Part shown: positions 1-64,000 of the stretch, piece by piece
How positions within the stretch are numbered: the stretch's first letter is position 1
How the letters are laid out: every line of letters starts with the position of its first letter
Assembly (NCBI GenBank): GCA_002633275.1
Contig: NWBO01000165.1
Coordinates: 11,015-75,014 of the forward strand
Direction: 5' to 3'
Length of the DNA: 64,000 nt
From: Bacteroidales bacterium Phil12
GTDB taxonomy: Bacteria > Bacteroidota > Bacteroidia > Bacteroidales > P3
Notes under the pieces: generated by a model
Told to the model about the DNA's origin: nothing
The model's input: only the letters and a program-made list of their open reading frames with translations
Databases searched by the model: none
Made by a program: the position numbers and the translations under genes

Positions 1-1224
1 TTTCTCGCTATGCAGGATGCGCTCCTTGTACATCAGACAGGTGGCCGCATCTCCTAAAGTGAGGAAACGGTCATACTCCGGATTCATGCCGTAACAGTTG
101 CCGGGAAAGGAATTGACGAACAGTTCCAACTGGTTATAGGCTCTCTTGGATATGTGGATACCCATCCTCGAAAAACTGTTCTCCTGATGGTTCGTGCATT
201 TGTGGATGTCGGTCTTTGCAGATATGGTTACCACAAGGTTGTAGTGGGTATATACCAATTGCTTGCTCTCTCGTGCCACCACTTCCTGCACACGCTTGAT
301 GTCCTCGACTGCCATCTGGTTGCCGGGATTGGGCATACTCGCATGGAGGTTTTTCTTTTTGTCAAGCAAGGCCAGCTCTCTCTTTTGGTTGGGAATGAAT
401 ATCATCTGGTTATACACCACGGCTTCGGCGTTGGGTATGGATGATACCGCAGATACCAAATCCATTGGCATACTGCTGTTGTTGACTTCCACATTCATGT
501 AAGGACGGATGACGGAAGGTAGGCTTACGCTATCCACATCCACAAGGCTATATACCTTGCAACGCTTGTCGCCCATGGAGATACATTCGTCATCCACTTT
601 GAAATTGGTCATGGAGACTACCTTGTCTCTGAAATTCATAGCGAAGTAGCGGTCTGCATAGTCACTGACTTCCTGTTTGCCCAGAAACTTTATCTGAACA
701 CCTGCATCACGCAACTGGTCATGCACCTTGCGTATCTTCACAAGGAAATCACGCCATTTCTTGCTGTCGTATGAAAACAGGCTGCTCTTCTTGGATTCCT
801 GTGTGATGGTCAGATAACATTCGCTGTCGGTGTAGGGTCTGCCGTTGAAGTAACGGAAATAGGACAAAGAGAGAAATTCACGTTCCTCACCGTTCATTCC
901 CTCAAAGCTCTTTTTTACAAAAATGTCCTGCTTGTGCAGAGCATATCCTTCTCCCAATGTCTGTGCTATGGCGGTAAAGAGTTGGGTGAACTCGTAATAG
1001 GCATCGATGTTGGCACAATACTTCTGCACCGGATTCTCCACTTTCAGCACAGCGGAGTATTCGCCTGTCTTGGTATATATCACACCGATCCCGTCCGCAT
1101 CTTCCACGGAGAAATAGATGTCCTGGAATATCCGTTTCCGTTTGCCTCCCGTGCCGAAGGCATAGATCAAAATGGCCATGCCTGCGCAAATGGCAATAAA
1201 AATCAGGAAGATGTATGTAATCAT
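1..1224 (-). CDS. traG: TraG-family (VirB4-like) conjugative-transposon ATPase, N-terminal 408 codons; the gene continues beyond the window start
   Basis: Own translation of the minus strand; the ORF is absent from the track because it runs off the edge. ATG at 1224, open through position 1: MITYIFLIFIAICAGMAILIYAFG...GYALHKQDIFVKKSF...MNPEYDRFLTLGDAATCLMYKERILHSEK. No competing long ORF in this span. It lies directly downstream of traE/traF, as in CTnDOT-type tra operons. Confidence 0.8.
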   Translation of the reverse strand, partial: MITYIFLIFIAICAGMAILIYAFGTGGKRKRIFQDIYFSVEDADGIGVIYTKTGEYSAVLKVENPVQKYCANIDAYYEFTQLFTAIAQTLGEGYALHKQDIFVKKSFEGMNGEEREFLSLSYFRYFNGRPYTDSECYLTITQESKKSSLFSYDSKKWRDFLVKIRKVHDQLRDAGVQIKFLGKQEVSDYADRYFAMNFRDKVVSMTNFKVDDECISMGDKRCKVYSLVDVDSVSLPSVIRPYMNVEVNNSSMPMDLVSAVSSIPNAEAVVYNQMIFIPNQKRELALLDKKKNLHASMPNPGNQMAVEDIKRVQEVVARESKQLVYTHYNLVVTISAKTDIHKCTNHQENSFSRMGIHISKRAYNQLELFVNSFPGNCYGMNPEYDRFLTLGDAATCLMYKERILHSEK

Positions 1225-1322
1225 TCGGTTAGTTACAATTAAGGGAAGGCTGACCTAATCAAAGGACAAGCCTACCCACGTTCAACATTCAATATATCCA
1301 TTCATGGTCAAATGGTTTTCTG

Positions 1323-1619
1323 TTACATTTTCTTGGAATAGGCATAGATGAACACTCCTCGTTCCTGTCGTTTGCTGTGCAGCCCCTTGCGCTGCTTGAA
1401 CAGAATCAGTCCGGCACCGCCTGTTACGGTAACTGCCAGTACAATCAGTGCGAGAATGAATCCTGCCAGACAGTAGGCTATGATAAAGCCGACTATGGCA
1501 ATGCCTATCGTAGCTGCCGCCCAATAGATGTATCGTCCTTGAATACCCATAAATTCAAGGGGACGTTGAAGCCCCTTGAACAATGGATAATCGGGATAGT
1601 GTTCCTCTCTGCCGTCCAT
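1323..1619 (-). CDS. traF: Small two-TM conjugal transfer protein, TraF/DUF4133 type
   Basis: 98-aa ORF MDGREEHYPDYPLFKGLQRPLEFMGIQGRYIYWAAATIGIAIVGFIIAYCLAGFILALIVLAV... The ATG lies 12 nt after the traE stop, and the gene sits between traE and traG. Confidence 0.75.
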   Translation of the reverse strand: MDGREEHYPDYPLFKGLQRPLEFMGIQGRYIYWAAATIGIAIVGFIIAYCLAGFILALIVLAVTVTGGAGLILFKQRKGLHSKRQERGVFIYAYSKKM

Positions 1620-1631
1620 ACCGCCTGTGCT

Positions 1632-1839
1632 TTAAGAGAGACCGAAGAACAGAGGAAGTGCCTGGGCTGCCACGATGAGGAAGATACAGGCTCCGACCAC
1701 CATCATGATCTTCTTCTTGACATCCTGCTCCTCGTTGTTCATTGCGATGTAAACCGAGATTGCACCCACTACGGCAACCACACCGGCAATGGCGTAGCAC
1801 AGTTTTACCACAATGGGAACATACTTGGCGATTTCCTCG
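1632..1839 (-). pseudogene. traE: traE (DUF4134, VirB2-like) 3' fragment, cut off from its 5' part by the nested element
   Basis: The frame ends at TAA (1632-1634) and reads ..HEEIAKYVPIVVKLCYAIAGVVAVVGAISVYIAMNNEEQDVKKKIMMVVGACIFLIVAAQALPLFFGLS. There is no start codon; the frame is closed by TAA at 1848-1850 inside the element's terminal repeat. It aligns with the C-terminal half of the paralog at 15253..15585. Confidence 0.85.
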
Positions 1840-1840
1840 T

Positions 1841-1850
1841 GATTATTTTA
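1841..1850. repeat. Left terminal inverted repeat of the nested element (GATTATTTTA), preceded by the duplicated target TTCCTCG at 1833-1839
   Basis: Exact reverse complement of 15031-15040. Confidence 0.8.
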
Positions 1851-2263
1851 TTTCTTTATAAACCTCTGAAACACAATACGTTTATAAAATCATTCAAAGT
1901 TCAATGTTCCCAAAAAGTGACAAAGGCCAAATCTGATGTAGTTCGTTAACATGAACACTTGCAGATTGAAAGCAAAAGCGTAAAATAGGAAATATTCGTT
2001 AAAGGTTTGTTAACACAAAATAGGCACCCATGTTGCAAATTAGCTATTGAAAACAAGCTGCTCTACAATCTTACAGGGTGCTTTCAGGGATAAGCGATGT
2101 AAAGCAGTTTTTCATATCGATGTATTATCATAGATAATACTATAAAGGGCTATTATGTTCTTGTGATAACATGATAGGTGGACACTATGAAATAAGGGAA
2201 AGAAAATTTTGTGTTACCTGTTGAATATCAGTATTTTTACTTGCATATCTGAAAATATTTTCG

Positions 2264-2271
2264 TAAATTTG
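2264..2271 (+). promoter_or_regulatory. Candidate Bacteroidota -7 box TAAATTTG (TAnnTTTG)
   Basis: Exact match to the TAnnTTTG consensus, about 35 nt upstream of the small ORF at 2306. Confidence 0.3.
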
Positions 2272-2305
2272 AAGTAGATTTACAGACTCACTTAAAACTA
2301 TTGAT

Positions 2306-2425
2306 ATGGAAAATTTAGAAAATCTATTTCTCGTTATTTTGTTCTTCTGGGCTCTGAAAGCCTTGTTTTTGGGTTGGTGTAAAGGATTTGGTAAACCTCG
2401 CAAGAAAGAATGGTGGGAACCATGA
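2306..2425 (+). CDS. Speculative 39-aa hydrophobic peptide with a basic tail
   Basis: ATG..TGA found by hand and too short for the ORF track: MENLENLFLVILFFWALKALFLGWCKGFGKPRKKEWWEP. One predicted TM segment. Preceded by a TAnnTTTG box. No other support. Confidence 0.2.
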   Translation: MENLENLFLVILFFWALKALFLGWCKGFGKPRKKEWWEP

Positions 2426-2787
2426 CCTCACGAAATGTTAGGTCAACTGAATAATGATGCCATGTTTCAAGAGCCATATTTTAGGGCAGCGTGGATAAGG
2501 CGTTCTGTTTTGGTACACCCCTGGCGATTACTGCTACCATGTTTCGTGGTAACAGCCTTAATCGGAATGTCGTGTTTCTCGACATCATTCTTTGTTATGA
2601 CTTAATGCCTGTGCTACAATCCTCGCTCGGCGAGGTCAACGATAAATACCACTTCCCTTATTTTGCCAATTTCTATAGTGTGCAATCTAGATGAGATTGC
2701 AATAGATTATCATAACAAACTAGTAATCAGATATTGATATCCAAGATTACATTATAATGTTCCTATTTTGTAGAAATATAGCTGTTA

Positions 2788-2871
2788 GTTGACAATTTAT
2801 GACAACATTTTTGGCAAATAATTTGGAAGTCTCATTTTATTGTATTAATTTTGTTGTCAAATATAGTCAAC
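2788..2871 (+). promoter_or_regulatory. Pair of inverted 19-bp operator-like sites in front of the XRE gene
   Basis: Site 1 is GTTGACAATTTATGACAAC (2788-2806). Site 2 is GTTGTCAAATATAGTCAAC (2853-2871). The reverse complement of site 2 matches site 1 at 16/19 positions. Site 2 ends 2 nt before the ATG at 2874. Confidence 0.45.
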
Positions 2872-2873
2872 AG

Positions 2874-3185
2874 ATGCCAAATATGAAATTTACTGAAAAA
2901 ATAAAGACACTAAGAGAAGCTGGAGGATTGACGCAACGTCAACTTTCTGCCAATCTTAGTATTGATGTTGCTTTGTATAATAGATTCGAAAAAGGTGAAC
3001 GTTTGATGAAACGTGAGCTCGTATGCAAATTAGCAGAGATATATGGTCAAGAACCAGACGAACTTATTAAGTATTGGTTGGCTGATAAAGTCTACTCAAT
3101 ATTAAATGATGAAAATACTGCCGGTCAAGTAATTGAGATGGTAGCAGAGGATATACCTGAATACGTAAAACGCAGTTCTATTTGA
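2874..3185 (+). CDS. XRE-family helix-turn-helix transcriptional regulator
   Basis: MPNMKFTEKIKTLREAGGLTQRQLSANLSIDVALYNRFEKGERLMKRELVCKLAEIYG.. is a classic HTH_3 pattern. The track ORF starts at 2799, but its first 25 codons overlap operator site 1 and look non-native. ATG at 2874 (or 2883) is preferred. Confidence 0.75.
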   Translation: MPNMKFTEKIKTLREAGGLTQRQLSANLSIDVALYNRFEKGERLMKRELVCKLAEIYGQEPDELIKYWLADKVYSILNDENTAGQVIEMVAEDIPEYVKRSSI

Positions 3186-3187
3186 AT

Positions 3188-4051
3188 ATGGAGATAAAAG
3201 AATCTTTGAGATTGCTTGTAGAAAGATTTCAACAAGCAAAAGCAAATGGAGGTTTAGATTTGTCTTCGGAAGCTACAATGCGTGCCTGGATTGACGAACT
3301 CTTGGCACTCTTCGGCTGGGATGTACAAAACACACACCAGGTATTGACCGAGCACACATTAGGGAAGCAGGAACGCAAGAAGCTCCATGAAATTGGCTCA
3401 ACAAACACTTGCCCCGACTACACATTAGTTAACGGTAATGTCGCGTTAGCTTTTGTTGATGCTAAAAGTCTTGATGTTGACATAGAGAATGACAAAAGTG
3501 TTTCTTTTCAAATTCGTTCTTATGGCTGGTCTGTAGGGGCACAATATTCTATCGTGACAAACTTTAACACATTGTCAATATATGATTGTCAGTGGATGCC
3601 ACGTATAGATGATGAAGCAAATAGTGCTCGACTCTATTTCTACAACAGCACTGAATATGTAGAAAATTTCGAAATTCTACGTATGTTCTTACTTCGTGAG
3701 AATATCATTAAAAAGCAATTGGTCTTTTCACATAGTGAGCAAGAGTCTCTTGATTACAACTTTTCTAAATTTCTTGGTGAAATAAGAATAAAATTGGCAG
3801 AGTCCATAATTCGCAACAATGAGTATGACGATTTGAATTTGGTCAGTTCTTTTGTGCAAACTATAATCAATAGAATCCTTTTTATCAGAGTATGCGAATC
3901 CAATAATTTTTATGCTTATGCAAAGAATTATGTAAAGAACTTTGGTATATATCCGATGTCAAAAGAACAAAAGAATACATTATTAGGTTTACAGTCAAAA
4001 GAGGAGATAAATCGATATGTTGCTGATTTGTATCAGTTACGTATTTTTTGA
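3188..4051 (+). CDS. PD-(D/E)xK nuclease-like protein resembling the HsdR_N / type IIG (Eco57I/PglX-type) N-terminal region; no methyltransferase module follows, so it is either standalone or a truncated remnant
   Basis: SEATMRAWIDELLALFGWDV..CPDYTLV..ALAFVDAKS..QIRSYGWS..IVTNFNTLSIYD, then ..IINRILFIRVCE, as seen at the start of the helical linker of type IIG enzymes (recalled from memory). The ATG lies 2 nt after the XRE stop (the track's TTG at 3182 was rejected). Confidence 0.45.
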   Translation: MEIKESLRLLVERFQQAKANGGLDLSSEATMRAWIDELLALFGWDVQNTHQVLTEHTLGKQERKKLHEIGSTNTCPDYTLVNGNVALAFVDAKSLDVDIENDKSVSFQIRSYGWSVGAQYSIVTNFNTLSIYDCQWMPRIDDEANSARLYFYNSTEYVENFEILRMFLLRENIIKKQLVFSHSEQESLDYNFSKFLGEIRIKLAESIIRNNEYDDLNLVSSFVQTIINRILFIRVCESNNFYAYAKNYVKNFGIYPMSKEQKNTLLGLQSKEEINRYVADLYQLRIF

Positions 4052-4085
4052 TTGTAAGCATCCAAATATCAAGTATAATATAAAT

Positions 4086-4901
4086 ATGCAAACACGAGTC
4101 ATACCAGAACATATACTGGAAAATATTTGCGACATTATAGGTGAAACGTCTACTGGACTAACAGGGACAAAAATAAGCAAATATCTTAAGGCATCAAATA
4201 TTGAAGAATATACTCCCCAAGGCGTGATGCTTGCCAAGAGAAAGATTCTGTATCATTCTTTATCAGAAAAACAGAAGAATGATAAATGCTCAAACAATGT
4301 GTTGACATTTATCTCTACAGTTATGTCTCCTGCGAATTTTGTTAACAATATAAGCTTATTTGAAGAATGGAAAATAAACATTAATAAGCAATTAGCTTTT
4401 GTTGGTTACGAGCTTCAAGATGACTCGTCATATAAAGAAATCCAAAAAGCATCTACTATATTAGATGTCAAAATAAAGACAGAAAACTTAAAGAAAGAGT
4501 TAGAATCAAGAAAAGCTCATCCGCAAATTTTCAACTATTGTAAAGAAGAGTTGTTACAAAACAACTACTTCCATTCTGTTCTTGAAGCCAATAAAGGCCT
4601 ATTCAAAAGAATCCGAGAGCTTTCTACATTAGAAAAAGATGGGCAAAACCTAATAGAGCAAGTATTTAGTGATAGCAATCCAATTGTTATTATCAATAAC
4701 TATCAGTCCCAGTCAGAAAAAAACGAACATCGGGGGTTTAGAAGTCTGCTTATAGGGCTATGTGCAATGTTTCGAAATACAACAGCACACGAGCTAAAGG
4801 TTGATTGGCCAATTCAAGAGCAGGACGCACTAGAAATATTGGGTATCATTTCTTATTGTCATGGACGTCTAGATCAAGCTCAAAGAATAAGAAACGTTTA
4901 A
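4086..4901 (+). CDS. TIGR02391 (Hypoth_Ymh)-type protein with an unknown N-terminal domain
   Basis: The C-terminal half HPQIFNYCKEELLQNNYFHSVLEANKGLFKRIRE..DGQNLIEQVFS..NEHRGFRSLLIGLCAMFRNTTAHEL..QDALEILGIISYCHGRLD matches the remembered TIGR02391 signature. ATG at 4086 was chosen because the track start at 4017 overlaps the upstream gene. Confidence 0.65.
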   Translation: MQTRVIPEHILENICDIIGETSTGLTGTKISKYLKASNIEEYTPQGVMLAKRKILYHSLSEKQKNDKCSNNVLTFISTVMSPANFVNNISLFEEWKININKQLAFVGYELQDDSSYKEIQKASTILDVKIKTENLKKELESRKAHPQIFNYCKEELLQNNYFHSVLEANKGLFKRIRELSTLEKDGQNLIEQVFSDSNPIVIINNYQSQSEKNEHRGFRSLLIGLCAMFRNTTAHELKVDWPIQEQDALEILGIISYCHGRLDQAQRIRNV

Positions 4902-4954
4902 GATATAATTCTGGTAAAAATATCACGGAGGTCTGGCACATAAATTTAGAGAAT

Positions 4955-5548
4955 ATGATTTACGTTGTATCGAAAAGGAGAAAACTTGATAGCATAAAGA
5001 CACAATATCCCAATGCTATAATCTGCGATGTAACAAGTACATCGCCAAATTCTCTCGTCAAACTTAGTCCATTTTATCCTCATATGAACATCCCCATACC
5101 ATTCTCACCAGGTTACACAGGCGCATCTGTCGAAGGTATTTGGCAAGGACTTAAAGTATTTGTTGGTGAAGATATTGACATTGATTCCTTCACCAACACA
5201 TCCATGAAAAATATCAAAAGAACTTGTAAGACTCATGGCAAAGTGTTGGGACATAGAAAAGGTATACATGGAATCGAAATATTAGACTACAACTCTGCCA
5301 AGTTGAACATTTACATTCCTTCATATAAGTGGGTGATAGAAAATGTGGTAAAAGATTTAATTAATAAAATGCGTAAAGTCCACAAGACAAAAGATTTAGT
5401 TCTGTTAGATTACAACACATGTCAAAATGTTCTTGATGACTCCAAACCTCTATCTCATGCTTACCTAATAAAAGCATATATATTGGGATTATATCCATAC
5501 AATACTGATAATCAACAATTATCTTTTTTTGACAATGAGACGTTCTAA
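4955..5548 (+). CDS. 197-aa protein of unknown function, translationally coupled to the DarT-like gene. It has a weak NADAR-like motif and is a candidate antitoxin or reversing enzyme.
   Basis: First ATG of the ORF; the track start at 4805 is a TTG overlapping the previous gene. LSPFYP..(18 aa)..ASVEGIWQGLKVF resembles the NADAR/YbiA pattern (LSNF.. then ..SxEHyfQaxKF). The stop overlaps the next gene's ATG by 14 nt. Confidence 0.55.
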   Translation: MIYVVSKRRKLDSIKTQYPNAIICDVTSTSPNSLVKLSPFYPHMNIPIPFSPGYTGASVEGIWQGLKVFVGEDIDIDSFTNTSMKNIKRTCKTHGKVLGHRKGIHGIEILDYNSAKLNIYIPSYKWVIENVVKDLINKMRKVHKTKDLVLLDYNTCQNVLDDSKPLSHAYLIKAYILGLYPYNTDNQQLSFFDNETF

Positions 5549-6428
5549 CTGGTTGAATTTTGATAGAACACTAAAACAGTTTGGAGTAGATCGGTTATAT
5601 CATTTTACAGACCGAGCAAACCTACCTTCGATTATAAAAAATCGAGGTTTACTCTCATGGGCTGATTGTGATGAAAAAGGAATAAAAATAGCAGCACCAG
5701 GTGGTGATTGTTCGTCTCGCATGTATGATAAAAGGGACAATCTACATCATTATGTGCGATTAAGTTTTACAAATAAACATCCTATGATGTTTGTCGCTAT
5801 GCGTGAAGGTAGAATTAAAACCCCGGTAGTTTTAGAAATTGACACAAGTATTATCTTTGATGACACCACTCTCTTTTCTAACATGAATGCTGTTAAAAGA
5901 GAAGCGTCCATAGGTGGTTCCTTATCTGATTTTAGTAAAATTCATTTTGATGCAGTAACGCGCAGGACTCAGTTCGATTTATCTTCTGAAGAACAAAAAT
6001 ATTTTCAAGCAGAGATACTTGTGAAGAATTTTCTGCCTCTTGAATATATATCTAATATAACATCATTCAACATTCCATTGCCATCTGATATAGAGTTAAA
6101 AAATTATTATGGCAAGCACAACTATGTGTATGATAGAGAAGCCGTAGAATTGCTTTCTGACTGCTTATGGAAATTAAGCCATACAACATATTTGCAAGGT
6201 GTTAATCTCTCCGAAATGATATTTGAGATGCTTGATAATGACAACTCTCTACAAATACATATCCGTGGAGTTCTAGATTGCGAAGGTACTTTTCACCTGG
6301 TAGTATCACAAGGTTATACTTGTGGAATGTGTTCTATTGCATTAGAACATTTTATAAATTTGTTGACCCCATTAGGAATGTTTGATGATGGCATGAAACA
6401 TAAATTATCTATTTTAATCAATCAATAA
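5535..6428 (+). CDS. DarT-like (DUF4433) DNA ADP-ribosyltransferase with an uncharacterised C-terminal extension of about 110 aa
   Basis: RLYHFTDRANLPSIIKNRGLLSW (His motif), HHYVRLSFTNKHPMMF (Tyr motif), LFSNMNA, and KYFQAEILVKNFLPLEYISNI (catalytic Glu in a QAE[FIL]LV context) match remembered DarT sequences. Residues from about 185 to 297 resemble nothing I recognise. Confidence 0.7.
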   Translation: MRRSNWLNFDRTLKQFGVDRLYHFTDRANLPSIIKNRGLLSWADCDEKGIKIAAPGGDCSSRMYDKRDNLHHYVRLSFTNKHPMMFVAMREGRIKTPVVLEIDTSIIFDDTTLFSNMNAVKREASIGGSLSDFSKIHFDAVTRRTQFDLSSEEQKYFQAEILVKNFLPLEYISNITSFNIPLPSDIELKNYYGKHNYVYDREAVELLSDCLWKLSHTTYLQGVNLSEMIFEMLDNDNSLQIHIRGVLDCEGTFHLVVSQGYTCGMCSIALEHFINLLTPLGMFDDGMKHKLSILINQ

Positions 6429-6429
6429 T

Positions 6430-7413
6430 ATGGACGTATTAAGTTTATCTAAAATCAGAACGCAAGTCTTGCAGCAGGTTCTTCCTTCGGGTGAAGAACC
6501 TATAGATATTGCATTCTGCATGATTGGAGACAATCTTACAATGTCTCCAATTGAAGTTAATGGAGACTTTTCTCCATCAAAGAAGCGTGATATGCGCTTA
6601 AAAGTTCTGAACTTGTTTCTCAACAAGGAGAATCCTGATTTACGGCAAGCAGCTGAACTTGTGTATTTCTCGTTCGATCCTGTGATGAATGTTGACTACT
6701 GTTTCCAAATTTTTCCAAACAGCAGGAATACAAATCTATTTGTTTTCTCATCTACAGGCAAAAAAATTAGTGCTTTTACACCTTACAATACCACAATAGA
6801 CGAAAGAACAGAAATTGAACGTGCCATTAAAGCTTGTGCCGGAAAAGAAAGTTCATTTGCCTCCTTACGTAGTAAGTTTTCTAAACTTCTTAGTATGTCA
6901 AAGCCTGAACAGCTAAAAGTAATTCCTAGTGCTAACTCTATCTCTATAGATTTAAGCAAAGCAAATCAAAAGTCAGAAAATTCCGAAAACAAAACAAAAA
7001 CTCAAGTTGTGAAAGAATCCAATAATGGTGGAAAAACTCCATTTGAAAGATTTGCTATAGACACAATCATAAGGTTAAACAGTCCTCAATTTGATGAAAT
7101 GCGTGATAAAAAGCAGGGGCCAGTAGCTATCAGAGAGACTCTTTCTGCCTTTACCAAACAAATGATAGAACAGTTCCCTGAGTGGGATGGACTGTTTGAA
7201 TTTCTTCCACAAGATAACCACGTTTGTATTTCGTTATCAAAAGGCTTTGATGATGAAACAACGATGCAGGCAATTCCATGCCTTTGGAGAAGAAAGTCTT
7301 TTGTTGAAAATTGCATTTTGTTTGGCGTACTTAAATTCGTTTTCCTTGACAAGGTTCACAACACTTTTGATGTATTGGACTTAACAAAAATAGATCCATA
7401 TAAGTTGCCTTAA
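6430..7413 (+). CDS. 327-aa protein of unknown function; third member of the DarT-like module
   Basis: The ATG lies 1 nt after the DarT-like stop. A low-complexity Lys/Asn/Ser/Glu linker (KANQKSENSENKTKTQVVKESNNGGK) separates two unrecognised domains. The gene is followed by a terminator. Confidence 0.55.
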   Translation: MDVLSLSKIRTQVLQQVLPSGEEPIDIAFCMIGDNLTMSPIEVNGDFSPSKKRDMRLKVLNLFLNKENPDLRQAAELVYFSFDPVMNVDYCFQIFPNSRNTNLFVFSSTGKKISAFTPYNTTIDERTEIERAIKACAGKESSFASLRSKFSKLLSMSKPEQLKVIPSANSISIDLSKANQKSENSENKTKTQVVKESNNGGKTPFERFAIDTIIRLNSPQFDEMRDKKQGPVAIRETLSAFTKQMIEQFPEWDGLFEFLPQDNHVCISLSKGFDDETTMQAIPCLWRRKSFVENCILFGVLKFVFLDKVHNTFDVLDLTKIDPYKLP

Positions 7414-7434
7414 GGCAATGATTTTTCGAAGTAG

Positions 7435-7459
7435 AGGGATGCCCCAACGGAGCATCCCT
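7435..7459 (+). terminator. Stem-loop terminator at the convergent junction between the cargo operon and the mob module
   Basis: AGGGATGC (7435-7442), 9-nt loop, GCATCCCT (7452-7459), followed by TTTCATTT. It lies between the stop at 7413 (+) and the stop at 7461 (-). Confidence 0.55.
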
Positions 7460-7460
7460 T

Positions 7461-8327
7461 TCATTTCGTCTTGTCCCGAAGTCGTTTCTGTCTGACCTCT
7501 TGAACACGTTTCTTGTAGTAGTCAAGCACATAGTCAAGACCATACTCCTCAATATTCCTATCATTGGCTTGCAGGAACTCATATCCTCCAGAGTCGGCTT
7601 CAAGCGCATAGCGGAAGATCTGCACTCGCTTGTCAAGTTCGTCCGCTCTCTGCTTCTGCTCCCACCATAGGAATGTACCAAAAGCAATAGCAAGCGAGGC
7701 GATATAATAGGCAAATGTTTTCCAAAAACAAGAGATTATATCAAGCCAGATGCGATGGAGAAAATAGCCAAACTTTGACCGCTTTACATTTGATTTAGGC
7801 TTCGCTGTTGGCTCTATTGGGCTATCATCTTTGAAAGGATTGGCTGGTATCTGAGGATTGTCATCAACTGCCAGGATAATATCATCACCAACCTTGACCT
7901 CCTTATAGCCGTTGAGTTTCAGCAAAGCCTTGTGGAATTTGATGAACCAATTATTCCAAGGTTGGGTGACAGTCTCGAACAGATGCTTGTTGCCTTCGAG
8001 AAGACTCTTCGTATCAATGGGCACAGTCTGCTTACCAAGGTCAACCTTTGGTGGATTCTCTTTGAATTTTTCAAGCACAGCATTTGCGAAGGTGTCGACA
8101 TCCATCGTTTGGGTAGTGGCAGGAGTTGATACTGCCTGATCTCCCGACTGTAGTCCCAACTTGGGAATATCGGTGTTGTCGCTCTCCATGAAATAATTAC
8201 CTTCATCACTCAATGAGAACCCCAGCCGCTCAGCAATCGTTTTGAGTGCCTGCCACAGTTTATCCTGGTTTGACTTTACTTCACCAACATTTGTGATGAT
8301 GGTGTCAAGTTTATCTATCTTGGCCAT
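7461..8327 (-). CDS. Mobilization-module accessory protein of unknown function, with one TM segment
   Basis: 288-aa ORF directly downstream of the relaxase (3-nt gap). It has the hydrophobic segment FAYYIASLAIAFGTFLWW. No recognisable catalytic motif. Confidence 0.55.
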   Translation of the reverse strand: MAKIDKLDTIITNVGEVKSNQDKLWQALKTIAERLGFSLSDEGNYFMESDNTDIPKLGLQSGDQAVSTPATTQTMDVDTFANAVLEKFKENPPKVDLGKQTVPIDTKSLLEGNKHLFETVTQPWNNWFIKFHKALLKLNGYKEVKVGDDIILAVDDNPQIPANPFKDDSPIEPTAKPKSNVKRSKFGYFLHRIWLDIISCFWKTFAYYIASLAIAFGTFLWWEQKQRADELDKRVQIFRYALEADSGGYEFLQANDRNIEEYGLDYVLDYYKKRVQEVRQKRLRDKTK

Positions 8328-8330
8328 ATT

Positions 8331-9524
8331 CTATAAACTCCTTCCTTTTCTGCGTTGTCCCAACATGGAACGATTATACTTGAATCTGAACTTCCACTTG
8401 TCTTTGTCATCGTCATCCTTGTAGCCATTACTATTGCTGGAACCGCCGCCACCTCCACAGCTGCACTGCTCAATGGGCGTGGTGTAAGGTGCCAGTGCCA
8501 CTGCTATCATCAAGCCAAGAGGGATGAAGCCTGTCTGAGCATCCTTTGATGGGATGTACTCATCAGCATCATAGTCCACATAGTGATGCTCGCTGTTGGA
8601 CTGATAATCCATCAGAGAGAAGGCATTGGGCAATTTGGCGATTGCTTTCTCGACAGGATATGTGACATCAAAATCCGGGAAGGCTTTCATGATGGCAGAA
8701 TGATAACGAGTGTCATTTATCCATAGTAACGACTCTACCTTCTGGTCATAGTAGTTCTTCACATTCTCATGTGCCAACTCATGCACATCACCAAACTTCT
8801 CAGCGAGCCGGGCATAGACAAGCGAGTTGTCGAGATGCTTGCCGCTGCACGAATATTTGCCATCAGCGAACGACACACCCATCAGCTCACGGGTGACATT
8901 GTTGTAGTGGAACTTCAACTTGATGCCTTGGTTCTTCAGTTGGTCCTCAAACTGCTTCCAATCTTCCGACTTGTCGCGAGCTATGATGACCTTATCCATC
9001 ATCTCCTGACGAAGCTTGACTGTTCCTTTCAGGCATTCCTTGTTGACCGCTTCCTTGCATTTCGATTGATGTAGTTCATATTTCTGATTGAGAGCCTTGA
9101 ACACCTCAATGTTGCGTCTGCGCTCATTGGCATTACTGATGACTTTGCCCTTTCTGTTGACCCTTGAAGCCACGATATGGCAGTGAGGGTGCTCTTTATC
9201 AAAGTGTCGATAGATGACAAACTCAGTGTCGCTGTAGCCCATCTGAGCCATGTAGTCGGTGGCAACCTTATGCATGAAATCATCGGTCAGTTTCTCCTTG
9301 TCGGCTTTGTGGAAGTTCAAAGAGATATGTTTGAAAGGCTGCTTCAAGTTATGGTCTCCAAGCATGGATGCTGCCTCAAGGCAAGCCGCAATGGTCTTGT
9401 TGTCCGTAGGGAGTACTCCGCTGCTGTGCATAAGCAGTTGCGTTTTCTTGTCCTCCTCACGAATTGCCATGATGTAGTCAACGGCAAATTTACAATTATG
9501 GGGTTGAGTAAGGTTTGCTACCAT
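8331..9524 (-). CDS. Relaxase/mobilization nuclease (MobA/VirD2 superfamily)
   Basis: FKHISLNFH..YSDTEFVIYRHFDKEHPHCHIVASRVN (HxDxxxPHxH histidine triad). It sits downstream of a MobC-family gene. Confidence 0.85.
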   Translation of the reverse strand: MVANLTQPHNCKFAVDYIMAIREEDKKTQLLMHSSGVLPTDNKTIAACLEAASMLGDHNLKQPFKHISLNFHKADKEKLTDDFMHKVATDYMAQMGYSDTEFVIYRHFDKEHPHCHIVASRVNRKGKVISNANERRRNIEVFKALNQKYELHQSKCKEAVNKECLKGTVKLRQEMMDKVIIARDKSEDWKQFEDQLKNQGIKLKFHYNNVTRELMGVSFADGKYSCSGKHLDNSLVYARLAEKFGDVHELAHENVKNYYDQKVESLLWINDTRYHSAIMKAFPDFDVTYPVEKAIAKLPNAFSLMDYQSNSEHHYVDYDADEYIPSKDAQTGFIPLGLMIAVALAPYTTPIEQCSCGGGGGSSNSNGYKDDDDKDKWKFRFKYNRSMLGQRRKGRSL

Positions 9525-9581
9525 AGGCTGTGTAAATGATTAAAGTTATTACTGGCATTCATTGAATAGGATGTATAACGG

Positions 9582-9977
9582 TCAGCTGGCAACAGTCAGG
9601 TCACCGCCTCTGACCACACGCTTGACGAGCTCAGAGAGTCGGCCAACAGTATCCTCGGCCAGAGTCTTGATAGAGACAAGTCCGCCCGGGTTGGCACGCT
9701 TGGCTATCTGATTTATATTGTTGCCCATATTGGCGATGTTCCGCACCAATATCACTTGCTCATCATTGATGTGGGATTTGACATTTGCAGAGAGAGCTGC
9801 GTCATGAATGTAGTGCAGAGGACGCTTGCCTGTCTTGTCCGCTTTCATGTGGACGATGTCACTCTCAGACTGATTGAAGCTGACAGTCCATCGTTCCGCA
9901 ATCTTCTCATCTTCATCTTTGGGAGGTATACCTCCCTTTTTTCGTTCTGTGTCTATAGTTTTGGGGGTATAACTCAT
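9582..9977 (-). CDS. MobC-family relaxosome accessory protein
   Basis: ..LVRNIANMGNNINQIAKRANPGG.. is the typical MobC (NxNQiAr) motif. The gene lies immediately upstream of the relaxase. Confidence 0.75.
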   Translation of the reverse strand: MSYTPKTIDTERKKGGIPPKDEDEKIAERWTVSFNQSESDIVHMKADKTGKRPLHYIHDAALSANVKSHINDEQVILVRNIANMGNNINQIAKRANPGGLVSIKTLAEDTVGRLSELVKRVVRGGDLTVAS

Positions 9978-10153
9978 ATAGATTGTTTTAAGATTTGTAA
10001 TAGAGGGGAAAAGGTAGCGAGGCGAACGCCTGAGGGCATCCGAAGGCTTTCATGCAGGGCGAATGCCCGTTGCAGCAGAGGAGAAGTCAGACTGCCTGAA
10101 AGGAGGTCTGGCAGCTCCGAGTTTTTGCACAAAAAACACAACCTCGCTTCCTC

Positions 10154-10184
10154 AAAAACGTGAGATTTCAAACCACACGTTTTT
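10154..10184 (-). terminator. Bidirectional-looking hairpin AAAAACGTG-N13-CACGTTTTT
   Basis: Perfect 9-bp arms at 10154-10162 and 10176-10184, 28 nt downstream of the stop of the minus-strand gene 10212..10838. Confidence 0.5.
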
Positions 10185-10211
10185 ACCGCTTTTCCGAGTG
10201 TCGAAGACGCG

Positions 10212-10838
10212 TTACAGCTGTTCCTCCATGCCGTCAAACAGCGTTTGGCCAGCTTGATGGGACTGCTGTTCGTTAGGATTATAAGAGGTGTCAGAAGCCT
10301 TACCTTCGGGTGAAACAGAAGCCTGTGGAGATGGATCTGCAGTGACTTTAGGAGCCGTAGTTCCAGCAGCGCAGTCAGCTTCCGTGGAGCCAGGAGGCGT
10401 GGCTTCGGGAGTATCGCCATGAGAGTCAGGCTGTGCGTCATTCTGATGCTCTGCCTGTCTCTCGTCAGTTGGCGGTCTAGAAGAGGAAGGCTCATCAGGG
10501 AGGCAGTCAGAGACAGCTGCCATGGTGAGCACAGAGCGAAGCTTATTAGCGTCTCGTTTGATGAGCCCCAGTTGTTCCATTTCAGACATGAGTCTGGTCA
10601 TGACCTTGCGGCTCATGTTCCAACGCTCGCTAAAAGAGTTAGCTGATGCTTCGACTTCAAGAGGCTTTAATGGGACATCAATGCCTCGTTTGCGGTCGGT
10701 ACATCCAGTGACAGACATCCCATACAACAGGTCTTTGTAGATGGTCAGATGAGGTATGCCACAGGTTATCCCATACTTGGGTGTCAGGAACAGGGTGATG
10801 GCAGAGAACTGCGCTTCTGAGATAGATTTCTTGTCCAT
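10212..10838 (-). CDS. Hypothetical protein with a putative winged-helix segment and a long acidic, Pro/Ser/Thr/Ala-rich, probably disordered tail
   Basis: 208-aa ORF. ..FSERWNMSRKVMTRLMSEMEQLGLIKRD.. looks like a wHTH. The ATG lies 1 nt from the stop of the upstream gene. The overlapping ORF 9974..10495 is judged spurious. Confidence 0.5.
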   Translation of the reverse strand: MDKKSISEAQFSAITLFLTPKYGITCGIPHLTIYKDLLYGMSVTGCTDRKRGIDVPLKPLEVEASANSFSERWNMSRKVMTRLMSEMEQLGLIKRDANKLRSVLTMAAVSDCLPDEPSSSRPPTDERQAEHQNDAQPDSHGDTPEATPPGSTEADCAAGTTAPKVTADPSPQASVSPEGKASDTSYNPNEQQSHQAGQTLFDGMEEQL

Positions 10839-10839
10839 A

Positions 10840-11169
10840 TTAGTGTCTGTTAAGGTGAGTAAAATGTTTGTCTAATTGTTGTGCGATGTTGGGCGCCGCG
10901 ATGGTAGTTATTTCACGCAAGACATCACCCAGTCTATCACGAGGAATGCTCTCCATGTAGAGATACACAATAGCCATCGCAGCTCCGTAACGTAATGAAT
11001 CGTGGGCCAGTTGGCTAATAGGAGTATCATCTGATGCCTCTTTGTCAAAAGCAAAGTCGAAGAAGGTTTCCATGCGAATTTTCATAGCTTCGAGATTTTT
11101 GTTGGTCTGCGCCCATTCAATCATTGAGTTGATGGCTGCATTTTTCATGTTTACAATAGGATTGTTCAT
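10840..11169 (-). CDS. Hypothetical 109-aa protein, paralog of 11433..11738
   Basis: Shared pattern with 11433..11738: AINSMIEWAQTNKNLEAMKIRMETFF versus AVDAAVHWAKTGQGYFAMRNRVEEYF. Confidence 0.5.
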   Translation of the reverse strand: MNNPIVNMKNAAINSMIEWAQTNKNLEAMKIRMETFFDFAFDKEASDDTPISQLAHDSLRYGAAMAIVYLYMESIPRDRLGDVLREITTIAAPNIAQQLDKHFTHLNRH

Positions 11170-11432
11170 TTTTTATAGATTATAAAATATGTTAGTAATT
11201 TCTGTTGCCCTGCCCGGTGATTTACCAAGCAGCGCACAGATTGTTATCCTGAAAGTCATTGATATATAACAGTCCATCATAGACAGTGCTTGATTGGAAA
11301 GCCTCGAAACCTGCCACGACCAACTGACCATGCAATAGTCAGCGGTCATGGCGAGGTGAGGATCATCCCTTAATCAACATCTATGAAAGAAACAAGTAAC
11401 ATCTAAAAGGGGTCAATAGATAAAGGCTTCGG

Positions 11433-11738
11433 TCAGCGATGAACTTCACGCACCACATTATTGGGCAAGTCGGAGGCGATGTCCCGGATCTCACAATCGA
11501 GTTTGGAGAGTTCGGCAGGGCTCAGGGGCATGATGCACTTCGTCATCAGACTGTGCATTGCCAGCTTCCGACTGTTGTTCACAAACCAGAGACTTGGGTC
11601 TTTGTCGGGAGTAGAGGCAACAAAGTATTCTTCGACTCTGTTCCTCATGGCAAAGTAGCCTTGGCCCGTCTTCGCCCAATGTACTGCCGCATCCACTGCT
11701 GATTTCAACAGGTTTTCACGTTGAGTATCGTTATCCAT
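11433..11738 (-). CDS. Hypothetical 101-aa protein, paralog of 10840..11169
   Basis: See the paralog entry. Several antisense ORFs in the track overlap this gene and are shorter. Confidence 0.5.
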   Translation of the reverse strand: MDNDTQRENLLKSAVDAAVHWAKTGQGYFAMRNRVEEYFVASTPDKDPSLWFVNNSRKLAMHSLMTKCIMPLSPAELSKLDCEIRDIASDLPNNVVREVHR

Positions 11739-11789
11739 AAGCGGTATAAGATTTCAAGGTTATCTAATATGAGGGACAAGAGAATGGGG

Positions 11790-12089
11790 TCATCGCTGCC
11801 TGAGGATGTTGTCAATATCCGACTTGGCATAGAGTCTGCAACGTCCCATCTTGGATGGAACCAGGTAGCCGGACTTCGCCCACGATGCCAGTGTGCCAGG
11901 GCTCACATGACACAACTTTGCTGTCTCTTCTGCAGTGAGCCATTGCTCGTCCGTGTTGGCCTGCTCCTGTTTGTGGGCATCCATTTCTCTTGTCTTCTCA
12001 ATCAGCTTCTCTGCAAACTTGACAAGGTCTTCGGCGGAGACTTCAAGCTTCACTCGACCGCCTGCTTCAATTACGCTGTATAAATCCAT
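11790..12089 (-). CDS. Excisionase-like HTH (HTH_17/MerR-type) DNA-binding protein
   Basis: ..WLTAEETAKLCHVSPGTLASWAKSGYLVPSKMGRCRLYAKSDIDNIL.. The gene is located just downstream of the integrase genes. Confidence 0.65.
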   Translation of the reverse strand: MDLYSVIEAGGRVKLEVSAEDLVKFAEKLIEKTREMDAHKQEQANTDEQWLTAEETAKLCHVSPGTLASWAKSGYLVPSKMGRCRLYAKSDIDNILRQR

Positions 12090-12171
12090 TTATTCTATGA
12101 TATTATTTAAGGTCTGTGTAAATAGACTGGTTTTGTTGTCCTGAAAATGTGTTATCCTGAATGCAATCTTT

Positions 12172-13485
12172 CTATTGAATGAGTCCGATGAGATTCTTCT
12201 TCATGTCATCGTCAATGGTTCTGTAGCGGGCGAAAGCCTTACTACCGTTGACGTGACCAGACATGGAGGCAATCAGATTGGGGTCTTGCACCTGCTTGTA
12301 CAGATTGCCGATGAAGGTTCTTCGAGCCATGTGACTGCTGGCAATCTCATTGATAGGGTGTTGCTCCTCCAACTTGGTGAGATAGTTGATGACAGTCACC
12401 ATACGTGTGACTCCGGCACGGGGCAGGCACTCACGGATGGCATCATTGTACTTATTTATGGGATAGATGGGGAAGATTGCTTTTGTTGGCCTGTCCTTGA
12501 ACTTCTCATAGATGGCGATGCACTTGTCATTGAGCGGAACACGAACCACCTTTGCCAGACGATGGATGGTCTTGTGCGGAATGTATTCCAACACTCCATC
12601 AATCACGTTGGCTGGAGTAAGGCGCAACAAATCACCGAAACGACAGCCAATCATGCACTGGAAGATGAACATATCCCGGAACATTTCAAGATGTGGCTCG
12701 GCTGACAGGTCGAGCTCGACAACCTTGTTTCGCTCCTCTACATCTATGAAGTATGGTGTGCCGTAAATCTCCTGAGGAAACTCAAAACCCTTAAAAGGGT
12801 TGTTGGCCGTTATTCCTTTGTCGATGCACCAATTGACAACCGTTCTCAGTCGTGTGAACACGCTCTTTAGAGTGTTGTCGCTGCGTGGCTGAGTGGGCAT
12901 CTTACCACGCTTCTTGTAGAGTTTAGGATAGTCCTTGGCATACTGATGCTCATTGACAAGATAAATGTAGAACTCCTCCAAATCCTTGCGGGTTACTGTG
13001 TCGATATTCATAGAGTAAGCCTTTACGCCCTTGACGTGCTGCTTATACATCTGGAATCGTTCAATCTTGCCAACAGTGCCAAGGTTCACACAAGCCTGAC
13101 GCTTGTCAAAGTCCTTGCTCTCAACATATTGATGGATGAGTGCGGTAAGTTTGGTCTCCTGACAAACCTCTCCCATGAGCTTATAAGCATTGGGATGGTG
13201 GAATACGAAGATAATCTTCTTCAACCATTCGCTGTCGGCTCCTTTGTAGTACTCGGCTGCCACCTGACGAGTGAGGTCAATGATGGCATTGTTGAACTTC
13301 TGACGGTCAGCCTCTCTGACAAGTGCCACCTTGGGTCGGTAGCCTTGACGCCGTGCGTCCCAGTATTTGGGGTTGATGGACAGCTCGGTAGCTGCCTTGA
13401 GGTCACAGTTCTCGTCACGCACTCTGATATAGATGCGTCCGACCTCTCTGTCATTGGTCTTGCGGATATATGCTGTAACTTTCAT
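12172..13485 (-). CDS. Tyrosine site-specific integrase (intact)
   Basis: 437 aa. The C-terminal catalytic region reads ..GCRFGDLLRL..HMARRTFIGNLYKQVQDPNLIASMSGHVNGSKAFARYRTIDDD (R..HxxR..H..Y). Confidence 0.9.
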   Translation of the reverse strand: MKVTAYIRKTNDREVGRIYIRVRDENCDLKAATELSINPKYWDARRQGYRPKVALVREADRQKFNNAIIDLTRQVAAEYYKGADSEWLKKIIFVFHHPNAYKLMGEVCQETKLTALIHQYVESKDFDKRQACVNLGTVGKIERFQMYKQHVKGVKAYSMNIDTVTRKDLEEFYIYLVNEHQYAKDYPKLYKKRGKMPTQPRSDNTLKSVFTRLRTVVNWCIDKGITANNPFKGFEFPQEIYGTPYFIDVEERNKVVELDLSAEPHLEMFRDMFIFQCMIGCRFGDLLRLTPANVIDGVLEYIPHKTIHRLAKVVRVPLNDKCIAIYEKFKDRPTKAIFPIYPINKYNDAIRECLPRAGVTRMVTVINYLTKLEEQHPINEIASSHMARRTFIGNLYKQVQDPNLIASMSGHVNGSKAFARYRTIDDDMKKNLIGLIQ

Positions 13486-13509
13486 ATCTATCTGTATTAA
13501 TGCATTTTA

Positions 13510-14822
13510 CTATTGTATCTTATTCAAAATTTCACGCTTCAAGTCATCATCGATAGTGCGGTAGCGTTCAAAGGCTACGCTGTTGGCTGCATGACCTGTC
13601 AGCGAGGCGACAAGTGCCTGGTCTTTGACCTGCTTTAAAGGTTTCCTACAAAGGTCTTTCGGGCGGTGTGCGTGGTGGCAACCTCATAGAGAGGGTGTTG
13701 TTCCTCTTCTCTCGTCAGAGGGTTGAGAATCGTCACCATTCGGGTGATGCCAGCCATCTGTAAGCAGCATCTGATGTAGCTGCCGTAGCCATGCTTATCA
13801 AAATGAGGGAAAAGGCGTTTGCCGAGTCCTTCATATTTGGCGATTATGGCCAGAGCCTTGTCGGCAAGAAGCACACGCACAAGCTCGCTGCGATTATTCG
13901 CCAGGTTCTTGCCCGGTACATATTCAAGCCATCCGTCTTTGATATTGTCTCTTGTCAGTCGGAAGAGGTCTCCCTGACGGCATCCGACAAAGCACTGAAA
14001 TACAAAGATGTCACGCACAAGGTCTATCTGTGGAACATAGGAAAAGTCGTACTCATAGAGTTGGTCACGCTCCTCAATGCTGAGATAGTATGGTGTCCCA
14101 TATATACGCTGCTCGGTTGGTATATCTCTGAATGTCAAGTCTGTGTCATAACCATTCTTGACCGTCCAATTCAAGAAGGCCTTGAGTCTCTGACAACAAC
14201 TGCTTATAGAATTCTTTGATGATGGCACTATCGTGCGTCTGTACAGTGTGAACTGCTGATAGAACTCAGGATAGTGGCAGAAGTAGTCGTGTTCATTATA
14301 ATGGTAGTGAAGAAAGTCATCAAGCATATCACGACCAAAGTCTTTCAATGTGAGCTTGAACTCCTCGTTGCCTTCCATCTGCTGCCGCCAAGCCTCATAT
14401 CGGCGAAGGCGGCGACCGATTGCGATGATGCCTGTGGCATTCTCATGCACTGGTTTCTCCTTGGCAATGTAGTCTTCAAATATATCAAAGAACTCCGTCA
14501 ATTTTTTGGACCTGCGCCCTCGCTTCTTGGGTGAGTTATCGGGATGGACGAAGTTCTTAACCTCATCTGTGAACCATAAGAGGTCGCATCCGTTCACATA
14601 CTCATCTTTGATATGTGCTATCACATCGATGAGCTTCTTGTTTGTACTCTCTCTTACTTCTTTGGGAACCTCTGGCACATCTTTGTAACCTGGTATCGTT
14701 GGGTCGAAGTACATGGGCTCAACTCTTATACCGGTGGAAACCTTCCAGTCGATTTCTCTGCCATCACGAAGTCTGATATAGACGAGTGAATTGGACTTTC
14801 TAATTGTTGCTATAACTTTCAT
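13510..14822 (-). pseudogene. Second tyrosine integrase, paralog of 12172..13485, disrupted by a 1-nt deletion
   Basis: The ORF stops at ..HTARKTFVGNL* (13635). The -1 frame continues KQVKDQALVASLTGHAANSVAFERYRTIDDDLKREILNKIQ* to 13510, colinear with GNLYKQVQD..GH..RYRTIDDD of the intact paralog. Only 2 nt (TA) remain where a Tyr codon is expected at 13636-13637. Confidence 0.8.
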
Positions 14823-15030
14823 AGAAAAATTGAATTTTGATTTAATTTTGGTACAAAGTTAATTTGGTTCCCACAAATATTCCCAAAGAAATCATATTTA
14901 CTTCATCCTTGTTAGATTTAAATAACACTTACGATTTTTATCCAAATACCCTAAATTAGAGCAATTTACAAGCATTGTTAGTATGATTTAACACAGTTAG
15001 CAATAGTCTGATTTAGGTATTAAAAACGGC

Positions 15031-15040
15031 TAAAATAATC
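15031..15040. repeat. Right terminal inverted repeat of the nested element (TAAAATAATC), followed by or overlapping the duplicated target CTCCTCG at 15040-15046
   Basis: Exact reverse complement of 1841-1850. The adjacent 6-bp TCCTCG is identical at both junctions. Confidence 0.8.
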
Positions 15041-15201
15041 TCCTCGCTCACTTGGGTCAATGCCGCTGTACCGGCCGAATAGTCTCCTGCGGTGGTCTGT
15101 GCCATCATTGCGGTTACACCACACACCATCATCAGGCAGGTCATCTGCGCTTTCTTGGAGGTCGCAATCTTCTTTGCGAATCGTTTTACTTTTTCAAACA
15201 T
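15040..15201 (-). pseudogene. traE: traE 5' fragment (start codon, signal/TM region, first 54 codons)
   Basis: MFEKVKRFAKKIATSKKAQMTCLMMVCGVTAMMAQTTAGDYSAGTAALTQVSEE. The frame then reads through into the element end (IILAVFNT*, track ORF 15013..15201). Confidence 0.85.
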
Positions 15202-15252
15202 GCTTGTTTCGTTTTAATTGGACTTTAATTATTGTTTTACACTCGTGATTTT

Positions 15253-15585
15253 CTAAATTCGGTAGCCGAAGAATGCCGGGAATACGATGGATGCCCCGAT
15301 AATGAAGAGGCAGGATCCTACCAGCGTGAAGATATGCTTGGTGATTCCGTCTTCGCCCGTGTTCATCTTGATGTATATCTGGAATGCGGCTATGACCGCA
15401 AAACCTCCTGCAACCGCATAAATGATATACTGGACGTACATCATCATCGTTACGACAAAGTCGTGCATCGAAGCCAATGCGTCTGCGCCCCAGGAGTAAT
15501 TCACGCCGCCGCTCTTTGCGAAGACCGCACAAGGCTGCAGCATGAAGATTGGAGTTATTGCTTTTTTGATGTTCCATCCTGTCAT
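15253..15585 (-). CDS. DUF4134-type (TraE-like, VirB2-like) small membrane protein
   Basis: ..YVQYIIYAVAGGFAVIAAFQIYIKMNTGEDGITKHIFTLVGSCLFIIGASIVFPAFFG aligns with reconstituted TraE ..CYAIAGVVAVVGAISVYIAMNNEEQDVKKKIMMVVGACIFLIVAAQALPLFFG. Confidence 0.65.
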   Translation of the reverse strand: MTGWNIKKAITPIFMLQPCAVFAKSGGVNYSWGADALASMHDFVVTMMMYVQYIIYAVAGGFAVIAAFQIYIKMNTGEDGITKHIFTLVGSCLFIIGASIVFPAFFGYRI

Positions 15586-16028
15586 AGTTCGTCTATTGCC
15601 GGTTTTATGGTTACACCTCCGTTGGATGGGGAGTTGCCAAGACCTTTTCCCATCATCAATTTGTATAGCTCTGCGGAATTGTAAGGGTTGAAGAAAGTGG
15701 CATGGGTCTCTTCCATTTTTTCATCAATCCTGTGGTTGATTGCTTCAACCACATCCTGCTTGTGCTTTTCGCTCTCCGGTTCTTTATCGTCCGACACAGA
15801 CTGCGTTTCATCAACGTAGTGTGTCTCATACTCGTTGTCCCCGACATTGAACCCCTTGTCGTTCTCCACCACGCTGACACTTTCTTCAGCATCAAATTCG
15901 CTCACGTCGAACTCTTCTTCCTCGGATTTCTTCTTTTCACCGTTTTCGTGAAGGTCTTTGGTTATTATTACCGCATAATATACGATGTATGCTACGGTCA
16001 GCACAAGGACGAAAATGAAGTATGCTTT
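15582..16028 (-). CDS. Small N-terminally anchored, highly acidic protein; first gene of the tra block
   Basis: The preferred start gives MKAYFIFVLVLTVAYIVYYAVII... (the track ORF extends to 16076). Its stop overlaps the next ATG (ATGA). Confidence 0.45.
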   Translation of the reverse strand, partial: KAYFIFVLVLTVAYIVYYAVIITKDLHENGEKKKSEEEEFDVSEFDAEESVSVVENDKGFNVGDNEYETHYVDETQSVSDDKEPESEKHKQDVVEAINHRIDEKMEETHATFFNPYNSAELYKLMMGKGLGNSPSNGGVTIKPAIDEL

Positions 16029-16286
16029 CATATTTTTATAGTCTGAATTTAGAATATGATTAAAATATGAATGCAAAGGAAATACAATATTTTCATACTC
16101 TGAAAAATATCTGAGAAAACAGGCAGAATCTTAAATATTTTTTGGTAAAAACCTAAAATCATACTCAAATATCATACTTTGAATGAATTTTCAGACGTTT
16201 TACGAGTGCATATAAACACGAAAAGCCCTCCTTGTTAGGGAGAGCCTTCTATGGGTTGTGGTATGCTATCAGAGGGAATACAAAGA

Positions 16287-17175
16287 CTAACGCCTTTTTC
16301 CCCTCAGATAGTCATTCAGGTCTTTGTAGTTGTAGTAGTTTTTAAAGTGGTCGATTACCTTTATCCTGTAAAGTCCGGCAATGGTCTCGACGGTCTTTTG
16401 CCCGGCGAGGTCGTTATCCAGATAACAATGGATGAAAATATATTGCTCCAGCTCCAGAAGACACTTTTTCAAGTTGCTTACGGAGTTCATCACAAGAAAA
16501 TCGGTCGGGATGTCAACACATACGTGGTAATCTCCCTTTTTATGCAACATTAGATAAGAGAGGAAATCCACAAACCCCTCAAAAACGCAGACGTGTCTTT
16601 GGATGACATCCCTGTTGTATCTGATGACGGATATGTCCTTGCCTTTGATACATCCTTTTATAATAAGGATTGCGGACTTCGTAACCGCCCTTGATGTTCT
16701 CAAAGGCTATGGCAAAATAGTGCCGTTTGCGCAGTTCATAGTGTATCTCCTTACAATAGGTTCTGCCGACTTCTTCACTTATGCCCCTTGAACGCAGATA
16801 AGAGAGCAGGGCGTAGTGGTTCAAATCCACCACTTCCACATTCTCCATCTCATCTTCGACAGGGCAGGGTCGGACGGTTCGGCTCTGCAACTGTTGTCCC
16901 GGCACACCAATGGCATTCTCGCTGATACGCAGCAGTACCGTACTTACATTGCTTGTTTTATAGAGGTATTTCCCAAGTTCTATGATGTCCCCACCGGCAG
17001 AAAGTCCAAAGTCGTACCATTCGTTGAGATTGTCATTGACTTTGAAAGACGGGGTGCGTTCCTCCCTTAGCGGCGAGAGATACCAATACTGATAGCCCCT
17101 GACATTGACAGGGTGGTGGCCGGCTATACGCAGATATTCCACAAGCCGTATTTGTTTTGCTTCGTTGATGTTCAT
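16287..17175 (-). pseudogene. Toprim-domain DNA primase-like protein with a +1 frameshift
   Basis: ORFs 16579..17175 and 16287..16703 overlap in different frames. Removing one base from the T4 run at 16656-16659 (A4 on the coding strand) gives ..GGYEVRNPYYKGCIKGKDISVIRYN..VFEGFVDFLS..YLDNDLAG (toprim DxD). Confidence 0.7.
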
Positions 17176-17304
17176 TTTAGTATGGTTTACTTATATATAC
17201 CCACAAACTAAACCATACCGGTTAGAGGTGGAATGAAGGATTATAGGAATAGGTACGGCCGTTTTTTTTAATGGCATGATGTTCCAACAGAAATTTACAC
17301 AAGT

Positions 17305-18294
17305 TTACCAGTGTGTTTCTTCCTCGTGAATACCCAATGCTCTCGTATCCTTTTTTAGAGCCTCAAGCAGAGACTGATAGCCATATTCCGCACTTTCTGC
17401 GAAGGTTGACTCCAGGGCAGTTCGGTGTTGCTGCTCGGTCATATCTGTATAGGAAGTCAGTCTGTCCATTTTGTTCTTTTTGAATTGGTGTTCTTTTACC
17501 AGGTGCGGGAGGGAGTCTTCTCCAATTTCAAAAGCAAAAGGTGTAAATTCCCGGTCTCTTATGTGCATGGCTCTTACCTCACTGATTTTCCCATTTTCAT
17601 TGTTTTTTGATATTTGCAAGATAGTCTCGGCCTTATTGTTCAGTTCTGTTCCGATATGCCCTCTAGTATTGTCATCCCCTTTGTTTAGGTGTAACACGGT
17701 GTGGATGTGCAGCTCGTAATAACTTGACCATCTCATCAGTTCGTTGATAATGTCAAGAGATTCACTGGGACTGTTTATGTCATGGATCAGATCACGGATG
17801 CCGTCAATGATTACGAGTCCTATGTGTTGTTCTTCGTGGAGTGCCCATCGTATAATGTCTCTCCTTTGGTCAGGAGTGTATTCTCGCAGAACCAGAAACT
17901 GGATATTGTCGTTTTCTTGGTCGGTAGGCAGTCCTGCCAGTTTAAGGATTCGATGAAGCACTTTGTGGCAATGGCACTTGCTTTGTTCTGTGTCGATGTA
18001 TAAGATTCTATTCTTGCAAGATGGCAGTTCTGCTTTGTACTTCAGAATCTCCTTTCCGGAAAGAGCCGATGCGACAATGGCACTGACATTGAATGTCTTT
18101 TTGCTTTTGGGTTTACCGGTGGAAGCACTGAAATTTCCTATCGTGGCAACGGTAACACCGTCTATTTGTCCGATTTCCTGTGGAAACTCATACTTTTCGG
18201 TAACACTCAGCCGGAGCCGGATATATTTCAGCAAAGACTTGTATTTTGCTTCGTCTATCCGGTAATTATGGGGTTGCATCATATCTGCTTGCAT
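17305..18294 (-). CDS. AAA/RecA-like ATPase (RepA/DnaB-like, AAA_25 type)
   Basis: ..NFSASTGKPKSKKTF (Walker A-like) ..GLVIIDGIRDL (Walker B) ..HIHTVLHLNKG. It lies adjacent to the primase. Confidence 0.7.
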   Translation of the reverse strand: MQADMMQPHNYRIDEAKYKSLLKYIRLRLSVTEKYEFPQEIGQIDGVTVATIGNFSASTGKPKSKKTFNVSAIVASALSGKEILKYKAELPSCKNRILYIDTEQSKCHCHKVLHRILKLAGLPTDQENDNIQFLVLREYTPDQRRDIIRWALHEEQHIGLVIIDGIRDLIHDINSPSESLDIINELMRWSSYYELHIHTVLHLNKGDDNTRGHIGTELNNKAETILQISKNNENGKISEVRAMHIRDREFTPFAFEIGEDSLPHLVKEHQFKKNKMDRLTSYTDMTEQQHRTALESTFAESAEYGYQSLLEALKKDTRALGIHEEETHW

Positions 18295-18740
18295 TATTTT
18301 CGGCCTCCTTTTGTTGGTTTGTTCTTATTCTTCTTATCCAAGGCATAAGCAATGATATTTGCTTGCCTTTCAATCTCGCTATTGGAGAAGGAAGGGTTGC
18401 GTTTTATACATTGATTCAGGTCGTCTCTGAGAATGAAGATATTTTTCCCATTTGGTTTATATACGGTAAGCTCTTTTAGCATGGTCAGCTTATAAACGTA
18501 CCCTTTGGACACTTGTAGATAAGCTGCCACTTCGTCTATATTGAGAAAATCTTTTGCCGTATAAGCGATTTTCTCCACATTCCCAAGATGGGTTAGCAAT
18601 TCGTCCAAAGATCCGAATCGTTTCAGGAAATTTTCAACTCTCAATATTTCTTGCTGGAAGTTTTCCAAGGAATTGTCTTCAAGGAGCGATTTCAGTCCCT
18701 CCATGCGAGAGAGTAATAAATCTATTTCTTTTCTGTTCAT
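18294..18740 (-). CDS. Xis-like HTH_17 DNA-binding protein
   Basis: ..IDEVAAYLQVSKGYVYKLTMLKELTVYKPNGKNIFILRDDL.. The start at 18740 (MNRKEID) forms an ATGA overlap with the upstream paralog's stop. Confidence 0.6.
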   Translation of the reverse strand: MNRKEIDLLLSRMEGLKSLLEDNSLENFQQEILRVENFLKRFGSLDELLTHLGNVEKIAYTAKDFLNIDEVAAYLQVSKGYVYKLTMLKELTVYKPNGKNIFILRDDLNQCIKRNPSFSNSEIERQANIIAYALDKKNKNKPTKGGRK

Positions 18741-19132
18741 ATTTTTTCTCCTGTTATAGTGGCTGGTTGTCCGACTGTTTGTACTTGATTTCTCATTGCC
18801 CATTCGCAAAGTTCTTTTCGATTGAAATACATCAATTTGCCGTTGGGCTTGTAATGCGGTATTTGTTTGAGTGAAGTGAGCTTGTAGATATAGCTTTCGG
18901 ACAAACCGAGATAAGCGGAGGCTTCAGCGGTAGTCAGCACCTCTTTGACAGCCCAAATACGTTCTTTCAACTGTATTATGTAATTCTCGATGGTTTGGAT
19001 TTTATCCACTTCGTTAATCTTTTGTTCCAACGTCTGGAGCCGTTCAAAGGGTTTCTCCGATGCCATCATGGAAATCATGTTCTCCATCTTGGAGAGCATC
19101 TTGTTTTCATTTGCCGTTCTTCGATGTCTCAT
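18737..19132 (-). CDS. Xis-like HTH_17 DNA-binding protein, paralog of the previous entry
   Basis: ..TAEASAYLGLSESYIYKLTSLKQIPHYKPNGKLMYFNRKEL.. Confidence 0.6.
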   Translation of the reverse strand: MRHRRTANENKMLSKMENMISMMASEKPFERLQTLEQKINEVDKIQTIENYIIQLKERIWAVKEVLTTAEASAYLGLSESYIYKLTSLKQIPHYKPNGKLMYFNRKELCEWAMRNQVQTVGQPATITGEKI

Positions 19133-19290
19133 TGATTGATGTTGTTAAATTTGACAATAGGAGGTATACCCTCCGTGGGTAATCGATTGCGGAGGGCAAA
19201 GGTAGATAAGTGTATTTACTTGATTATGTTGAGATTATTGAGTATCAACACAACTCTCAATACTATTCTCAACAAACCGTCATTCCTTTG

Positions 19291-19884
19291 TTACACTTCT
19301 CTGCTTTTGATTAGAACGATGTACTTGTCTATGGTTGCCAAAAACTGCTTGTCAGCGACATTTGGGGTCGTGTCTTTTATGCGATTGAGGGTGGACGACA
19401 TATCGTGCTGGGTCAGGTGTTTCTTTCCTGAAGAACTGATGATAAGTCGTTTCCTGGCAATTACGGACTGCCAATTATAGCTTATCACATCGTGTGAAGC
19501 CAGTTTGTCCAACAGCAATACCAACCTGGTATTGTTCTTGGAGGCTACAGTCAGTAAGGTGTCTTTTGCATAACGGCCGGCAACATCGTCTGCATTCAAG
19601 ACCTCCTTAAACAAACAGACCTCATTGGCGAGTTGCACAATGAGGTCAAGGGTATGTCTGTCAAGCAATGGCTCAGTAGAAAAATTGAAATCACTCAATA
19701 CCGAAATTCCCGAACTGGTTTGGTTGGGTTCAATAGGTGTAATGGTATTCTGCAGGTCAGCGGTATAAAAATCGTCAAGAAGCATCGAGAAACCGCTTTG
19801 AATGGATAAAGTCAAGCACATAACGCCTGTAACTTTTTTGTCGTGTTGCGACTTCTTCCTTGTAAGATACTTGGGCTTGTTCAA
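19291..19884 (-). CDS. Hypothetical protein
   Basis: 197-aa ORF. The track start is a TTG; the first ATG is at 19821. No motif recognised. Confidence 0.4.
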   Translation of the reverse strand: MNKPKYLTRKKSQHDKKVTGVMCLTLSIQSGFSMLLDDFYTADLQNTITPIEPNQTSSGISVLSDFNFSTEPLLDRHTLDLIVQLANEVCLFKEVLNADDVAGRYAKDTLLTVASKNNTRLVLLLDKLASHDVISYNWQSVIARKRLIISSSGKKHLTQHDMSSTLNRIKDTTPNVADKQFLATIDKYIVLIKSREV

Positions 19885-20097
19885 CCAACCAGAATAGCCC
19901 TTCTTTATCGGTCTGCGCTGGTGTTCCTTGAAAACCGCGCATCGCTCTTTTCAAAAAGAGAGAGGTGCAAAGATAATTTCTTTGTCATAAAATAATGTAT
20001 TAAGTACTAACGCTAACCTCCATGGAGGATGCTGTATCTTTTTCCTTGCTACTAAGATAGTTGTCTGCAATGGTCTTTAAGCGGATGTCGTATGTTT

Positions 20098-21532
20098 CTA
20101 ATAATCCTTTTTTTTTACGATAAAACGGAAATTGCTATCCATACTCTCTCTGTTAGGTGCTTTACCGTTTTGCAAACGGAAACAATTCATGCACTTCACC
20201 CATACATCATAGGGATTGTGTGGCTTAAAGGCCAAATGAACGAAGTACATAAGTCGAGACTGGGTCTTCATCCATACTATCGGTCGCTCAAATTCTGTTT
20301 CATCAAAAAATCCCTTTGAATGCGGCAAATGTCGTATCGGCAGCAATATATCCGCCATCAAGCAGTGCAGAGAACATTGAATGTATCTCTTCTTCGCTAT
20401 TTGGTGTATGGAATACAACTTTACTCGTATGTATAAGCCGTTCATCTGTAGCTTCTTCATCAGGTGTATTTTCGATGTGATTGAATTTGTCACAAATAGC
20501 TTTTAATTGGACATCATACCTATCCAGCCATCCTGCTCGCTTAATCGAACTATAACCCGACACAAAACAAGCTTTGTGCGGAGTGCGTCCATTTATACTG
20601 AAACAACATTCTCCTTTTATCCACAAGTCTTTCTTGTTGAATTTGTAGAATGCCTGATAGACAAAAAAAGATAACTGCCGTTGCGTTTTCATCCATTCTA
20701 CAGGCTTACAGAATTTTGCCTTGTCGAAGATGCCGGCAAATGTTTCAATTTCAGTCTCTGAAGCAATGTATTTATTATATTTTATCAAGTCCCGGTACAG
20801 TTCTTTTATATCTTCTTCATCTTGCGGTGTATAGAAAGTTCCCGTCTTGTGTACAGGCTCAAATTCAGTAAAGTCAACTTCCGGATAGAGGGCTTTAGTC
20901 GTTTCGTAAAGTCTCGTATTGTACCTCGGAACACGCCAAGTGCTGAATCGCTTTCCATTTTCCCTTTTCCATTGTTTTTCAAAATAGACGTATGTGTTGG
21001 GAAAACTGCATATAGTAGATACGGCATAGGCGATTACTTTCAGTTGTATCGGTTTCGTTTGCGGTTCCGGCTGATAGTGTTCATCCAAGAGACCGGCACG
21101 TATGGCTCTTTTTAATAATGTAGCCACCTGTTCATTGGCCAAAGGCTCTATCAAATCTTTATATTCGCCTTTCAACTCTTCTTCTTGTCTTTCGCAAAGC
21201 GACAGCAAAGATTGCATATTTTCCGCATAACAGTCCATTATCTTGACGTATGCAGAATCGATTTCCTGCCTGTGGCTTTGTACATAGTTTACCACCGGGG
21301 TAGTAAATTCGTTGTTTGCGATAAGGCCGGCCAAAAGAGGAGAGGGGGCTTGTTCCATATATTGACAGATCTCTTCCGCCCATTTCCCGATATTCGTCCA
21401 CGAAGAGTCAAGTGCTTCAAATTCTATTTCATCATCCAGATCCAGCTGGCTTTTCATTTCGCCTACGATTCGGGTAATCTTCGTTATCTTTATAACGGTT
21501 TCTTGTCTTGTCATAAGCGCAGGTTTAATCAA
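20098..21532 (-). pseudogene. Hypothetical ~478-aa protein with two copies of a ~100-aa module, interrupted by a +1 frameshift
   Basis: ORF 20303..21532 ends ..AAFKGIF*. ORF 20098..20493 continues ..FDETEFERPIVWMKTQSRLMYFVHLAF.., colinear with the internal copy ..ETFAGIFDKAKFCKPVEWMKTQRQLSFFVYQAF.. The frames rejoin if one base is removed from the A6 run at 20305-20310. Confidence 0.55.
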
Positions 21533-22685
21533 TGTTAGGAATCAACGATACAGCATTCTGCTTGTTTTTGTCAAGTACCTTTGCGTAAATTTGTGTTGTG
21601 GCCAGCTCTTTGTGTCCTAAAAGTTTTGATACGGTGTAGATGTCTGCACCCAGGTCAAGCATAAGCACGGCGAAGATGTGCCGCCCGCAGTGGAAGGTCA
21701 AATTCTTATTGATGTTGGCAGCCATACTCCAACGCTATAATTCCAATGAAGTCCAAGCTCCGTATGTAAATCCGGTAAAGACAGGATCTTCCGGGTTGCC
21801 TCTTTCGCCAAGGTATTTTTCTGCTTGTGGGGAGATGTCAAGATACTCCTGTCCGCCTGTCTTTTTCTGCTTGAATACGATTCGCGTATAGTCTCCGAAT
21901 TTTTGAACCTCGCTCCACGTGAGCTTCTGGATATCGCTTTTACGAAGTCCTGTCAGGCACGAAAAGAGAAAGGCTCTTTTAAGAATGGGATAACGGCATG
22001 GGGTGGCAGCCAACTGTTTTACCTCTTCCAAAGTCAGGTAGTCCCGTTTGACTTCCGCTGCTTTGAATCCCTCGATCCCACGCAGGGGATTTACCGGTAT
22101 AATCCTTTCATCGTATGCCTGGTTGATGCAGGCACGGAGCTTGTTGAAATAAGAGACCTTTGAATTTTGGGACAAACCTTGGAACACGTCTCTTTCCCTA
22201 CGTGGACCGGTTCGCTTGTGAGTGTCTTTCTCCACGTTGTTCAAAAAATCCTTGAAGCCGTTTATAAACTCCGGAGTAATGTCTTTGAATGTGGTTTTCT
22301 CATCACAATATATCTCAAGATAACGCAAGCAACTTCTCCAGTTACCCCAGTTGCCCTCAGATTCCGGATTCTTGTGTCTGTCTTCAACCATTTTGCGATA
22401 GTATTCCAAAAAAGGAGTGTCCTCTTTGAATTGGTGGGTAAAAGAATACTCACCGTTCTGCATTTCAATAAGCCGTTTGGATTTGATTGCCTGTGCAGTT
22501 GCCAATGTTTGTTTGTTCTGCTCACGCTCCATGGGAGTAGTGGCTTCGATCAGATAAAGTTTCAAATACTCTTTCTGACGTTTCCCATTCCTGTAGATGT
22601 CGAGATACAAGCTCACGTTACCGTTTGCCAACTTCTTTTCCCGTAGTTTTACAGGTTCTTTTTGGATTGTTGTTTTTTTAGTCAT
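21525..22685 (-). pseudogene. IntDOT-like tyrosine integrase of the CTn with an in-frame TAG
   Basis: 21735..22685 (316 aa, ..YGAWTSLEL*) and 21525..21725 (MAANINKNLTFHCGRHIFAV..LLGHKELATTQIYAKV) are in the same frame. They are separated only by TAG (21735-21737) plus RWS. The catalytic HxxR, H and Y all lie after the stop. Confidence 0.85.
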
Positions 22686-22740
22686 AGCCTGTTCCTATTT
22701 TAATGAGAAATGTGATTTATTGTCTCCGGGGGACGGAATT

Positions 22741-22780
22741 TTGTCCCTCGTGTCCCTTACGGGGGACAATCTGGGGACAA
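22741..22780. repeat. Nested inverted repeats TTGTCCC/TGTCCC ... GGGGACA/GGGGACAA upstream of the CTn integrase
   Basis: TTGTCCC (22741-47), TGTCCC (22751-56), GGGGACAA (22762-69), GGGGACAA (22773-80). A further TTGTCTCC-GGGGGAC lies at 22720-22733. Confidence 0.6.
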
Positions 22781-22822
22781 AAATACAAAAAAATATGAAA
22801 ACAGGCAGAAAATACGAAGAGA

Positions 22823-22888
22823 AAGAGAAAATATAAATTCTCTGAAAGTTATTGATTTTACACACTTTATAACTTTATATTTTCTCTT
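22823..22888. repeat. Perfect 14-bp inverted repeat AAGAGAAAATATAA / TTATATTTTCTCTT with a 38-bp spacer, at the CTn-chromosome transition
   Basis: Arms at 22823-22836 and 22875-22888. It lies between the CTn integrase promoter region and the mnmE stop (22912). Confidence 0.5.
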
Positions 22889-22911
22889 TTTATGCTTTTC
22901 TTTTCTCTGGG

Positions 22912-24381
22912 TTACTTGCCGATGCAAAACTTATCGAATATGTTGTTTAGTATGTCGGTGTCGGTGATTTCGCCGGTGATTGTACCGATATGGTGCATTG
23001 CACAGCGAATATTCTCGCTTATTAAATCCGATGAAATGCCGTCAAGTGCAGCACGCCTTGCCTCAATAACCTCTTTCAAGGCGTTGTTCAACGCATTGTA
23101 GTGTCTGATATTGCTAACAAAAACCTTTGAATTTACATCGTTCGCAACGAAATCTTTCGTTATCGCATCGAAAATATCCTCAATACCCTGAGAGTTCTTT
23201 GCACTGATAAACACAGCCCCTTTATTTCTCAACGTATCTTTGTCTTTAACGCTTAAATTAGATATATCCTCCTTGTTAATTACAAGAATTACTTTCTTAT
23301 CTTTTCGATTTATACTCTCAATTTCATTATTTACTGCCTCGCTATCGCAATCTATCTCTTGCTGCAAAAACTTCAACTGATAATCTATCGACGCCATATC
23401 GTCCAACGAAGAATCCACAAGATACAAAACAACTTCCGCCCTTTGTATTGCTTGAAACGAACGCTTTATTCCCTCCTGCTCTATCTCATTATCGCTTTGC
23501 CTGATGCCGGCCGTATCAATAAACCTCACCGCTATGTCATTCACATTAATAGTTTCTTCAACCGTATCGCGAGTTGTACCCTCTATTGCCGACACAATAC
23601 TGCGGTTGTCCTTTAATATAGCGTTCATCAACGTGGATTTGCCACTGTTGGGCTTACCTGCAATAGCCACCGGCACACCTTTACGAAAAGCATTGCCTTG
23701 CGAAAACGTGGCAACCAACATCTCCAATCTCTGCCGGGCTATATCCAATTGGCTAATCAAATCTTTTCTATTCACAAACACTTCATGTTCTTCCGAAAAG
23801 TCTATCTCCAACTCCAACAACGAAGCAATCTTCAAAAACTTCTCACGTAATGCTTTCAACTCCTCATTATATCCGCCCCTCAATTGATTTATCGCCAAAT
23901 CATGCGAAGAAACATTACCCGACTGAATTAAATCGGCAACTGCCTCGGCTTGCGACAAATTCATCTTGCCATTAAGAAAAGCTCTCATAGAAAACTCGCC
24001 TTTGTCCGCCATTCTTGCACCTTTGTCAATGAGAAGTTGAAGAATTTCTTGTCTTATAAACAAACTGCCATGATGTGATATTTCAATCGTATCTTCGCCG
24101 GTAAATGAATGCGGAGCCTTAAAAACACTGACCACCACCTCATCAACAATTTTTTCTTCCTTATATATAGTGCCAAAATACAGAGTATTTGCCTTCGCAA
24201 TATCCTTAAACATCGCTTGACTGTTGTTAAACATTATTTTTCTCTTATTAAACGGCACAAAAACCTCATTAGCAATATCCAATGCCCTTTGCCCTGACAT
24301 CCTTATCACGCCTATTGCCGAAACTACATTGCCTGTTGCAGGTGCAACTATCGTATCTTGTAAATTCATCGCCTTTATCAT
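22912..24381 (-). CDS. mnmE: tRNA uridine-5-carboxymethylaminomethyl modification GTPase MnmE
   Basis: DTIVAPATGNVVSAIGVIRMSG.., G-domain AIAGKPNSGKSTLMN..DTAG.., and a C-terminal ..FDKFCIGK. The TAnnTTTG box at 24396-24403 supports the 24381 start. Confidence 0.9.
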   Translation of the reverse strand: MIKAMNLQDTIVAPATGNVVSAIGVIRMSGQRALDIANEVFVPFNKRKIMFNNSQAMFKDIAKANTLYFGTIYKEEKIVDEVVVSVFKAPHSFTGEDTIEISHHGSLFIRQEILQLLIDKGARMADKGEFSMRAFLNGKMNLSQAEAVADLIQSGNVSSHDLAINQLRGGYNEELKALREKFLKIASLLELEIDFSEEHEVFVNRKDLISQLDIARQRLEMLVATFSQGNAFRKGVPVAIAGKPNSGKSTLMNAILKDNRSIVSAIEGTTRDTVEETINVNDIAVRFIDTAGIRQSDNEIEQEGIKRSFQAIQRAEVVLYLVDSSLDDMASIDYQLKFLQQEIDCDSEAVNNEIESINRKDKKVILVINKEDISNLSVKDKDTLRNKGAVFISAKNSQGIEDIFDAITKDFVANDVNSKVFVSNIRHYNALNNALKEVIEARRAALDGISSDLISENIRCAMHHIGTITGEITDTDILNNIFDKFCIGK

Positions 24382-24395
24382 AAACTATTTCAAGG

Positions 24396-24403
24396 CAAAA
24401 TTA
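24396..24403 (-). promoter_or_regulatory. -7 box TAATTTTG for mnmE
   Basis: The reverse complement of CAAAATTA matches TAnnTTTG. It lies 15 nt upstream of the ATG. Confidence 0.45.
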
Positions 24404-24515
24404 CGAAAAATGCCCGTATTGGCTTTGCTTGGCAAGAGAATTTTCATTTATTTCCTTTCATTTATTAAAATCAAAATACTTATATATGAGTATTGGCTAT
24501 ATAATTTTAATATCT

Positions 24516-24523
24516 TACTTTTG
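24516..24523 (+). promoter_or_regulatory. -7 box TACTTTTG for the permease gene
   Basis: TAnnTTTG match followed by C, 30 nt upstream of the ATG at 24554. Confidence 0.45.
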
Positions 24524-24553
24524 CAAATTGAAAATTTTATAGGAACAATCATC

Positions 24554-25834
24554 ATGAACATAAATGAATTTTTCTCCTCGTTTCTTATGATTATAAACGA
24601 GATGAGCCCATATCTTTTGTTGGGCTTTTTGATTGCAGGCATTCTGCACGTATTTGTACCGAAGAAGTTCTACAAAAAATATCTTTCCTCTAACAATAAA
24701 TTCTCCGTGCTTTGGGCTGCTATACTTGGCGTACCGCTTCCGCTCTGCTCGTGCGGAGTTATACCAACCGCTATCGGACTTAAAAACGAAAACGCCTCCA
24801 AAGGTGCAGTCGCTTCCTTTCTTATCGCAACCCCACAGACAGGTATTGATTCCATATTGGCTACTTTCTCCGTTATGGGCTTAGGTTTTGCAATCATACG
24901 TCCCGTTGCCGCCCTTATCACCGGCATCTGCGGCGGCTTGCTCATAAATAAGTATGTTACAACCTCATCTTCCGCTTCATCTGCCCCTACTTCTTGCTCC
25001 ATATCCACCGAAAAACATAGCGAAAAAGCCGATAACATCTTACGAAAACTCTACAAAGTGTTTCGATATGCTTACTTTGATATGATACAAAACATAGGTT
25101 TGCGTTTAATCATCGGACTTTTACTCGCTGCGTTGATAAATATCGCCATTCCCGATGAGTTTTTCTTACATTTTGGTTCGCAACCGCTGTTGCAGATGCT
25201 TATCATCTTGCTTATCGCAGTGCCGATGTATATCTGTTCAACGGGAAGCATACCCGTTGCAACGGCATTAATACTCAAAGGCCTTTCCCCCGCAGCGGCG
25301 TTAGTGATGCTTATGGCAGGCCCTGCCGTCAATCTCGCATCCATACTCGTAGTAAAAAAATCCTTAGGCGGCAAATTCACTTGGATATACTTGCTTACAA
25401 TCATCATCGGCTCAATTTTCTTCGGTTTCCTTATAGATATTATCGGCATAACGCCGCAAATATCCGTTGGCGACGCCTCTTGCTGCACAGATATGGGACA
25501 AACGACACATCAGCCTTACATTTGGAGAACTTTATGCTCAATATTGTTAGTTATATTCATAATCTACGCTTTGACGATGAAGTTTTTGGATAAATTCAAG
25601 ACTACAAAAACATCTTCCACCGAAGCCAACGCACCAAAAGTAACGATATACAATGTTGATGGTATGCACTGCAATCACTGTAAGCGAGCAGTAGAAGAAG
25701 CCGTTCTTAAAGTCAAAGGGGTGCAAGAGGTGCAAGCAAATGTTTCAGCCCACACTTTAACCGTTACAGGCAATGCCAAGGCAAAGGATGTACAGCAAGC
25801 CGTTGAAAGTGCCGGTTTTGATTTTTTGTCTTAG
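24554..25834 (+). CDS. Multi-pass permease (DUF318/ArsP-like, SO_0444-type putative metal transporter) with a C-terminal heavy-metal-associated (HMA) domain
   Basis: ..GVPLPLCSCGVIPTA.. and ..MYICSTGSIPVATAL.. permease repeats. The C-terminus has IYNVDGMHCNHCKRAVEEAV (MxCxxC). The track start at 24224 overlaps mnmE antisense and was rejected. Confidence 0.8.
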   Translation: MNINEFFSSFLMIINEMSPYLLLGFLIAGILHVFVPKKFYKKYLSSNNKFSVLWAAILGVPLPLCSCGVIPTAIGLKNENASKGAVASFLIATPQTGIDSILATFSVMGLGFAIIRPVAALITGICGGLLINKYVTTSSSASSAPTSCSISTEKHSEKADNILRKLYKVFRYAYFDMIQNIGLRLIIGLLLAALINIAIPDEFFLHFGSQPLLQMLIILLIAVPMYICSTGSIPVATALILKGLSPAAALVMLMAGPAVNLASILVVKKSLGGKFTWIYLLTIIIGSIFFGFLIDIIGITPQISVGDASCCTDMGQTTHQPYIWRTLCSILLVIFIIYALTMKFLDKFKTTKTSSTEANAPKVTIYNVDGMHCNHCKRAVEEAVLKVKGVQEVQANVSAHTLTVTGNAKAKDVQQAVESAGFDFLS

Positions 25835-26042
25835 AGACGTGCGACACATCTTGAAATTAGCGTGATTTATACAAAAACATAAGTATCTTTAACGCTAACT
25901 TCAAGCGAATAAATGCAAATCTAAGGCGGCAAGCCCAAAAGTTCAAAATAGAAATACAAATTTATAGGTATCGTTCAGATTGAGCATTGAAAATATTTAA
26001 TTTTCATTGGCAGAGGATTTGTTTTTTCGGCAGCGAATTTCA

Positions 26043-26169
26043 GAAAGTCGGCTTGTAATTTCGGAAACATCAATGCGGACTACTCAAAAAAGCCCCTTTT
26101 TTACCTCAAAAAACCACCTTTTTTACCCTAAAAAAGCCCCTTTTTTGACATCTCCGAAGCCGACTTTTC
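26043..26169. repeat. Composite structured element: imperfect inverted repeats flanking three tandem 22-bp A6-N5-T6 hairpin units
   Basis: Units are CTCAAAAAAGCCCCTTTTTTAC (26083-26104), CTCAAAAAACCACCTTTTTTAC (26105-26126) and CCTAAAAAAGCCCCTTTTTTGAC (26127-26149). The flanks are GAAAGTCGGCTT (26043-54) and AAGCCGACTTTT (26157-68). Confidence 0.7.
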
Positions 26170-26218
26170 AAAATTACAACTGATTTCTCCAAATTTCAGA
26201 GAAGTCATATCTTTTTTT

Positions 26219-26262
26219 ATCATAAAAATCTTGGCTTTTCATCACAAAAAGTTTTGGCTTTC
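26219..26262. repeat. Two tandem 22-bp units ATCATAAAAATCTTGGCTTTTC / ATCACAAAAAGTTTTGGCTTTC
   Basis: Direct inspection; adjacent to the composite element. Confidence 0.6.
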
Positions 26263-26353
26263 CATTGTCTCTTGCTCTGTCTTAATTTTCGTCGAACTCA
26301 GGTTAATTTACTAAGGTCTAGTAATAAAAATTTCAATTTTTTATAATAAAAAC

Positions 26354-27487
26354 TTATTTTTTGTTCTTACTAATCAACACTTCGGTCGCACCCACGCCGT
26401 ATTTTCGCATTGAAGCAGGGAAGAAATGCAAGAAAGAATAACGGTTCAACTCTTCTTCAATATTGTGTTTCAACACGCCCTGCCCTACTCCGTGTATAAA
26501 AACAATCTTATCTAAGTTCATCTCTATCGCTTTGTCCAAACACTTACGAAAATAATCCAATTGAATGTTTAACATATCGGCTGCCGAAAGATTGGCATCG
26601 CTATCGGTAAGTTCTTCGATGTGTAAATCCACTTCGGCTTCGCCTTTGGCAACTATATGTTTGTCGAAAAAAGATGTAGGTTTGGCTTGCTGAACCTTGA
26701 CAACAACGCTCTCGGCTTGCATATCTTGAAGTCTCTTGGCTTGCGCTTGTATCTGTGCCGATGTTTTCTCATACTGTGCCGCAATATCGTGGGTAGAAAG
26801 ACTAACAATAGGAACTATCAACGCTTTTTCAACGAACAAACCGCTTTGTTCAAAGCAACCTTCTTTGAAAAATTTCGACGTGCGTATCTTTATCTCGTAA
26901 TTGGCAGGCATAAGCACAGTCTTGGAAGCGTCTTTATGAAACAATAATTGTATAACTCCCGATGTCCATTTCTCCAACTCTTTATCCTCTATCGTTGCCA
27001 AAAGCAAACGCGATTTTTCCTCAACGCTGCCGTAATCTTCTCCCTTGAAACAATTGTTTTGCTCATCTTTAAGGAATAGGGAATAAAGAAGAGTGTAATC
27101 GGAGTTATTGACTAAATACACAAAGTACTCTCCCGACATCATCCATTTCTGATCGCAAGGCACAAAGGCAAGATAAACGCCTTTGTCTTTCTCTTGTCCT
27201 TTGCGGGAAAGGTAGAGGCGTTCCATACGGGTGTCGTCGTAAGTATCGAAAGACACATCATCGTTTTCGTCATAGACTGCCGAAAGATTGTTGTCTTCGG
27301 GCTTTGAGCAAAACATCTTGCCAGCCTTGTCTTCGACAAAATCCAACACAATCTCTTTTGTAAGGGTGGGGATTTCAAAGCCATCGACTTCAACATTAAC
27401 CAAACTCGGCGAAACAATCTTGGTGATAACGCCGCCGCCTTCGGCGTCAAGAAATTTAACTCTATCCCCTACTTTGAAAGTTCTCAT
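26354..27487 (-). CDS. Smr (MutS2 C-terminal-like) domain protein
   Basis: C-terminal EVDLHIEELTD..QLDYFRKCLDKAIEMNLDKIVFIHGVGQGVLKHNIEEEL is an Smr-domain pattern. Confidence 0.75.
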   Translation of the reverse strand: MRTFKVGDRVKFLDAEGGGVITKIVSPSLVNVEVDGFEIPTLTKEIVLDFVEDKAGKMFCSKPEDNNLSAVYDENDDVSFDTYDDTRMERLYLSRKGQEKDKGVYLAFVPCDQKWMMSGEYFVYLVNNSDYTLLYSLFLKDEQNNCFKGEDYGSVEEKSRLLLATIEDKELEKWTSGVIQLLFHKDASKTVLMPANYEIKIRTSKFFKEGCFEQSGLFVEKALIVPIVSLSTHDIAAQYEKTSAQIQAQAKRLQDMQAESVVVKVQQAKPTSFFDKHIVAKGEAEVDLHIEELTDSDANLSAADMLNIQLDYFRKCLDKAIEMNLDKIVFIHGVGQGVLKHNIEEELNRYSFLHFFPASMRKYGVGATEVLISKNKK

Positions 27488-27494
27488 ATCTATG

Positions 27495-28853
27495 TTATTT
27501 TATCAATTTATCTGCTAATAAGTTTAAATTTAAGCCATCGAAATTGCCACTTGAAGACATAAGCAAACAAGTGTTGTCGTAATGTTCGTTAGTTAAAATA
27601 TTCAACAATTCGTCTATATCGTTTGTTACAATCAAACCCTCTTTACCGAAAGCCTTATAAACATCGTCTTTGTTCAAATCGGGCAGACGTTTCAAGGCAA
27701 GGGCGTGAGGATTGTAATAGACAACAGCCTTATCGCTCAAATCCATAGTTCCTTTGTACTGTTTAAGGAAGTCTTGTGTCAAGGAAGAATAAGTGTGTAA
27801 CTCCATAACGGTGATAAGTCTTCGTGAAGGGTATTGTTGTTTGACTGCCGAGATAGTGGCTTTGAGTTTGGAAGGAGAGTGAGCAAAGTCCTTAAACATT
27901 ATTGCTTCGGGAGTCTTCTTTATTGTCTCCAATCTTTTTGATGCGCCCTCAAAGGACTGCATAGAAGTTAGAAATATATCATTTGAAATACCCGCTTTTT
28001 GACATGCAACCATCGCTGCGTGCATATTTAACAGGTTATGGTCACCGAAGATTTGCAGACGGTATTCTTTGTTGTTGTGATAAACGTAAGTTACTTCGTC
28101 TTTAACCTTGTGGCTAAGCACATCGTAAGGCAGTTTTTCTATATCAGAGCGGGAGGATTGGGCTACGTCGCACACGTTCTTGTCTTCGCTGCAATAGATA
28201 AGCGTTCCGCCATGCGAGATTTTGTCTGCAAAGATTGAGAATTGCTCTTTATACTTTTCAAACGTAGGAAAGACATTGACGTGATCCCACTCTATGCCTG
28301 TGATTATGGCGATATTTGGCATATAAAGATGAAACTTCGGTCGCAAATCTATCGGGGAAGTAAGGTATTCATCGCCCTCTAAAACCATAAACTTGGCTTC
28401 ATCGCTCATCTTTACCATTACGTCAAAACCTTTAAGTAAAGCCCCAACCATATAATCCGTTTCGATACCTGCAAACTTAAAGGCGTGGAGTATCATTGCT
28501 GTCGTAGTAGTTTTTCCGTGTGAGCCGCCAACGACTATACGTGTCTTATCTTTGGACATTTGATAAAGAAATTCGGGATAAGAATAAATCTTTAAGCCCA
28601 ATTCCTTTGCTTTAAGCAATTCGGGGTTGTCTGCCTTGGCATGCATTCCGAGTATAACGCAATCCAAGTCGGAAGTAATACGTTCTATATGCCAACCAAG
28701 AGTGTCGGGTAATATGCTATATTGTTCCAAACGCTCCTTGGCAGGAGAGAAAATCTCATCATCAGAACCTGTTACTTCGTATCCTTTTTTCTTTAATGCA
28801 ATCGCCAAATTGTGCATCGCACTTCCCGCGATTGCTATAAAATGTACTTTCAT
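27495..28853 (-). CDS. mpl: UDP-N-acetylmuramate:L-alanyl-gamma-D-glutamyl-meso-DAP ligase (Mpl; Mur ligase family)
   Basis: MKVHFIAIAGSAMHNLAIAL..VTGSDD.., GGSHGKTTTTAM, EGDEY, DHVNVF, GDHNLLN, DFAHSPSK. Colinear with E. coli Mpl as remembered. Confidence 0.8.
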   Translation of the reverse strand: MKVHFIAIAGSAMHNLAIALKKKGYEVTGSDDEIFSPAKERLEQYSILPDTLGWHIERITSDLDCVILGMHAKADNPELLKAKELGLKIYSYPEFLYQMSKDKTRIVVGGSHGKTTTTAMILHAFKFAGIETDYMVGALLKGFDVMVKMSDEAKFMVLEGDEYLTSPIDLRPKFHLYMPNIAIITGIEWDHVNVFPTFEKYKEQFSIFADKISHGGTLIYCSEDKNVCDVAQSSRSDIEKLPYDVLSHKVKDEVTYVYHNNKEYRLQIFGDHNLLNMHAAMVACQKAGISNDIFLTSMQSFEGASKRLETIKKTPEAIMFKDFAHSPSKLKATISAVKQQYPSRRLITVMELHTYSSLTQDFLKQYKGTMDLSDKAVVYYNPHALALKRLPDLNKDDVYKAFGKEGLIVTNDIDELLNILTNEHYDNTCLLMSSSGNFDGLNLNLLADKLIK

Positions 28854-29061
28854 ATCAATGTTATGTATTATATTCTAAAACTCGCACTCAAACGTTTGGC
28901 AAAAGTAATATATTTTGAGCAAACAAAGTATATTTTTCTTTATATACAAACCACAGTTCGCTTATCTTAGAAAAGGAAAACAAAAGCACAAAAGAAAAAA
29001 CTCAAATCATTTGCTCCTTACCTTTATATAGTTGTATCAAATTCTTGTCGTGAATCGAGAA

Positions 29062-29142
29062 AATAATATTAGTGAGTAATAAAATAATGTGAGTAATTGG
29101 CAATTTAATGTGAGTGATTAATAAATTAATCACTCACATTAG
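29062..29142. repeat. 21-bp-period repeat array A (4 units; the last two are head-to-head and form a 36-bp palindrome at 29106-29141)
   Basis: ..TTAGTGAGTAAT.., ..TAATGTGAGTAAT.., TTAATGTGAGTGATTA, then TAATCACTCACATTA, followed by G+T6. It lies 58 nt downstream of the sprA stop. Confidence 0.8.
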
Positions 29143-29199
29143 TTTTTTCTCTGAACACAAAGGAATAATAAATAGTAAAAACAATCTAATTTCCTCTTA

Positions 29200-32100
29200 T
29201 TACAATATGACTTTGATTGAAAAGCCACCTTCTGTCGTGGAGTTAGGATAAGAAGAGGATATATATGGAGTATTGATAGTCATATCGAAAAAGGCTTTCA
29301 ATATTATCTTTTCCGTCAGTGAGTACTCGCCAGAAATATTCAACGTCGTAACCTTTGTTCCTGCTGATATTAGATTAACATCTTGGTCTATCTTTCTAAG
29401 AATTGTCTTGTTGCTGGTTATGGATAAATCGGCTTTCAAAAGAATATCGCTCTTAAATTCTCTCGAATTACCACCGCCCGTTCTCACTGTAACCCTTACG
29501 TCCTTGAAACGATAACCGCCACCGGCAACAATACTGTTTCGCTGAACTTCCGTTAATTGGTTGTTGGAGAATGATAGATTTAGGTTTCTCTCTTTTCGTA
29601 TCTCAAAATTCAATTGGAATGAGTTTTTCAAGTTAATATCAATCTTCAAAAGCGGAGATAACTGCTCTGCAATAGCAACTTGGTCTATGGACTGCTTTGG
29701 TACAAAATTGCTGTTTAATGTATTTCTCACCCACTCCGTTCCATAATCGTACGAAGAAACATCGGGTACGGAAGTATTGGTATAGAATGAAGTAATATTG
29801 TAGTTACATGTGTAGTTGGAAGATAATGTTATGGAGTTCGCCCATTTCTTCACCCATTCCAATTTACCAAGACCTGTCCAAGTAATCCGCCAATTAGGCA
29901 TAGGCATCTTTATGAATGGCGAAAGGCTTTGCGAAGAAGCGTCTTTGTTAAGATATGCCGCCAAAAAGGCCGGTAACAACACCTGCTGTGATGATGAGCC
30001 GTAGCCATCTGGCCAATACTGATTGGAAGCCGTATCCCAAACGTCCATTCCCGAATAATCACTGTTGGCAGCCATATTCTTATCCCTTAAACGATTTGCA
30101 ATAATGTGTCGATTGGACATAAATTTCTCGAAAGTTTCACTTACATTGTTCTTGTCGGTTTTGCTAAACAATGTTCCTATTGCCACAACACTTATAGAGA
30201 ATGTTCCGTTTCTGTATGCGGATAATGGTCCTTGTATTTCGTTATCAATATTGCTGAATTTATAATAAGCAGAATACTGCTCGGTCATCGTTCTTTTGAA
30301 ACTCAAATCAATATTAAAGTCCTTGGCAGGTTCAACTTTGATTTGGGCTGTTATGTTTTCCGAATGCTTTTGTACCAATGCGGAATTGAACATAGTATCT
30401 CTTGTCAGCCAACCATTGGCTATTGCATCAGGCATAATATCTTTTTGCGAGCCAAGTATAAATCCTACACCCGGAGCCCACTTGTCTCTATCCGACATTC
30501 CAAAAAATCTTGCGCGAGGCATAAAGCCCGGAATATATGTTCCGTCATTCAAAGAATATGTTATAGAGGCACTCTTGATAGATGTAAGCAACCTTATGGA
30601 GAAATACAACGCTTCTTTGAAATAGTTCTTTTTCTCAATGGTGTCTGTCGAATCTTTTACGGTGTCTTTCTTTAATTTGATGTTGTCTGCACCTTTAAGT
30701 TGTTTAGGTGCAAACTGAGGCAATTTTTTCTTATCCCTTGCATCGTAAGCCGTTTTGATAAACGGCACTTTATTATACAAAGTAGTGAATGTCATTCCGC
30801 CGGTTGCGTTCAAACGTCTTGAATTTTCAATAACATTACCCAACGATTCTGTTGCATTGGTTGAGCCTTGGAATGTATATTGAGCATTGTAACTACCATT
30901 CAAACGAACCCAGTTAAGTATTGGTATTTTGTTTATCGGCACATTGTAATTCAAACGAACATTCTGTGTGAATTGCATCGCCTTACCAAGTTCCATTATA
31001 CTCTGACGAACAGAATCGCGTTTCTCCTTAGTGTCTATTCTTCCGCGAGGCTCTTCTATCAAAGCGTTCATCGTAGCAGAATATTCCATACGTAAAGAAT
31101 TGGTTATATCGTACTTTACGCCGTATTCCCTATTCCAATAAAAATTCTTATAATAATATGGCTCCATTATCACCAATCCTGCACTTTTACTACGCATCAA
31201 TGTTTCTTGATAGTCGCGAAGCATATCACTCTTGAAGATTATGTTCTTTGGTATATAATTCAAAGTAAAATCTCTCAATATCGCCCATTGTTTTCCCTTA
31301 AATAGAGGTATTTTGCTGAATGGTTTAAGACCTTTTGTTTGAGAATCGTATTGATAATTCAACAGCAATCGGCTTTGAATTTGATTATTGTATTCTATAT
31401 CTGTCGTTCGACGGAAAATCTTGGAATAAGAATAAGACAAAGAGAAGTTCTCCACATCATAGAAATGACGTCGTAACGATGAAGTTCCCATACGCTCTTT
31501 TCTAAAATTCATAATAGAGAAATTTGTTATAGAGGTATAGTCTTGAACCATATGACGAATAGAATCTCTTTCCCTTTCCGTACGATAAGACAACAAATCG
31601 TCTTTCAATAATACATCAGGGTCTAACGGATTATATCTCGGATTGCTAACAGTTCTCGAATAATCGAAATGAAAAGGTATTCTCAGGCCAAAATTGCTCG
31701 GGAAGAATTTGCCAAACTCCAAATTAGTTGCAATATCAAACGAACCGACATTGTCTTGCGAAATAGTAGAAATCTTTTGTTCTATTGTACCAAAGCCGGC
31801 ACTTCTATACGAACCGCTCAAAGCCAAATCGCCCAAATCCGCTAAATTAGCACGCATCGAACCTCTTGCAGCCCAACCTGCTTTCTTATTAAAATCAGTA
31901 AGACGTAATTCATTAACCCAAAGTTCAACACTTTTAGGTAACATATCATCGTCATCGGCTGCGCTTTGCTTCTTAGGATTTCTAACGCCAATCATAAAGA
32001 CTTTTACTTCGGCGATGTTAGGATTTCCCAAAACGGTAATCTTTCTATTGCCTTTATATTCTGTATATAATGTATTATTAGAATAATCCATATTTCCCGA

Positions 32101-35100
32101 ACGAACAAAAGCGTTTCGTCTTTCCTTGACTTTTACAAGGGAATCCAATTGAATTTCTATTTCATTATCCGAAGGCCAAATAACATCTCTATCCAATGCA
32201 GAAGCATACCAAGGAGTAAATTTAATCGGCATTTCATATTCGTAATAATTGGAAACAAAGTCAGCCCCCAAACGAATGAATAACGAAACTTCTCCGTCCT
32301 TATATGAATCGTTTTCGTTTATCTTTTCGCCATGTACAAAAAGTTTTAGTTTTTTATACTGACGCATATCATATTCCATTGTCTTATAAACAGCACGAGC
32401 ATCACCATCGCCCAAATTGGCAACTTTCAAACTCATAGCCTGTTCGTTTTGTTGTGTTGCCGAAGTAGTAGAATACATAAGTTCTCTATCTATTCCAGGA
32501 GGTAAAACGTAAGGTACAGGAGAGCGTTTGCCATTCTCTTCAATATTTACCGTACCAACGGTAAAGGTGGTATTTTCATCATGTATGGACGGATTGTATG
32601 CACCATTTGAAAGCAAGTTATCATCGTATTTTCTCCACTCGGCACTAACCAATTCCAATGTAGCAAAACGAAGAATAACCGGCTGCTCAAATCCTCTTAA
32701 AAATGTACGCATAAAACGTATGGATTGATAACCATTTATCGTTCCCACCTTACGACTTGGTTCTCTTACCGGGATTCGGAATTGATACCATTTACAATCT
32801 GTTTTCTGTCCGTTTGATAATGTTATGTTTCTCGCTGTTTGAATATCTGTAATATAATTCTCTCCCACTATCATCTTATCGGGACGCAGTTCTATCTCAT
32901 ATTCATAATAGTTTTCGGCTTCACTCAATGTGTTGTCTTGGTTAATATCTTCCACGTTTGGCAAAGAAGAACTTTGAGTACTCTCGCCAGAATTGGTTAC
33001 AGCAGAATTGCCTTCCGGATTATTATAACGCTTGTAGCGATCAGTAACTTTAACATTCTGTCTATCGTAATCAGTGGAACGAAAATACGAATAATCATCG
33101 TTTGAAGGGTCGTTCAATATTTTCAAGAACTCTTCATCTCTTACTTGTCCCCTAACCTTATTAAGAAATGTCTCAAAGAAAGACTGCTCATCAGAAGAAT
33201 TTAATCCATCGTAACCAATATCTTGGTATTGGCGACTGTTGTCTTCGTTGCTAAACGCATTGACAACCGCTTGTAACTTCGGAACACGTCCCCACATAGT
33301 GGTATCAACATTGACAATCTCCGCCGATGTCGGAAGTCCGTTTTCGTATGATTTTCTGCCGTCCCTAAGAATATCTTCACTAATATCACCTAAATTAAAA
33401 TAAAGTCTGCCCCCCTCACTTTCATCATTATCAATAAAAGGATCCATAAGCCAAAACTCTATATATTCAATATTGGCAGCATCAAAGTCGGTAGCATCTA
33501 TTTTACGCATTATACCTCCCCAACGACTTTGCGGATTATTCAATTTACCTTCTTCGCTCAAACCCGCACTCCACATCGAAAGCGTATCATAATTATAAGG
33601 TCCTCTTTCTTCTGGATAAAAAGCAATATCAAACGTATGCAAATCCGTAGGATTGCCTTCGATAATATCTTTATTCGGATAAATCTCGCTTTGTCTTACC
33701 AAACGGGCATAAGGTTTGGAAATATCGTCTTTGGTTATATTGGACGGAGCGGCTCCATTGTAAAAGTTATCGTCAATAACATACCAGGCAATCTTTGCTC
33801 TATTGAAACCGTATGCAAGTCCCGAATTTTTGAATGTTTCAGGGAACATAGAGTTTGCGGTATTGAAATCCTGTGGCGTAGAAGCCAAACACCAAGAATA
33901 AGGAGATTTCAAATCATAAGAGCGTTTAGATGTTTCAAAGTCGTCAATATATGCTATACCTTGTCTGCCTATAGCCGAAGAATTTCCAGGTAAGAATACT
34001 GCCATTTCGCCTTCAAAAACCAATGTGCTTTGTGCTTTGGTATCATAGAAAGGCAACCAGTTCAAAAGTTTGGTAATAAATGGAATGGAACGTGTTAAAT
34101 GTACATCAAAGCCTGCCAATGTGTTATTGATAGGTTCTTCTCCGTAATTTACTTTTGTTGTCAATGGACTTTCGTGCAAATTCATTATCGTTGCACCTAT
34201 TGACAACTCCGGCGAAACGGTATATGTTCCTCTAACACCCATCATTCTCTTTGTAACCATTGAAAACGTTGTATTGCTTTCGGTTGAGACCGTGATTGGC
34301 GTTCCCGAAGAAAGATAAGCGGAGTTGATTATCCTTACACGTCCCATTGCATAATCCACCGTGTAATCCACACCCTCTTGCAGCTTGATACCTCCCGCCA
34401 TAACGGACACACTGCCCTGCGGCACATTCACTGCTCCCAACGAAATCTCTCCACCCGTTGAAGAAGAGCGGTAACGTCCCTCCAAATAGAATTTATCTTT
34501 CTGTGTGTATTGCATTGCTTGGGATTTGGTCAAGGTATATAAGGAATCAAAGCAATATTTATCCGCCAAATCATCATCATTTAATTTCTCTCGCAAATCC
34601 TTACCGAATGGCTCAACGGTTGGAAAATAAATCAATCCTCGTGAAGCATTAACCGTACCTGCACCAATCTCTGCACCGGTTACAAAATCAAAAACTCCGT
34701 CGGGATACATATTTTGTTGGTTATCCATTCTGTCCAATCCGAATACTTGCAACAACGGAACACCTTTATAATCTCCTTCCGTAAAATATCCGGTTTGAAC
34801 ACCGGTCTCATCACTCAAATACAAAATATTTAATCTAAAATCCTCTTGTGCTATCTGTGAAGAACCTATCCAATAAACATTTTTCATCATAAGTTTCCAC
34901 ATAGGATTTTTGGTATTCAAGGTTGAAGACTTCAATAATTTAACGACCAAAGTATTTGGATCTGCCACACCGTCATCACTAAACTCCCCGACTTGATACA
35001 CCGTCGTGTCGCCCACTATTTGATATTGAAAAGCCACAGCCAAAACCTGATCATTACTCAATCCTTGATTTAACGATATGAAACCAAGTTTTTCATTGAC

Positions 35101-36552
35101 TGTATATTCGCTTGGATTTAATCGTCTTGCACTTTCAACCTTTTCAAAATTCTGCCCCGACACAAAGCCCATACCTTGTAAATATGAACTTACACTGTTT
35201 ATACTTCTTAAAGAATTTTTATCAACAACATTAAACAAATTATTGGATAGATAATTGTCGGGTAATTCGCTACCTTCTATATTCGTTATATATGGAGTTG
35301 TACCGTAGGGTTTATTTTCTCCCAAATCGGCAAAAGCAATTATATTTCTGTTGTTATTGACTGCACTACCAACGTTAGTTCTCCATACTTCAACTTTGGT
35401 GATTATTATATTGGTGTTTAACACCGGAAACGTAGAAAGTGCTTTATTGTAATTATCGTAAAAATACTGCGCCAAAAAGAAATGTTTGTTGTCCTCGTAT
35501 TCATCGGCCTTGAAATTAAATTCTTGACTTTGCGCTCCATTTTGAACAGTAATGGTACTGCTTTCACTCTTCTGTTGAGAAAAAACTGCATCCAACAACA
35601 AATTACCAAACTTGAATTTACCTCTTATTCCAAACAAATTTTGGACACCTGTAATCAATGTCGTAGGCAAAGAAAAAGAGACATTACCTGCTTCCAACAA
35701 CTGAACGATATCGTCTTCCTTGCCTTCGTATTTTAGTTTGAAAATCTCTTTTTCAAAATCGAATGTCGCACCTGTATTATAGTTTAAGTTGAAATTTATC
35801 GCCGTTCCAACCTGTGCTTGCACGTTCAATTGAATATCTTCATCGAAATCAAAAGATGTGGTACTTCTTCGGTTTTCGCTTAAAGCCATATTCTCGTTGC
35901 GATTATTGACAATAGCGAATTTCAAATCCAACGAACCGGACGGCACTATGCTTATTTCCTGACCTCCAAAAATGGTCTCAAACAAATCGCTATTAACCCT
36001 CATTGCAGGTATCAACGAACTCAATGAACCATCGGATTTTGAAGAAGTGGAACTCGTTGCAACTGATGATGATTTGGTTTTCCAATAAGACGAAATCATC
36101 TTGTCCATATCATAATTCTGATACTCCTCAAAGGTCAAAGCTCTTTGTTCCAATACAACGTCTCCGATTTTCTTAACCAAAACATATTCGTTCTTTGCTG
36201 CGTCATATTCGACAGTTTCGGTTATATTGTCAGGGTCTTTCAAATAAAAAGGCGATTCAACAGAATCTTTGACTGGAAAATGTAAGGAATCGGGATTTGT
36301 TAAATTAAAAAAACTCTGCGAAGGATTTACATTAATAAACAAAGGTTTTTCTTTACGAAAATCTATTTTCGCACCCTTATAACCAAAAGAATTTTTATTG
36401 AAATCAAATCCTAAAAGACCGTTGTTTGAATAAGTTTTGCTAAAATAAGTATCGAATGAATTATACAAAGAAAAATCTGCCCTAACCTTTAGAGTTAAAA
36501 CACAAAACAATAAAACTAACAGTGTTATTATCGATATTCTTTTCTTTGTCAT
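29200..36552 (-). CDS. sprA: T9SS translocon / gliding-motility protein SprA (Sov)
   Basis: Uninterrupted 2450-aa ORF with a signal peptide and beta-rich composition. Its size and sequence are typical of Bacteroidota SprA. All overlapping antisense ORFs are short. Confidence 0.9.
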   Translation of the reverse strand: MTKKRISIITLLVLLFCVLTLKVRADFSLYNSFDTYFSKTYSNNGLLGFDFNKNSFGYKGAKIDFRKEKPLFINVNPSQSFFNLTNPDSLHFPVKDSVESPFYLKDPDNITETVEYDAAKNEYVLVKKIGDVVLEQRALTFEEYQNYDMDKMISSYWKTKSSSVATSSTSSKSDGSLSSLIPAMRVNSDLFETIFGGQEISIVPSGSLDLKFAIVNNRNENMALSENRRSTTSFDFDEDIQLNVQAQVGTAINFNLNYNTGATFDFEKEIFKLKYEGKEDDIVQLLEAGNVSFSLPTTLITGVQNLFGIRGKFKFGNLLLDAVFSQQKSESSTITVQNGAQSQEFNFKADEYEDNKHFFLAQYFYDNYNKALSTFPVLNTNIIITKVEVWRTNVGSAVNNNRNIIAFADLGENKPYGTTPYITNIEGSELPDNYLSNNLFNVVDKNSLRSINSVSSYLQGMGFVSGQNFEKVESARRLNPSEYTVNEKLGFISLNQGLSNDQVLAVAFQYQIVGDTTVYQVGEFSDDGVADPNTLVVKLLKSSTLNTKNPMWKLMMKNVYWIGSSQIAQEDFRLNILYLSDETGVQTGYFTEGDYKGVPLLQVFGLDRMDNQQNMYPDGVFDFVTGAEIGAGTVNASRGLIYFPTVEPFGKDLREKLNDDDLADKYCFDSLYTLTKSQAMQYTQKDKFYLEGRYRSSSTGGEISLGAVNVPQGSVSVMAGGIKLQEGVDYTVDYAMGRVRIINSAYLSSGTPITVSTESNTTFSMVTKRMMGVRGTYTVSPELSIGATIMNLHESPLTTKVNYGEEPINNTLAGFDVHLTRSIPFITKLLNWLPFYDTKAQSTLVFEGEMAVFLPGNSSAIGRQGIAYIDDFETSKRSYDLKSPYSWCLASTPQDFNTANSMFPETFKNSGLAYGFNRAKIAWYVIDDNFYNGAAPSNITKDDISKPYARLVRQSEIYPNKDIIEGNPTDLHTFDIAFYPEERGPYNYDTLSMWSAGLSEEGKLNNPQSRWGGIMRKIDATDFDAANIEYIEFWLMDPFIDNDESEGGRLYFNLGDISEDILRDGRKSYENGLPTSAEIVNVDTTMWGRVPKLQAVVNAFSNEDNSRQYQDIGYDGLNSSDEQSFFETFLNKVRGQVRDEEFLKILNDPSNDDYSYFRSTDYDRQNVKVTDRYKRYNNPEGNSAVTNSGESTQSSSLPNVEDINQDNTLSEAENYYEYEIELRPDKMIVGENYITDIQTARNITLSNGQKTDCKWYQFRIPVREPSRKVGTINGYQSIRFMRTFLRGFEQPVILRFATLELVSAEWRKYDDNLLSNGAYNPSIHDENTTFTVGTVNIEENGKRSPVPYVLPPGIDRELMYSTTSATQQNEQAMSLKVANLGDGDARAVYKTMEYDMRQYKKLKLFVHGEKINENDSYKDGEVSLFIRLGADFVSNYYEYEMPIKFTPWYASALDRDVIWPSDNEIEIQLDSLVKVKERRNAFVRSGNMDYSNNTLYTEYKGNRKITVLGNPNIAEVKVFMIGVRNPKKQSAADDDDMLPKSVELWVNELRLTDFNKKAGWAARGSMRANLADLGDLALSGSYRSAGFGTIEQKISTISQDNVGSFDIATNLEFGKFFPSNFGLRIPFHFDYSRTVSNPRYNPLDPDVLLKDDLLSYRTERERDSIRHMVQDYTSITNFSIMNFRKERMGTSSLRRHFYDVENFSLSYSYSKIFRRTTDIEYNNQIQSRLLLNYQYDSQTKGLKPFSKIPLFKGKQWAILRDFTLNYIPKNIIFKSDMLRDYQETLMRSKSAGLVIMEPYYYKNFYWNREYGVKYDITNSLRMEYSATMNALIEEPRGRIDTKEKRDSVRQSIMELGKAMQFTQNVRLNYNVPINKIPILNWVRLNGSYNAQYTFQGSTNATESLGNVIENSRRLNATGGMTFTTLYNKVPFIKTAYDARDKKKLPQFAPKQLKGADNIKLKKDTVKDSTDTIEKKNYFKEALYFSIRLLTSIKSASITYSLNDGTYIPGFMPRARFFGMSDRDKWAPGVGFILGSQKDIMPDAIANGWLTRDTMFNSALVQKHSENITAQIKVEPAKDFNIDLSFKRTMTEQYSAYYKFSNIDNEIQGPLSAYRNGTFSISVVAIGTLFSKTDKNNVSETFEKFMSNRHIIANRLRDKNMAANSDYSGMDVWDTASNQYWPDGYGSSSQQVLLPAFLAAYLNKDASSQSLSPFIKMPMPNWRITWTGLGKLEWVKKWANSITLSSNYTCNYNITSFYTNTSVPDVSSYDYGTEWVRNTLNSNFVPKQSIDQVAIAEQLSPLLKIDINLKNSFQLNFEIRKERNLNLSFSNNQLTEVQRNSIVAGGGYRFKDVRVTVRTGGGNSREFKSDILLKADLSITSNKTILRKIDQDVNLISAGTKVTTLNISGEYSLTEKIILKAFFDMTINTPYISSSYPNSTTEGGFSIKVIL

Positions 36553-36558
36553 AAATAG

Positions 36559-37149
36559 TTACATACGACGCAATGCTTCCCTTACGAGATTTTCGACACT
36601 CATCGTATTGTTGTCTTTTAATAGTTTGTCTAACGTTTTCTCGATAATAACTTTATTAAATCCTAATGTCTGCAATGCTAATAACGCTTCGGTACGGTTT
36701 TTATTGTCTGAAACAGATGCAATAGAAGAATCTTTCTCGTCAAATTCCCATTTTTTCAGTTTGTCATGCAAATCCACAATAACCCTTTGCGATGTTTTTG
36801 TACCTATCCCCTTTACTTTGTTGATAGAAGAACTGTCTTCATTTACTATTGCCCTAACCAATTCATCAACACCCAATGAAGACAACATCATTCTTGCCGT
36901 ATTGGCTCCTATCCCACTTACGGTTATCAGATGACGAAACAATTCTCGTTCTCTACTTGTTGCAAAGCCATAAAGAGTTTGAGCATCTTCTCGTACAGAG
37001 AAATGAGTATATATTTTTCCTTCTTTTTTTTCTTTTAATTCAGAGTAAGAAGTAAGCGAAATCTCCACCATATAACCTACCCCACTACAATTGACAACAA
37101 CAAAAGACGGCGTTACTTCTTCAAATTTTCCTTCAAGAAATTCATACAT
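36559..37149 (-). CDS. ruvA: Holliday junction branch migration complex subunit RuvA
   Basis: MYEFLEGKFEEVTPSFVVVNCSGVGYMVEISL..LITVSGIGANTARMMLS..VKGIGTKTSQRVIVDL (two HhH motifs). Confidence 0.95.
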   Translation of the reverse strand: MYEFLEGKFEEVTPSFVVVNCSGVGYMVEISLTSYSELKEKKEGKIYTHFSVREDAQTLYGFATSRERELFRHLITVSGIGANTARMMLSSLGVDELVRAIVNEDSSSINKVKGIGTKTSQRVIVDLHDKLKKWEFDEKDSSIASVSDNKNRTEALLALQTLGFNKVIIEKTLDKLLKDNNTMSVENLVREALRRM

Positions 37150-37175
37150 TGTATCAGTAGTTTTATTTAGTGGTG

Positions 37176-37183
37176 CAAAGTTA
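37176..37183 (-). promoter_or_regulatory. -7 box TAACTTTG for ruvA-sprA
   Basis: The reverse complement of CAAAGTTA matches TAnnTTTG. It lies 27 nt upstream of the ruvA ATG. Confidence 0.45.
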
Positions 37184-37230
37184 ATATATTATTTCCTTTT
37201 ATTTACCGATATTATATTAATTTTAATAAC

Positions 37231-37275
37231 TAATAAAATAATGTTTAACAAAAATTTATTAGTGTTTAACACTAC
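37231..37275. repeat. 21-bp-period repeat array B (2 units)
   Basis: TAATAAAATAATGTTTAACAAA / AATTTATTAGTGTTTAACACTAC. Confidence 0.6.
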
Positions 37276-37292
37276 TATCGTAGTTTCCCACG

Positions 37293-37342
37293 AAAAAATA
37301 TTTCTGAAAGCAGTCGTTAAATCGCTTTCAGAAATATTTTTT
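37293..37342 (-). terminator. Bidirectional intrinsic terminator
   Basis: AAAAAATATTTCTGAAAGC (37293-37311), 12-nt loop, GCTTTCAGAAATATTTTTT (37324-37342). Perfect 19-bp arms including the A6/T6 tracts. It lies 55 nt downstream of the stop at 37397. Confidence 0.8.
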
Positions 37343-37396
37343 ATTATTAATGATTTCACTCTTTTTTCTACACTAAGCAGACAAAAGAATAGTCGT

Positions 37397-38818
37397 TTAT
37401 CTTTCAAGGAAAGACAATCTTTGAGACACATCTTCGGATTGCGGCTCTACGTTTGTCTTACTTGCTTTTTTATCTCTAAGCAAAAAGTTGCAACCCACAT
37501 AAAGATTCATACCAGAAGTCTTTGCCAAATTGTAAGAAGATGCAACCGATGCACCGATATAAAAACCGCCCAAACCTACATACACCGTAGGATTGAAAAA
37601 CTTGTATTTGAAAGTATTTCCAACAGCCACCTGCAACGGACCACAACTATAAGCATAACTCAAAGTCAAAGCATTCTCGTACGAAGAGTTGATAATTCTT
37701 CCGCTATACAAAGCCTGCAACTGCATATTGGTATAGAAATCCCAAGTATAACCTACATAAATCTTTGTTGGCACACCTGTCTTGTAACTTGCAATATCGG
37801 TAATTTCCAAATCAAAAGCATCTTTCAAACTATCCGCCATATCATTGAAATAATTGTCAAAATCGTTGCCTATGTTATCGTAATCGGTATCAACACCCGA
37901 GAAATTAATTTTTTGTCCCGGATTACGGCTTTTGATTTTATTACCTTTTTTCCATTTAATGCTACCGAAATCAACAACGGAGACAGAAAACTGCATATCA
38001 TTATATTTGTATATTGCACCGATATCAACTCCAAAACCACGATTATTCATAGCGTTGGAAATATAATCCGAAACGTTGTCATAAGACTCAAACTTAAAAT
38101 CTCCGTCATTAACTACGCTATTCACAGGTGCCAAATAACCCATAGCCAATGACATATCAATATCGAAATCACCATAAGCTTCAATAGAATTTTCATCAAA
38201 TCTGCAATTTACAATACTTTTATTGGTATGAACATTCGCTATACCATTATACATTTTCAATCTTGCACCAACTGTTAATTCATCTGTAATTTCTCTTGCA
38301 TAGCCGATATAGGTTGTCAGATACGCCGACAAGGCAAGTATATCTCTATCCAAAATATCGACATTGTTGGAAGCCATTCCTGTTCCATGTACCAAGAAAT
38401 CAAAGAAAGATTTGGAGAAAGACAGTTTGGATTCGATATTCAAACTCTCGCCAATCGAAAAATAATTCTTTCCTATTTTGAATCCTACACCCAATATATC
38501 GAAACTTGCTGTCAGGCTCAAATTGTTTGATTTTTTCAATTTGCCTAAGAACCCATTCACATCGATACGTAAAGAATCGGGATAGACAGGACTTTGGTTT
38601 ATCAAATCATTCCATGCAAAACCGGAAGTATTCAAACCGAAGTGCGTTTTACCGACAACCGGTAGAGTTACAAACGCTTTATATTTTGCGTTAAATGCCG
38701 GGTTAAAAGAAATCGATTGAGGCTGATTAGAAAAATACAACGCCACGTTTTCCTGTGCCTTTGACGATTGTGCGAATAACAATATCGCCGTCAAAATAAC
38801 TATATATATTTTTTTCAT
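37397..38818 (-). CDS. Putative outer-membrane beta-barrel protein of unknown function
   Basis: Signal peptide MKKIYIVILTAILLFAQSSKAQ. Gly/Tyr/Asn-rich alternating beta-strand pattern throughout. The large antisense ORF 37091..38152 was rejected. Confidence 0.6.
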   Translation of the reverse strand: MKKIYIVILTAILLFAQSSKAQENVALYFSNQPQSISFNPAFNAKYKAFVTLPVVGKTHFGLNTSGFAWNDLINQSPVYPDSLRIDVNGFLGKLKKSNNLSLTASFDILGVGFKIGKNYFSIGESLNIESKLSFSKSFFDFLVHGTGMASNNVDILDRDILALSAYLTTYIGYAREITDELTVGARLKMYNGIANVHTNKSIVNCRFDENSIEAYGDFDIDMSLAMGYLAPVNSVVNDGDFKFESYDNVSDYISNAMNNRGFGVDIGAIYKYNDMQFSVSVVDFGSIKWKKGNKIKSRNPGQKINFSGVDTDYDNIGNDFDNYFNDMADSLKDAFDLEITDIASYKTGVPTKIYVGYTWDFYTNMQLQALYSGRIINSSYENALTLSYAYSCGPLQVAVGNTFKYKFFNPTVYVGLGGFYIGASVASSYNLAKTSGMNLYVGCNFLLRDKKASKTNVEPQSEDVSQRLSFLER

Positions 38819-38848
38819 TTTATTACCTATTTACAAAATTCGACAAAC

Positions 38849-40501
38849 TTAGAATTTAATCACTGTATGCGCTCTAACGCCTAATTTAACTTTCATTTTT
38901 TCGTTACCGGTAAATTTAACAAATGGCTTTGTTGCACCGGTGCCGCTTGTATTGAACGTTGCACGAATAAGAACGCTTTGAGCATCTTTAAGTCTTTGAT
39001 AACTTTCTTGTGTTATGGAAATTTCTTGTGTATTAATTGATGCAGCCGTTACATTACCATTGTTATCAATTTCTGCCGAAACGACATCGACACTATTAGC
39101 CAACAAAGGCATTACTTGTCCCGAAGCATCTTTTGTAAATAAGTCTATTTTCAATGCAGCAGGGAAAGAATTTTCCAAACCTACTTTCAAAATAACGCTA
39201 TCAATATAATCGCCGACACCGTCTTCGGAATTTAGAAAATCCAACGCATCGGTTTCTTTTTCACTTACAAAATCATTAACCCTTAACGACAAAGGAATAT
39301 CCAATATAGTATGAACATCTACATATTTCTTGTTAGGATAGATAAATCCTCTCTGCGTTCCGTCGCCAAAGATAGAAGCCAATTCGTAAGAGATTTGATT
39401 CGGCAAGTGAGACAAAATATCCGGGTTGATATTCAAAACATTTTGCGTTAGTTTCATTTCGCCGGGCTTATCTGCCGGATTAACTTCAAATCTTTGTTCT
39501 TTGTCAAACAAATCCGACACAATACCTTGATGATTTATAGCCTTGATTTTCGTCATATCCAAGAATAATTTTATTCCTGTATAATTCTTAACATCAACAA
39601 ACATATTGATTTTTTCCAAATTCAACATATCGGTTGATATTGTGCTATCAAAATAATCTATATCCAACACGCCTTCCATAGGAATAGACGGATTACCAAC
39701 TCTTCCGTATGCCAAATCTATATTCAAGTCTTTGCCGTCCAAAGATAACGATAAGCCATAATCACCCGGCTTTGGCGTCTGACCTGCTGTTTTGACAACA
39801 ATCTTATAACTCAAAGAAATCTTTGATGTATTGTCTTCTTGGGCGTCAAGTTTTAATGTGTAACCCGCCAAATCGATAACCTCCGAAAAATCTTTATTCG
39901 CTTTCATATTCAATACTTGCGAAAAAGCCTTACCGTCTTTAACTATCGAGTTTGTCTGTATATACACTGCGGCATCGTAAGGCAACTGAGAATGACCTGC
40001 AAAAGTAAAACTACCGGTAGCCAATACCAAACTATCAATGGCTCTGCTCTCTTCGTCTTCATCATATTTTGCGAACTCGTCAATCGATATAAGCAACGTT
40101 TGCTGGTCAAAAACAATATCGTCTGTAAATGTCTCATCGTACCAAGACGGAATAGTTATATCGTCAAGGTTAAAATCGGCAAGATGCATCTCAACGTTTT
40201 TATTAAAAAAGTCGTGAGCCAAATCGCTACCATTAACCTCAAAATCCTGCATCATTTGAAGATGTAAAACTCCGTCTTCACCATCTACAAGATGAATACC
40301 CTCTTCAAGACTCTCTATTTGTCCAAAAAAATCTCGTGCAGCAAAATCCATTGTCATTATATTCGCTTCAACCTCCGGATTAATCGTTGTTTGAGAAATA
40401 CGATTTACATCAAAATCGTCTGTATCCACACAGGAATAAAGCAACACCACACAAGCACACACAGAAATAAATAATCTGATAACTCTTTTCATAACATTCA
40501 T
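38849..40501 (-). CDS. Putative lipoprotein of unknown function
   Basis: MNVMKRVIRLFISVCACVVLLYSC|VDTDD has a lipobox-like Cys. It lies 30 nt upstream of the beta-barrel gene, so the two are probably an operon. Confidence 0.6.
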   Translation of the reverse strand: MNVMKRVIRLFISVCACVVLLYSCVDTDDFDVNRISQTTINPEVEANIMTMDFAARDFFGQIESLEEGIHLVDGEDGVLHLQMMQDFEVNGSDLAHDFFNKNVEMHLADFNLDDITIPSWYDETFTDDIVFDQQTLLISIDEFAKYDEDEESRAIDSLVLATGSFTFAGHSQLPYDAAVYIQTNSIVKDGKAFSQVLNMKANKDFSEVIDLAGYTLKLDAQEDNTSKISLSYKIVVKTAGQTPKPGDYGLSLSLDGKDLNIDLAYGRVGNPSIPMEGVLDIDYFDSTISTDMLNLEKINMFVDVKNYTGIKLFLDMTKIKAINHQGIVSDLFDKEQRFEVNPADKPGEMKLTQNVLNINPDILSHLPNQISYELASIFGDGTQRGFIYPNKKYVDVHTILDIPLSLRVNDFVSEKETDALDFLNSEDGVGDYIDSVILKVGLENSFPAALKIDLFTKDASGQVMPLLANSVDVVSAEIDNNGNVTAASINTQEISITQESYQRLKDAQSVLIRATFNTSGTGATKPFVKFTGNEKMKVKLGVRAHTVIKF

Positions 40502-40525
40502 ATTTAATTAAATTTTAATAATTTG

Positions 40526-40533
40526 CAAAATTA
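40526..40533 (-). promoter_or_regulatory. -7 box TAATTTTG for the lipoprotein/OMP operon
   Basis: The reverse complement of CAAAATTA matches TAnnTTTG. It lies 25 nt upstream of the ATG at 40501. Confidence 0.4.
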
Positions 40534-40715
40534 GGGATTTTTTCTCACATACTAATAACTTTTTAATTAATATCGAAATAAAATTGTTTGACAGTCCTAA
40601 ATCGAAACATTTTTCCCTTGAAATTTTCACTGCTAAAAAATTTCTTCGCTAACTCAAAAAATTATCTTACAGTATTGTAATAATGATAAAATATATTTAT
40701 TTCCAAATGATTTTT

Positions 40716-40723
40716 TATCTTTG
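40716..40723 (+). promoter_or_regulatory. -7 box TATCTTTG for the AraC-family gene
   Basis: TAnnTTTG followed by C, 46 nt upstream of the ATG at 40770. Confidence 0.4.
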
Positions 40724-40769
40724 CAGCCTATTACAAGAAATAATAAACTCACAAACATACATAAACGAT

Positions 40770-41684
40770 ATGAATAAGAATGAAAACATAATTGAGATTG
40801 CAATGGATAATGTAAATCTTAAACCTTTTTCAACACACTACGCTAACTTTTTCCAAATATATGACTTTGCAATAGCAATCGTAGATAACGAAGCTGTCGG
40901 ACTACATGAACAATTTCTTAAAATAAATCAGCCTTACCGCATAAAAGAAGGAAGAATTGTGATTTGTGAGAAAGGGGATGTGGATTTAACATTCAATCTT
41001 CTTCCCATGAAAGTAAAAGCGGGCAATATAGCAATAATTCCAAAAGATGCTTTAATAGAATTTAAGCATATAAGCGACGACATTGAGGCAAAGTTTATCG
41101 CTTACAACGATCGTAATAGTGATTTTTTCAAAGACTCCGCCCCTGTTTTCGATGTTAATTTCAGAAACAAAATCATTATAACCACTCCCGAGAAAGAAGA
41201 CAAACAGCAGCTAATGCAAATATTTGAATTAATTTGGCAAACAGCTCACACCGAGCCTTTACGAAAAGATACATTGATGCATTTGATAAAAGCATTTTTG
41301 TATGATATTTTGTATATAAACAACGCTCAACAAGCCGAAAATATCAATAGACATATTTCTCGTAGCGAAGAAATTTTTCAGAATTTCATTTCTCTTGTTT
41401 CAAAGCACTGTAAAGAAAGCCGACAAGTGAATTATTATGCCGACAAATTGTGTTTAACGCCAAAGTATCTCTCTTCCGTTATAACCAAACAAAGCGGCAA
41501 AAGTATTATGCAATGGATAAACGAGGCTGTGATATTGGAAGCAAAAATTCTTTTGCGATACAGCAATTTGGCAATATTCCAAGTAGCCGATGAATTGAAC
41601 TTCCCAAATCCGTCATTTTTCACAAAATTTTTCTTGCGTATGACGGGAATGACTCCAAAGGAGTTTAGAAATAAAAAAGAATAA
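40770..41684 (+). CDS. AraC-family transcriptional regulator
   Basis: C-terminal ..VNYYADKLCLTPKYLSSVITKQSGKSIMQWINEAVILEAKILLRYSNLAIFQVADELNFPNPSFFTKFFLRMTGMTPKEFR (two HTH motifs). The start was moved to MNKNENI (the track gives 40683). Confidence 0.85.
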   Translation: MNKNENIIEIAMDNVNLKPFSTHYANFFQIYDFAIAIVDNEAVGLHEQFLKINQPYRIKEGRIVICEKGDVDLTFNLLPMKVKAGNIAIIPKDALIEFKHISDDIEAKFIAYNDRNSDFFKDSAPVFDVNFRNKIIITTPEKEDKQQLMQIFELIWQTAHTEPLRKDTLMHLIKAFLYDILYINNAQQAENINRHISRSEEIFQNFISLVSKHCKESRQVNYYADKLCLTPKYLSSVITKQSGKSIMQWINEAVILEAKILLRYSNLAIFQVADELNFPNPSFFTKFFLRMTGMTPKEFRNKKE

Positions 41685-41717
41685 GTTTCCCAAAACCCAA
41701 AACACATATCATATATT

Positions 41718-41750
41718 AAAAATGGAGTGATTTTTTATCGCTCCATTTTT
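41718..41750 (+). terminator. Intrinsic terminator after the AraC gene
   Basis: AAAAATGGAGTGAT-TTTTT-ATCGCTCCATTTTT, followed by CTGTTTT. Confidence 0.65.
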
Positions 41751-41780
41751 CTGTTTTATTTATATCGCTATTCACTTTAT

Positions 41781-41843
41781 CAGTGTTTAACACTATTTTT
41801 CTAATATCACTATTTATTTTTTTAATGTTTAACACTATTTTTA
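41781..41843. repeat. 21-bp-period repeat array C (3 units)
   Basis: CAGTGTTTAACACTATTTTTC / TAATATCACTATTTATTTTTT / TAATGTTTAACACTATTTTTA. Confidence 0.75.
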
Positions 41844-42075
41844 CGAAAAAAGCATACCATAATTATATATGCACCAAAAAACATCTAAACATCAACAAAA
41901 TAAATATCGAATAATCAAAACAAATTATACAATGGCGGTAAAATTAAAATAAAATCGCCCATAAAACGACTTTTAAGACATTTACAATCGATAAAATTAT
42001 ACAAAAATTTCTTTTTTCATACCATTAGATAATTTTAATATGCTTTAAGATAATCATCAGCCCGAAATATTGGTA

Positions 42076-42083
42076 TAATTTTG
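42076..42083 (+). promoter_or_regulatory. -7 box TAATTTTG for the efflux operon
   Basis: TAnnTTTG followed by C, 24 nt upstream of the ATG at 42108. Confidence 0.45.
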
Positions 42084-42107
42084 CAAAAGCAAAAACGAAA
42101 TAAAGAA

Positions 42108-43370
42108 ATGAAAAAAACACTATTAACAATTACAATGGTTTTATATTGCAATTTGACAATATTTTCACAAAACATAACTTTGCAAGATTGTTACGACAAA
42201 GTGATGACGAATTATCCGCTTGCGAAAAATTCGGAATTTCTTACAAAAAGTAACGAGTACAATATTTCAAATGCAATCAAAGGTTGGTTGCCTGACATCT
42301 CTTTAAGCGGAAAAGCATCGTATCAAAGCGATGTTACCTCTCTTCCGATTGAAATACCTAACATCGAAATTCCACAACTAAGCAAAGACCAATACGGCAT
42401 CGTTCTCGAAGTCAATCAAACAATCTATGACGGAGGAGCAATAAACTCGGCAACAAAAGTAATCAAGGCTCAAAACAATGCTCTTGAAAGAAAACAAGAA
42501 GTTGATATGTATGCTTTGAAAGAACGAATAAATCAAGTGTTTTTCGGAATATTGGTTATAGATGAGCAGCTGAATCAAAACTCTTTATTACAGGAGGATT
42601 TGGATATTACTTACAAAAAAGTAATGGCTTGTGTGGATAATGGCGTTGCAAACAATAGCGATTTGGATAGAGTATCCGTTGCAAAAATCAATGCAAAACA
42701 ACAACGCATTCAATTAAAACAAATGCGCTCTGCTTATATCGATATTCTATCTATTTATATCAACGAACCGTTGAAAGACAATGTTACGCTGCAAACTCCA
42801 CCAAGTTTTTACATTGATAATACGCTTGAAAATTCCCGCCCGGAACTTTTATGGTTTGAGGCTCAAAACGAATTGCTGAACACAAAAGAGAAAAATTTAC
42901 AAGCATCTTATATGCCCGAACTATCTGCATTTGTTCAGGGTGGTTATGGTCGTCCGAATTTGAATATGTTGAACGATGATTTCAACTTCTATTACATTGC
43001 AGGTATTCGTTTGAAATGGAATATCCATAGTCTTTACACCAACAAAAACGATAAACATTTGATTGAAACTTCAAGAAATATCAACCAAATGAACAAAGAA
43101 AACTTTCTATTCAATAACAACGTTCAGTCCGTGCAACAACAATCAAGTATAATCACATTGGAAAAACAAATGGAGGACGACCAACAAATTATTGACTTAC
43201 GCTCATCCATTCGTAAGAGTGCAGAATTACGTGTCGAGAATGGAACGATGTCTGTTTCGGACCTGCTGACAGAGATAAACAATGAAAACATCGCCAAACA
43301 AAACCAAAAAATTCATAGAATAGAGTTATTGAAAAAACAATACGAATTGAAAACAACTCTTGGTAAGTAA
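42108..43370 (+). CDS. TolC-family outer-membrane efflux protein
   Basis: Signal peptide MKKTLLTITMVLYCNLTIFSQ and two coiled repeat halves typical of OEP proteins. It is the first gene of a HlyD/ABC operon. The track start at 42081 is a TTG. Confidence 0.8.
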   Translation: MKKTLLTITMVLYCNLTIFSQNITLQDCYDKVMTNYPLAKNSEFLTKSNEYNISNAIKGWLPDISLSGKASYQSDVTSLPIEIPNIEIPQLSKDQYGIVLEVNQTIYDGGAINSATKVIKAQNNALERKQEVDMYALKERINQVFFGILVIDEQLNQNSLLQEDLDITYKKVMACVDNGVANNSDLDRVSVAKINAKQQRIQLKQMRSAYIDILSIYINEPLKDNVTLQTPPSFYIDNTLENSRPELLWFEAQNELLNTKEKNLQASYMPELSAFVQGGYGRPNLNMLNDDFNFYYIAGIRLKWNIHSLYTNKNDKHLIETSRNINQMNKENFLFNNNVQSVQQQSSIITLEKQMEDDQQIIDLRSSIRKSAELRVENGTMSVSDLLTEINNENIAKQNQKIHRIELLKKQYELKTTLGK

Positions 43371-43405
43371 TCAATAATACAATAACATCAAAAAATTTAA
43401 TTAAA

Positions 43406-44302
43406 ATGAAAAAGATTGCATTGACAGCGATAGTTTTCGCAACGATATTAGCTTCCTGTTCAAGAAACAATAATAAATTTGACGCAACAGGAACTTTTGA
43501 AGCCACGGAAATAATAGTAAGTGCCGAAAACACAGGCAAGATACTTTCCTTAACAATAGAGGAAGGAGATAATGTTCAAAGCGGGCAGCAAATCGGGTTA
43601 ATTGATACCGTACAATTATATTTACAAAAAATGCAATTAATGAAAAATGCACAAAGTATAGACATTAATCGTCCCGATATACTGAAACAAATAGCAAGTC
43701 TGAACAACCAAATCGCACAAGCCAAGAAAGACAAGCAGCGTTTTGAAAACCTTGTTTCGGCTAATGCTGCGAACAAAAAAGATTTGGACGATATAACCTC
43801 AAAAATAAAAATACTTACTTCCCAAAAAGAAGCCATGAACTCAACTTTGGAAAAAAGCAACCGCAGTCTTCAAGCCCAAGCATCAGGTGTGGAAACTCAG
43901 GTTTTGATGATTGATGACAAATTGTCAAAAAGTCGTATTTCCTCTCCAATCAATGGTGTTGTGCTAACCAAATATTCAAACGAAGGCGAGTTTGTAACAA
44001 CGGGCAAACCGATATTCAAAGTTGCGGATATTAACAATATATACCTAAGAGCGTATGTAACCACCGAACAATTGACAAATATAAAAATCGGACAGAAAGT
44101 TAAAGTCTTTGCCTACAAAGGTGCAAAAGATTACAAGGAATATGCAGGCGTTATCACATGGATTGCTTCTCAGGCAGAATTTACTCCAAAGACCATTCAG
44201 ACCAAAGACGAAAGAGAAAACCTTGTATATGCCATTAAAATCTCGGTTAAAAACGACGGATTTATCAAACGCGGTATGTATGGCGAAGTTTCATTCCATT
44301 AA
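43406..44302 (+). CDS. HlyD-family membrane fusion (periplasmic adaptor) protein
   Basis: Lipoprotein-like N-terminus (..ILASCS). ..VSAENTGKILSLTIEEGDNVQSGQQIGLID.., a coiled-coil segment, then ..ISSPINGVVLTK..GKPIFKVAD.. Confidence 0.8.
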   Translation: MKKIALTAIVFATILASCSRNNNKFDATGTFEATEIIVSAENTGKILSLTIEEGDNVQSGQQIGLIDTVQLYLQKMQLMKNAQSIDINRPDILKQIASLNNQIAQAKKDKQRFENLVSANAANKKDLDDITSKIKILTSQKEAMNSTLEKSNRSLQAQASGVETQVLMIDDKLSKSRISSPINGVVLTKYSNEGEFVTTGKPIFKVADINNIYLRAYVTTEQLTNIKIGQKVKVFAYKGAKDYKEYAGVITWIASQAEFTPKTIQTKDERENLVYAIKISVKNDGFIKRGMYGEVSFH

Positions 44303-44398
44303 TCAGTATCAATGATTAATAAATTAATGTGAGTGATTAATAAATTAGTGTTAATGATTAGTAAATTAGTGTGAGTGATTAGCAAATTAAAATCCCCA
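44294..44398. repeat. 21-bp-period repeat array D (4 clear units from 44315 plus a degenerate leading unit overlapping the hlyD-like stop)
   Basis: ATTAATAAATTAATGTGAGTG / ATTAATAAATTAGTGTTAATG / ATTAGTAAATTAGTGTGAGTG / ATTAGCAAATTAAAATCCCCA. Confidence 0.85.
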
Positions 44399-44463
44399 AT
44401 CATTAAACCGATGTGCGAAACTATTTTAATAACAACAACAGCCAAATAAAGATATATACTGTT

Positions 44464-45366
44464 ATGATGATTGAAACCGAAAATATATGCAAGAGTTACG
44501 GAAAAATACAAGCCGTCAAGTCTTGGTCGATAAGCGTCAAGGCAAACGAAATCTACGGTTTGATTGGTCCTGACGGTGCGGGCAAAACAACATTGTTTCG
44601 TTTGCTTACAACGGTTCTTCTTCCCGATAGTGGCAAAGGCGTTGTGGCAGGGTACGATATTGTCAAGGATTTTCGACAAATTCGCAAGGAAATAGGTTAT
44701 ATGCCGGGCAGGTTTTCGCTTTACGAAGACTTGACCGTCAAAGAAAATCTCCAATTCTTTGCGACCGTTTTCTCCACAACGATAGAAGAAAATATGCACC
44801 TAATCAAGGATATTTATTCTCAACTTGAAAAATTCTCTTCTCGAAAAGCAGGTAAGTTATCGGGAGGAATGAAACAGAAACTTGCTCTTTGCTGTGCCTT
44901 GATTCATAGTCCCAAAGTGTTATTCTTGGACGAGCCTACCACCGGTGTCGATGTCGTTTCGAGAAGAGAATTTTGGCAGATGCTTAAACGATTAAAGCAA
45001 GAAGGTATCACAATCATTGTCTCCACTCCTTATATGGACGAAGCCGAGATGTGCGATTCCATTGCCTTGGTCAATCAAGGCGAATTTCTACGAATAGATA
45101 CTCCGAATGGAATTGTGTCAAGTTTTGACAAGACTCTTTTTTCTGTCAAAAGCAATAAAATGCACCAACTCCTAAATGATTTGAAGCAATACAGCAATGC
45201 TTTATCCGCCTTCTCGTTTGGAGAAAGCATTCACCTAAAAGTAAATTCGCCGACCATCAAACAAGATTTATCTTCTTACTTATCCGACAAAGGACATAGC
45301 GAATTGGAGATACAAGAAATAAAACCGAATATCGAAGATTGCTTTATGGCAATGACTTCAATGTAA
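44464..45366 (+). CDS. ABC transporter ATP-binding protein
   Basis: GLIGPDGAGKTT (Walker A), LSGGMKQKLAL (signature), VLFLDEPTTGVD (Walker B). The ATG at 44464 is preferred over the track's GTG at 44413, which lies in the repeat array. Confidence 0.9.
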   Translation: MMIETENICKSYGKIQAVKSWSISVKANEIYGLIGPDGAGKTTLFRLLTTVLLPDSGKGVVAGYDIVKDFRQIRKEIGYMPGRFSLYEDLTVKENLQFFATVFSTTIEENMHLIKDIYSQLEKFSSRKAGKLSGGMKQKLALCCALIHSPKVLFLDEPTTGVDVVSRREFWQMLKRLKQEGITIIVSTPYMDEAEMCDSIALVNQGEFLRIDTPNGIVSSFDKTLFSVKSNKMHQLLNDLKQYSNALSAFSFGESIHLKVNSPTIKQDLSSYLSDKGHSELEIQEIKPNIEDCFMAMTSM

Positions 45367-45449
45367 TAGCCAACGTTTCAAAAGTAATCTACAAAACAAA
45401 ACATATCAACTCTCAACTATCAAAGGAAAAACAAAACAATAAAACTACA

Positions 45450-46190
45450 ATGACAAACGACGATATAATACAAGTCAAGGATTTGACAAAACAATTTGGA
45501 AAATTCACTGCTGTAAATCACATCACGTTTAATGTGAAAAAAGGCGAAATATTCGGTTTTCTCGGGGCCAATGGTGCGGGCAAAACAACTGCCATGCGTA
45601 TGCTTTGCGGACTTAGTTACCCGACATCGGGAAAAGGATTGGTGGCAGGCTTTGATATTTCCAAACAACAAGAAATGGTAAAGAAAAACATAGGATATAT
45701 GTCGCAAAAATTTTCTTTATATGAGGATTTGAAGGTATGGGAAAACTTTTCCTTATTCGGTGGAATCTATGGTATGAATCGTAAAGAAATAAAAGACCGT
45801 ACGGACAAAATGCTTAAAGAACTGAATTTTGAAAATGAGAGAAATGCCATGGTTTCTTCCTTACCTCTTGGCTGGAAACAAAAACTTGCTTTTTCTCTTT
45901 CGATATTTCACAACCCGAAAATAGTTTTTCTTGATGAGCCGACGGGAGGTGTTGATCCCATAACAAGACGGCAATTCTGGGAAATGATTTATGCTGCGGC
46001 AGACAGAGGTATTACTGTTTTTGTAACAACTCACTATATGGACGAATCGGAATATTGCGACAGAGTTTCGATTATGGTCGATGGCAGAATAGATGCCCTT
46101 GACACTCCGCAAAATCTTAAAAATCTTTATTCTGCCAAAGATATGTACGATGTGTTTCTATATTTGGCTCGCACGGCAAAGCGAAGTTAA
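45450..46190 (+). CDS. ABC transporter ATP-binding protein (second ATPase)
   Basis: GFLGANGAGKTT, LPLGWKQKLAF, IVFLDEPTGGVD. The start was moved to MTNDDIIQVKDL. Confidence 0.9.
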   Translation: MTNDDIIQVKDLTKQFGKFTAVNHITFNVKKGEIFGFLGANGAGKTTAMRMLCGLSYPTSGKGLVAGFDISKQQEMVKKNIGYMSQKFSLYEDLKVWENFSLFGGIYGMNRKEIKDRTDKMLKELNFENERNAMVSSLPLGWKQKLAFSLSIFHNPKIVFLDEPTGGVDPITRRQFWEMIYAAADRGITVFVTTHYMDESEYCDRVSIMVDGRIDALDTPQNLKNLYSAKDMYDVFLYLARTAKRS

Positions 46191-46210
46191 AAAAAGGTAT
46201 GTGATTTCAT

Positions 46211-46273
46211 TAAATCAGTGTTAAACACTGATAAATTAGTATTAAACATTAATAAAATAGTGTTAAACACTAA
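46211..46273. repeat. 21-bp-period repeat array E (3 units)
   Basis: TAAATCAGTGTTAAACACTGA / TAAATTAGTATTAAACATTAA / TAAAATAGTGTTAAACACTAA. Confidence 0.85.
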
Positions 46274-46331
46274 AATTTCAAAAAACCATATGCAAAATGT
46301 ATAAAGTTCAACAAAAAAGATTAACAAAGAT

Positions 46332-47444
46332 ATGAAAACATTTATTTCATTCGTACGAAAAGAATTTCTGCATATTCTAAGAGACAAAACAACATTGTTG
46401 ATAATGTTCGCTATGCCTATTGTGATGATTATATTGTTTTCTTATGCCATTTCCACGGAAGTAAAAAATATAAGTGTTGCTGTTTTGGATTTTTCAAAAG
46501 ACGAACAAACAAATCGTATAATCGAAAAATTTAATCAAAACAAATATTTTCAAATCAAACAATATCTGACAACGAACAAAGAGATTGAAGTGGCTTTTAA
46601 GGAAAAGAAAATTAATTTGGTTATGGTTTTTTCGGAGAATTTCGCAGAAAATATGCTGCATACTCACGAAGCAAGCATTCAACTGCTCGCCGACGGAAGC
46701 GAAGCCAATTCGGGTGCGATGTACATAGGCTATGCACAAGGGGTTTTGGGTTCTTATCTTAAAGAAATAAACTCCGATGCAGGAGCAACACAATCTTTTC
46801 AAATACAAACCAATTCGACCATGCTATACAACCCTCAAAGCAAATCCGAATATAATTTTGTACCTGGCGTTATAGGTATGATGCTTTTGTTGCTTAACGC
46901 CATGATGTCGTCCATTGCAATCGTAAGAGAGAAAGAACGTGGCACAATGGAATTGTTATTGGCTTCGCCCATGCCTCCGATACAAATAATACTATCCAAG
47001 ACTATCCCTTATCTGACCTTATCGTCCATAACTCTGTTGTTGGTTTTGGTTTTTGCACATTTCGTTGTCGGCGTTCCGATTAACGGCAGTGTGGGATTGT
47101 TATTGCTATTGTGTCTGCTGTATATATTTACGGCGTTATCCATGGGGCTTTTGATTTCAACCGTTATGCAGACGCAAATATCGGCAATGTTGGTTTCGGG
47201 TATGGTGTTAATGTTGCCGACGATTATGTTATCGGGTATGGTTTTCCCTATCGAGAGTATGCCAAATATTTTACAATGGCTGTCCTGCATAGTACCTGCG
47301 AGGTGGTTTATATCTGCACTCAGAAAAATTATGATTCAAGGAGTGGATATTACAGCGGTGAGTACGGAATTTTTGATATTGATTGGTATGGTCGTTCTTT
47401 ATTTAATCATTGCGTTAAAGAAATTCAAAATACGTTTGCAATAG
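46332..47444 (+). CDS. ABC-2 type transporter permease
   Basis: 370 aa with an N-terminal TM segment, a large loop and a C-terminal cluster of five TM segments (..REKERGTMELLLASP..). Confidence 0.85.
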   Translation: MKTFISFVRKEFLHILRDKTTLLIMFAMPIVMIILFSYAISTEVKNISVAVLDFSKDEQTNRIIEKFNQNKYFQIKQYLTTNKEIEVAFKEKKINLVMVFSENFAENMLHTHEASIQLLADGSEANSGAMYIGYAQGVLGSYLKEINSDAGATQSFQIQTNSTMLYNPQSKSEYNFVPGVIGMMLLLLNAMMSSIAIVREKERGTMELLLASPMPPIQIILSKTIPYLTLSSITLLLVLVFAHFVVGVPINGSVGLLLLLCLLYIFTALSMGLLISTVMQTQISAMLVSGMVLMLPTIMLSGMVFPIESMPNILQWLSCIVPARWFISALRKIMIQGVDITAVSTEFLILIGMVVLYLIIALKKFKIRLQ

Positions 47445-47459
47445 AAAGGAGTAATTATT

Positions 47460-48572
47460 ATGTTAAAACATTTGATAATAAAAGAATTCAAACAATTGTT
47501 TCGCGGTGGATTTATCCCCAAATTATTAATATTTATGCCAATAGCAATGATAGGCATTCTGCCATTTGCGGCTAATCAAGAAATAAAACATCTGAAAGTA
47601 ACGATTGTCGATAATGACAAAAGTTCTGTAAGTGAAAAACTATGCGAAAAAGTAAGTGCTTCAAAATATTTCACATTGACAGAGGTGGGTTCTTCACACA
47701 GGCAGGCAATTAAAAGTATCGAAAAAGGCGATGTTGATTTGATTGTCGAGATACCTGATGATTTTGAAAAAAATTTAGTCAAAAACGGATTGGGTAAAGT
47801 GCAAATCAGCGTCAATAGTGTAAATGGTATGAAAGGAATGCTTGCCAACAATTATATGAATAGCATAATAAATGAGTATGCAAACGAAATGAAAGAGAAA
47901 TATTCAACGCAGCAGCCGTCATTTCACGCACAAGTATTCAGTATTAAACCTTATTATTTGTTCAACCCTAAATTGGATTACAAAATATTTATGGTTCCCG
48001 CCATTATGGTTATGCTTTTAACTTTGATGTGTGGTTTTTTACCGGCATTAAACATCGTTGGCGAGAAAGAGAAAGGCACTATCGAGCAAATAAATGTAAC
48101 ACCCGTAACCCGTTTCGCCTTTATCCTTTCCAAACTTATCCCTTATTGGATTATAGGTTTTGTGTTGTTTGGTTTTTCAATGTTTTTGGCGTGGTTATTT
48201 TACGGATTAACGCCTGTGGGCAGTGTTTTTACGATGTTTATATTCGTTATTGCGTATATAATTGCCATTTCGGGGTTTGGCCTTGTCATTTCCAATTATG
48301 CAAAAACCATGAGCCAGGCGATGTTCTTGATTTTCTTTTTTATGCTTGTCTTTATATTGATGTCGGGATTATTCACTCCTGTTGCTTCAATGCCACAGTG
48401 GGCGCAATACATTGCAGCAGCAAATCCTTTGAAATATTTTATCGAAGTTATGCGTATGATTTATTTGAAAGGAAGCGGTTTATCGGCTTTAATAACCAAT
48501 TTATTAGCTATAATAACTGTTGCAATAGTGTTAAACACGTGGGCAATCATATCATATAAGAAAACAAACTAA
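47460..48572 (+). CDS. ABC-2 type transporter permease (paralog)
   Basis: Same architecture as the previous permease (..GEKEKGTIEQINVTP..). Confidence 0.85.
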   Translation: MLKHLIIKEFKQLFRGGFIPKLLIFMPIAMIGILPFAANQEIKHLKVTIVDNDKSSVSEKLCEKVSASKYFTLTEVGSSHRQAIKSIEKGDVDLIVEIPDDFEKNLVKNGLGKVQISVNSVNGMKGMLANNYMNSIINEYANEMKEKYSTQQPSFHAQVFSIKPYYLFNPKLDYKIFMVPAIMVMLLTLMCGFLPALNIVGEKEKGTIEQINVTPVTRFAFILSKLIPYWIIGFVLFGFSMFLAWLFYGLTPVGSVFTMFIFVIAYIIAISGFGLVISNYAKTMSQAMFLIFFFMLVFILMSGLFTPVASMPQWAQYIAAANPLKYFIEVMRMIYLKGSGLSALITNLLAIITVAIVLNTWAIISYKKTN

Positions 48573-48596
48573 TCGGCAAACAACAATAATAATAAA

Positions 48597-48629
48597 AGCG
48601 GAAGGCTTAATTGTATTAAGTCTTCCGCT
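48597..48629. terminator. Hairpin at the convergent gene junction
   Basis: AGCGGAAGGCTTAAT-TGT-ATTAAGTCTTCCGCT, with 14/15 positions paired. It lies between the stops at 48572 (+) and 48672 (-) and is preceded by an A-rich tract. Confidence 0.6.
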
Positions 48630-48671
48630 GTGATAGATAACAAAAAGTAGTTATCTTATTAAAAGATTCTT

Positions 48672-51089
48672 TTATCTATTAACAACCATTTTAGTTGTAG
48701 CAGCTTTTGCGCCATTAACTTTAACTGTGCAAATATAAGAACCGTTAGCCAATTTGCTTGCATCGATATTTGCTTTGTTAGCAATACCTGCATTACGCAT
48801 ACCCTCGTTCAAAGAAAGAACCGTTCTACCCATAAGGTCAGATACCTCGATTGTAACTTTACCGCTTGTAGCCAAAGTATAATCAAGAACAGCATTGTCT
48901 TTTGCAGGGTTAGGGAATAGGTTCATAGATGCAGTGTTTTCTGTTGCGTCAGTCAAACCGCCTTTGTTTTTACCAATCATCAAACGGATAAGTGGAACAT
49001 CGTCTGTAAAACTATAAATAGAACCCCAAGCCCATTGATATTGACCTGTTGTAGGAACACCAGGAGAATAAATTACCAAGTTACCAACAGTTGCTAAGTC
49101 GTCTTCACCTTGTTCATTGACAGTAGGAATGTGAGAATAACCGATACGGAATACGTTTGTAAAAGGAACTGATTGTGCCACTTGGAATTTACCGTCTATT
49201 GCGTTTTCGTAGCAAGCGTAATAAAGAGTGTTAGGCTCTAATTTAACGCTCTGATTTTTGAAAGGAAGATAGATAGCCTTTAAGTTCTGTCCATCAACAT
49301 AAAATACTTTATTATATCTGTCTGCCTCAGGAACATCAAGCAAATCGCTTGCTTGAACTTCGTAGATTTCACTTTCAAGCATTTGATCTTCTTCACCTGC
49401 TGCATTTGTATATAAAACAGGAGCGACAGCATCGTCATTGCTTGCTGCTTCCAAATCAAGTTTCCACAAAGAAGATTTAATCATAGCACCCGGTTCATTA
49501 AACGTAAAACTGTAATCTGCCGTACTTGCTGCTGAACAATTAATAGCAGGAACAACCTCAACACCCCAAGCATACGCATCTTCCGTGAAGTTTTTAGCAG
49601 CGAAACCTAAACATACTCTGTAACCCGCAGATTCAACATTGGCTTCTCCGTAATAAACGTTATTACCAACTTGGTGATATCCATGATTGAAGTGATAATT
49701 TACTCCTGATCCAGAAGCGTCTCTTGACCAACGATAAACGCCGGCTTCTGCATCGATAGGCTCCGTAACTGAATATCTATATATAAGAGGGTCTTCCATA
49801 GTACCAGAAACATCTGCACTTATAGTTTCAGTCTTGGTTTGACCGTCTTCTTGATAATCATAAGATATGGTATTCATAACACCATAATAACCGGCACCGT
49901 CATTCAATTGATTTGTTTCGTATGCTTCCATCCACTCTATATCTCTAAGAAACATAATTGGATTATTGTTCTCATCTCTACCTTCTACTTCAAATGCATC
50001 AGTACTCAAAACGTCTTGAACACCTATGTTAGCAACAACAGCATCCGAATTAAAATCAAAATAAATGGAATCGCTACCATTATAAGATTCTCCTGGAAAT
50101 ACAACAGCCTTAACCATATTGTTCTTAACAGTTACGTTAGTAAGGTCGTTTGCACCGGAGTTATTAACTTTTACTCTTGAATAGAAAGGCTCTGCCTCTA
50201 CTATTTCAGGAAGTACTCTGTAACCACCATAGAAATCGTGATCCAAAACATCCAAGTTATATTCAGGAGTTTCTGCCCAAGCTATGTCATCAACAAAGAA
50301 TGCATAACCGTGAGGCTGTACCGATGATGCAGGAACTTTTACTCTGATACGGATATAAGTTTGCTCTCCCGGGTCCTCAGAAATCAAAGAACAATTGCTT
50401 GTGTTTGTAGGAAGAGTTATTTTCAAAGTACCAAATGTATATTCAGAAGGGTCTAACATATAATTTCTTGCATTAAATTCCATTGAATCATATACTGCAA
50501 AATCTTCGGAGTGAGACCAATCAATGTAATATTTATCCGTATTAAATCTCATACAGAACTGAGAAATATAAATATCCACACCTCTTAGTCCATAAGTGTT
50601 GATTGACTGTGTAGGTCTAATCCAAGCATTAATCACTTGATTTCCATCATTGTCTACATACTTAACGTCATACAAATTAAGATATGCAAAGCCGTTATTT
50701 GCAGACATATTAGCCCAGCCCGGATCTGTCAAAATACTCCAATTACCTGCCGAACCTAAACCAAGCAGATTTGTTATAACCCCGTTTGGCGTACCTGTCC
50801 ATACACCGGTTGTGTCAGGTCTTATTTGAAATTTAGATTCTTTTCCAGTTGCAGAATGTCCGGCTGCCGTACCAATTACATAACTGTCTGCACTTGAAAA
50901 ATCAGTTAGAAGCGTTGTTCCCGTAGGATGTGCCTTAGCAACGGCTTTCTTTACAGGAAGTGTGAAAGCGGACTGTTGTCTTACAGCCGCGTTTCCTCTG
51001 TTCATAGTTGCATTATCTTTAACATTTACCTGTGCAAAAACGCCGGTAGAAGCTAACAACAACGCAACTGCCAATAATGTTTTTTTCAT
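48672..51089 (-). CDS. Secreted protein of unknown function with a C-terminal T9SS sorting domain (Por_Secre_tail type)
   Basis: Signal peptide MKKTLLAVALLLASTGVFAQ. C-terminal ..NLFPNPAKDNAVLDYTL..GKVTIEVSDLMGRTVLS....ASKLANGSYICTVKVNGAKAATTKMVVNR. Confidence 0.8.
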   Translation of the reverse strand: MKKTLLAVALLLASTGVFAQVNVKDNATMNRGNAAVRQQSAFTLPVKKAVAKAHPTGTTLLTDFSSADSYVIGTAAGHSATGKESKFQIRPDTTGVWTGTPNGVITNLLGLGSAGNWSILTDPGWANMSANNGFAYLNLYDVKYVDNDGNQVINAWIRPTQSINTYGLRGVDIYISQFCMRFNTDKYYIDWSHSEDFAVYDSMEFNARNYMLDPSEYTFGTLKITLPTNTSNCSLISEDPGEQTYIRIRVKVPASSVQPHGYAFFVDDIAWAETPEYNLDVLDHDFYGGYRVLPEIVEAEPFYSRVKVNNSGANDLTNVTVKNNMVKAVVFPGESYNGSDSIYFDFNSDAVVANIGVQDVLSTDAFEVEGRDENNNPIMFLRDIEWMEAYETNQLNDGAGYYGVMNTISYDYQEDGQTKTETISADVSGTMEDPLIYRYSVTEPIDAEAGVYRWSRDASGSGVNYHFNHGYHQVGNNVYYGEANVESAGYRVCLGFAAKNFTEDAYAWGVEVVPAINCSAASTADYSFTFNEPGAMIKSSLWKLDLEAASNDDAVAPVLYTNAAGEEDQMLESEIYEVQASDLLDVPEADRYNKVFYVDGQNLKAIYLPFKNQSVKLEPNTLYYACYENAIDGKFQVAQSVPFTNVFRIGYSHIPTVNEQGEDDLATVGNLVIYSPGVPTTGQYQWAWGSIYSFTDDVPLIRLMIGKNKGGLTDATENTASMNLFPNPAKDNAVLDYTLATSGKVTIEVSDLMGRTVLSLNEGMRNAGIANKANIDASKLANGSYICTVKVNGAKAATTKMVVNR

Positions 51090-51305
51090 TTTACTGTTGA
51101 TTTAAGTGTTAATATTTTCTTCTGTTATAAATATACTCTATCTATTATTCAAGTTGCAAATTTACAATTTTTTTTTATCATACAAACTTTTTGTCGTAAA
51201 AAATTGCGAATATATGTTTCATTTGTCTGTTTCCCTCACCGTAAAACATATCAATAAATGTTCCAATCCGTCAATAACAAAAACAAAATGCAAAACCCAC
51301 AAATT

Positions 51306-51389
51306 AATCATTGAAACTATTTTACCAATCATTAACACTAATTTACCAATCACTGTAACTATTTCAGTGATGTTAAACACTATTTTAGC
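51306..51389. repeat. 21-bp-period repeat array F (4 units, opposite orientation to array D)
   Basis: AATCATTGAAACTATTTTACC / AATCATTAACACTAATTTACC / AATCACTGTAACTATTTCAGT / GATGTTAAACACTATTTTAGC. Confidence 0.85.
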
Positions 51390-51447
51390 GAAAATACATT
51401 AAGTTAAAACAATCAATTAAAAACAATAAAATTATTGCTTATCGGCT

Positions 51448-52626
51448 TTATTTCAAAAGGCGTTCAAGTTTCTCTGTACTTGTTTGCCAAGAGTAATTTT
51501 CTTTGACAAATTTATTTCCCGACTCTGCAATTTTTTGGCGTAATGTTTCGTCTTGCAGCAAAGACAATATATGTTCGGCAAGTTCGTTTTCATTATCTCC
51601 GACCAATACATCACGTCCATGAATCGACCTTAAAGCAGCATTGGCAAGAGTGGTCGTTATACAAGGCAGGCTCATCGCCATTGCTTCAAGCAACTTGTTT
51701 TGCAGCCCTGTACCTATCTGCATCGGGGCAATAAATATTCGGCTTTGGGCGTAATATGGTTTCATATCATCGACCCAACCCGTTACCGTAACTTTATCGC
51801 TTTGCAAAGCCAAAACTTCTTTTGTCGGATTGCTTCCCGCAAGGCATACAGTGATATTGGGAAAAGTTTTCCAAACCAACGGCATAATTTTCTCAACCAA
51901 GAACTTTGCTGCCACAACATTCGGTTTGTAGGACATATTTCCCGAAAAAATAATATCGAAAACAATATCGGCATTTTTGGGATAGGAAAAATACGATTCC
52001 TCCACCCCATTCTCCACTATTTCAATCTCGTTTCGCCTTGACGAAACCACGCAATCTCTGTCTTGCGAAGTTATTATCGTTGTGAAATCGAATATGGAAA
52101 ACATTTTGTTTTCATATTTCCGCAGCCGTTTGACTTCTTGCATCAATATTGTTTTAACGAAAAACGACGATACATTGGCACGGCGAAGCATATTCATTGA
52201 AAGACAATCTTGAAAGTCCAAGACCATTTTCGGAGTATGGTTGTCGTTGCCTTTGATATACTTGGCATATTGACCGCTTCTGACAAACTGGAAATAAATG
52301 CTGTCGGGGCGTACATAATTATAATAATGCAGGAAATTTTTCTTGGATTTATCGGTCGTAAATAGTGATACCTGCAAAGGCAATCGAGTAAATAAGTTTT
52401 TTAATAAAGACAATAACAAAGGAAACAATCGCAATTTTTCGATATGAACATCTTTACAAAAGGCTTTAACTTGTTTTATATGCTCCGTTTCAACATTCTT
52501 AAAACTCAATGCGAACAAATAAACTTCGTTGCCTTTTGCCAATTGTTTTATTTGGTTAAAGGCTCTTAGTTTATCTCCTTTGTTGAGCGGAAATGGAAAG
52601 CGTGGCAAAAAGACAAGTATTTTCAT
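51448..52626 (-). CDS. Glycosyltransferase, GT4-like (group 1)
   Basis: MKILVFLPRFPFPLNKGDKLR.. and C-terminal ..GTGLQNKLLEAMAMSLPCITT. The ATG at 52626 lies 1 nt from the upstream stop (the track start is 52659). Confidence 0.8.
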   Translation of the reverse strand: MKILVFLPRFPFPLNKGDKLRAFNQIKQLAKGNEVYLFALSFKNVETEHIKQVKAFCKDVHIEKLRLFPLLLSLLKNLFTRLPLQVSLFTTDKSKKNFLHYYNYVRPDSIYFQFVRSGQYAKYIKGNDNHTPKMVLDFQDCLSMNMLRRANVSSFFVKTILMQEVKRLRKYENKMFSIFDFTTIITSQDRDCVVSSRRNEIEIVENGVEESYFSYPKNADIVFDIIFSGNMSYKPNVVAAKFLVEKIMPLVWKTFPNITVCLAGSNPTKEVLALQSDKVTVTGWVDDMKPYYAQSRIFIAPMQIGTGLQNKLLEAMAMSLPCITTTLANAALRSIHGRDVLVGDNENELAEHILSLLQDETLRQKIAESGNKFVKENYSWQTSTEKLERLLK

Positions 52627-52627
52627 A

Positions 52628-53827
52628 TTATTGTTCCAAGAGTTTTTCGTATTCGCCAATAATATAAGAAGCGATTACGTTGGTATCATACTTTTGTTTT
52701 ATCAATTTGCAGGCGTTTTCTCCGATTTGCCTGCAATAATCCTTGTCGCAGACAAGTTTTTTTATCGCTTGGGCAAATTCTTCGGGGGTATCGGCAATAA
52801 GGATATTGACACCGTTTTCGTACATTATGCCTTCGGCAGCGATAGAAGTGGCAACAACGGTTTTTGACAAACTCATAGCCTCCAAAATCTTGATACGAAT
52901 ACCGCTTCCCGACAACAACGGCACTACCATAATCTGTTTGCTGCACATAAAAGAGGTACTGTCGGCAACTTCTCCCACGACATTGACGTTTTGCCAAGTA
53001 TTGTCAGTGAAATAAGAGGGCATATATCGTCCAGCCAAGTAAAGTTGCACTTCGGGAGTTGTTTTAATAATTTCCTGCCAAACATCGTTCAAAAACCATT
53101 TAATACCCTGCTCGTTCGGAAACCAATTCATACTGCCGATATGGAACAGAGAATTTTCTTCCAACGCAACTTCGGGCAAGTCTTCCATAACCTCAAATCC
53201 GATAGGCACGCCCTTACAAGGTTTCTTGCAACCCATATCCTTGAAATACTCGGCATCGATATCGGTCACGGGAAAAACCATATCAAAATCGTTGATATGC
53301 GATTGTTCATAGTATTTCATATTAATGGCAGTGTTATGCAAATACCAACGTTTGAAAATATTTTTCTCATTCTTGTAAATCCTTTGCCAAATAAGGTGTT
53401 CCACATTAGGACAATGGAAAGAGATTTTTGCGTTTGAATATTGACGAATAAGAGGAATATAGGAAACAAGGTTTATGCTTTCAATCTGAACTATATCATA
53501 GTTTTCTTTTTGCAGAATATCGATTAATTTGGTGCGCATTTGGGGGCTGACAAATCTTTCAACGACATAACTTCTTGCAATAAACACATAAAGCAAAGCA
53601 TCAAAGACATTAGGTTTCAGATTAACATAAACGCCTTCGGGAGAGTAAGTGTCTATATATTTTTGTGGCAACAAATCTTTCTCAAACGGCTTTTTGTCGG
53701 AATAGAATGTTAAAACCTTGACGTTATGCCCGAGATTGGTAAATCCCTGAGCCACGCTGTACATACCGATAGTGCCGCCATCAACGGCAGGATATGGAGG
53801 TTTGTAACAAAATTGGAGTATATTCAT
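52628..53827 (-). CDS. Glycosyltransferase, GT4-like (group 1)
   Basis: MNILQFCYKPPYPAVDGGTIGMY.. and ..GSGIRIKILEAMSLSKTVVAT. Confidence 0.8.
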   Translation of the reverse strand: MNILQFCYKPPYPAVDGGTIGMYSVAQGFTNLGHNVKVLTFYSDKKPFEKDLLPQKYIDTYSPEGVYVNLKPNVFDALLYVFIARSYVVERFVSPQMRTKLIDILQKENYDIVQIESINLVSYIPLIRQYSNAKISFHCPNVEHLIWQRIYKNEKNIFKRWYLHNTAINMKYYEQSHINDFDMVFPVTDIDAEYFKDMGCKKPCKGVPIGFEVMEDLPEVALEENSLFHIGSMNWFPNEQGIKWFLNDVWQEIIKTTPEVQLYLAGRYMPSYFTDNTWQNVNVVGEVADSTSFMCSKQIMVVPLLSGSGIRIKILEAMSLSKTVVATSIAAEGIMYENGVNILIADTPEEFAQAIKKLVCDKDYCRQIGENACKLIKQKYDTNVIASYIIGEYEKLLEQ

Positions 53828-53907
53828 TTCTTTATGCTTTTAGTCTTTAATTTTCTTATCAATGTTTTTTCAAACAACAATTACAAAAATTTGGTTAATG
53901 CTTTCAA

Positions 53908-55383
53908 TTATTCGTCCTTTGGTTTTGTATCGGTGGTCGATGTATCGGCAATTATCTCAGCCGTTTTGCTTTTCTTAATCTTAAACAAAGCGAAAAATTT
54001 TGCAAATAACCTTTGCCAATTTTCTGCCGATAGGACTTTGCTGTCAGTCATCGCCTTTATGGTTAAAAATATTCCGACAGGCAAAAATATTATGGACGAA
54101 AGCCACATAGCAACCAATGGAGAAAGACTGCCTGTCTTTGCAGCGGATTCCCCAATCATTCCGATAACGTAATATATTGCAAAAGCAATTATGGACACTA
54201 CGACAGGCATACCCAATCCCCCTTTTCGGATTATAGACCCGAGCGGAGCGCCAATGAAGAACAATATAACGCAGGCAATGGACAAAGTAAATTTTCGATA
54301 GAACTCAATCCAATGACGTGTGATGTATGCTTCATCAAAAGCACGTATTTCCATATTGCTGCCATATTCGTTAAACATTCCGCTCAACAAATCCCTTGCA
54401 TAGTTATCCGTTATTTTTTGTTTCGTACTATCCAATAATGAATAGTCTTTATAAAAATCGCTTTTAACGCTGGAAGTGTTTTTTATTGAGGTGTCGGCGT
54501 GATAACGCTTCATTATAAATTCCGAATAATAGGCTTGGTTTTTCGCAAAAGCGTCTTGCAAAGAATCCACGCGAGTATAAAGTTTTGTAACACCCAATAC
54601 CTTGTAAGAATCGGAGTATTTGTCTTTGTCGCTTTGCTGCATAGCAAAATCACTTACGTCGAAACGCAAAATTTGTTGCTTAAACTTAATTCTTGTCAAG
54701 GGACGCTTTCTGTAATTATCGCCTCCGACATCTTCCGAAAACACTTCGCCGTCGTAAAGTTTGAAAATCATCGTTTGATTATTCTCGGCAGAATACATAT
54801 AACCGCTGTCGGCCTTAATCATTTCGACGTTACCCATATCTTTGTTGTGATTGTAAATCAAAACGCCGTACATCTTGTTGGTTCGTTTATCTTTCTTGTC
54901 GATACGAATAACATAAGAAGATATTTGTGTATAAAACTCGTTCGGGCGGATATTGATTGCGGGTTTTTTGTCTTTGATATCTGCCGCCAATTGTTTGGTT
55001 CGCAAATCCGCAGCAGGTATCACCCAACCGGAAAAGTAAAAAGCCACACACGAAAAAACTACGGCAAGAATTATCAGCGGACGGAATATTCTCCAAAGTG
55101 ATAAGCCTGCACTTTTCATAGCTACCAATTCGTATTTCTCGCCAAAATTACCCATAGTCATTATGGATGCAAGCAGTATGCTTAACGGCAACGCCATAGG
55201 TACCATAGTCGCAGAAGCATAAGCAAATAACTCCAAAAGAGTTGTCCATTCCAAACCTTTACCTATCAATGTTTCTATTTTTCTCCATAGAAAGGTCATA
55301 ACCAATACAAACATCGATATTGAAAAAGTCAGCAACAGCGGCCCCAAAAAGGATTTTATTATAAGTTTATCTAATTTTTTCAC
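53908..55383 (-). CDS. LptF/LptG-family (YjgP/YjgQ) permease
   Basis: MKKLDKLIIKSFLGPLLLTFSISMFVLVM.. Three N-terminal TM segments, a large periplasmic loop and three C-terminal TM segments. Confidence 0.8.
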   Translation of the reverse strand: MKKLDKLIIKSFLGPLLLTFSISMFVLVMTFLWRKIETLIGKGLEWTTLLELFAYASATMVPMALPLSILLASIMTMGNFGEKYELVAMKSAGLSLWRIFRPLIILAVVFSCVAFYFSGWVIPAADLRTKQLAADIKDKKPAINIRPNEFYTQISSYVIRIDKKDKRTNKMYGVLIYNHNKDMGNVEMIKADSGYMYSAENNQTMIFKLYDGEVFSEDVGGDNYRKRPLTRIKFKQQILRFDVSDFAMQQSDKDKYSDSYKVLGVTKLYTRVDSLQDAFAKNQAYYSEFIMKRYHADTSIKNTSSVKSDFYKDYSLLDSTKQKITDNYARDLLSGMFNEYGSNMEIRAFDEAYITRHWIEFYRKFTLSIACVILFFIGAPLGSIIRKGGLGMPVVVSIIAFAIYYVIGMIGESAAKTGSLSPLVAMWLSSIIFLPVGIFLTIKAMTDSKVLSAENWQRLFAKFFALFKIKKSKTAEIIADTSTTDTKPKDE

Positions 55384-55403
55384 AACAAATATCTTTCAGA
55401 CCG

Positions 55404-55411
55404 CAAAGTTA
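55404..55411 (-). promoter_or_regulatory. -7 box TAACTTTG for the lptF/G-like gene
   Basis: The reverse complement of CAAAGTTA matches TAnnTTTG. It lies 21 nt upstream of the ATG at 55383. Confidence 0.45.
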
Positions 55412-55424
55412 CAAATATTATTTG

Positions 55425-55432
55425 TATTTTTG
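55425..55432 (+). promoter_or_regulatory. -7 box TATTTTTG for the DPP III gene (divergent promoter pair)
   Basis: TAnnTTTG followed by C, 75 nt upstream of the ATG at 55507. Confidence 0.4.
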
Positions 55433-55506
55433 CAAAAACATAAGGTAATAACTTGTTGCAAGCATAAAGGAACATCGCAAAAGTTATTCATAAATTCAGA
55501 AACGAT

Positions 55507-57459
55507 ATGACGTATTTCGCAGAAAAAAATATCAATCAAAGTAATCAAAACAACGAAAACTTCAAATTTATTATCGATGAGTTTGCCGATTGCAAAGTTA
55601 TGAGGTATCAAGTTCCTAATTGGGATACTTTGTCTTTGAATCAAAAGAAATATATTTATTGTTTATCGCAAGCCGCTCTTTGGGGCAGAGATATTTATTT
55701 CAGTCAAAATTATAAAAATAATATCATCATTCGCAAAGCCCTTGAAAACATATTACGTTCTTTCGACGGGGATAAAGACAATGACGAATGGATAGAATTT
55801 GAGATTTATGCCAAACGCTTCTTTTTCTCCAACGGCATACATCATCATTATGGCGAAAAGAAATTTTTTCCTAAGTGCAGCAGAGAATATTTTGCTTCTT
55901 TATTGAAAGGCGAAAACACAGAATTTATTCTTGACGAGATTTACAATCCAAACATCGCCCCTATTCGTAGAGACACCAGCACACAAAACGATATTGTTAA
56001 AAGCAGTGCCGTCAATTTCTACCAAGATGTTTCTCGCAAAGAAGTTGAAGAATACTACAATAATATCGATAACGATTTGCTTCACCCTGTTTCTTTGGGC
56101 TTAAACTCTAAACTTGTAAAAGAAAACGGAGAAATAAAAGAGTATGTTGCCAAAATAAATGGTATGTACTCGAAATACATAGAAAAAATAGTCTATTGGT
56201 TAAAAGAATCTCTCAATTTCGCAGAAAACGAAAAGCAAAAAGCATATACGAATAAACTTATTGAGTTTTACATTACGGGAGATTTGAAAATTTGGGACGA
56301 ATATAATATCCTTTGGTCGCAAGACAGCGAATCGGTTTGTGATTACATCAACGGATTTATTGAAACCTACAACGACCCGTTAGGAATGAAAGGCACATGG
56401 GAGGCTGTTGTTGATTTCAAAGATATTGAAGCAACCAAGCGAACCCAAATACTTTGTTCCAATGCTCAATGGTTTGAAGACCATTCGCCAATAAACCCGC
56501 AGTATCGTAAAAAGCAAGTTACGGGTGTCAGTGCAAAGGTTATCAATGTCGCAATGCTTTCGGGCGATTGCTATCCGACCTCTCCCATCGGCATCAATCT
56601 GCCGAACGCCGATTGGATTCGCAAGGATTATGGAAGTAAGTCCGTAACTCTTGCCAATATATCCGATGCTTACTTCCAAGCGTCATTGGAAAATCCTAAG
56701 AGTGCGTTAAACGAGTTCTCGTTTTCCGAGCATGAAATAGAGCGAGCAATGAAATACGGACAGTTGTCGGATAATCTTCATACGGATATGCACGAATGTT
56801 TGGGACACGGCTCGGGACAGTTATTGGAATCCACTCCCGCAAATGCCTTAAAAGAATATTCATCTACATTGGAAGAAGCACGTGCAGACCTGTTCGCTTT
56901 ATACTATTTAATGGACGAAAAAATGATTGAACTAAATCTTATCGATTCATTAGAAGTTGGCAAAGCACAATATGATGCTTATGTTCGCAACGGTCTTTTG
57001 GTTCAATTGGCACGTATTCCTCTTGGAGAGAATATAACAGAAGCTCATATGCAGAACCGCAAACTGATTTGCGAATATGCTCTTCAAAACTCCGATTGCA
57101 TTGAAAAAATCATCAAAGACAATAAAACCTATTTCGTTATCAAAGACTACGACAAACTAAGGAGTGTTTTCGGCGAGTTGTTGTATCAAATACAAGAGAT
57201 TAAATCGACAGGCGATTACGAAAAGGGTAAATATTTGGTTGAGACCTATGGCGTGAAAATCGATTCCGAAATACACAAGGAAGTTATATCAAGATACGCC
57301 GAACTTAATATCAAACCTTACGGAGGATTTATCAATCCCGATTTGCAAGAGGTTAAAAATGCCGACGGCGAGGTTATAGATATAAACATTTCTTATCCGC
57401 AATCTTTTATAGCCCAACAATTGAAATACGGCACCGAATATTCTTTCGATAATGAATAA
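55507..57459 (+). CDS. Peptidase family M49 (dipeptidyl-peptidase III-like) zinc metallopeptidase
   Basis: Contains HECLGHGSG (HExxGH) and LEEARADLF (EExRAD), the two DPP III zinc-binding signatures. Confidence 0.8.
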   Translation: MTYFAEKNINQSNQNNENFKFIIDEFADCKVMRYQVPNWDTLSLNQKKYIYCLSQAALWGRDIYFSQNYKNNIIIRKALENILRSFDGDKDNDEWIEFEIYAKRFFFSNGIHHHYGEKKFFPKCSREYFASLLKGENTEFILDEIYNPNIAPIRRDTSTQNDIVKSSAVNFYQDVSRKEVEEYYNNIDNDLLHPVSLGLNSKLVKENGEIKEYVAKINGMYSKYIEKIVYWLKESLNFAENEKQKAYTNKLIEFYITGDLKIWDEYNILWSQDSESVCDYINGFIETYNDPLGMKGTWEAVVDFKDIEATKRTQILCSNAQWFEDHSPINPQYRKKQVTGVSAKVINVAMLSGDCYPTSPIGINLPNADWIRKDYGSKSVTLANISDAYFQASLENPKSALNEFSFSEHEIERAMKYGQLSDNLHTDMHECLGHGSGQLLESTPANALKEYSSTLEEARADLFALYYLMDEKMIELNLIDSLEVGKAQYDAYVRNGLLVQLARIPLGENITEAHMQNRKLICEYALQNSDCIEKIIKDNKTYFVIKDYDKLRSVFGELLYQIQEIKSTGDYEKGKYLVETYGVKIDSEIHKEVISRYAELNIKPYGGFINPDLQEVKNADGEVIDINISYPQSFIAQQLKYGTEYSFDNE

Positions 57460-57826
57460 CACCTCAACATACAATATCGGTAAGCAGGGCGAAGACCTTG
57501 CTACCGAGTTTTTAGAAAGACAAGGATATAGGATATTGGAGCGTAATTTTGTCCATAATAAAAAAGAAATAGACATCATTGCACAAGACAAAAACACTAT
57601 TGTATTTGTCGAAGTCAAGGAACGCTCCACCGATGTTTTCGGAGAACCCTTTGAGGCTGTCAATCTACAAAAACAAAAACGCATCATTAATGTTGCCGAT
57701 AGTTATATAAGAAAGCACAATATAGATTTGGAATCCCGTTTTGATATTATATCTATCGTTAAATCACCGAATGAAGAAACGAAAATTCTTCATATCAAGG
57801 ACGCTTTTACTCCTATAATGTTTTAA
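57452..57826 (+). CDS. yraN: YraN-family (UPF0102) endonuclease-like protein
   Basis: GKQGEDLATEFLERQGYRILERNF..KEIDIIAQDKNTIVFVEVKERS. It overlaps the upstream gene by 8 nt. Confidence 0.85.
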   Translation: MNNTSTYNIGKQGEDLATEFLERQGYRILERNFVHNKKEIDIIAQDKNTIVFVEVKERSTDVFGEPFEAVNLQKQKRIINVADSYIRKHNIDLESRFDIISIVKSPNEETKILHIKDAFTPIMF

Positions 57827-57939
57827 TTAATCCTACTAATCGTTTTTTCAAGAGAAGAAAACAATTTTCTTTTTTCTGTTAGGAAAAAAGCCATTTTGCG
57901 TTTTGAGTAAATACTTGCTGAAAACAAACAACTTTCCTT

Positions 57940-57959
57940 AGAAGACTGTGTCTTCTTTT
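57940..57959 (+). terminator. Small intrinsic terminator AGAAGAC-TGT-GTCTTCT-TTT
   Basis: 7-bp stem, 3-nt loop and a T tract, downstream of yraN. Confidence 0.45.
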
Positions 57960-58006
57960 CGAAAGTCAAAAGAAATATTATGATTAAATAGTGCTTTTCT
58001 AAGGAG

Positions 58007-58080
58007 TAGCGAGGACGAGAATTGAACTCGTGACCTCCGGGTTATGAATCCGACGCTCTAACCAACTGAGCTACCTCGCC
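58007..58080 (-). tRNA. tRNA with anticodon CAT (Met; could be Ile2 if lysidinylated)
   Basis: Hand-folded cloverleaf: GGCGAGG-TA-GCTC-AGTTGGTTA-GAGC-G-TCGGA-TTCATAA-CCCGG-AGGTC-ACGAG-TTCAATT-CTCGT-CCTCGCT-A. 74 nt, with no encoded CCA. It has a G1-U72 pair and an A31-C39 mismatch. Confidence 0.85.
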
Positions 58081-58184
58081 GTTTTGAGTTTGCAAAATTA
58101 CAAATTTATATATTACCACCAAATTTTTACTCAATATTTTTTCAAACTAAGATATTAATCAACTAATAATCAATGAAATATTTT

Positions 58185-58331
58185 TACGACTAATAATCAC
58201 TCTTTTCTATCATAATATAGTTTTTTCAGTGTTTAACACTAAAAAAATAATCACTCACACTAATTTATTAATCACTCACATCAGTAAAATAATATGAGTG
58301 ATTATTTTTTTAATCGGTAAAACTATTTTTT
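58185..58331. repeat. 21-bp-period repeat array G (7 units)
   Basis: ..CAGTGTTTAACACTAAAAAAA / TAATCACTCACACTAATTTAT / TAATCACTCACATCAGTAAAA / TAATATGAGTGATTATTTTTT / TAATCGGTAAAACTATTTTTT. It lies between the tRNA and the stop of the SLT gene. Confidence 0.8.
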
Positions 58332-58400
58332 TGGTTACTTATATCAAAAAATCATCTTCAATAAAACGCCTTTTTATATGTAAAAATGCTGTTTTCTTTC

Positions 58401-59399
58401 CTACATCGATTTCACGAAATCGTAAGGTTCATCTATTTTATCCACAAGATAGTTCCAGTCGTACGAATTTTTCTTAAATATTTTCAATGTATATTTTTTT
58501 CTTTCCTTATTGGTAAGTTTTTTTGCCTGCAATTCAGGATTTGCCATCTTGAAATATTTATATTCCGTGCCTATCTGCTTTGCAAAAGCATAGAAATCGT
58601 TTATCGTTGTATCTATCACAATAGAATCATACTCCAATGGCTGGTGGCAATCTATATTACGGATATAAAAACCGTAGTCTTGCGGATTTTGCATTATGAT
58701 TTTATAGGCTATGATACGATAAACATAACGTGCGGTCTCGTTATTCAAAGCAAGATTCCAATAATTATTTACTTGTTGTTCCTTGATACGAGCCTTAATT
58801 CCGCCCTCGCCACAATTGTATGCCGCACAAGCCAACGGCCAATTACCGAGACGTGCATAACTACCTTTCAAATATTTGCAAGCAGCAATGGCGGATTTCT
58901 CCACATTATATCTCTCATCGTATTCACTATTGACTACCAGTCCGTATTCCCTTGCAGTTGCAGGCATAAACTGCCAAAAACCCTCAGCCTTAGCCGGAGA
59001 AACAGCATTATTCAAAGCACTCTCGGCAACAGCCAAATATTTCAAATCTTCGGGGACTTTTTGGGATTTTAATACTTTTTCTATTTGCGGAAAATAACGA
59101 TAAGCACGTTTTAGAATGATAAACGTCGATGCGTGTTGGTATGTAATATACGATAATTCCCTATCCAAAGCCTCACGAACGAAAGTATTGTTCAAAGGAA
59201 CCTTTTCGCCACAAAAACTAACTTCCTTAGGCATCGGAGCAGCAAAATTATGAAAATGTTCTTTTAATATTTCTCTGTATTGTTCGTCATCGCTTTTCTT
59301 GGTTGTGGCAAACATAAATATTTGTGAGATAACAGCCACACTGCTTAACACTATCGCAATGATAGATATGGTAATGGTGGAATTTTTCTTTTTATTCAT
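58401..59399 (-). CDS. Lytic transglycosylase (SLT domain, MltD-like)
   Basis: ..YLAVAESALNNAVSPAKAEGFWQFMPATAREYGL..AAYNCGEGG.. The start was moved to MNKKKNSTITISIIAIVL (N-terminal anchor); the track start is 59468. Confidence 0.8.
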   Translation of the reverse strand: MNKKKNSTITISIIAIVLSSVAVISQIFMFATTKKSDDEQYREILKEHFHNFAAPMPKEVSFCGEKVPLNNTFVREALDRELSYITYQHASTFIILKRAYRYFPQIEKVLKSQKVPEDLKYLAVAESALNNAVSPAKAEGFWQFMPATAREYGLVVNSEYDERYNVEKSAIAACKYLKGSYARLGNWPLACAAYNCGEGGIKARIKEQQVNNYWNLALNNETARYVYRIIAYKIIMQNPQDYGFYIRNIDCHQPLEYDSIVIDTTINDFYAFAKQIGTEYKYFKMANPELQAKKLTNKERKKYTLKIFKKNSYDWNYLVDKIDEPYDFVKSM

Positions 59400-59526
59400 C
59401 AGATTTTTTGTTTTTTTGAGTTTGCAAAGGTAAATAAAAACATCGGATATTCGCCCTCTAAAAGACAAATATCCGATACCAATAAAGGTTTTTCAATAAT
59501 CAAAGCATTCTTTTCAAAAGAAAAAA

Positions 59527-60003
59527 TTATCGTTTAATGGTTTTGACTGCTGTCGGCGTCCAAATCTCCAAAAATTCTTTGGCAAGTTTTTCACTATAAC
59601 CCTTACCCTCTTCCAAATATACAGAATTTTGGGTGTGAATTCTCTTACCATTTTCGTCAAGAATGACAAAAACCGGAAAACCAAAGCGTGTAGGATTGTC
59701 TAACATCGCCATAGCCTTTTCGTTCTTGTTTTTCTTGGAATAATTAACGTGGATATAAACGTAATTACTATCGATAACGTTTTTTATAGCCTCATTGGTT
59801 TGTGCCAATTCGGCAAAACGCAAACACCACGGGCACCAATTTCCTCCGACTTGCACAAGAACATATTTTTGGTCGGCTTTGGCTTGTTTTACAGCAGAAT
59901 TGATTTGCTCCACTGCGTCAATATCTTCGTTATACGGCTTATTTTGAGAAAAACAACACAAAGCAACAAACACAAAAGTAGAAAATAAAATCAGTTTTTT
60001 CAT
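59527..60003 (-). CDS. Thioredoxin-fold protein (secreted, CxxC)
   Basis: Signal peptide MKKLILFSTFVFVALCCFSQ and ..VQVGGNWCPWCLRF.. Confidence 0.75.
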   Translation of the reverse strand: MKKLILFSTFVFVALCCFSQNKPYNEDIDAVEQINSAVKQAKADQKYVLVQVGGNWCPWCLRFAELAQTNEAIKNVIDSNYVYIHVNYSKKNKNEKAMAMLDNPTRFGFPVFVILDENGKRIHTQNSVYLEEGKGYSEKLAKEFLEIWTPTAVKTIKR

Positions 60004-60078
60004 ATCATTATTTTGTTTTAATTATTCGTAGTAACGCAAAAAACAATAAAAATATTTCCTTGTGGTATTAATTTTGTA

Positions 60079-60086
60079 TAACTTTG
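60079..60086 (+). promoter_or_regulatory. -7 box TAACTTTG
   Basis: TAnnTTTG followed by C, 28 nt upstream of the ATG at 60115. Confidence 0.45.
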
Positions 60087-60114
60087 CAACATTAATCAAA
60101 AACACGTAACAAAA

Positions 60115-60828
60115 ATGAAAAACATTAATTTGAAACTTGATTTGGGTGTAATCGCTTTGGCGTTAATAATTATGGGATTTTTTATCTATAAAGGTTTGAA
60201 ATCTTTTTCCGACAACACAAGAACTGTTAGCGTAAGAGGTCTGTCCGAGAGAATTGTCGATGTGGATTATGCCAATTTGACGATAAACTATGCTGTCGGA
60301 GGAAACGATATGCAACAAATCCTTAAAGAGATTGAACAGAAAAACGCAAAAGTGAAACAATTCGCAATCTCAAAAGGTTTGAAAGAAAACGAAATAACAA
60401 TAAACGTTCCGAGTATCACCGACAAACAAAATCAACAATATGGCGGCTACGATGCCAATCTACTTTACAGATACTATGCGACAGTTGCCATTACATTTAT
60501 CAGTAACAATGTAAAAAGCGTAAGAGATTTGGAAGAAAACCAATTTGATTTGTTCAAAGAGGGTATTAATCTTATAACGCAATATTCATACAACCGCGAA
60601 AACGAATACACTTACAGTTTTACCAAACTCAACGATATAAAACCCGATATGATTAAAGAAAGTATCGAAAACGCAAAGAAAGCCGCTAACGAATTTGCCC
60701 AAAGCAGTAAATCCAAAATCAAAGATATTAAATCCGCTTCACAAGGTCAGTTTTCCATTACTCCGACCGACAATCCTTTGAAAATGAAAGTCCGTGTAGT
60801 TTCTACTATCGAGTATTTCATTAAATAA
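60115..60828 (+). CDS. SIMPL (DUF541)-like periplasmic protein
   Basis: N-terminal anchor, ..RTVSVRGLSERIVDVDYANLTINY.., and C-terminal ..ASQGQFSITP.. This recalls SIMPL-domain proteins. The assignment is from memory only. Confidence 0.55.
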   Translation: MKNINLKLDLGVIALALIIMGFFIYKGLKSFSDNTRTVSVRGLSERIVDVDYANLTINYAVGGNDMQQILKEIEQKNAKVKQFAISKGLKENEITINVPSITDKQNQQYGGYDANLLYRYYATVAITFISNNVKSVRDLEENQFDLFKEGINLITQYSYNRENEYTYSFTKLNDIKPDMIKESIENAKKAANEFAQSSKSKIKDIKSASQGQFSITPTDNPLKMKVRVVSTIEYFIK

Positions 60829-60854
60829 ATCCGCAATTTAATTATTCGCAAAAG

Positions 60855-60938
60855 CGATATGTAACACTGAAAAATTAGTGTTAAACACTAAAAAAATAAT
60901 ATTAAACATTAGTAAATTAGTGTTAAACATCAAAAAAA
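60855..60938. repeat. 21-bp-period repeat array H (4 units)
   Basis: CGATATGTAACACTGAAAAAT / TAGTGTTAAACACTAAAAAAA / TAATATTAAACATTAGTAAAT / TAGTGTTAAACATCAAAAAAA. Confidence 0.85.
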
Positions 60939-61061
60939 TAAATACGCCTGTCAATTGATTTTTGGCAGGCTTTTTAATTTTCTTTTGCATCATTATCATA
61001 ATGCAATTATATCTCTTTTGAGTTTAAGGTGTTTATACTTTTGTCAAAAGAAATATTTTTG

Positions 61062-61069
61062 TAACTTTG
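61062..61069 (+). promoter_or_regulatory. -7 box TAACTTTG
   Basis: TAnnTTTG followed by C, 20 nt upstream of the ATG at 61090. Confidence 0.45.
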
Positions 61070-61089
61070 CAACACAAAAACAAAAGGAT

Positions 61090-61761
61090 ATGGAAGATAT
61101 ACTTAATTTTCTTAGGAGTGTTCAACGCAATAACAACAGAGAATGGTTCAACGCAAACAAAGATTTATACCTTAACGCCAAACAAAAATTCGACAACATC
61201 GCCCAAGAAATTATTTACGGTGTCGGAGAATTTGATGCCTCTTGCCGCAACCTTACTCTTAAAGACTGCACTTATCGTTTTTATCGCGACACTCGTTTTT
61301 CCAAAGACAAAACCCCTTACAAGACACATTTCGGCGTTTATGTCTGTCCGAAAGGAAAGAAATCCATGTGGGCAGGTTATTATTTCCATATCGAACCGCA
61401 GGGTGCTAACTATCTCGGCACTCATATGCTTGGCTGCGGTTCTTATATGCCCGATAACTCTATGCTTAGATGTATTCGTGAAGAGATTTTCTCCAATGGA
61501 GAAAATTATTTGAGTTGCATAAAAAAGGCTAAGGACTTTTATTTGTGCAAAGAGCCTGCGCTGAAAAAACTTCCCAAAGAAATTCCAACCAGTAAGTATG
61601 ACGAATACATAAAATTGAAGACTCAGTTGTTGGAAATGGATATTGACGAAAATTTTCTTATGGATAAAAACCTTGTTAAGAATGTTGTCAAAGAGTTTAA
61701 GTCTTGTTATGATTTCGTTTCCTTTATAAACAACGCCATTTCCTTTGTAGGCAATTATTAA
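61090..61761 (+). CDS. DUF2461 (TIGR02453) family protein
   Basis: MEDILNFLRSVQRNNNREWFNANKDLY..CTYRFYRDTRFSKDKTPYKTHFG.. The start was moved from the track's 60955. Confidence 0.75.
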   Translation: MEDILNFLRSVQRNNNREWFNANKDLYLNAKQKFDNIAQEIIYGVGEFDASCRNLTLKDCTYRFYRDTRFSKDKTPYKTHFGVYVCPKGKKSMWAGYYFHIEPQGANYLGTHMLGCGSYMPDNSMLRCIREEIFSNGENYLSCIKKAKDFYLCKEPALKKLPKEIPTSKYDEYIKLKTQLLEMDIDENFLMDKNLVKNVVKEFKSCYDFVSFINNAISFVGNY

Positions 61762-61771
61762 TACCAACACT

Positions 61772-62776
61772 ATGGGCATACAGGCAATAATCCCGAAACT
61801 GAAAACACAAGAAACAATAGTGTTTCATACTTCTTTGTTTTCCTCAGAAGACAAACTGATTTTAGCACCTATGCAAAATCTGACAAGTCTGTTTTTCAGA
61901 AAAACATTTTCATACCTGTTCCCTCAGAATTTTGATTACGCCGTTTCGCCATTTATTTCCGTTTCGTCCAATGCTCAAAATCCAAATTCAATACAATACA
62001 AAGATATTTCCCCTACCCAAAACCGTAATCTTATGCCACTTGTTCCGCAAATCTTAGGTAATAAGGCGGAGGAGATTGTGGAATGTGCTAAAATATTGGA
62101 GCGTTTTGGTTACAGGGAAGTTAATCTAAATATGGGCTGCCCTAAAAAAGATATTGTATCTCGCGGAAGGGGTTCGGGATTGTTAAAAGACAAAGATGCA
62201 GTTAAACGTATTTTTGATGCGGTGTTATCAAACACGACATTGCAACTAAGTATAAAGGTGCGTTTGGGTATAAAGGATGGTTCGGAATTGGAAACATTGC
62301 TTCCGATATTAAATGATTATCCGCTCAAATCCGTTACCATTCACCCACGAACACAACAACAGCAATATTTGGGAGAAGTGAATTTGTCGGACTTCGCTTT
62401 CTTTGCAACCAAACTAAAACATACAATAATATATAACGGAGATATTTTTTCGACCAATGATTTCAAAAGATTGAAAACTCAATTCCCGTTTATAAAACAT
62501 TGGATGATTGGACGAGGAGTACTGCAAAACCCTTTTCTTGCAGCCGAAATTCGCGGCATATCTTACGACAAAAAACAGTTGCTTCCGGTTTATATTGACT
62601 TATTGCAAGAGAATTTCATCGCATCACTATATCGCTACAACGAAACAACAATCCTTAATAAGATGAAAGAATTTACCAAGTACTTATCAATCGGTTTTTC
62701 TTTCGATGCCACCGAACTTTTGCGTATGGACAGTCTTGACGAATTTAATAAGGCTTTACACAAAATTAGTGTTTAA
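61772..62776 (+). CDS. tRNA-dihydrouridine synthase family protein
   Basis: ..LAPMQNLTS..VNLNMGCPKKDIVSRGRGSGLLKD..SIKVRLG..TIHPRT.. are Dus-like TIM-barrel motifs. Confidence 0.75.
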   Translation: MGIQAIIPKLKTQETIVFHTSLFSSEDKLILAPMQNLTSLFFRKTFSYLFPQNFDYAVSPFISVSSNAQNPNSIQYKDISPTQNRNLMPLVPQILGNKAEEIVECAKILERFGYREVNLNMGCPKKDIVSRGRGSGLLKDKDAVKRIFDAVLSNTTLQLSIKVRLGIKDGSELETLLPILNDYPLKSVTIHPRTQQQQYLGEVNLSDFAFFATKLKHTIIYNGDIFSTNDFKRLKTQFPFIKHWMIGRGVLQNPFLAAEIRGISYDKKQLLPVYIDLLQENFIASLYRYNETTILNKMKEFTKYLSIGFSFDATELLRMDSLDEFNKALHKISV

Positions 62777-62829
62777 CACTGTTTCGCTAATGTTTAACAT
62801 TATTTTTTCAGTGTTAAACATTATTTTTA
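62766..62829. repeat. 21-bp-period repeat array I (3 units); the first unit contains the dus-like stop codon
   Basis: TTAGTGTTTAACACTGTTTCGC / TAATGTTTAACATTATTTTTT / CAGTGTTAAACATTATTTTTA. The stop TAA lies at 62774-62776. Confidence 0.8.
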
Positions 62830-62848
62830 GGATTTCAGCATTCGATTT

Positions 62849-64000
62849 TTATATATGATAATTCAGTCCGATACGAGCCTCAAAAGTGCTGCTATTAACA
62901 TCATTGTAATACCTGTAATATGTATCACGCAAAAAATAATATACACTCAATTCCAAATCCAATGACTTGGAAAGAAACAATTCAATCTTTGGATTGACAA
63001 CAAACAAAAACGCCGTTGATTTATCGCCTTGTGCATTCAAATATAATGGATTTACTTCCTCGAAATTGGACTGCTCATAACCTTTCCACGTGTATATTCT
63101 GTAATATTCCGCATTAAGAGTAAAAGCTCCATATCTCTCAAATTCAATATAAGTATTCAGCCTTGCCGAAAAGCCACTGCCCATATTGTAGTCTCTATCT
63201 ATGTAACGATAGTAATCACTCATACTCCCGCCAAGTAATATTGTGTTGAAAAATATTCTTTGTTGCAAACAATTTATATTACCTATCTTTGGAAATTCAT
63301 ATATAAGTCCGGTACCTATGGATGCCGCTTCGCTTATACGATACGGTACTTCCGTCGAACCGTTTATTACAGGACTTGAATCGTAGTAATTGAAGTTTTG
63401 ATACAATCCGAATTGCATTTTCATATCTGTTCCCGTTTGCAAATTCACACCCCACAATCGTCCCAACATTCTTACATGCGATATTGTAGGCTGATTTTTT
63501 GATAAGCCCGCAGTTACCTCTGCTGCAAAATAATTATAAGGTTTGTTTTCCTCCAATTCAAAAACGCTTCCGTAATTTACACCAATGGAAAAAAAGGGAT
63601 TTTGTTCTCCTTTCGTGAAATTGGAATGGTCGCATAAGTATCTACTGCCTGCGGTTAAGGACAGTATGACAGGAATAGAGTCAAAATCGTGGTATTTGTA
63701 GTATTTGTTTCTTACTTTCCACGCATCGCCATTAAGCAATCTGTTAAGACCTTTCATCGGAGAGATTGCCGTTGCGAGAAATTCCCTGAAAAAACGCTCC
63801 CAGCCAACTGTACGGTCGTCAAGGATAAGGTCGCTTAATCTGAAAGTGATTTCTCCCAAACAAATTCCGCCGATAGTTGTCGCAAACAAGTCATTGATGG
63901 CAGGTGGTTCTATCTCGCCGCAAGTTTCCCACATCAAAGAACCGAAAAACGCATAAGGAGCGGATTGAAGAAAGGAAAGACCATTGCTTCGTGCCGCATT
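62849..64000 (-). CDS. Hypothetical, probably outer-membrane-associated protein (possibly DUF3943-like); the 5' end lies beyond the window
   Basis: The frame stays open upstream of the track start (..NAARSNGLSFLQSAPYAFFGSLMWETCGEIEPPAINDL..) to position 64000. The C-terminal half is beta-rich and ends ..RIGLNYHI. Confidence 0.55.
   Translation of the reverse strand, partial: NAARSNGLSFLQSAPYAFFGSLMWETCGEIEPPAINDLFATTIGGICLGEITFRLSDLILDDRTVGWERFFREFLATAISPMKGLNRLLNGDAWKVRNKYYKYHDFDSIPVILSLTAGSRYLCDHSNFTKGEQNPFFSIGVNYGSVFELEENKPYNYFAAEVTAGLSKNQPTISHVRMLGRLWGVNLQTGTDMKMQFGLYQNFNYYDSSPVINGSTEVPYRISEAASIGTGLIYEFPKIGNINCLQQRIFFNTILLGGSMSDYYRYIDRDYNMGSGFSARLNTYIEFERYGAFTLNAEYYRIYTWKGYEQSNFEEVNPLYLNAQGDKSTAFLFVVNPKIELFLSKSLDLELSVYYFLRDTYYRYYNDVNSSTFEARIGLNYHI

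What the first reader, a model, noticed from the sequence alone, without database searches (positions are those of the whole stretch)
1632..15201. traE of the conjugative transposon is split by a 13.2-kb element: a nested mobile element with base-pair-resolved junctions
The first 54 codons of a DUF4134/TraE gene end at 15040 (..AALTQVSEE). The remaining ~66 codons resume at 1839 (EEIAKYVP...FFGLS*). Joined, they give a ~120-aa protein colinear with the intact paralog at 15253..15585. The intervening DNA starts with GATTATTTTA (1841-1850) and ends with its exact reverse complement (15031-15040). It is flanked by TTCCTCG/CTCCTCG (6 of 7 identical), as expected for a short staggered-cut target duplication or coupling sequence left by a tyrosine recombinase. 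The insert carries its own integrases, Xis-like protein and relaxase. The insertion should abolish the VirB2-like TraE and hence self-transfer of the host CTn, while the insert itself remains potentially mobilizable.
Basis: seen in the sequence. Interest (0 to 1): 0.7.

Follow-up and report, generated by a model that had tools for sequence, protein, structure and literature searches.

The report
Mobilizable element inserted in ICE pilin gene
A 13.2-kb mobilizable element sits precisely inside the pilin-like gene traE of a conjugative element, and relatives hit the same spot in many gut Bacteroidales, so traE is their specific landing site; this copy and its host element look genetically dead.

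Summary
traE (DUF4134) is split into a 54-codon 5' part (15041-15201, minus strand) and a 3' part (1632-1839). Between them lies a 13,201-bp insert (1840-15040) with perfect 10-bp terminal inverted repeats and a 6-bp direct repeat (TCCTCG). A metagenomic contig of the same ICE lineage (97.6-98.3% nt identity) has an uninterrupted traE reading exactly flank-CGAGGA-flank.

[quoted passage not shown] It carries two tandem paralogous tyrosine recombinases, an HTH_17 Xis-like protein, a MobC/NikA-like protein, a MobP-type relaxase and a low-GC defence cargo. It has no transfer apparatus.

The insertion is targeted, not accidental. In 27 of 31 informative loci, relatives 45-70% identical in the first integrase sit at the same traE codon. 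One identical integrase is found in three different traE alleles. A sister clade uses a second traE site at codon 87.

This copy is probably fixed in place. Its first integrase has a 1-nt deletion that removes the catalytic tyrosine. The host ICE has a nonsense codon in its integrase and a frameshifted primase. All 13 known copies form one clone.

IMEs that target ICE conjugation genes are known in Firmicutes, so this is a new variant of a known kind.

The parts
15041..15201 (-). traE 5' fragment, codons 1-54. It holds the signal-peptide-like N-terminus and a short mature N-terminus. The ORF runs on into the insert and stops at 15013.
   Evidence: tblastn to intact TraE residues 1-55 gives 98% identity.
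1632..1839 (-). traE 3' fragment (EEIAKYVP...FFGLS*). It holds both hydrophobic helices and has no start codon of its own.
   Evidence: tblastn to intact TraE residues 52-120 gives 97% identity.
1840..15040 (-). The inserted 13,201-bp integrative mobilizable element (IME). Its integrase genes run in the same direction as traE.
   Evidence: It is absent from the same-lineage empty site L185 and from L001-L006. The cargo half has 33-36% GC against 46-50% in the backbone.
1834..1839 (.). Left copy of the 6-bp direct repeat TCCTCG (CGAGGA in the traE sense). This is the crossover or overlap region.
15041..15046 (.). Right copy of the 6-bp direct repeat TCCTCG.
1841..1850 (.). Left terminal inverted repeat, GATTATTTTA.
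   Evidence: (pair I11).
15031..15040 (.). Right terminal inverted repeat, TAAAATAATC. In a circularised element the two arms would flank a 7-bp spacer: TAAAATAATC-ACGAGGA-GATTATTTTA.
   Evidence: The circular junction is inferred.
13635..14822 (-). Int1, the first tyrosine recombinase. It is truncated to 395 aa by a 1-nt deletion in a Tyr codon (CTTTA-AAG).
   Evidence: Alignment with 433-445-aa relatives, the DNA sequence, and relatives that read CTCTACAAG or CTTTATAAT at this point.
13510..13635 (-). Out-of-frame remnant of the Int1 C-terminus (KQVKDQALVASLTGHAANSVAFERYRTIDDD...). It contains the conserved GH and the catalytic RY.
12172..13485 (-). Int2, the second tyrosine recombinase. It is full length at 437 aa and 35% identical to Int1.
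   Evidence: Pfam Arm-DNA-bind_5, SAM_5 and Phage_integrase. In the alignment it keeps GCRxGDL, HxxR, GH and RY.
11790..12089 (-). HTH_17 / MerR-like small protein, a candidate excisionase.
   Evidence: Pfam HTH_17, E=4.6e-11. It is conserved at the same position in relatives.
9582..9977 (-). MobC / NikA-like relaxosome accessory protein.
8331..9524 (-). MobP-type relaxase. Its N-terminus resembles Bacteroides MobB.
   Evidence: Pfam Relaxase, E=2.4e-27. NCBIfam Bacteroid_MobB, E=5.5e-32, below the curated cut-off.
7461..8327 (-). Conserved 288-aa backbone protein of unknown function.
   Evidence: No family hit. A 289-aa gene sits at the same position in relatives.
2799..7413 (+). Low-GC cargo of six genes: an XRE-type HTH regulator, a protein like the N-terminus of a type IIG restriction enzyme, a PD-Lambda-3_B / Hypoth_Ymh (HEPN-like) protein, DUF6939, a DarT-like ADP-ribosyltransferase, and a 327-aa protein of unknown function.
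15253..15585 (-). Intact tandem DUF4134 paralog (110 aa), about 30% identical to TraE in the multiple alignment. It is part of the normal ICE layout.
   Evidence: The same 110-aa gene lies upstream of traE in the empty-site ICEs.
1323..1619 (-). traF-like DUF4133 gene (98 aa), intact.
   Evidence: 93% identical to the L002 homolog. Pfam DUF4133 for the homologs.
1..1224 (-). 5' part of the traG (VirB4-like) gene, which runs off the window.
   Evidence: tblastn gives 89% identity over residues 1-408 of the 905-aa TraG.
21540..22685 (-). Host ICE integrase, with an in-frame stop at 21735-21737 upstream of the HxxR, H and Y motifs.
16290..17175 (-). Host ICE primase, frameshifted near residue 173 (about 16657).
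   Evidence: Two tblastn segments in different frames. Called as 198 aa plus 87 aa in independent assemblies.

Best explanation
[quoted passage not shown] It belongs to a Bacteroidales family that carries two tandem paralogous tyrosine recombinases.

**How it got there.** The family integrates by site-specific recombination into a 6-7-bp crossover at codons 53-55 of traE. traE is the VirB2-like pilin gene of MPF_B-type ICEs. Recombination between the element's attachment site (10-bp inverted arms around ACGAGGA) and the traE sequence GAG-CGAGGA-AAT produced the two junctions seen here.

**What it did.** The insertion leaves a 5' stub of traE that lacks both membrane helices. The 3' part has no start codon. 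The element encodes a relaxase and an accessory protein but no transfer apparatus, so it must borrow an ICE's mating pore.

**Current state.** This copy is most likely fixed in place. Int1 has lost its catalytic C-terminus through a 1-nt deletion. The host ICE has a nonsense codon in its integrase and a frameshift in its primase. Every copy on record belongs to one clone. The defence-type cargo has intact reading frames.

**Shown:** the junctions, the empty site, family-wide site specificity and the three gene lesions.

**Inferred:** the crossover mechanism, dependence on the ICE's pore, and loss of mobility.
For: **Junctions and empty site**
- The junction anatomy was read directly.
- L185, the same ICE lineage at 97.6-98.3% nt identity, has an intact traE. 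Its two matches to the window overlap at CGAGGAAAT.
- The rejoined TraE gives a single DUF4134 match and is 98% identical to intact P0001.
- A 10-nt inverted repeat together with a 6-nt direct repeat occurred in 0 of 2,000,000 random position pairs.

**IME gene content**
- Integrases, HTH_17, MobC/NikA and relaxase were found, and no T4SS family.

**Site specificity in the family**
- The element with Int1 P0125 (52% identical) lies at the same codon in three different traE alleles, although its Int1 protein is identical in all three.
- L014 and L015 hold both junctions, with direct repeats CGCAGA and CGGAGGAGATTGC.
- 27 of 31 informative clade-A loci have a traE 5' fragment ending at residue 55-56. 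They include Segatella copri and Leyella stercorea isolates.
- The four exceptions sit at sites that resemble the core sequence.
- Sister clade B sits at traE residue 87 in 6-7 of 9 loci.
- In a neighbour-joining tree, clade A forms a single group. The clade-B copies fall in its sister group, which also contains L030, a copy that is not next to traE. Off-target copies sit at the tips.

**Decay of this copy**
- Int1 is truncated by a 1-nt deletion.
- No intact close version exists among 5.8 billion proteins; the next best hit is 70% identical.
- All copies are 100.000% identical to the window.
- The ICE integrase has a stop codon and the primase is frameshifted.
Against: - Int2 is intact and might suffice for excision. 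The need for both recombinases is only suggested by a different tandem-integrase family, in which the copy lacking the second integrase (MTnPi1-c) did not excise (PMC4755523).
- No excised circle or restored site was looked for in the reads of the samples that carry this clone.
- The far junction was seen for only four relatives (L014, L015, L019, L022).
- Many metagenomic loci may be redundant copies of a few ICE-IME combinations, so 27 of 31 overstates the number of independent events.
- A Bacteroides-type promoter motif upstream of Int1 shows only a consensus match.
Confidence: 0.85

Rival explanations
1. This is a one-off, essentially random insertion of a low-specificity mobilizable transposon that happened to land in traE.
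For: Known Bacteroidales tandem-integrase elements (MTnPi1-3) and Tn5520 have low target specificity (PMC5704250). The direct repeat here is only 6 bp.
Against: Five Int1 sub-lineages, 45-70% identical to the window's Int1, occupy the same 6-7 bp of traE in different alleles and different host genera. The off-target sites resemble the traE core.
Confidence: 0.04
2. A single ancient insertion into traE was followed by co-divergence of the ICE and its resident element. On this view there is no ongoing targeting.
For: The element is always in the same orientation and at the same codon. Int1 divergence is large, at 45-70% identity.
Against: - An identical Int1 protein (P0125) lies in three traE alleles whose flanking DNA clearly differs.
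- Copies at non-traE sites have matching element ends over the stretch read.
- Empty sites exist in the same ICE lineage at 98% identity.
- The same partial traE allele is hit by a clade-A element at site A in L019 and by a clade-B element at site B in L029.
Confidence: 0.04
3. The copy in this window is still excisable. Int2 alone, or Int2 together with the truncated Int1 acting as a DNA-binding subunit, would remove the element and rebuild traE, so the insertion would be a reversible switch here too.
For: Int2 is full length with all catalytic motifs. The HTH_17 Xis-like gene, both ends and both traE fragments are undamaged. Precise excision would restore exactly the sequence seen in L185.
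Against: Int1 lacks GH and RY. Both paralogs are retained full length in the relatives whose gene calls were read, which suggests both are needed. The host ICE could not exploit a restored traE because its integrase and primase are broken. All 13 contigs show only the integrated form.
Confidence: 0.15
4. This is an assembly artefact: a chimeric join of an IME contig into an ICE contig.
For: None specific. The window comes from an uncultured organism.
Against: The same junctions were recovered in independent assemblies from several samples. The junctions have a direct repeat and an inverted repeat that fit the empty site exactly. Relatives show the same architecture.
Confidence: 0.01

Closest known systems
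IMEs integrated in conjugation genes of Tn5252-superfamily ICEs in Firmicutes (IME_Sco1050_traG_site1 and site2, Tn6104, IMESp2907). Sources: PMC5357655 and PMC5704250.
   Same: These are site-specific insertions of a relaxase-bearing, T4SS-less element inside a conserved conjugation gene of an ICE, and the gene is disrupted. Two different sites in one gene are used by related integrases. They are often found in decayed ICEs. The proposed logic is that excision restores the gene.
   Different: Those elements use serine recombinases and target the VirD4 coupling-protein gene, maff2 or snf2 in Gram-positive ICEs. Here the recombinases are a tyrosine pair, the target is the VirB2-like traE of MPF_B ICEs, and the hosts are Bacteroidales.
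MTnPi1, MTnPi2 and MTnPi3, the 'Tyr duo' mobilizable transposons of Prevotella intermedia (PMC4755523).
   Same: Same order (Bacteroidales). Two tandem tyrosine recombinase genes at one end, a relaxase, accessory cargo and a size of 10-18 kb. The copy lacking one integrase did not excise.
   Different: - The two MTnPi integrases are reported to show no significant homology to each other; here the two are 35% identical paralogs.
- MTnPi elements carry a primase-family gene; none was found here.
- The MTnPi att site is TTAC-N5-AA with low specificity and multiple genomic copies, not traE.
- Sequence relatedness could not be tested.
NBU1, NBU2 and Tn4555, the classical Bacteroides mobilizable elements.
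   Same: Each has a tyrosine integrase with an excision helper (an RDF; HTH_17 type here, from my own knowledge for NBU1/Tn4555) and a MobP-type relaxase. They are mobilised by MPF_B ICEs. They integrate through a short sequence shared with the target (PMC5704250).
   Different: They have a single integrase. Their targets are the 3' ends of tRNA genes (NBU1, NBU2) or a few preferred sites (Tn4555), so no gene is inactivated.
IME_oriT of streptococci, with a tyrosine integrase, which inserts in the oriT of Tn916 and ICESt3-type ICEs.
   Same: A tyrosine-recombinase IME whose attachment site lies inside the transfer module of an ICE.
   Different: The target is a non-coding oriT, there is a single integrase, and the hosts are Firmicutes.
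Gene-interrupting prophages and elements that act as regulatory switches (for example skin in sigK, or the comK prophage of Listeria). This comparison comes from my own knowledge.
   Same: Precise site-specific excision rebuilds an interrupted gene.
   Different: Those interrupt host chromosomal genes. Excision-dependent restoration is shown for them and is only hypothetical here.

Membership tests
DUF4134 / TraE (VirB2-like pilin of MPF_B conjugation systems) | A single full-length match to Pfam PF13572 when the two fragments are joined. | tested here: met
   Profile positions 2-93 of 93, E=1.9e-30, one stretch. 98% identity to intact 120-aa proteins.
DUF4134 / TraE (VirB2-like pilin of MPF_B conjugation systems) | Gene context traE - traF (DUF4133) - traG (VirB4). 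| tested here: met
   DUF4133 at 1323-1619 and TraG at 1-1224. The gene order is the same in L001-L006 and L185.
DUF4134 / TraE (VirB2-like pilin of MPF_B conjugation systems) | Acts as a pilin and is required for transfer. | not testable with these tools
   VirB2 homology rests on profile comparison in PMC4027160. That paper reports essentiality only for traG-N.
Integrative mobilizable element (IME) | Its own integration and excision module, with defined ends and a direct repeat. | tested here: met
   Int1, Int2 and HTH_17. A 6-bp direct repeat, a 10-bp inverted repeat and an empty site. Int1 is frameshifted in this copy.
Integrative mobilizable element (IME) | Its own relaxase and/or oriT. 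| tested here: met
   Relaxase PF03432, E=2.4e-27, plus MobC/NikA. Similarity to Bacteroides MobB. The oriT itself was not located.
Integrative mobilizable element (IME) | No mating-pore (T4SS) genes of its own. | tested here: met
   No T4SS or coupling-protein family was found among 18 insert ORFs scanned against Pfam; subsets were also scanned against NCBIfam and PADLOC. Six ORFs remain without any annotation.
Integrative mobilizable element (IME) | Demonstrated excision and mobilisation. | not testable with these tools
   Only indirect evidence from relatives: an identical Int1 in different traE alleles and in off-target sites.
MTnPi1-3 type 'Tyr duo' mobilizable transposons | Two tandem tyrosine recombinase genes. 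| tested here: met
   Int1 and Int2 are adjacent and co-oriented. The arrangement is conserved in relatives.
MTnPi1-3 type 'Tyr duo' mobilizable transposons | 11-bp att core TTAC-N5-AA and low target specificity. | tested here: not met
   The crossover here is CGAGGA inside traE, with a strong preference for traE. The MTnPi att site is taken from PMC5704250.
MTnPi1-3 type 'Tyr duo' mobilizable transposons | A primase-family gene in the backbone. | tested here: not met
   No primase or Toprim hit in the insert. The feature is described in PMC4755523.
MTnPi1-3 type 'Tyr duo' mobilizable transposons | Sequence homology of the integrases and relaxase to MTnPi proteins. | not tested
   No MTnPi sequence was available. 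No Prevotella intermedia locus appeared among the best 80 genome hits.
ICE-gene-targeting IMEs of Firmicutes (traG, maff2, snf2) | Site-specific insertion that disrupts a conserved ICE conjugation gene. | tested here: met
ICE-gene-targeting IMEs of Firmicutes (traG, maff2, snf2) | A serine recombinase of the Ser_1 to Ser_4 families. | tested here: not met
   The recombinases here are tyrosine-type: Phage_integrase, SAM_5 and Arm-DNA-bind_5.

The most novel reading that the evidence does not exclude
The tandem-integrase IMEs that target traE may be obligate lodgers of Bacteroidales ICEs that work as a conjugation-coupled switch. They sit in the same direction as traE, with no predicted terminator between the traE stub and the integrase genes. 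Induction of the ICE tra operon, or of its regulators, would then drive IME excision. Excision would rebuild the pilin gene and license assembly of the mating pore, after which the IME and the ICE would transfer and the IME would re-enter traE in the recipient. The alternative extreme is that these elements are hyperparasites that sterilise ICEs while delivering defence cargo to the host. Either way, two sister clades would have evolved to recognise two different conserved motifs of the same 120-codon gene.
Probability: 0.3. Interest if true: 0.75.

Novelty: new variant of a known kind. Interest (0 to 1): 0.55.

Why it matters
ICEs of the MPF_B type are the main vehicles of gene flow among gut Bacteroidales, including antibiotic-resistance and defence genes.

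A widespread family of small elements whose landing site is the ICE's own pilin gene would add a layer of control, or of parasitism, on that traffic. It could switch ICE transfer off and perhaps on again. It would explain some ICEs that appear dead. It would also spread defence cargo such as the DarT-like and HEPN-type genes seen here.

The idea has been put forward for Gram-positive ICEs and remains largely untested. Cultured carriers found here (Segatella copri H-2632 and Leyella stercorea An906) would make it testable in Bacteroidales.

For this particular window the practical message is more modest. It shows a clonal composite of a mutationally inactivated ICE and a probably inactive IME.

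Tried and rejected
- **Element end in metagenomes.** An exact scan of JGI metagenome contigs for the window-type element end (GATTATTTTAGCCGTTTTTAATACC) gave 0 hits. No other copy, circular form or alternative site of this exact element was found.
- **Plasmid collection.** A tblastn search with the closest intact Int1 found only distant hits (39% identity or less). The best was a 15.9-kb circular Bacteroides finegoldii record carrying a single integrase and no relaxase, which is not the same kind of element.
- **RNA genes.** Rfam and tRNA scans found nothing inside the insert, so there is no tRNA-type attachment site.
- **Host identity.** Exact-sequence cluster look-ups of chromosomal proteins returned no names. 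A homology search with MnmE placed the host only as an uncultured Bacteroidales.
- **Same ICE in sister strains.** Strains with 98% identical MnmE carry a different IME at the mnmE 3' end, not this ICE.
- **Programmed frameshifting in Int1.** This was considered and rejected. The sequence CTT TAA AG is not a slippery heptamer in the incoming frame, and relatives simply have one more base there (TAC or TAT).
- **Promoters and terminators.** The sigma-70-type scan is of little value for Bacteroidales. The Bacteroides consensus motif upstream of Int1 is only a pattern match.
- **Far junctions.** The far junction of the Segatella-type and Leyella-type elements lies beyond the 10-kb flank and was not recovered.

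Full report
**1. The observation**

On the minus strand, ORF 15013-15201 encodes MFEKVKRFAKKIATSKKAQMTCLMMVCGVTAMMAQTTAGDYSAGTAALTQVSEE, followed by eight unrelated codons and a stop. The reading frame that ends at 1632 resumes with EEIAKYVPIVVKLCYAIAGVVAVVGAISVYIAMNNEEQDVKKKIMMVVGACIFLIVAAQALPLFFGLS*.

Joined, the two parts give a 120-aa protein. It matches Pfam DUF4134 as a single stretch over profile positions 2-93 of 93 (E=1.9e-30). It is 98% identical over its full length to an intact 120-aa protein, P0001, whose cluster has 1449 member sequences.

The intervening DNA begins with GATTATTTTA (1841-1850) and ends with the exact reverse complement (15031-15040). It is bracketed by TCCTCG at 1834-1839 and 15041-15046. 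In 2,000,000 random pairs of positions in this window, such an inverted repeat occurred 6 times, such a direct repeat 1779 times, and both together never.

**2. The empty site**

Six contigs encoding the intact P0001 show the gene order 150-aa gene, DUF4134 (110 aa), DUF4134 (120 aa, traE), DUF4133 (98 aa), TraG/VirB4 (905 aa). Aligned to them, the window's two junctions meet at GTGAG-CGAGGA-AATCGCC.

The best control is L185, a 2.2-kb metagenomic contig of the same ICE lineage.
- It matches window 16401-15038 at 97.6% and window 1839-981 at 98.3%.
- The two matches overlap by 9 nt (CGAGGAAAT).
- Its traE is intact at 119 aa.

In the traE sense the junctions read GTGAG CGAGGA|GATTATTTTAGCC and AAATAAAATAATCA|CGAGGA AATCGCC. 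The insert is therefore 1840-15040 (13,201 bp). A circularised element would carry TAAAATAATC-ACGAGGA-GATTATTTTA, that is, inverted arms around a 7-bp spacer. That is the usual layout of a tyrosine-recombinase core site. The circular form is inferred, not observed.

**3. What the insert is**

From the traE-proximal end, on the minus strand:
- Int1 (13635-14822)
- Int2 (12172-13485; Arm-DNA-bind_5, SAM_5, Phage_integrase)
- an HTH_17/MerR-like small protein (11790-12089)
- three small genes of unknown function
- a MobC/NikA-like protein (9582-9977)
- a relaxase (8331-9524; PF03432 E=2.4e-27; N-terminus like Bacteroides MobB)
- a conserved 288-aa protein of unknown function

The other half, on the plus strand (2799-7413), has low GC: 33-36% against 46-50% in the backbone. 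It encodes:
- an XRE-type regulator
- a protein like the N-terminus of a type IIG restriction enzyme
- a PD-Lambda-3_B / Hypoth_Ymh protein (E=3e-65)
- DUF6939
- a DarT-like ADP-ribosyltransferase
- a 327-aa protein of unknown function

No T4SS or coupling-protein family was detected. That makes the insert an integrative mobilizable element (IME).

**4. The insertion site is the family's attachment site**

The exact Int1 protein occurs on 13 contigs, all in the same traE context. All five that were fetched are 100.000% identical to the window in DNA, so they represent one clone and one event. The informative evidence comes from relatives.

- **Same backbone.** An element whose Int1 (P0125) is 52% identical has the same gene order: Int1, Int2, HTH_17, MobC, relaxase, 289-aa gene.
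- **Same codon.** It lies at the same codon (…TVTEE|I…).
- **Independent events.** It does so in three traE alleles whose flanking DNA clearly differs, although the Int1 protein is identical in all three. These are therefore independent insertions.
- **Both junctions.** Two of those contigs hold both junctions. The direct repeats are CGCAGA (L014) and CGGAGGAGATTGC (L015). A third sub-lineage gives CGGAGGA (L019, L022). The exchange therefore always falls in the same 6-7 bp.
- **Counts.** Scans of species-representative genomes and of metagenomes gave 160 further loci. Among clade-A loci (Int1 at least 49% identical to the query P0122) with enough upstream sequence, 27 of 31 have a traE 5' fragment ending at residue 55-56 just upstream of, and co-oriented with, Int1. 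They include the isolates Segatella copri H-2632 and Leyella stercorea An906.
- **Exceptions.** The four others (L017, L020, L104, L116) are at sites that resemble the core, for example GGCAGGA or TGGAGA.
- **Second site.** A sister clade (43-45% identity to the same query) is inserted at a second conserved traE site, …YIAMNN| at residue 87, in 6-7 of 9 loci. Its off-target copies share ACATCGCCATGAATAA.
- **More distant relatives.** Those at 42% identity or less are not next to traE.
- **Tree.** In a neighbour-joining tree, clade A (five sub-lineages, with the window next to L098) forms a single group. The clade-B copies fall in its sister group, which also holds L030, a copy not next to traE. 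Off-target copies are nested at the tips.

Read directly from the sequence, site A lies just before the first hydrophobic helix of TraE, and site B lies in the charged loop between the two helices.

**5. State of this copy**

Relatives of Int1 are 433-445 aa long. The window's Int1 stops at 395 aa, right after HTARKTFVGNL.

The DNA reads CTT TA-A AAG where relatives read CTC TAC AAG or CTT TAT AAT. This is a single-base deletion in a Tyr codon. The next frame (13510-13635) still encodes KQVKDQALVASLTGHAANSVAFERYRTIDDD…, which contains the conserved GH and the catalytic RY. No intact close version exists among 5.8 billion proteins; the next best hit is 70% identical.

Int2 is full length with all catalytic motifs.

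The host ICE is damaged independently:
- Its integrase (21540-22685) has an in-frame stop at 21735-21737, before the HxxR, H and Y motifs.
- Its primase is frameshifted near residue 173. The same split is seen in independent assemblies.

traF, the visible part of traG and the tandem DUF4134 paralog have intact reading frames.

The most likely reading is a probably fixed IME inside a mutationally inactivated ICE, in an uncultured Bacteroidales. The best named MnmE hits are only 60-63% identical.

In a different tandem-integrase family, a copy lacking one integrase failed to excise (PMC4755523). That supports, but does not prove, that losing Int1 is disabling.

**6. Mechanism**

*Shown:* a conservative, reciprocal-looking junction structure that fits the empty site, and a family-wide preference for two short conserved traE motifs.

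*Inferred:* integration by tyrosine-recombinase strand exchange across a 6-7-bp overlap with limited homology between element and target, excision aided by the HTH_17 protein, and transfer as a relaxase-nicked circle through an ICE-encoded MPF_B pore.

The traE 5' stub lacks both helices, so TraE is inactivated while the element is in place. TraE of CTnDOT was assigned as a VirB2 homologue by profile comparison, and essentiality is reported only for traG-N (PMC4027160). Loss of ICE transfer through traE alone is therefore plausible but unproven, and a paralog sits next door.

Precise excision would regenerate exactly the L185 sequence. There is no predicted minus-strand terminator between the stub and Int1. 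A Bacteroides-type promoter motif lies at 14854-14887. Both read-through from the tra operon and autonomous expression of Int1 remain possible.

**7. Comparison with known systems**

IMEs that insert site-specifically into conserved conjugation genes of ICEs are documented in Firmicutes. Serine-recombinase IMEs occupy two sites of traG (VirD4), as well as maff2 and snf2, of Tn5252-type ICEs. A tyrosine-integrase IME occupies oriT. The authors proposed that excision on ICE induction restores the gene, and they noted that such IMEs are common in decayed ICEs (PMC5357655; PMC5704250).

Tandem tyrosine recombinases are known from Prevotella intermedia MTnPi1-3. Those elements have unrelated integrase pairs, a primase gene and a low-specificity TTAC-N5-AA target.

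Full-text searches for DUF4134, and for traE together with Bacteroides, mobilizable, inserted and integrase, found no description of traE as an attachment site in Bacteroidota.

I therefore rate this as a new variant of a known kind. The phenomenon is known. The recombinase type, the target gene and the phylum are new.

**8. Verdict**

It needs correcting on three points:
- The insertion is targeted rather than accidental.
- The insert is probably no longer mobile.
- The ICE is inactivated by other lesions as well.

The single locus is an ordinary, clonal remnant. The family behaviour it reveals is moderately interesting and can be tested in cultured strains.

Noticed in passing
window 21540-22685 (stop at 21735-21737) and 16290-17175: The host ICE's integrase carries an in-frame stop codon before its catalytic motifs. 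Its primase is frameshifted near residue 173. The ICE is therefore inactivated independently of the traE insertion.
   Followed up: yes
window 2799-7413 (+): The low-GC cargo of the insert looks like a small defence island. It holds an XRE regulator, a protein like the N-terminus of a type IIG restriction enzyme, a PD-Lambda-3_B / HEPN-like protein (E=3e-65), DUF6939, a DarT-like ADP-ribosyltransferase, and a 327-aa partner with no detectable macrodomain or any other family hit.
   Followed up: partly
L025-L029, L118-L120, L127 (sister clade of the integrase): A sister clade of tandem-integrase elements uses a second site in the same gene, after …YIAMNN at traE residue 87. The same partial traE allele is hit at site A in L019 and at site B in L029.
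   Followed up: partly
L001 (about 12930-15700) and L006 (about 9900-13200): In related ICEs with an intact traE, the traG (VirB4) gene appears shortened. In L001 it is followed by a group II intron reverse transcriptase. In L006 it is followed by another integrase plus HTH_17 element. This suggests that other nested insertions target the same transfer operon.
   Followed up: no
window 22686-22911; L179-L184: The ICE lies immediately after the 3' end of mnmE (trmE). Sister strains with 98% identical MnmE carry a different integrase-relaxase element at the same place, with either CBASS or Mrr cargo. This end of mnmE is therefore an integration hotspot in this species.
   Followed up: partly
window 1841-2798: The cargo-side end of the insert has about 950 bp without a sizeable gene. 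It contains two small ORFs for hydrophobic peptides (about 2306-2425 and 2435-2605). There is no Rfam match.
   Followed up: partly
window 29200-36552 (-) and 58006-58080 (-): The 2450-aa ORF is a SprA-like (type IX secretion) protein, judged from its homologues' Pfam annotation. It is not part of the mobile element. The only tRNA gene in the window is tRNA-Met (CAT).
   Followed up: no
whole window: The Bacteroides-type promoter consensus TTTG-N17-23-TAnnTTTG occurs 16 times against 4.6 expected. One occurrence lies just upstream of Int1 (14854-14887, minus strand).
   Followed up: no

Follow-up and report, generated by a model that had tools for sequence, protein, structure and literature searches.

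A proposed tripartite DarT cassette with a candidate DUF6939 antitoxin in the cargo slot of a Bacteroidota mobile element

Our best explanation of the AT-rich block at positions 2788–7459 of the window (the whole 64,000-nt stretch analysed, from Bacteroidales bacterium Phil12), one that we hold to be probable rather than assured, is that it represents the cargo slot of a Bacteroidota conjugative/mobilisable element and holds three independent modules. Among these, g4, g5 and g6 are best read as a self-contained, horizontally exchanged tripartite variant of the DarT toxin–antitoxin/defence systems, for which we only infer toxicity, base specificity, hydrolase activity, regulation by g6 and anti-phage activity. 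The block had earlier been described as one compact six-gene unit, a description not supported by blastn comparison with related elements, in which the block falls into three segments with separate histories: 2788–4053 (g1 and g2), 4054–4913 (g3) and 4914–7466 (g4–g6). Its features are as follows.

2788–2807: operator-like site 1 (GTTGACAATTTATGACAACA), an imperfect palindrome at the left edge of homology with related restriction–modification (RM) loci
2852–2871: operator-like site 2 (TGTTGTCAAATATAGTCAAC), 3–12 nt upstream of the g1 start codons
2883 (2874)–3185, plus strand: g1, XRE/HTH_3 regulator
3188–4051, plus strand: g2, type IIG RM relic produced by an in-frame deletion
4086–4901, plus strand: g3, solitary Ymh/TIGR02391 protein, PD-Lambda-3_B-like
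4955–5548, plus strand: g4, DUF6939 protein
5535–6428, plus strand: g5, DarT-family ADP-ribosyltransferase
6430–7413, plus strand: g6, two-domain accessory protein, proposed DarT partner or regulator
4914–7466, plus strand: DarT cassette (g4–g5–g6 and terminator), 2.55 kb between homology boundaries (blastn)
7436–7459: hairpin AGGGATGC-N8-GCATCCCT, GC-rich with a T-rich tail, inside the cassette boundary

The gene layout given in the initial annotation (six plus-strand ORFs with gaps of 2, 34, 53, −14 and 1 nt) matches the ORF coordinates exactly, and its by-eye impression of an AT-rich block resembling the chromosome is borne out by a GC content of 0.347 across 2788–7459, against 0.443 (7467–23000) and 0.462 (1–2000) in the backbone and 0.355 in the chromosome (36–64 kb). 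The block is aptly described as AT-rich cargo whose genes are those of a defence island and whose carrier is a mobilisable/conjugative backbone; its gene order corresponds to no named system. HMM searches upheld the domain calls (HTH_3/HTH_31, Hypoth_Ymh/TIGR02391, DarT and, weakly, HSDR_N). Scanning with the PADLOC HMMs, part of a check that had been proposed, returned only incomplete systems (a IIG enzyme that is cut short, PD-Lambda-3_B lacking its A partner, and DarT with no DarG recognised beside it). The closing hairpin is real on reading the sequence (7436–7459, followed by a T-rich run) and is likely to be a terminator shared with the convergent gene at 7461–8327; it was missed by a simple terminator scan, which picked out a weaker hairpin (7404–7419).

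The DarT module does carry a DarT domain, and comprises three genes, not one. The cassette (4914/4917–7466) recurs with 90–91 % nucleotide identity in loci L034–L037 (to 7413 in L038), and blastn detected no flanking homology beyond its edges in L034–L038, five loci with different flanks. Neighbourhood analysis, suggested earlier for all six genes, showed that the trio recurs as a unit but that the six genes are separable, since the trio is found without g1–g3 in L015, L017–20, L034, L035, L037 and L039. The gene sizes and the 1-nt gap between g5 and g6 are constant in L015, L017–20 and L033–39, and the 14-nt overlap of g4 and g5 recurs in L017–20 and L033–38; the contexts number at least six and include a chromosomal one, an IS-flanked one, an AbiE/AbiJ island, a umuDC element and an intact-RM element. 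Relative to L036, dS is 0.23–0.34 for g4–g6 and saturated (3.6) for g2. With dN/dS at 0.09–0.24 across g4, g5 and g6, all three genes are under purifying selection. The cassette brings no more than 41 nt of sequence ahead of g4, and read-through from g1–g3 may be needed to express it.

The predicted toxin, g5, matches the Pfam (6e-34) and PADLOC (3e-19) DarT models and consists of an ART domain (aa 1–185) followed by a 112-aa C-terminal extension that is conserved within its DarT class. Its best match among PDB sequences is E. coli C7 DarT1 (8BAQ). Judged by the alignment, the ART core has its catalytic H/E intact, H23 and Q158-A159-E160 being invariant among 58 DUF6939-linked DarTs. R52/D54 of DarT1, implicated in guanine chemistry, align to K66/D68, which are not invariant in the g5 clade. 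We suggest that g5, as a DarT1-like enzyme, would ADP-ribosylate DNA bases with NAD+ as donor.

The neighbouring g4, which g5 overlaps by 14 nt, is a DUF6939 protein (E 3e-70) with a weak match to NADAR-DarT1 (0.022). Weak Pfam matches between DUF6939 and NADAR-DarT1 are reciprocal, and 15 of 31 DUF6939 homologues match PF22397. An hhalign comparison of DUF6939 with three genuine DarT1-NADARs gave a probability of 93.8 % (E 1.6e-7) over a region, confined to the N-terminal half of DUF6939, that spans the LSxF...S-x-E-x-x-x-Q-x-x-K motif shared with YbiA; alignment with YbiA/8BAU alone was not significant. By these profile comparisons DUF6939 is remotely homologous to NADAR. The family has about 50 invariant residues, many of them polar, and directly adjoins a DarT gene in about 70 of 80 sampled metagenome loci. 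The g4 AF2 model is confident (pLDDT 92.8); searched with Foldseek against the PDB, it matched nothing of the NADAR, macro or ARH type (best E 2, TM below 0.2), nor did the DUF6939 profile match any PDB sequence. DUF6939 also occurs without DarT, in nine of ten viral contigs and in Kitasatospora and Prevotella, and one orphan copy adjoins ARH and NUDIX genes; the viral copies resemble in this the orphan NADARs of phages, which neutralise DarTG1 (PMC11257639). We propose that g4 is an antitoxin related, if divergently, to NADAR and a hydrolase for ADP-ribosylated DNA; coupled to g5 in translation, it would strip the modification and/or bind DarT in uninfected cells.

The trio could instead be mainly an addiction module, stabilising the mobile element by post-segregational killing and not acting against phages. 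This we regard as unlikely, though worth serious thought: the trio is carried in ICE/CTn, IS-flanked and plasmid contexts and DarTG is a bona fide toxin–antitoxin system (PMC11543638), but the trio often lies beside defence genes (AbiE, AbiJ, RM, retron-like RT/HRDC), DarTG1/2 and DarHTG confer phage resistance (PMC11543638, PMC13069673), and the orphan DUF6939 genes of viral contigs suggest a counter-defence arms race. The addiction and anti-phage roles are in any case not mutually exclusive.

The third gene of the cassette, g6, encodes 327 aa in two domains (N, about 1–135; C, about 204–327) joined by a disordered linker (about 138–200), an arrangement seen in its AF2 model (pLDDT 78). It belongs to a tiny family (33 matches in one search, 42 in another) with a dN/dS of 0.13–0.24; no family match was obtained in the Pfam, NCBIfam or PADLOC HMM libraries, and the protein has no fold match in the PDB and no recognisable fold or motif. 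A g6-N-like domain is fused to DarT in P0265, from a macro-type operon (L120–122) in which a g6-C homologue is encoded directly upstream and a Macro antitoxin also flanks P0265, so that both g6 domains are linked to DarT. Across the DUF6939–DarT operons, particular kinds of third gene go with particular kinds of DarT extension. We propose, from gene and domain association only, that g6 is a partner or regulator of DarT; it might bind DarT or its 112-aa C-terminal extension and so set the timing of toxin release, which could come with phage infection or loss of the element.

It has also to be considered that the real antitoxin is g6, by itself or jointly with the C-terminal extension of DarT, and that DUF6939 does not neutralise DarT but serves another purpose, for example in NAD/ADP-ribose salvage or processing. 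The partial similarity to NADAR, the lack of a PDB match for the DUF6939 fold, the g6 domains fused to or adjoining DarT elsewhere and the DUF6939 genes found apart from DarT (in Kitasatospora, Prevotella and viral contigs) would all fit such a scheme. We nevertheless think it improbable, given that in the macro-type operon the g6 domains stand beside a canonical Macro antitoxin and hence do not substitute for one, that in most DUF6939–DarT operons DUF6939 is constant while the third gene is a PP2C-like phosphatase and not a g6 homologue, and that the viral orphan copies fit an antidote role.

On our preferred reading, with g4 as the antitoxin, the cassette resembles DarTG1 (Schuller et al., 2023; PMC11543638) in that DarT1 is the nearest solved relative of g5, g4 shows remote homology to the NADAR that accompanies DarT1, over the motif with its catalytic-type Glu and Lys, and g4 and g5 are translationally coupled as in a toxin–antitoxin pair. 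It differs in that g4 falls in the separate Pfam family DUF6939, below the PF22397 threshold, and is matched by Foldseek to no solved NADAR structure; the antitoxin candidate precedes the toxin, the reverse of the DarTG1 order; g5 has its 112-aa extension and non-conserved guanine-chemistry residues; and a conserved third gene is present. DarHTG (DarT, the ARH-like DarG3 and a UvrD-like helicase; Liu et al., 2026; PMC13069673) likewise has three components, with an accessory protein added to the toxin–antitoxin pair, but g6 is not a helicase and g4 is not ARH-like, and HMM libraries gave no helicase, ARH or Macro match in any of the six block proteins. In the main DUF6939–DarT class, which recalls the TerY-P triad (Gao et al., 2020; PADLOC model), DarT bears a fused TerY-like domain and a PP2C-like gene comes next, showing that a regulatory module occupies the third place in these operons; the present cassette has neither TerY nor PP2C, and g6 has no detectable homology to either.

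The first module has a different origin. The operator-like pair noted earlier was recovered as inverted-repeat arms of 20 nt each (85 % complementary), near-invariant when aligned with L033/L036/L038, which are only 76 % identical overall; blastn homology with related RM loci begins at 2788, and a related palindrome (TTGACA-N5-TGTCAA) stands ahead of the HTH homologue in L028, a more distantly related locus. In g1 the start at ATG 2883 is conserved in relatives (alternative, ATG 2874), the HMM matches are HTH_31 (1e-10), HTH_3 (2e-9) and PADLOC Control_protein (6e-5), and homologues in L028 and L036 (99–113-aa HTH genes) are followed after 3–4 nt by the nuclease/RM gene; g1 is probably the controller (C) protein of a former RM system. 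The nuclease-like call for g2 stands as far as a weak HSDR_N match, but the gene is a type IIG deletion relic. Intact relatives combine an HTH gene with genes for a IIG enzyme of 1002 aa and a methylase of 608 aa (in L036, HSDR_N+Eco57I+N6_Mtase+TaqI_C, then Eco57I+N6_Mtase), and L024 and L028 hold relatives that are split into separate genes and have a C protein. By blastn, 2788–3903 corresponds to L036 227–1350 and 3905–4053 to L036 5307–5455, at 76–81 % nucleotide identity across a 3,956-bp deletion, with the fusion junction at about 3902–3905. Codons 1–238 of g2 correspond to the N-terminus of the 1002-aa enzyme, with its PD-(D/E)xK nuclease and linker (PADLOC REase_MTase_IIG positions 4–256 of 1011, E 4e-37), and codons 238–287 (about 49) are the C-terminal tail of the downstream methyltransferase (residues 238–284, 91 % identity to the C-terminus of P0232, N6_Mtase+Eco57I). 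This architecture was seen only in 100 %-identical copies, and from the alignment g2 is the product of a recent in-frame deletion, which removed the methyltransferase and specificity parts of the 1002-aa enzyme and most of the 608-aa methylase and left g1 and its two palindromic operators intact. Thus g1, the operators and g2 codons 1–238 are collinear with intact type IIG/Eco57I-like loci, but methyltransferase, specificity domain and second methylase are gone. The 287-aa g2 retains an open frame and an intact PD...DAK (PD...DxK) motif; keeping its nuclease domain with no means to recognise or modify DNA, it has most likely lost all restriction function, though it may have some residual activity.

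The second module is g3 alone, which matches Hypoth_Ymh (8e-39) and TIGR02391 (8e-33), a family that we take to belong to the HEPN superfamily, and carries an R-x4-H motif (FRNTTAHE). Its segment (4054–4913) had no blastn counterpart in otherwise syntenic L036-type relatives, and in L030 a homologue with 64 % identity is surrounded by a type I RM locus that has decayed. Standing alone, g3 is one of the Ymh/HEPN genes that are habitually found within RM loci. [quoted passage not shown]

We give very little credence to the six genes being one XRE-repressed defence/addiction operon in which nuclease, HEPN and DarT effectors act together. They are co-oriented and tightly spaced between one operator pair and one strong terminator, RM and trio are also adjacent in L033, L036 and L038, and co-transcription from the g1 promoter is plausible given the short upstream sequence of the cassette; co-transcription would not, however, turn the genes into one system, and the segments differ in divergence and boundaries, the trio occurs without g1–g3 in at least five other contexts, g3 is missing from otherwise syntenic relatives and g2 is a deletion product. 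That g2 and g3 form a PD-lambda-3-like abortive-infection pair is hardly credible, despite the similar composition and B-subunit score, the retained motif and frame of g2 and the 34-nt spacing, in view of the absence of a PD-Lambda-3_A match for g2 even at E up to 10, the recent deletion behind its architecture and the location of the nearest g3 homologue, which has no partner of this sort, in a different decayed RM locus.

Finally, there is precedent both for DarTG1/2 as anti-phage abortive-infection toxin–antitoxin systems (PMC11543638) and for a tripartite arrangement in DarHTG (PMC13069673). The likely antidote of the present DarT module, DUF6939, and its proposed helper protein, g6, were previously undescribed.

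The AT-rich block at 2788–7459 of the window was taken by the initial annotation to be one six-gene defence or addiction operon; blastn comparison with related loci divides it into three segments with different histories, of which the last is a three-gene cassette built around a DarT domain. The features discussed here are the following.

2788–2807 and 2852–2871: operator-like sites, 20 nt each, 85% complementary
2883/2874–3185, plus strand: ORF g1, XRE/HTH regulator
3188–4051, plus strand: ORF g2, type IIG restriction–modification (RM) relic
4086–4901, plus strand: ORF g3, Ymh/TIGR02391 protein
4955–5548, plus strand: ORF g4, DUF6939 protein
5535–6428, plus strand: ORF g5, DarT-domain protein
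6430–7413, plus strand: ORF g6, 327-aa protein
7436–7459: GC-rich hairpin, followed by a T-rich run

Much of the original description is borne out: the six ORFs are co-oriented with gaps of exactly 2, 34, 53, −14 and 1 nt, the operator-like pair lies upstream, the hairpin closes the block (it is absent from the list given by a simple terminator scan), and the GC content of 0.347 is below that of the flanking backbone (0.443–0.462) and close to that of the chromosome further right (0.355). The label ‘defence island’ also holds, the content being an RM relic, a Ymh gene and a DarT trio, and PADLOC-type HMM scans returned defence matches but no complete system. Since the cassette has only 41 nt of upstream DNA of its own, g1–g6 may be co-transcribed; a simple scan for sigma-70 promoters is not informative in Bacteroidota. 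Conjugation genes (TraG, DUF4133) on the left and relaxase, MobC and integrase genes on the right mark the block as ICE/CTn cargo, and a 100%-identical copy is present in public assemblies. To the right, the mobile element ends at ~21.5 to 22.9 kb (window 21500–22900), adjoining mnmE, and the chromosome beyond it encodes MnmE, SprA and T9SS-sorted proteins, which places the host in the Bacteroidota; the genes in window 22912–36552 include those for a MurC-like ligase, SprA (T9SS; 2450 aa) and Por_Secre_tail proteins. As the sole tRNA in the window is a tRNA-Met at 58006–58080, the element is not tRNA-inserted within the window.

The mosaic structure is clearest against L036, a metagenomic locus with an intact RM system. 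Window 2788–3903 corresponds to L036 227–1350 (76% identity) and window 3905–4053 to L036 5307–5455 (81% identity), two segments that are contiguous in the window and 3,956 bp apart in L036. No counterpart of window 4054–4913, which contains g3, was found by blastn in the related metagenomic loci, and L036 has an unrelated 151-aa ORF in its place. Window 4914–7466, the cassette with its terminator, is 90–91% identical to L034–L037, and the match to L038 spans 4914–7413; L034, L035 and L037 have no blastn match to the window on either side of the cassette. Relative to L036, dS is saturated for g2 (3.6) but only 0.23–0.34 for g4–g6, which indicates that the modules have different histories.

The first module comprises g1 and g2. 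The XRE call for g1 is supported by HTH_3/HTH_31 matches, alongside a weak PADLOC Control_protein match (6e-5), and g1 ends 2 nt before g2. The layout is that of RM systems with a C protein, with a small HTH gene directly 5′ of the R gene and palindromic operators before the HTH gene. The operator sites are conserved islands amid otherwise 76%-identical DNA, an HTH gene directly precedes a nuclease/RM gene also in L028 (a more distant relative) and L036, and in L028 the palindrome TTGACA-N5-TGTCAA stands before the HTH gene. Considering the conserved operator islands and the L028 palindrome, g1 is best read as the predicted controller protein of a former RM system. The ‘nuclease-like’ description of g2 is correct as to its PD-(D/E)xK domain, but not as to a stand-alone nuclease gene. 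Besides a weak HSDR_N match, g2 aligns with positions 4–256 of the 1011-position PADLOC model REase_MTase_IIG (E 4e-37); it has the type IIG N-terminal PD-(D/E)xK nuclease domain with the PD...DAK motif kept, and the fused gamma-class N6-adenine methyltransferase and target-recognition domain of type IIG enzymes are absent. The intact homologue (L036:635–3643) has Eco57I, N6_Mtase, MmeI_Mtase and TaqI_C, and the gene set of L033/L036/L038 encodes a 113-aa HTH protein, a 1002-aa protein (HSDR_N, Eco57I/N6_Mtase/MmeI_Mtase, TaqI_C) and a 608-aa protein (Eco57I/N6_Mtase). The first part of g2 equals residues 1–238 of the 1002-aa enzyme (83–84% identity), and its tail is the last ~49 methylase residues, joined in frame at a clean deletion breakpoint (~3902–3905) and 91% identical to the C-terminus of the comparison protein P0232. 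In more distant relatives the enzyme is split, a 397–437-aa nuclease subunit gene being followed by two methylase genes, and in L028 a 99-aa HTH gene lies 4 nt upstream of the nuclease subunit gene. We read g2 as a relic which keeps the PD...DAK nuclease motif and has lost methylation and sequence recognition; an RM relic is in itself ordinary. A metagenomic protein of 445 aa (P0159) has a g2-like N-terminal 250 residues and a methylase-tail-like C-terminal 49 (53% identity), and may stem from a separate internal deletion in a related RM locus, on a short contig.

The second module is g3 alone, for which the TIGR02391 call is confirmed (Hypoth_Ymh/TIGR02391). Its residues 33–291 match positions 11–266 of the 270-position model PD-Lambda-3_B (PDLC03987, 3e-65). 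In PD-lambda-3, an abortive-infection system of two genes, a PD-(D/E)xK nuclease is paired with a protein of Ymh type (PMC10952713, PMC13190303). The likeness of g3 is to the Ymh-like B subunit, whereas the adjacent PD-(D/E)xK A subunit was not found at the block: the PD-Lambda-3_A model matched no protein of the block, and relaxing E to 10 for g2 brought no match either. The C-terminal Hypoth_Ymh domain carries an R-x4-H motif (FRNTTAHE), and the Ymh clade is one that we take to belong to the HEPN superfamily (presumably as placed by Anantharaman et al., 2013). As a putative HEPN effector, g3 may be active by itself. Its closest genomic homologue (64% identity) lies in a decayed type I RM locus of a Paludibacteraceae MAG (L030), with a fragment of HsdS on one side and an HsdR with an internal deletion on the other, a placement that fits the habitual occurrence of TIGR02391 genes in RM loci; the genome scan with g3 returned two loci only, too few for Ymh-neighbourhood statistics. 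The Ymh gene itself is ordinary. L030 (5337–8237) is a second case, besides the window, of a Ymh gene next to an RM gene with an internal deletion: a 196-aa protein there combines the HsdR N-terminus with the last ~26 positions of the T1RH-like C-terminal domain, and upstream are the HsdS fragment and a Fic gene.

The third module, g4–g6, recurs at a chromosomal site (L015), in an element with umuDC-like genes and IS (L017–20), flanked by IS (L034, L035), between flanks without homology to the window (L037), in an AbiE/AbiJ island (L039) and adjoining an intact RM system (L033/36/38). These contexts have otherwise no features in common, so that the neighbourhood check upholds the trio, and not the six genes, as the recurring unit. 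Exact and near g6 homologues always follow a DUF6939 gene and a 297-aa DarT gene, with a gap of 1 nt between the DarT and g6 genes in every such locus; the −14 nt overlap of g4 and g5 recurs in L017–20 and L033–38. Values of dN/dS of 0.09–0.24 across g4, g5 and g6 indicate purifying selection. On this evidence the cassette recurs as a discrete unit; the functional roles that we assign to its genes derive from homology and association.

The DarT call for g5 is secure, the domain (PF14487) covering residues 1–185 with 118 bits against a cutoff of 22.5; the 112-aa extension has no domain match. The catalytic His and Glu are both present, as H23 (YHFT) and the QAE glutamate (E160), and are invariant in 58 DUF6939-linked DarTs. 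The closest solved relative is E. coli C7 DarT1 (8BAQ), in whose chain an Ala, presumably a catalytic-Glu substitution, aligns with E160; DarT2 structures gave no match at E up to 1. The positions aligned with DarT1 R52 and D54 are K66 and D68 in g5, and are not invariant among the 58 proteins. Judging from its sequence, the enzyme is probably active. Public gene calls give a 214-aa DarT from an internal ATG (window 5784–6428 rather than 5535–6428), which lacks the first ~83 DarT-domain residues, HFT motif included, and a search for exact copies of the g5 protein as begun at 5535 gave no match. Since the public calls start internally, automated annotations of the toxin are truncated.

The protein encoded by g4 belongs to DUF6939 (3e-70). 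A metagenome profile scan found 80 DUF6939 loci, and a DarT gene directly follows in ~70 of these, essentially all that have enough DNA. Against PF22397, the DarT1-associated NADAR antitoxin, g4 scores 14.6 bits (cutoff 27), 15 of 31 DUF6939 proteins give weak matches, and NADAR-DarT1 proteins from plasmid DarT1 operons weakly match DUF6939 in return. Comparison of DUF6939 with NADAR alignments by hhalign gave a probability of 93.8% (E 1.6e-7), the alignment being confined to 84 N-terminal columns, in which LSPFYP...SVEGIWQGLKVF stands opposite LSAFNL...SVE-A-QASKVFE; this segment is the FSNF...SEHYFQAQKF motif of YbiA (sequence checked against 2B3W). In the P. nicotianae NADAR, E43 and K50 lie seven residues apart (PMC11543638), and by our motif alignment both fall in the DUF6939–NADAR segment, with E60 and K67 of g4 equally spaced. 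With YbiA and 8BAU alone the hhalign comparison was not significant, and the motif register was the same. The AF2 model of g4 is confident (pLDDT 92.8); Foldseek found no meaningful match to it in the PDB, and no NADAR, and in BFVD only uncharacterised giant-virus proteins (TM 0.53–0.69), and the DUF6939 profile matched no PDB sequence. Since the model has no PDB match and the N-terminal half alone aligns, we call DUF6939 NADAR-related and not a NADAR. It is the probable antitoxin of the cassette. In viral contigs DUF6939 is an orphan in nine of ten cases, with no DarT within 4 kb (L123–L132, IMG/VR contigs of 14–201 kb, some of jumbo-phage or giant-virus size). Phage orphan NADARs neutralise DarTG1 (PMC11257639), and by analogy the viral orphans could serve as anti-DarT counter-defence. 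On a Prevotella plasmid (L119:2951–6546) an orphan DUF6939 gene is close to ADP-ribosylglycohydrolase (ARH), NUDIX and DUF1810 genes, and on a plasmid of Bartonella sp. HY761 (L116:1–4549) an RHS-repeat toxin gene is followed, two genes downstream, by the DUF6939 gene, in the manner of an immunity gene; the toxin C-terminus has a weak DUF7587 match and no detected DarT domain. The viral, Prevotella and Bartonella copies lend circumstantial support to an antitoxin role. A Parabacteroides distasonis plasmid (L118:4739–8861) encodes, in order, a DarT of 419 aa, a DUF6939 protein of 222 aa, and unknowns of 498 and 198 aa. Literature searches for DUF6939 found nothing relevant.

No match to g6 was found in Pfam, NCBIfam or PADLOC, and its family is genuinely small (33 matches by word-indexed and 42 by exhaustive search, mostly fragments). 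Its model has two domains with a disordered linker between them, and no significant Foldseek match in the PDB. The exhaustive search revealed a 337-aa protein (P0265) whose DarT domain has a g6-N-like domain fused to its N-terminal end, the upstream gene (201 aa) being a homologue of g6-C (E 3e-23) and the downstream gene a macrodomain gene; operons of this type (L120:1–2287, L121:98–2393, L122) have three genes, with a Macro protein of 223 aa. The g6 accessory domains thus recur in rearranged form with a different antitoxin, and as both accompany DarT whatever the antitoxin type, a physical regulatory partnership is favoured over an antidote role, which argues for g6 as a proposed regulatory partner of DarT. 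The C domain is also found in 274-aa proteins encoded by operons that combine Hsp70 with kinase/AAA genes. The operon at L021–L023:1008–8459 encodes a 309-aa protein, an Hsp70-like protein of 830 aa, a kinase+AAA protein of 594 aa (PADLOC IetA/PD-T4-6/mad6-like), and three further proteins (156, 274 and 178 aa), of which the one of 274 aa carries the C domain; this operon adjoins a CCG/LUD/NusG cluster, as does a DUF6939–DarT–PP2C operon in L009–L011, which suggests that this neighbourhood is a defence hotspot.

In the majority DUF6939–DarT class (L009:6001–8918, L012:6001–8875 and most of L042–L112), 56 of 67 complete DarT genes encode a fusion with a TerY-like vWA domain (PADLOC TerY, 4e-52), and the next gene, overlapping by 4 nt, is PP2C-like in 52 of 62. 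This class resembles a DarT effector coupled to a phospho-switch of TerY-P type, a combination for which literature searches (DarT with TerY) found no description. Ser/Thr kinase genes lie upstream of the DUF6939–DarT operon in L011 and L012. The type of third gene co-varies with that of the DarT extension, and the third operon position is thus a slot for interchangeable modules. Descent of g6 from PP2C by divergence, or from TerY by splitting, can be rejected, since hhalign found no homology among the variable parts: the C-terminal extension of g5, the N domain of g6, the extension of the long DarTs, the PP2C-like gene in third position, and parts of L006, a further comparison locus.

Known DarT systems are DarTG1 (NADAR antitoxin), DarTG2 (macrodomain antitoxin) and the recent tripartite DarHTG, with an ARH-like DarG3 and a helicase (PMC11543638, PMC13069673). 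DarHTG is a poor match, as the six proteins have neither the UvrD-like helicase nor ARH domains, and so is DarTG2, since none has a Macro match. By analogy the trio would work most like DarTG1, but that system has two genes, toxin then antitoxin, whereas here DUF6939 comes first, DarT next and a conserved third gene last, and g4 falls below the PF22397 threshold of the DarTG1 antitoxin. DarTG1 is further marked by a NADAR-family antitoxin (PF22397/PF08719, of YbiA-like fold) that reverses guanine-specific ADP-ribosylation of ssDNA. We tentatively propose, as a reading that is plausible if not quite probable, that g4–g6 represents an undescribed tripartite class of DarT system. DUF6939 would be a DNA de-ADP-ribosylase of NADAR origin, its fold now so divergent that no solved structure represents it; control of DarT would lie with interchangeable modules that sense infection, namely the two-domain g6 here and the TerY-vWA fusion with a PP2C phosphatase in the majority class; and viruses would carry orphan DUF6939 against DarT as counter-defence.

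For genome annotation, an in-frame RM relic can pass as a stand-alone nuclease gene, and PADLOC-type scans reduce the locus to three incomplete systems. DUF6939 has thousands of members, including some on giant-virus and jumbo-phage contigs, so that a testable function would give a large family its annotation. Few defences work as DarT systems do, through chemical modification of DNA bases, and the trigger that frees the toxin in infected cells still awaits explanation. A DarT family in which the antidote lineage is new and the third component exchangeable, be it the g6 module, whose domains are found with a macrodomain antitoxin too, or a TerY/PP2C phospho-switch, would offer natural experiments on this trigger step.

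Follow-up and report, generated by a model that had tools for sequence, protein, structure and literature searches.

Two classes of DarTG system have been characterized, one in which DarT is paired with a macrodomain eraser and one in which the eraser is a NADAR protein. DarTG1, found in E. coli C7 and Geobacter lovleyi (PDB 8BAQ, 8BAT), is the class for which the roles of the DarT1 active-site residues have been described (PMC11543638), and the canonical DarG2 combines the eraser with a toxin-binding domain (PMC11543638). An orphan phage NADAR, AdfN, neutralizes DarT1 (PMC11257639), and a further report describes the M. tuberculosis DarTG as controlling replication and growth, not defence (PMC12170906). 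Here, we analyzed a three-gene locus in a contig of Bacteroidales bacterium Phil12 (the window, meaning the whole stretch of 64,000 nucleotides that was analyzed; Table 1). In our view, the segment 4914..7466 is probably a mobile three-gene cassette consisting of a diverged DarTG1-type core for reversible DNA ADP-ribosylation and an accessory trio of domains, and it is best read as a variant of DarTG1-like systems with inverted gene order, not as a wholly new kind of system.

Table 1. Features of the cassette, in window coordinates
Feature	Position	Strand	Description
Upstream cassette edge, possible own promoter	4914..4954	+	Homology to ~91%-identical relatives begins at 4914
Gene 1	4955..5548	+	197 aa; ATG 4955, TAA 5548; DUF6939 protein
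Gene 2	5535..6428	+	297 aa; ATG 5535, TAA 6428; DarT domain and CTD
DarT ADP-ribosyltransferase domain, DarT1-like	5535..6089	+	Gene 2 residues 1-185; Pfam DarT 118 bits; predicted toxin/effector
CTD, trio member 1	6090..6428	+	Gene 2 residues 186-297 and stop codon; 112 aa
Gene 3	6430..7413	+	327 aa; ATG 6430, TAA 7413; domains g3N and g3C
g3N, trio member 2	6430..6840	+	Gene 3 residues 1-137; AF2 pLDDT about 80-90
Low-complexity linker, predicted disordered	6841..7029	+	Gene 3 residues 138-200
g3C, trio member 3	7030..7413	+	Gene 3 residues 201-327 and stop codon; pLDDT about 90; motif KGFxDxxTxxAIPxLWxRKSFxENC
Two hairpins, downstream cassette edge	7404-7419 and 7427-7468	.	Core stem 7435-7442 / 7452-7459, between convergent genes

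A discrete cassette on mobile DNA

The cassette is a discrete unit of 2.55 kb, nucleotide homology with relatives of about 91% identity starting at 4914 (nine loci) and ending at 7466, with diverging flanks outside. The initial annotation had described its three genes as tightly coupled, and the coordinates were confirmed: all three are co-oriented, genes 1 and 2 overlap by 14 nt, and a single nucleotide separates the stop codon of gene 2 from the ATG of gene 3. Both junctions recur in the cassettes of loci L108 (6526-7119, 7106-7999, and 8001-8963) and L112 (1449-2042, 2029-2922, and 2924-3889), whose proteins share only 44-65% identity with those of the window, and their retention at such a distance argues that the coupling is conserved and not a product of chance. 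The start codons are consistent with the homologues, in which DUF6939 proteins all begin with MI.I.SKR and DarTs all begin with MKRxNW. The three-gene cassette stems from gut Bacteroidota.

The stretch directly upstream of gene 1 may hold a promoter of the cassette's own. At 4942-4949, the sequence TAAATTTA comes close to the Bacteroidota -7 motif TAnnTTTG; an exact TAnnTTTG is absent from the + strand between 4176 and 5851, so that the promoter remains a putative one, and a scan for sigma-70 promoters gave matches no better than those in shuffles. At the opposite edge, the hairpins within 7404..7466 probably constitute a bidirectional terminator, with a terminator-like match at 7404-7419 and a predicted RNA fold of 7396-7472 at -30.3 kcal/mol (z = -6.0).

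The proposal that the cassette travels as cargo on a mobilizable element was borne out by the relaxase, MobC/NikA, and two integrases that adjoin it. A primase gene is also among the mobility-type genes around the cassette loci, and the context differs among loci L001, L108, and L112. The setting among relaxase, MobC, integrase, and primase genes, the movement of a discrete cassette between elements, and the role in replication and growth described for the M. tuberculosis system would all suit a cassette that serves chiefly as a plasmid-style addiction or replication-control module of the mobilizable element, working through reversible ssDNA ADP-ribosylation and not against phages. We regard this as a possible but somewhat unlikely account, given that the neighbouring genes include defence-type ones, one REase-like and another encoding a HEPN/Ymh protein that matches PD-Lambda-3_B (PADLOC), with RloB/AAA near the cassette in locus L110, and that the presence of DUF6939 as an orphan on large viral contigs points to a phage counter-measure and thereby to a defensive role. 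Addiction and anti-phage activity are not mutually exclusive, and the most likely role of the cassette on its element is anti-phage defence and/or element addiction.

The DarT domain and a portable accessory trio

By its sequence, gene 2 encodes a true DarT domain with a DarT1-like active site (H-F-T, Ser77, Glu160). It matches Pfam PF14487 (DarT/DUF4433) over residues 22-181 (118.1 bits, cut-off 22.5, E 5.6e-34) and the PADLOC DarT model (E 3.2e-19). The NCBIfam equivalog cut-off for toxin_DarT (NF048013) was missed (49.6 versus 150 bits), making the protein a divergent member and no equivalog of a characterized DarT. The three motifs on which the DarT assignment had originally been based, LYHFTDRANLPSIIKNRGLLSW, YVRLSFTNKHPMMF, and QAEILVKNF, are all present and fall in invariant alignment columns of the family. 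In the PDB, the only structure that the family profile matched was E. coli C7 DarT1 (8baq, E 1.9e-8), and DarT2 structures went unmatched. In this alignment, for which the crystallized 8baq mutant carries alanine in place of E152, H23-F24-T25, S77, and E160 of gene 2 correspond to H17-F18-T19, S63, and E152 of DarT1, so that both the NAD-binding His (H23) and the catalytic Glu (E160) of the ARTD-type motif are present. H23, F24, T25, R62/D65, S77, and E160 (within QAEILV) are invariant in the DarT family alignment, R62/D65 lying within a stretch aligned to DarT1 R52/D54 in an uncertain register.

The C-terminal extension of about 110 aa, which had been reported as unrecognizable, corresponds to residues 186-297 (CTD), matched no Pfam family, and is kept in all 297-aa DarTs. 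Ser/Thr-kinase-like proteins end in a homologous domain (L081, E 1.4e-12; L136, E 4e-20), and a CTD-g3C protein adjoining a macro-paired DarT begins with one (L115, E 7e-6). A Zn site formed by the invariant C210, H216, C266, and H272 was considered and rejected as a general feature of the domain, the residues being absent from the CTD-like domains of L081 and L115. The product of gene 3, for its part, proved as novel as first described, with no match among Pfam families or PDB sequences; a Foldseek search of the PDB with its AF2 model likewise brought nothing usable (best E 0.024, TM 0.22). Its two domains flank a linker that is gapped and variable in alignments, with pLDDT below 50 over residues 138-162 and 178-200. 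Elsewhere, g3N is found N-terminal to DarT domains (P0300, P0303) and to methyltransferases (P0308, P0310) and as a stand-alone protein of 132 aa in L081. In L081, the g3C domain makes up a protein of its own (E 4e-46); in L115, it is joined to a CTD-like domain (E 1.4e-17); and a 274-aa family encoded in HSP70 and kinase-AAA operons has a C-terminus with 49% identity to it. Operons were seen in the orders CTD-g3C, g3N-DarT, Macro; kinase-CTD, g3N, g3C; and kinase-CTD, g3N-g3C. This joint recurrence in permuted arrangements argues that the three domains form a portable accessory trio, and the co-inheritance of the apparent trio, also on macro-paired DarTs and Ser/Thr kinases, is the main novelty of the locus. 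The possibility that CTD, g3N, and g3C are paralogous "pairing" domains or relatives of DUF6939/NADAR was rejected, all hhalign probabilities being below 2%.

The window-type cassette is rare, with 2 of 75 species-level loci. The dominant sibling in Bacteroidales consists of DUF6939, a DarT-vWA-like protein (~481 aa), and a PP2C-like protein. A Ser/Thr kinase is usually close by, and the assignments to vWA and PP2C fall under the threshold. The type of C-terminal domain and the type of third gene co-vary, the 297-aa DarT occurring with gene 3 and the 481-aa vWA-like DarT with the PP2C-like gene. By BLASTP, the third gene of the 481-aa type (261 aa) is unrelated to gene 3 of the window.

Such strict co-variation, together with the direct g3N-DarT fusions, the 1-nt gap that couples gene 3 tightly to the toxin gene, and the precedent of an eraser joined to a toxin-binding domain in DarG2 (PMC11543638), would be expected if gene 3 were the main antitoxin, binding the CTD and holding DarT inactive in a type II-like manner, while DUF6939 cleaned up leaky modification or played another role, in a tripartite toxin/antitoxin/eraser system. 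However, the trio is also carried by Ser/Thr kinases, proteins with no obvious toxin character, and the macro-paired DarT operons with trio domains retain a full Macro eraser. In addition, the Cytophagales DarT-DUF6939 pairs L063 and L077 match none of the CTD, g3N, and g3C profiles, indicating that the trio is not needed for neutralization there, and we consider this arrangement unlikely. An accessory trio placed on a DarT-DUF6939 core remains the preferred reading.

DUF6939 as a candidate NADAR-type eraser

The suggestion that neither neighbour of the DarT gene encodes a macrodomain was upheld: genes 1 and 3 gave no Pfam Macro match at E <= 1, and PADLOC, which recognized the DarT, found no DarG. 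A macrodomain or canonical DarG partner is ruled out, neither neighbour having matched one in Pfam, PADLOC, or NCBIfam. The initial annotation had seen in the upstream protein only a weak NADAR-like motif. The partner is not unrecognizable, the protein being a member of Pfam DUF6939 (PF22075; 235.5 bits versus a cut-off of 27, E 3.3e-70, profile positions 1-167 of 167), and the motif appears to reflect real remote homology. Aligned by hhalign with a reference set of DarT1-associated NADARs (A5, validated on the G. lovleyi NADAR 8bat with E 9e-98), DUF6939 gave a probability of 91.5% (E 8.5e-7). With 126 diverse DUF6939 sequences, the match to NADAR-DarT1 spans residues 2-186 (probability 91.7%), and unrelated domain pairs used as controls stayed below 2%. 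The Pfam family PF22397 (NADAR-DarT1) is matched by 25 of 38 DUF6939 members (best E 2.7e-5); gene 1 itself reaches 14.6 bits, under the curated cut-off of 27.

The active-site helix VE..[FW]Q..KVFE is matched exactly by DUF6939. The E-x6-K spacing of the catalytic E88 and K95 in the NADAR of E. coli C7 is reproduced by E60 and K67 of gene 1, and K115 of the DarT1-associated NADAR has its aligned counterpart in K88. These three residues, together with D152 and H168, are invariant among the 126 sequences, viral orphans included. The column of the NADAR catalytic Asp171 is occupied by N158 in gene 1 and by Asp in 95 of the 126 sequences, and the invariant D152, six residues upstream, may be the alternative equivalent, leaving this assignment ambiguous. 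E60, K67, K88, and D152 are the candidate catalytic residues. DUF6939 is very probably a remote homologue of DarT1-associated NADAR antitoxins, and gene 1 is a predicted ADP-ribosyl-base glycohydrolase (antitoxin/eraser).

Structure prediction gave a confident model of gene 1 (pLDDT 93), and this, like the gene 3 model, found no usable match in the PDB: Foldseek retrieved neither a NADAR with its YbiA-like alpha+beta fold (8BAT included) nor any other PDB structure for it (best E 1.4), so that the NADAR link comes from profile comparison, not from structure. Sequence searches of the PDB with gene 1 and with the DUF6939 profile gave nothing. NADAR-annotated viral models reached E 2.4-6.6 and TM 0.40-0.44 against the gene 1 model, which is not significant, and its nearest structural relatives are uncharacterized giant-virus proteins. 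That DUF6939 is no NADAR-type hydrolase, its motif being convergent or a relict and DarT being neutralized in another manner, such as binding or consumption of NAD+ or ADPr, or the protein acting on another substrate (such as RNA or a small ADPr derivative), would agree with the sub-threshold PF22397 score, the failure of a high-confidence model to find a NADAR structure, and the giant-virus proteins as closest structures, but is quite improbable in view of the hhalign probability of about 92% (E about 8e-7), the controls below 2%, the exact helix and invariant NADAR catalytic residues, and a partner that is exclusively DarT1-like, never DarT2-like, in the loci sampled.

The distribution of DUF6939 is in line with its reading as a diverged NADAR-type partner of DarT. 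DUF6939 adjoins DarT in 74 of 80 genome loci sampled from 415 species genomes, its hosts being mostly Bacteroidales. The DUF6939-DarT class is very large, with 415 species genomes and more than 4,000 protein clusters, and is concentrated in gut Bacteroidota, for example Segatella copri, Parabacteroides, and Bacteroides. On 9 of 10 IMG/VR viral contigs, on the other hand, DUF6939 is an orphan without DarT, a parallel to the orphan phage NADAR AdfN that argues for an enzyme acting in trans. No match to DUF6939 was found in PHROGs and GenBank phages. Some of the viral DUF6939 contigs and structural matches belong to giant viruses of eukaryotes, not to phages.

Proposed mechanism and comparison with known systems

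The core mechanism is put forward with moderate confidence. The N-terminal domain of gene 2 is a predicted active DarT1-like transferase, which would ADP-ribosylate ssDNA bases, most likely guanine, and the modified ssDNA would block replication of the phage or the cell. DUF6939 would act as a strongly diverged NADAR-type N-glycosidase stripping the modification, allowing uninfected cells to survive the presumed toxicity; this putative enzymatic (type IV) antitoxin is encoded first and is apparently translationally coupled to the toxin gene. CTD, g3N, and g3C may assemble as a single accessory complex on the toxin and regulate it, e.g. by sensing infection and gating DarT, and the same trio would plug into macro-paired DarTs and Ser/Thr kinases elsewhere; other roles for gene 3, as a second antitoxin, as a targeting factor, or as an effector, are just as conceivable. 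More speculatively, and as a tentative extension, the trio could be an undescribed portable infection-gated sensor/regulator placed on various heads (DarT1-like, DarT2-like, Ser/Thr kinase, and, for g3N alone, possibly methyltransferase), the cassette a three-component sensor-writer-eraser immunity system and not a toxin-antitoxin pair, and DUF6939 a new clade of DNA de-ADP-ribosylases, derived from NADAR and perhaps with a base specificity of its own, captured by jumbo phages and giant viruses as counter-defence.

These data point to DUF6939-DarT as a third, uncharacterized DarTG class, and a literature search for DUF6939, the DarT-vWA architecture, or DarTG3 as a system found no paper. The PADLOC models catch the DarT half only, and the system is therefore probably left uncalled by such tools. 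The predicted eraser is so far from NADAR that its family was catalogued as a DUF, the accessory modules on DarT (CTD/g3N/g3C or vWA/PP2C/kinase) may offer a handle on how infection activates DarT systems, and the orphan DUF6939 proteins of large viruses are candidate anti-DarT factors. The earlier view of a non-canonical DarT in a new architecture is retained insofar as the macrodomain is absent and the trio undescribed, but not in the sense of a DarT lacking a reversing enzyme, DUF6939 being the probable diverged NADAR-like partner.

Compared with DarTG1, the window system shares a transferase with H-F-T, Ser in place of the ARTD Tyr, and the catalytic Glu; a partner with apparent homology to NADAR-DarT1 that keeps the catalytic E-x6-K and the extra Lys; a tightly coupled two-gene core on mobile DNA; and orphan eraser copies in viruses. 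In contrast to DarTG1, its partner belongs to the separate Pfam family DUF6939, falls under the PF22397 threshold, has no Foldseek match to 8BAT, and is about 50 aa shorter, without the N-terminal beta-beta-alpha extension. The gene order is reversed relative to the DarTG1 loci examined, with the eraser first, the DarT has an additional C-terminal domain, a third gene is obligatory, and the host range is essentially Bacteroidota. With DarTG2 (DarT2 and macrodomain DarG; Thermus, M. tuberculosis), it would have in common a DarT-fold toxin and an enzymatic eraser, and the macro-paired DarT of L114-L116 bears the same g3N, CTD, and g3C domains; it differs in lacking a macrodomain, in having Ser77 instead of the H-Y-E tyrosine, and in a family profile that leaves DarT2 structures unmatched. 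The viral DUF6939 proteins resemble AdfN, which counters DarTG1 (PMC11257639), in standing without DarT, which would suit an eraser that acts in trans and was recruited for counter-defence, but are putative counter-factors, some from giant viruses of eukaryotes instead of phages. The sibling of DUF6939, DarT-vWA-like, and PP2C-like proteins shares the DUF6939-DarT core at 55-60% identity and likewise pairs a variable domain at the DarT C-terminus with a variable third gene, the CTD and gene 3 of the window standing in for the vWA-like domain and the PP2C-like gene. This sibling resembles the vWA/PP2C/kinase "TerY-P triad" reportedly described by Anantharaman, Iyer, and Aravind in 2012.

Cassette structure and genomic surroundings

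The three ORFs of the cassette agree exactly with the initial annotation in coordinates and junctions, gene 1 overlapping gene 2 by 14 nt and the gene 2 stop lying 1 nt from the gene 3 ATG, and their start codons match those in all homologues. The same overlap and gap occur in L108-L113, cassettes whose proteins are 44-65% identical to those of the window; gene coupling is therefore a conserved feature. Nucleotide comparison with the ~91% relatives (nine loci) sets the limits of homology at 4914 and 7466, from 41 nt 5' of gene 1 to just beyond a strong hairpin at the 3' edge (-30.3 kcal/mol, z -6.0 by RNA folding). More distant cassettes were found in unrelated genomic contexts, and promoter scans of the cassette gave nothing convincing.

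Features of the cassette and other ORFs of the window
Feature	Position	Strand	Remarks
XRE-type HTH gene	2799..3185	+	directly 5' of cassette
289-aa protein	3182..4051	+	matches type IIG restriction enzymes, N-terminal nuclease part only
HEPN/Hypoth_Ymh protein	4017..4901	+	PADLOC PD-Lambda-3_B, E 3e-65
Gene 1	4955..5548	+	197 aa
Gene 2	5535..6428	+	297 aa
Gene 3	6430..7413	+	327 aa
2450-aa ORF	29200..36552	-	

A HTH/REase-N-like/HEPN (PD-Lambda-3_B-like) group lies on the 5' side of the cassette, and a relaxase, MobC/NikA and two integrases lie on its 3' side, placing it in the cargo region of a mobilizable element, as had been proposed. The 5' group (2799..4901, +) may represent an additional, incomplete defence module; of this group, the ~91% relatives have a 150-nt piece (3905..4056) in common with the window and nothing more. 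In another element (L108-L111, 4385..6346), the cassette is immediately 3' of a UmuD-like S24 peptidase and Y-family polymerase (IMS) pair, with a YpsA-family gene, a transposase and a large primase nearby. Across the whole window, the Bacteroidota -7 promoter motif TAnnTTTG occurs 113 times, more often than in shuffles (77 +/- 9), which fits a Bacteroidota origin.

The DarT gene and its DUF6939 partner

Judged by its sequence, gene 2 is a DarT of the DarT1 kind. It matches Pfam DarT over residues 22-181 (118 bits, cut-off 22.5) as well as the PADLOC DarT model, which bears out its earlier assignment to this family, and because it falls below the NCBIfam equivalog cut-off (49.6 against 150) it is a divergent member. 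Among solved structures, its sole match was E. coli C7 DarT1 (8baq; E 0.0065 with the single sequence, 1.9e-8 with the family profile), and neither query matched a DarT2 structure. In the alignment, H23-F24-T25 corresponds to H17-F18-T19 of DarT1, S77 to S63 (where DarT2 has the ARTD tyrosine), and E160 in QAEILV to the catalytic E152 (residue roles from PMC11543638); all these gene 2 residues are invariant across the family. The C-terminal extension, initially described as unrecognisable, is a conserved extra domain (CTD, residues 186-297) with no match in Pfam.

Gene 1 is a full-length match to Pfam DUF6939 (E 3e-70), of which we found no mention in the papers searched, and matches Pfam NADAR-DarT1 weakly (E 0.022, below threshold). 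The latter family (PF22397), to which gene 1 does not belong, is matched individually by 25 of 38 DUF6939 members (best E 2.7e-5). As a NADAR-DarT1 reference set we used the genes 3' of DarT1 on six plasmids, whose profile matches the G. lovleyi NADAR 8bat with E 9e-98. Against this set, hhalign gave DUF6939 a probability of 91.5% (E 8.5e-7), and 91.7% in a local alignment of residues 2-186 with NADAR 30-221 when 126 diverse DUF6939 sequences were used; unrelated domain pairs run alike stayed below 2%. The faint NADAR-like motif first noticed in gene 1 is borne out in that both families have VE..[FW]Q..KVFE, which in E. coli C7 NADAR contains E88 and K95, required by mutagenesis for ADPr-guanine hydrolysis, and gene 1 K88 aligns with NADAR K115, required for rescue. 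E60, K67, K88, D152 and H168 are invariant in 126/126 DUF6939 sequences, and the counterpart of the catalytic D171 is ambiguous between N158 of the window protein and the invariant D152. The NADAR reading is weakened by structure comparison, because the confident AF2 model of gene 1 (pLDDT 93) found nothing in the PDB with Foldseek, and in BFVD the sole significant matches were uncharacterised giant-virus proteins (TM 0.5-0.7), NADAR-annotated entries being non-significant (E 2.4-6.6). We nevertheless hold with good confidence that gene 1 encodes a predicted NADAR-derived hydrolase. The initial view of a DarT gene lacking a macrodomain partner thus stands as regards the macrodomain, and gene 1 very probably encodes an eraser that has diverged from the NADAR type.

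Spread of the pair and viral orphans

The DUF6939-DarT pair makes up a system that is both widespread and uncharacterised. DUF6939 forms 4,156 homologous clusters and occurs in 415 species genomes, nearly all Bacteroidales with some Cytophagales, and a DarT ORF directly adjoins it in 74 of 80 retrieved loci, the others being mostly near contig ends or having a truncated DUF6939 ORF. The dominant type (71/75 loci; L003-L006 and L012-L089, e.g. L081 5001..7908) comprises DUF6939, a DarT of ~481 aa with a vWA-like C-terminus carrying a MIDAS-like 'IDQSVSM', and a PP2C-like gene, the vWA and PP2C calls being sub-threshold in Pfam (E 0.053 and 0.014, respectively). A Ser/Thr-kinase-like gene is present at the locus in 47 of 54 cases, and this arrangement as a whole suggests a phospho-regulated DarT. 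The 297-aa form of the window is rare in genomes (2/75 loci) and was found at 17 loci in human-gut metagenomes, 14 of them at 88-92% identity. DarT precedes DUF6939 in L063 (4046..5726), L077 (Cytophagales, Fibrella) and L090 (a viral contig), where DarT has a 140-aa N-terminal extension and DUF6939 is longer (245-256 aa).

On IMG/VR viral contigs, DUF6939 occurs without DarT in 9 of 10 cases, and phage families were matched in two of these neighbourhoods; the contigs concerned (L091-L099) are large, 14-201 kb. This parallels AdfN, an orphan phage NADAR reversing DarT1 (PMC11257639), and a trans-acting enzyme is therefore favoured. The giant-virus structural relatives of gene 1 come from Megaviridae, Marseillevirus, Pithovirus and Bodo saltans virus; they and the viral orphans are candidates either for countering DarT or for membership of a broader viral family that processes ADPr.

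Accessory domains and overall reading

Gene 3 proved as novel as first described, with no match in Pfam, NCBIfam, PADLOC or the PDB and 41 relatives only when 1.84 billion representatives were searched exhaustively with HMMER. Its AF2 model (pLDDT 78) consists of an N-terminal domain (g3N, 1-137), a disordered linker and a C-terminal domain (g3C, 201-327), with no fold match in the PDB by Foldseek. The two domains also occur apart. For example, g3N is fused N-terminally to the DarT domain in proteins P0300 and P0303, whose operon encodes CTD-like + g3C (201 aa), g3N-DarT (337 aa) and Macro. In L081, a Ser/Thr kinase-like + CTD-like protein is followed by g3N alone and g3C alone, immediately 5' of a kinase and a DUF6939, DarT-vWA and PP2C set, and L136 and L186-L190 follow the same theme. 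L186 and L189, metagenome contigs of 5.5-6 kb, read g3C, DUF6939, DarT-vWA, PP2C-like, kinase-CTD and g3N. This resembles the L081 order after circular permutation, and the cause could be tandem modules or an assembly that wraps around a small circular or repeated element. Methyltransferases are further fusion partners of g3N, as in the 426-aa proteins with a class I methyltransferase-like domain (P0308, P0310; L117 5001..6281) preceded by an unannotated 248-aa gene, and neither CTD nor g3C was detected at these loci. g3C also ends a 274-aa protein in operons common in gut metagenomes (L007-L009, L139-L191), which recurrently encode HSP70-like, 88-aa, protein kinase + AAA (594 aa), TerB-like (156-158 aa), 274-aa and 178-aa proteins; these operons appear to form a conflict or stress system not described before, with one domain in common with gene 3.

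DarT C-terminus type and third-gene type co-vary strictly; together with the fusions and permutations, this is Rosetta-stone evidence, by which CTD, g3N and g3C appear to function jointly, probably in a single complex joined to an enzymatic head. Sensing, gating and targeting are candidate roles, regulation or sensing being favoured since kinases are among the heads.

What is new here is the large, gut-associated and unstudied DUF6939 clade, the three-domain accessory module, which macro-paired DarTs and kinases also carry, and the orphan viral DUF6939 copies. The initial annotation was right to see a DarT system without a macrodomain, and needs amending in that the upstream partner is very probably an eraser of diverged NADAR type. 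On both counts, the core is very probably a DarTG1-like pair with predicted activities, differing from DarTG1 (DarT1 with a NADAR eraser) in its reversed gene order.
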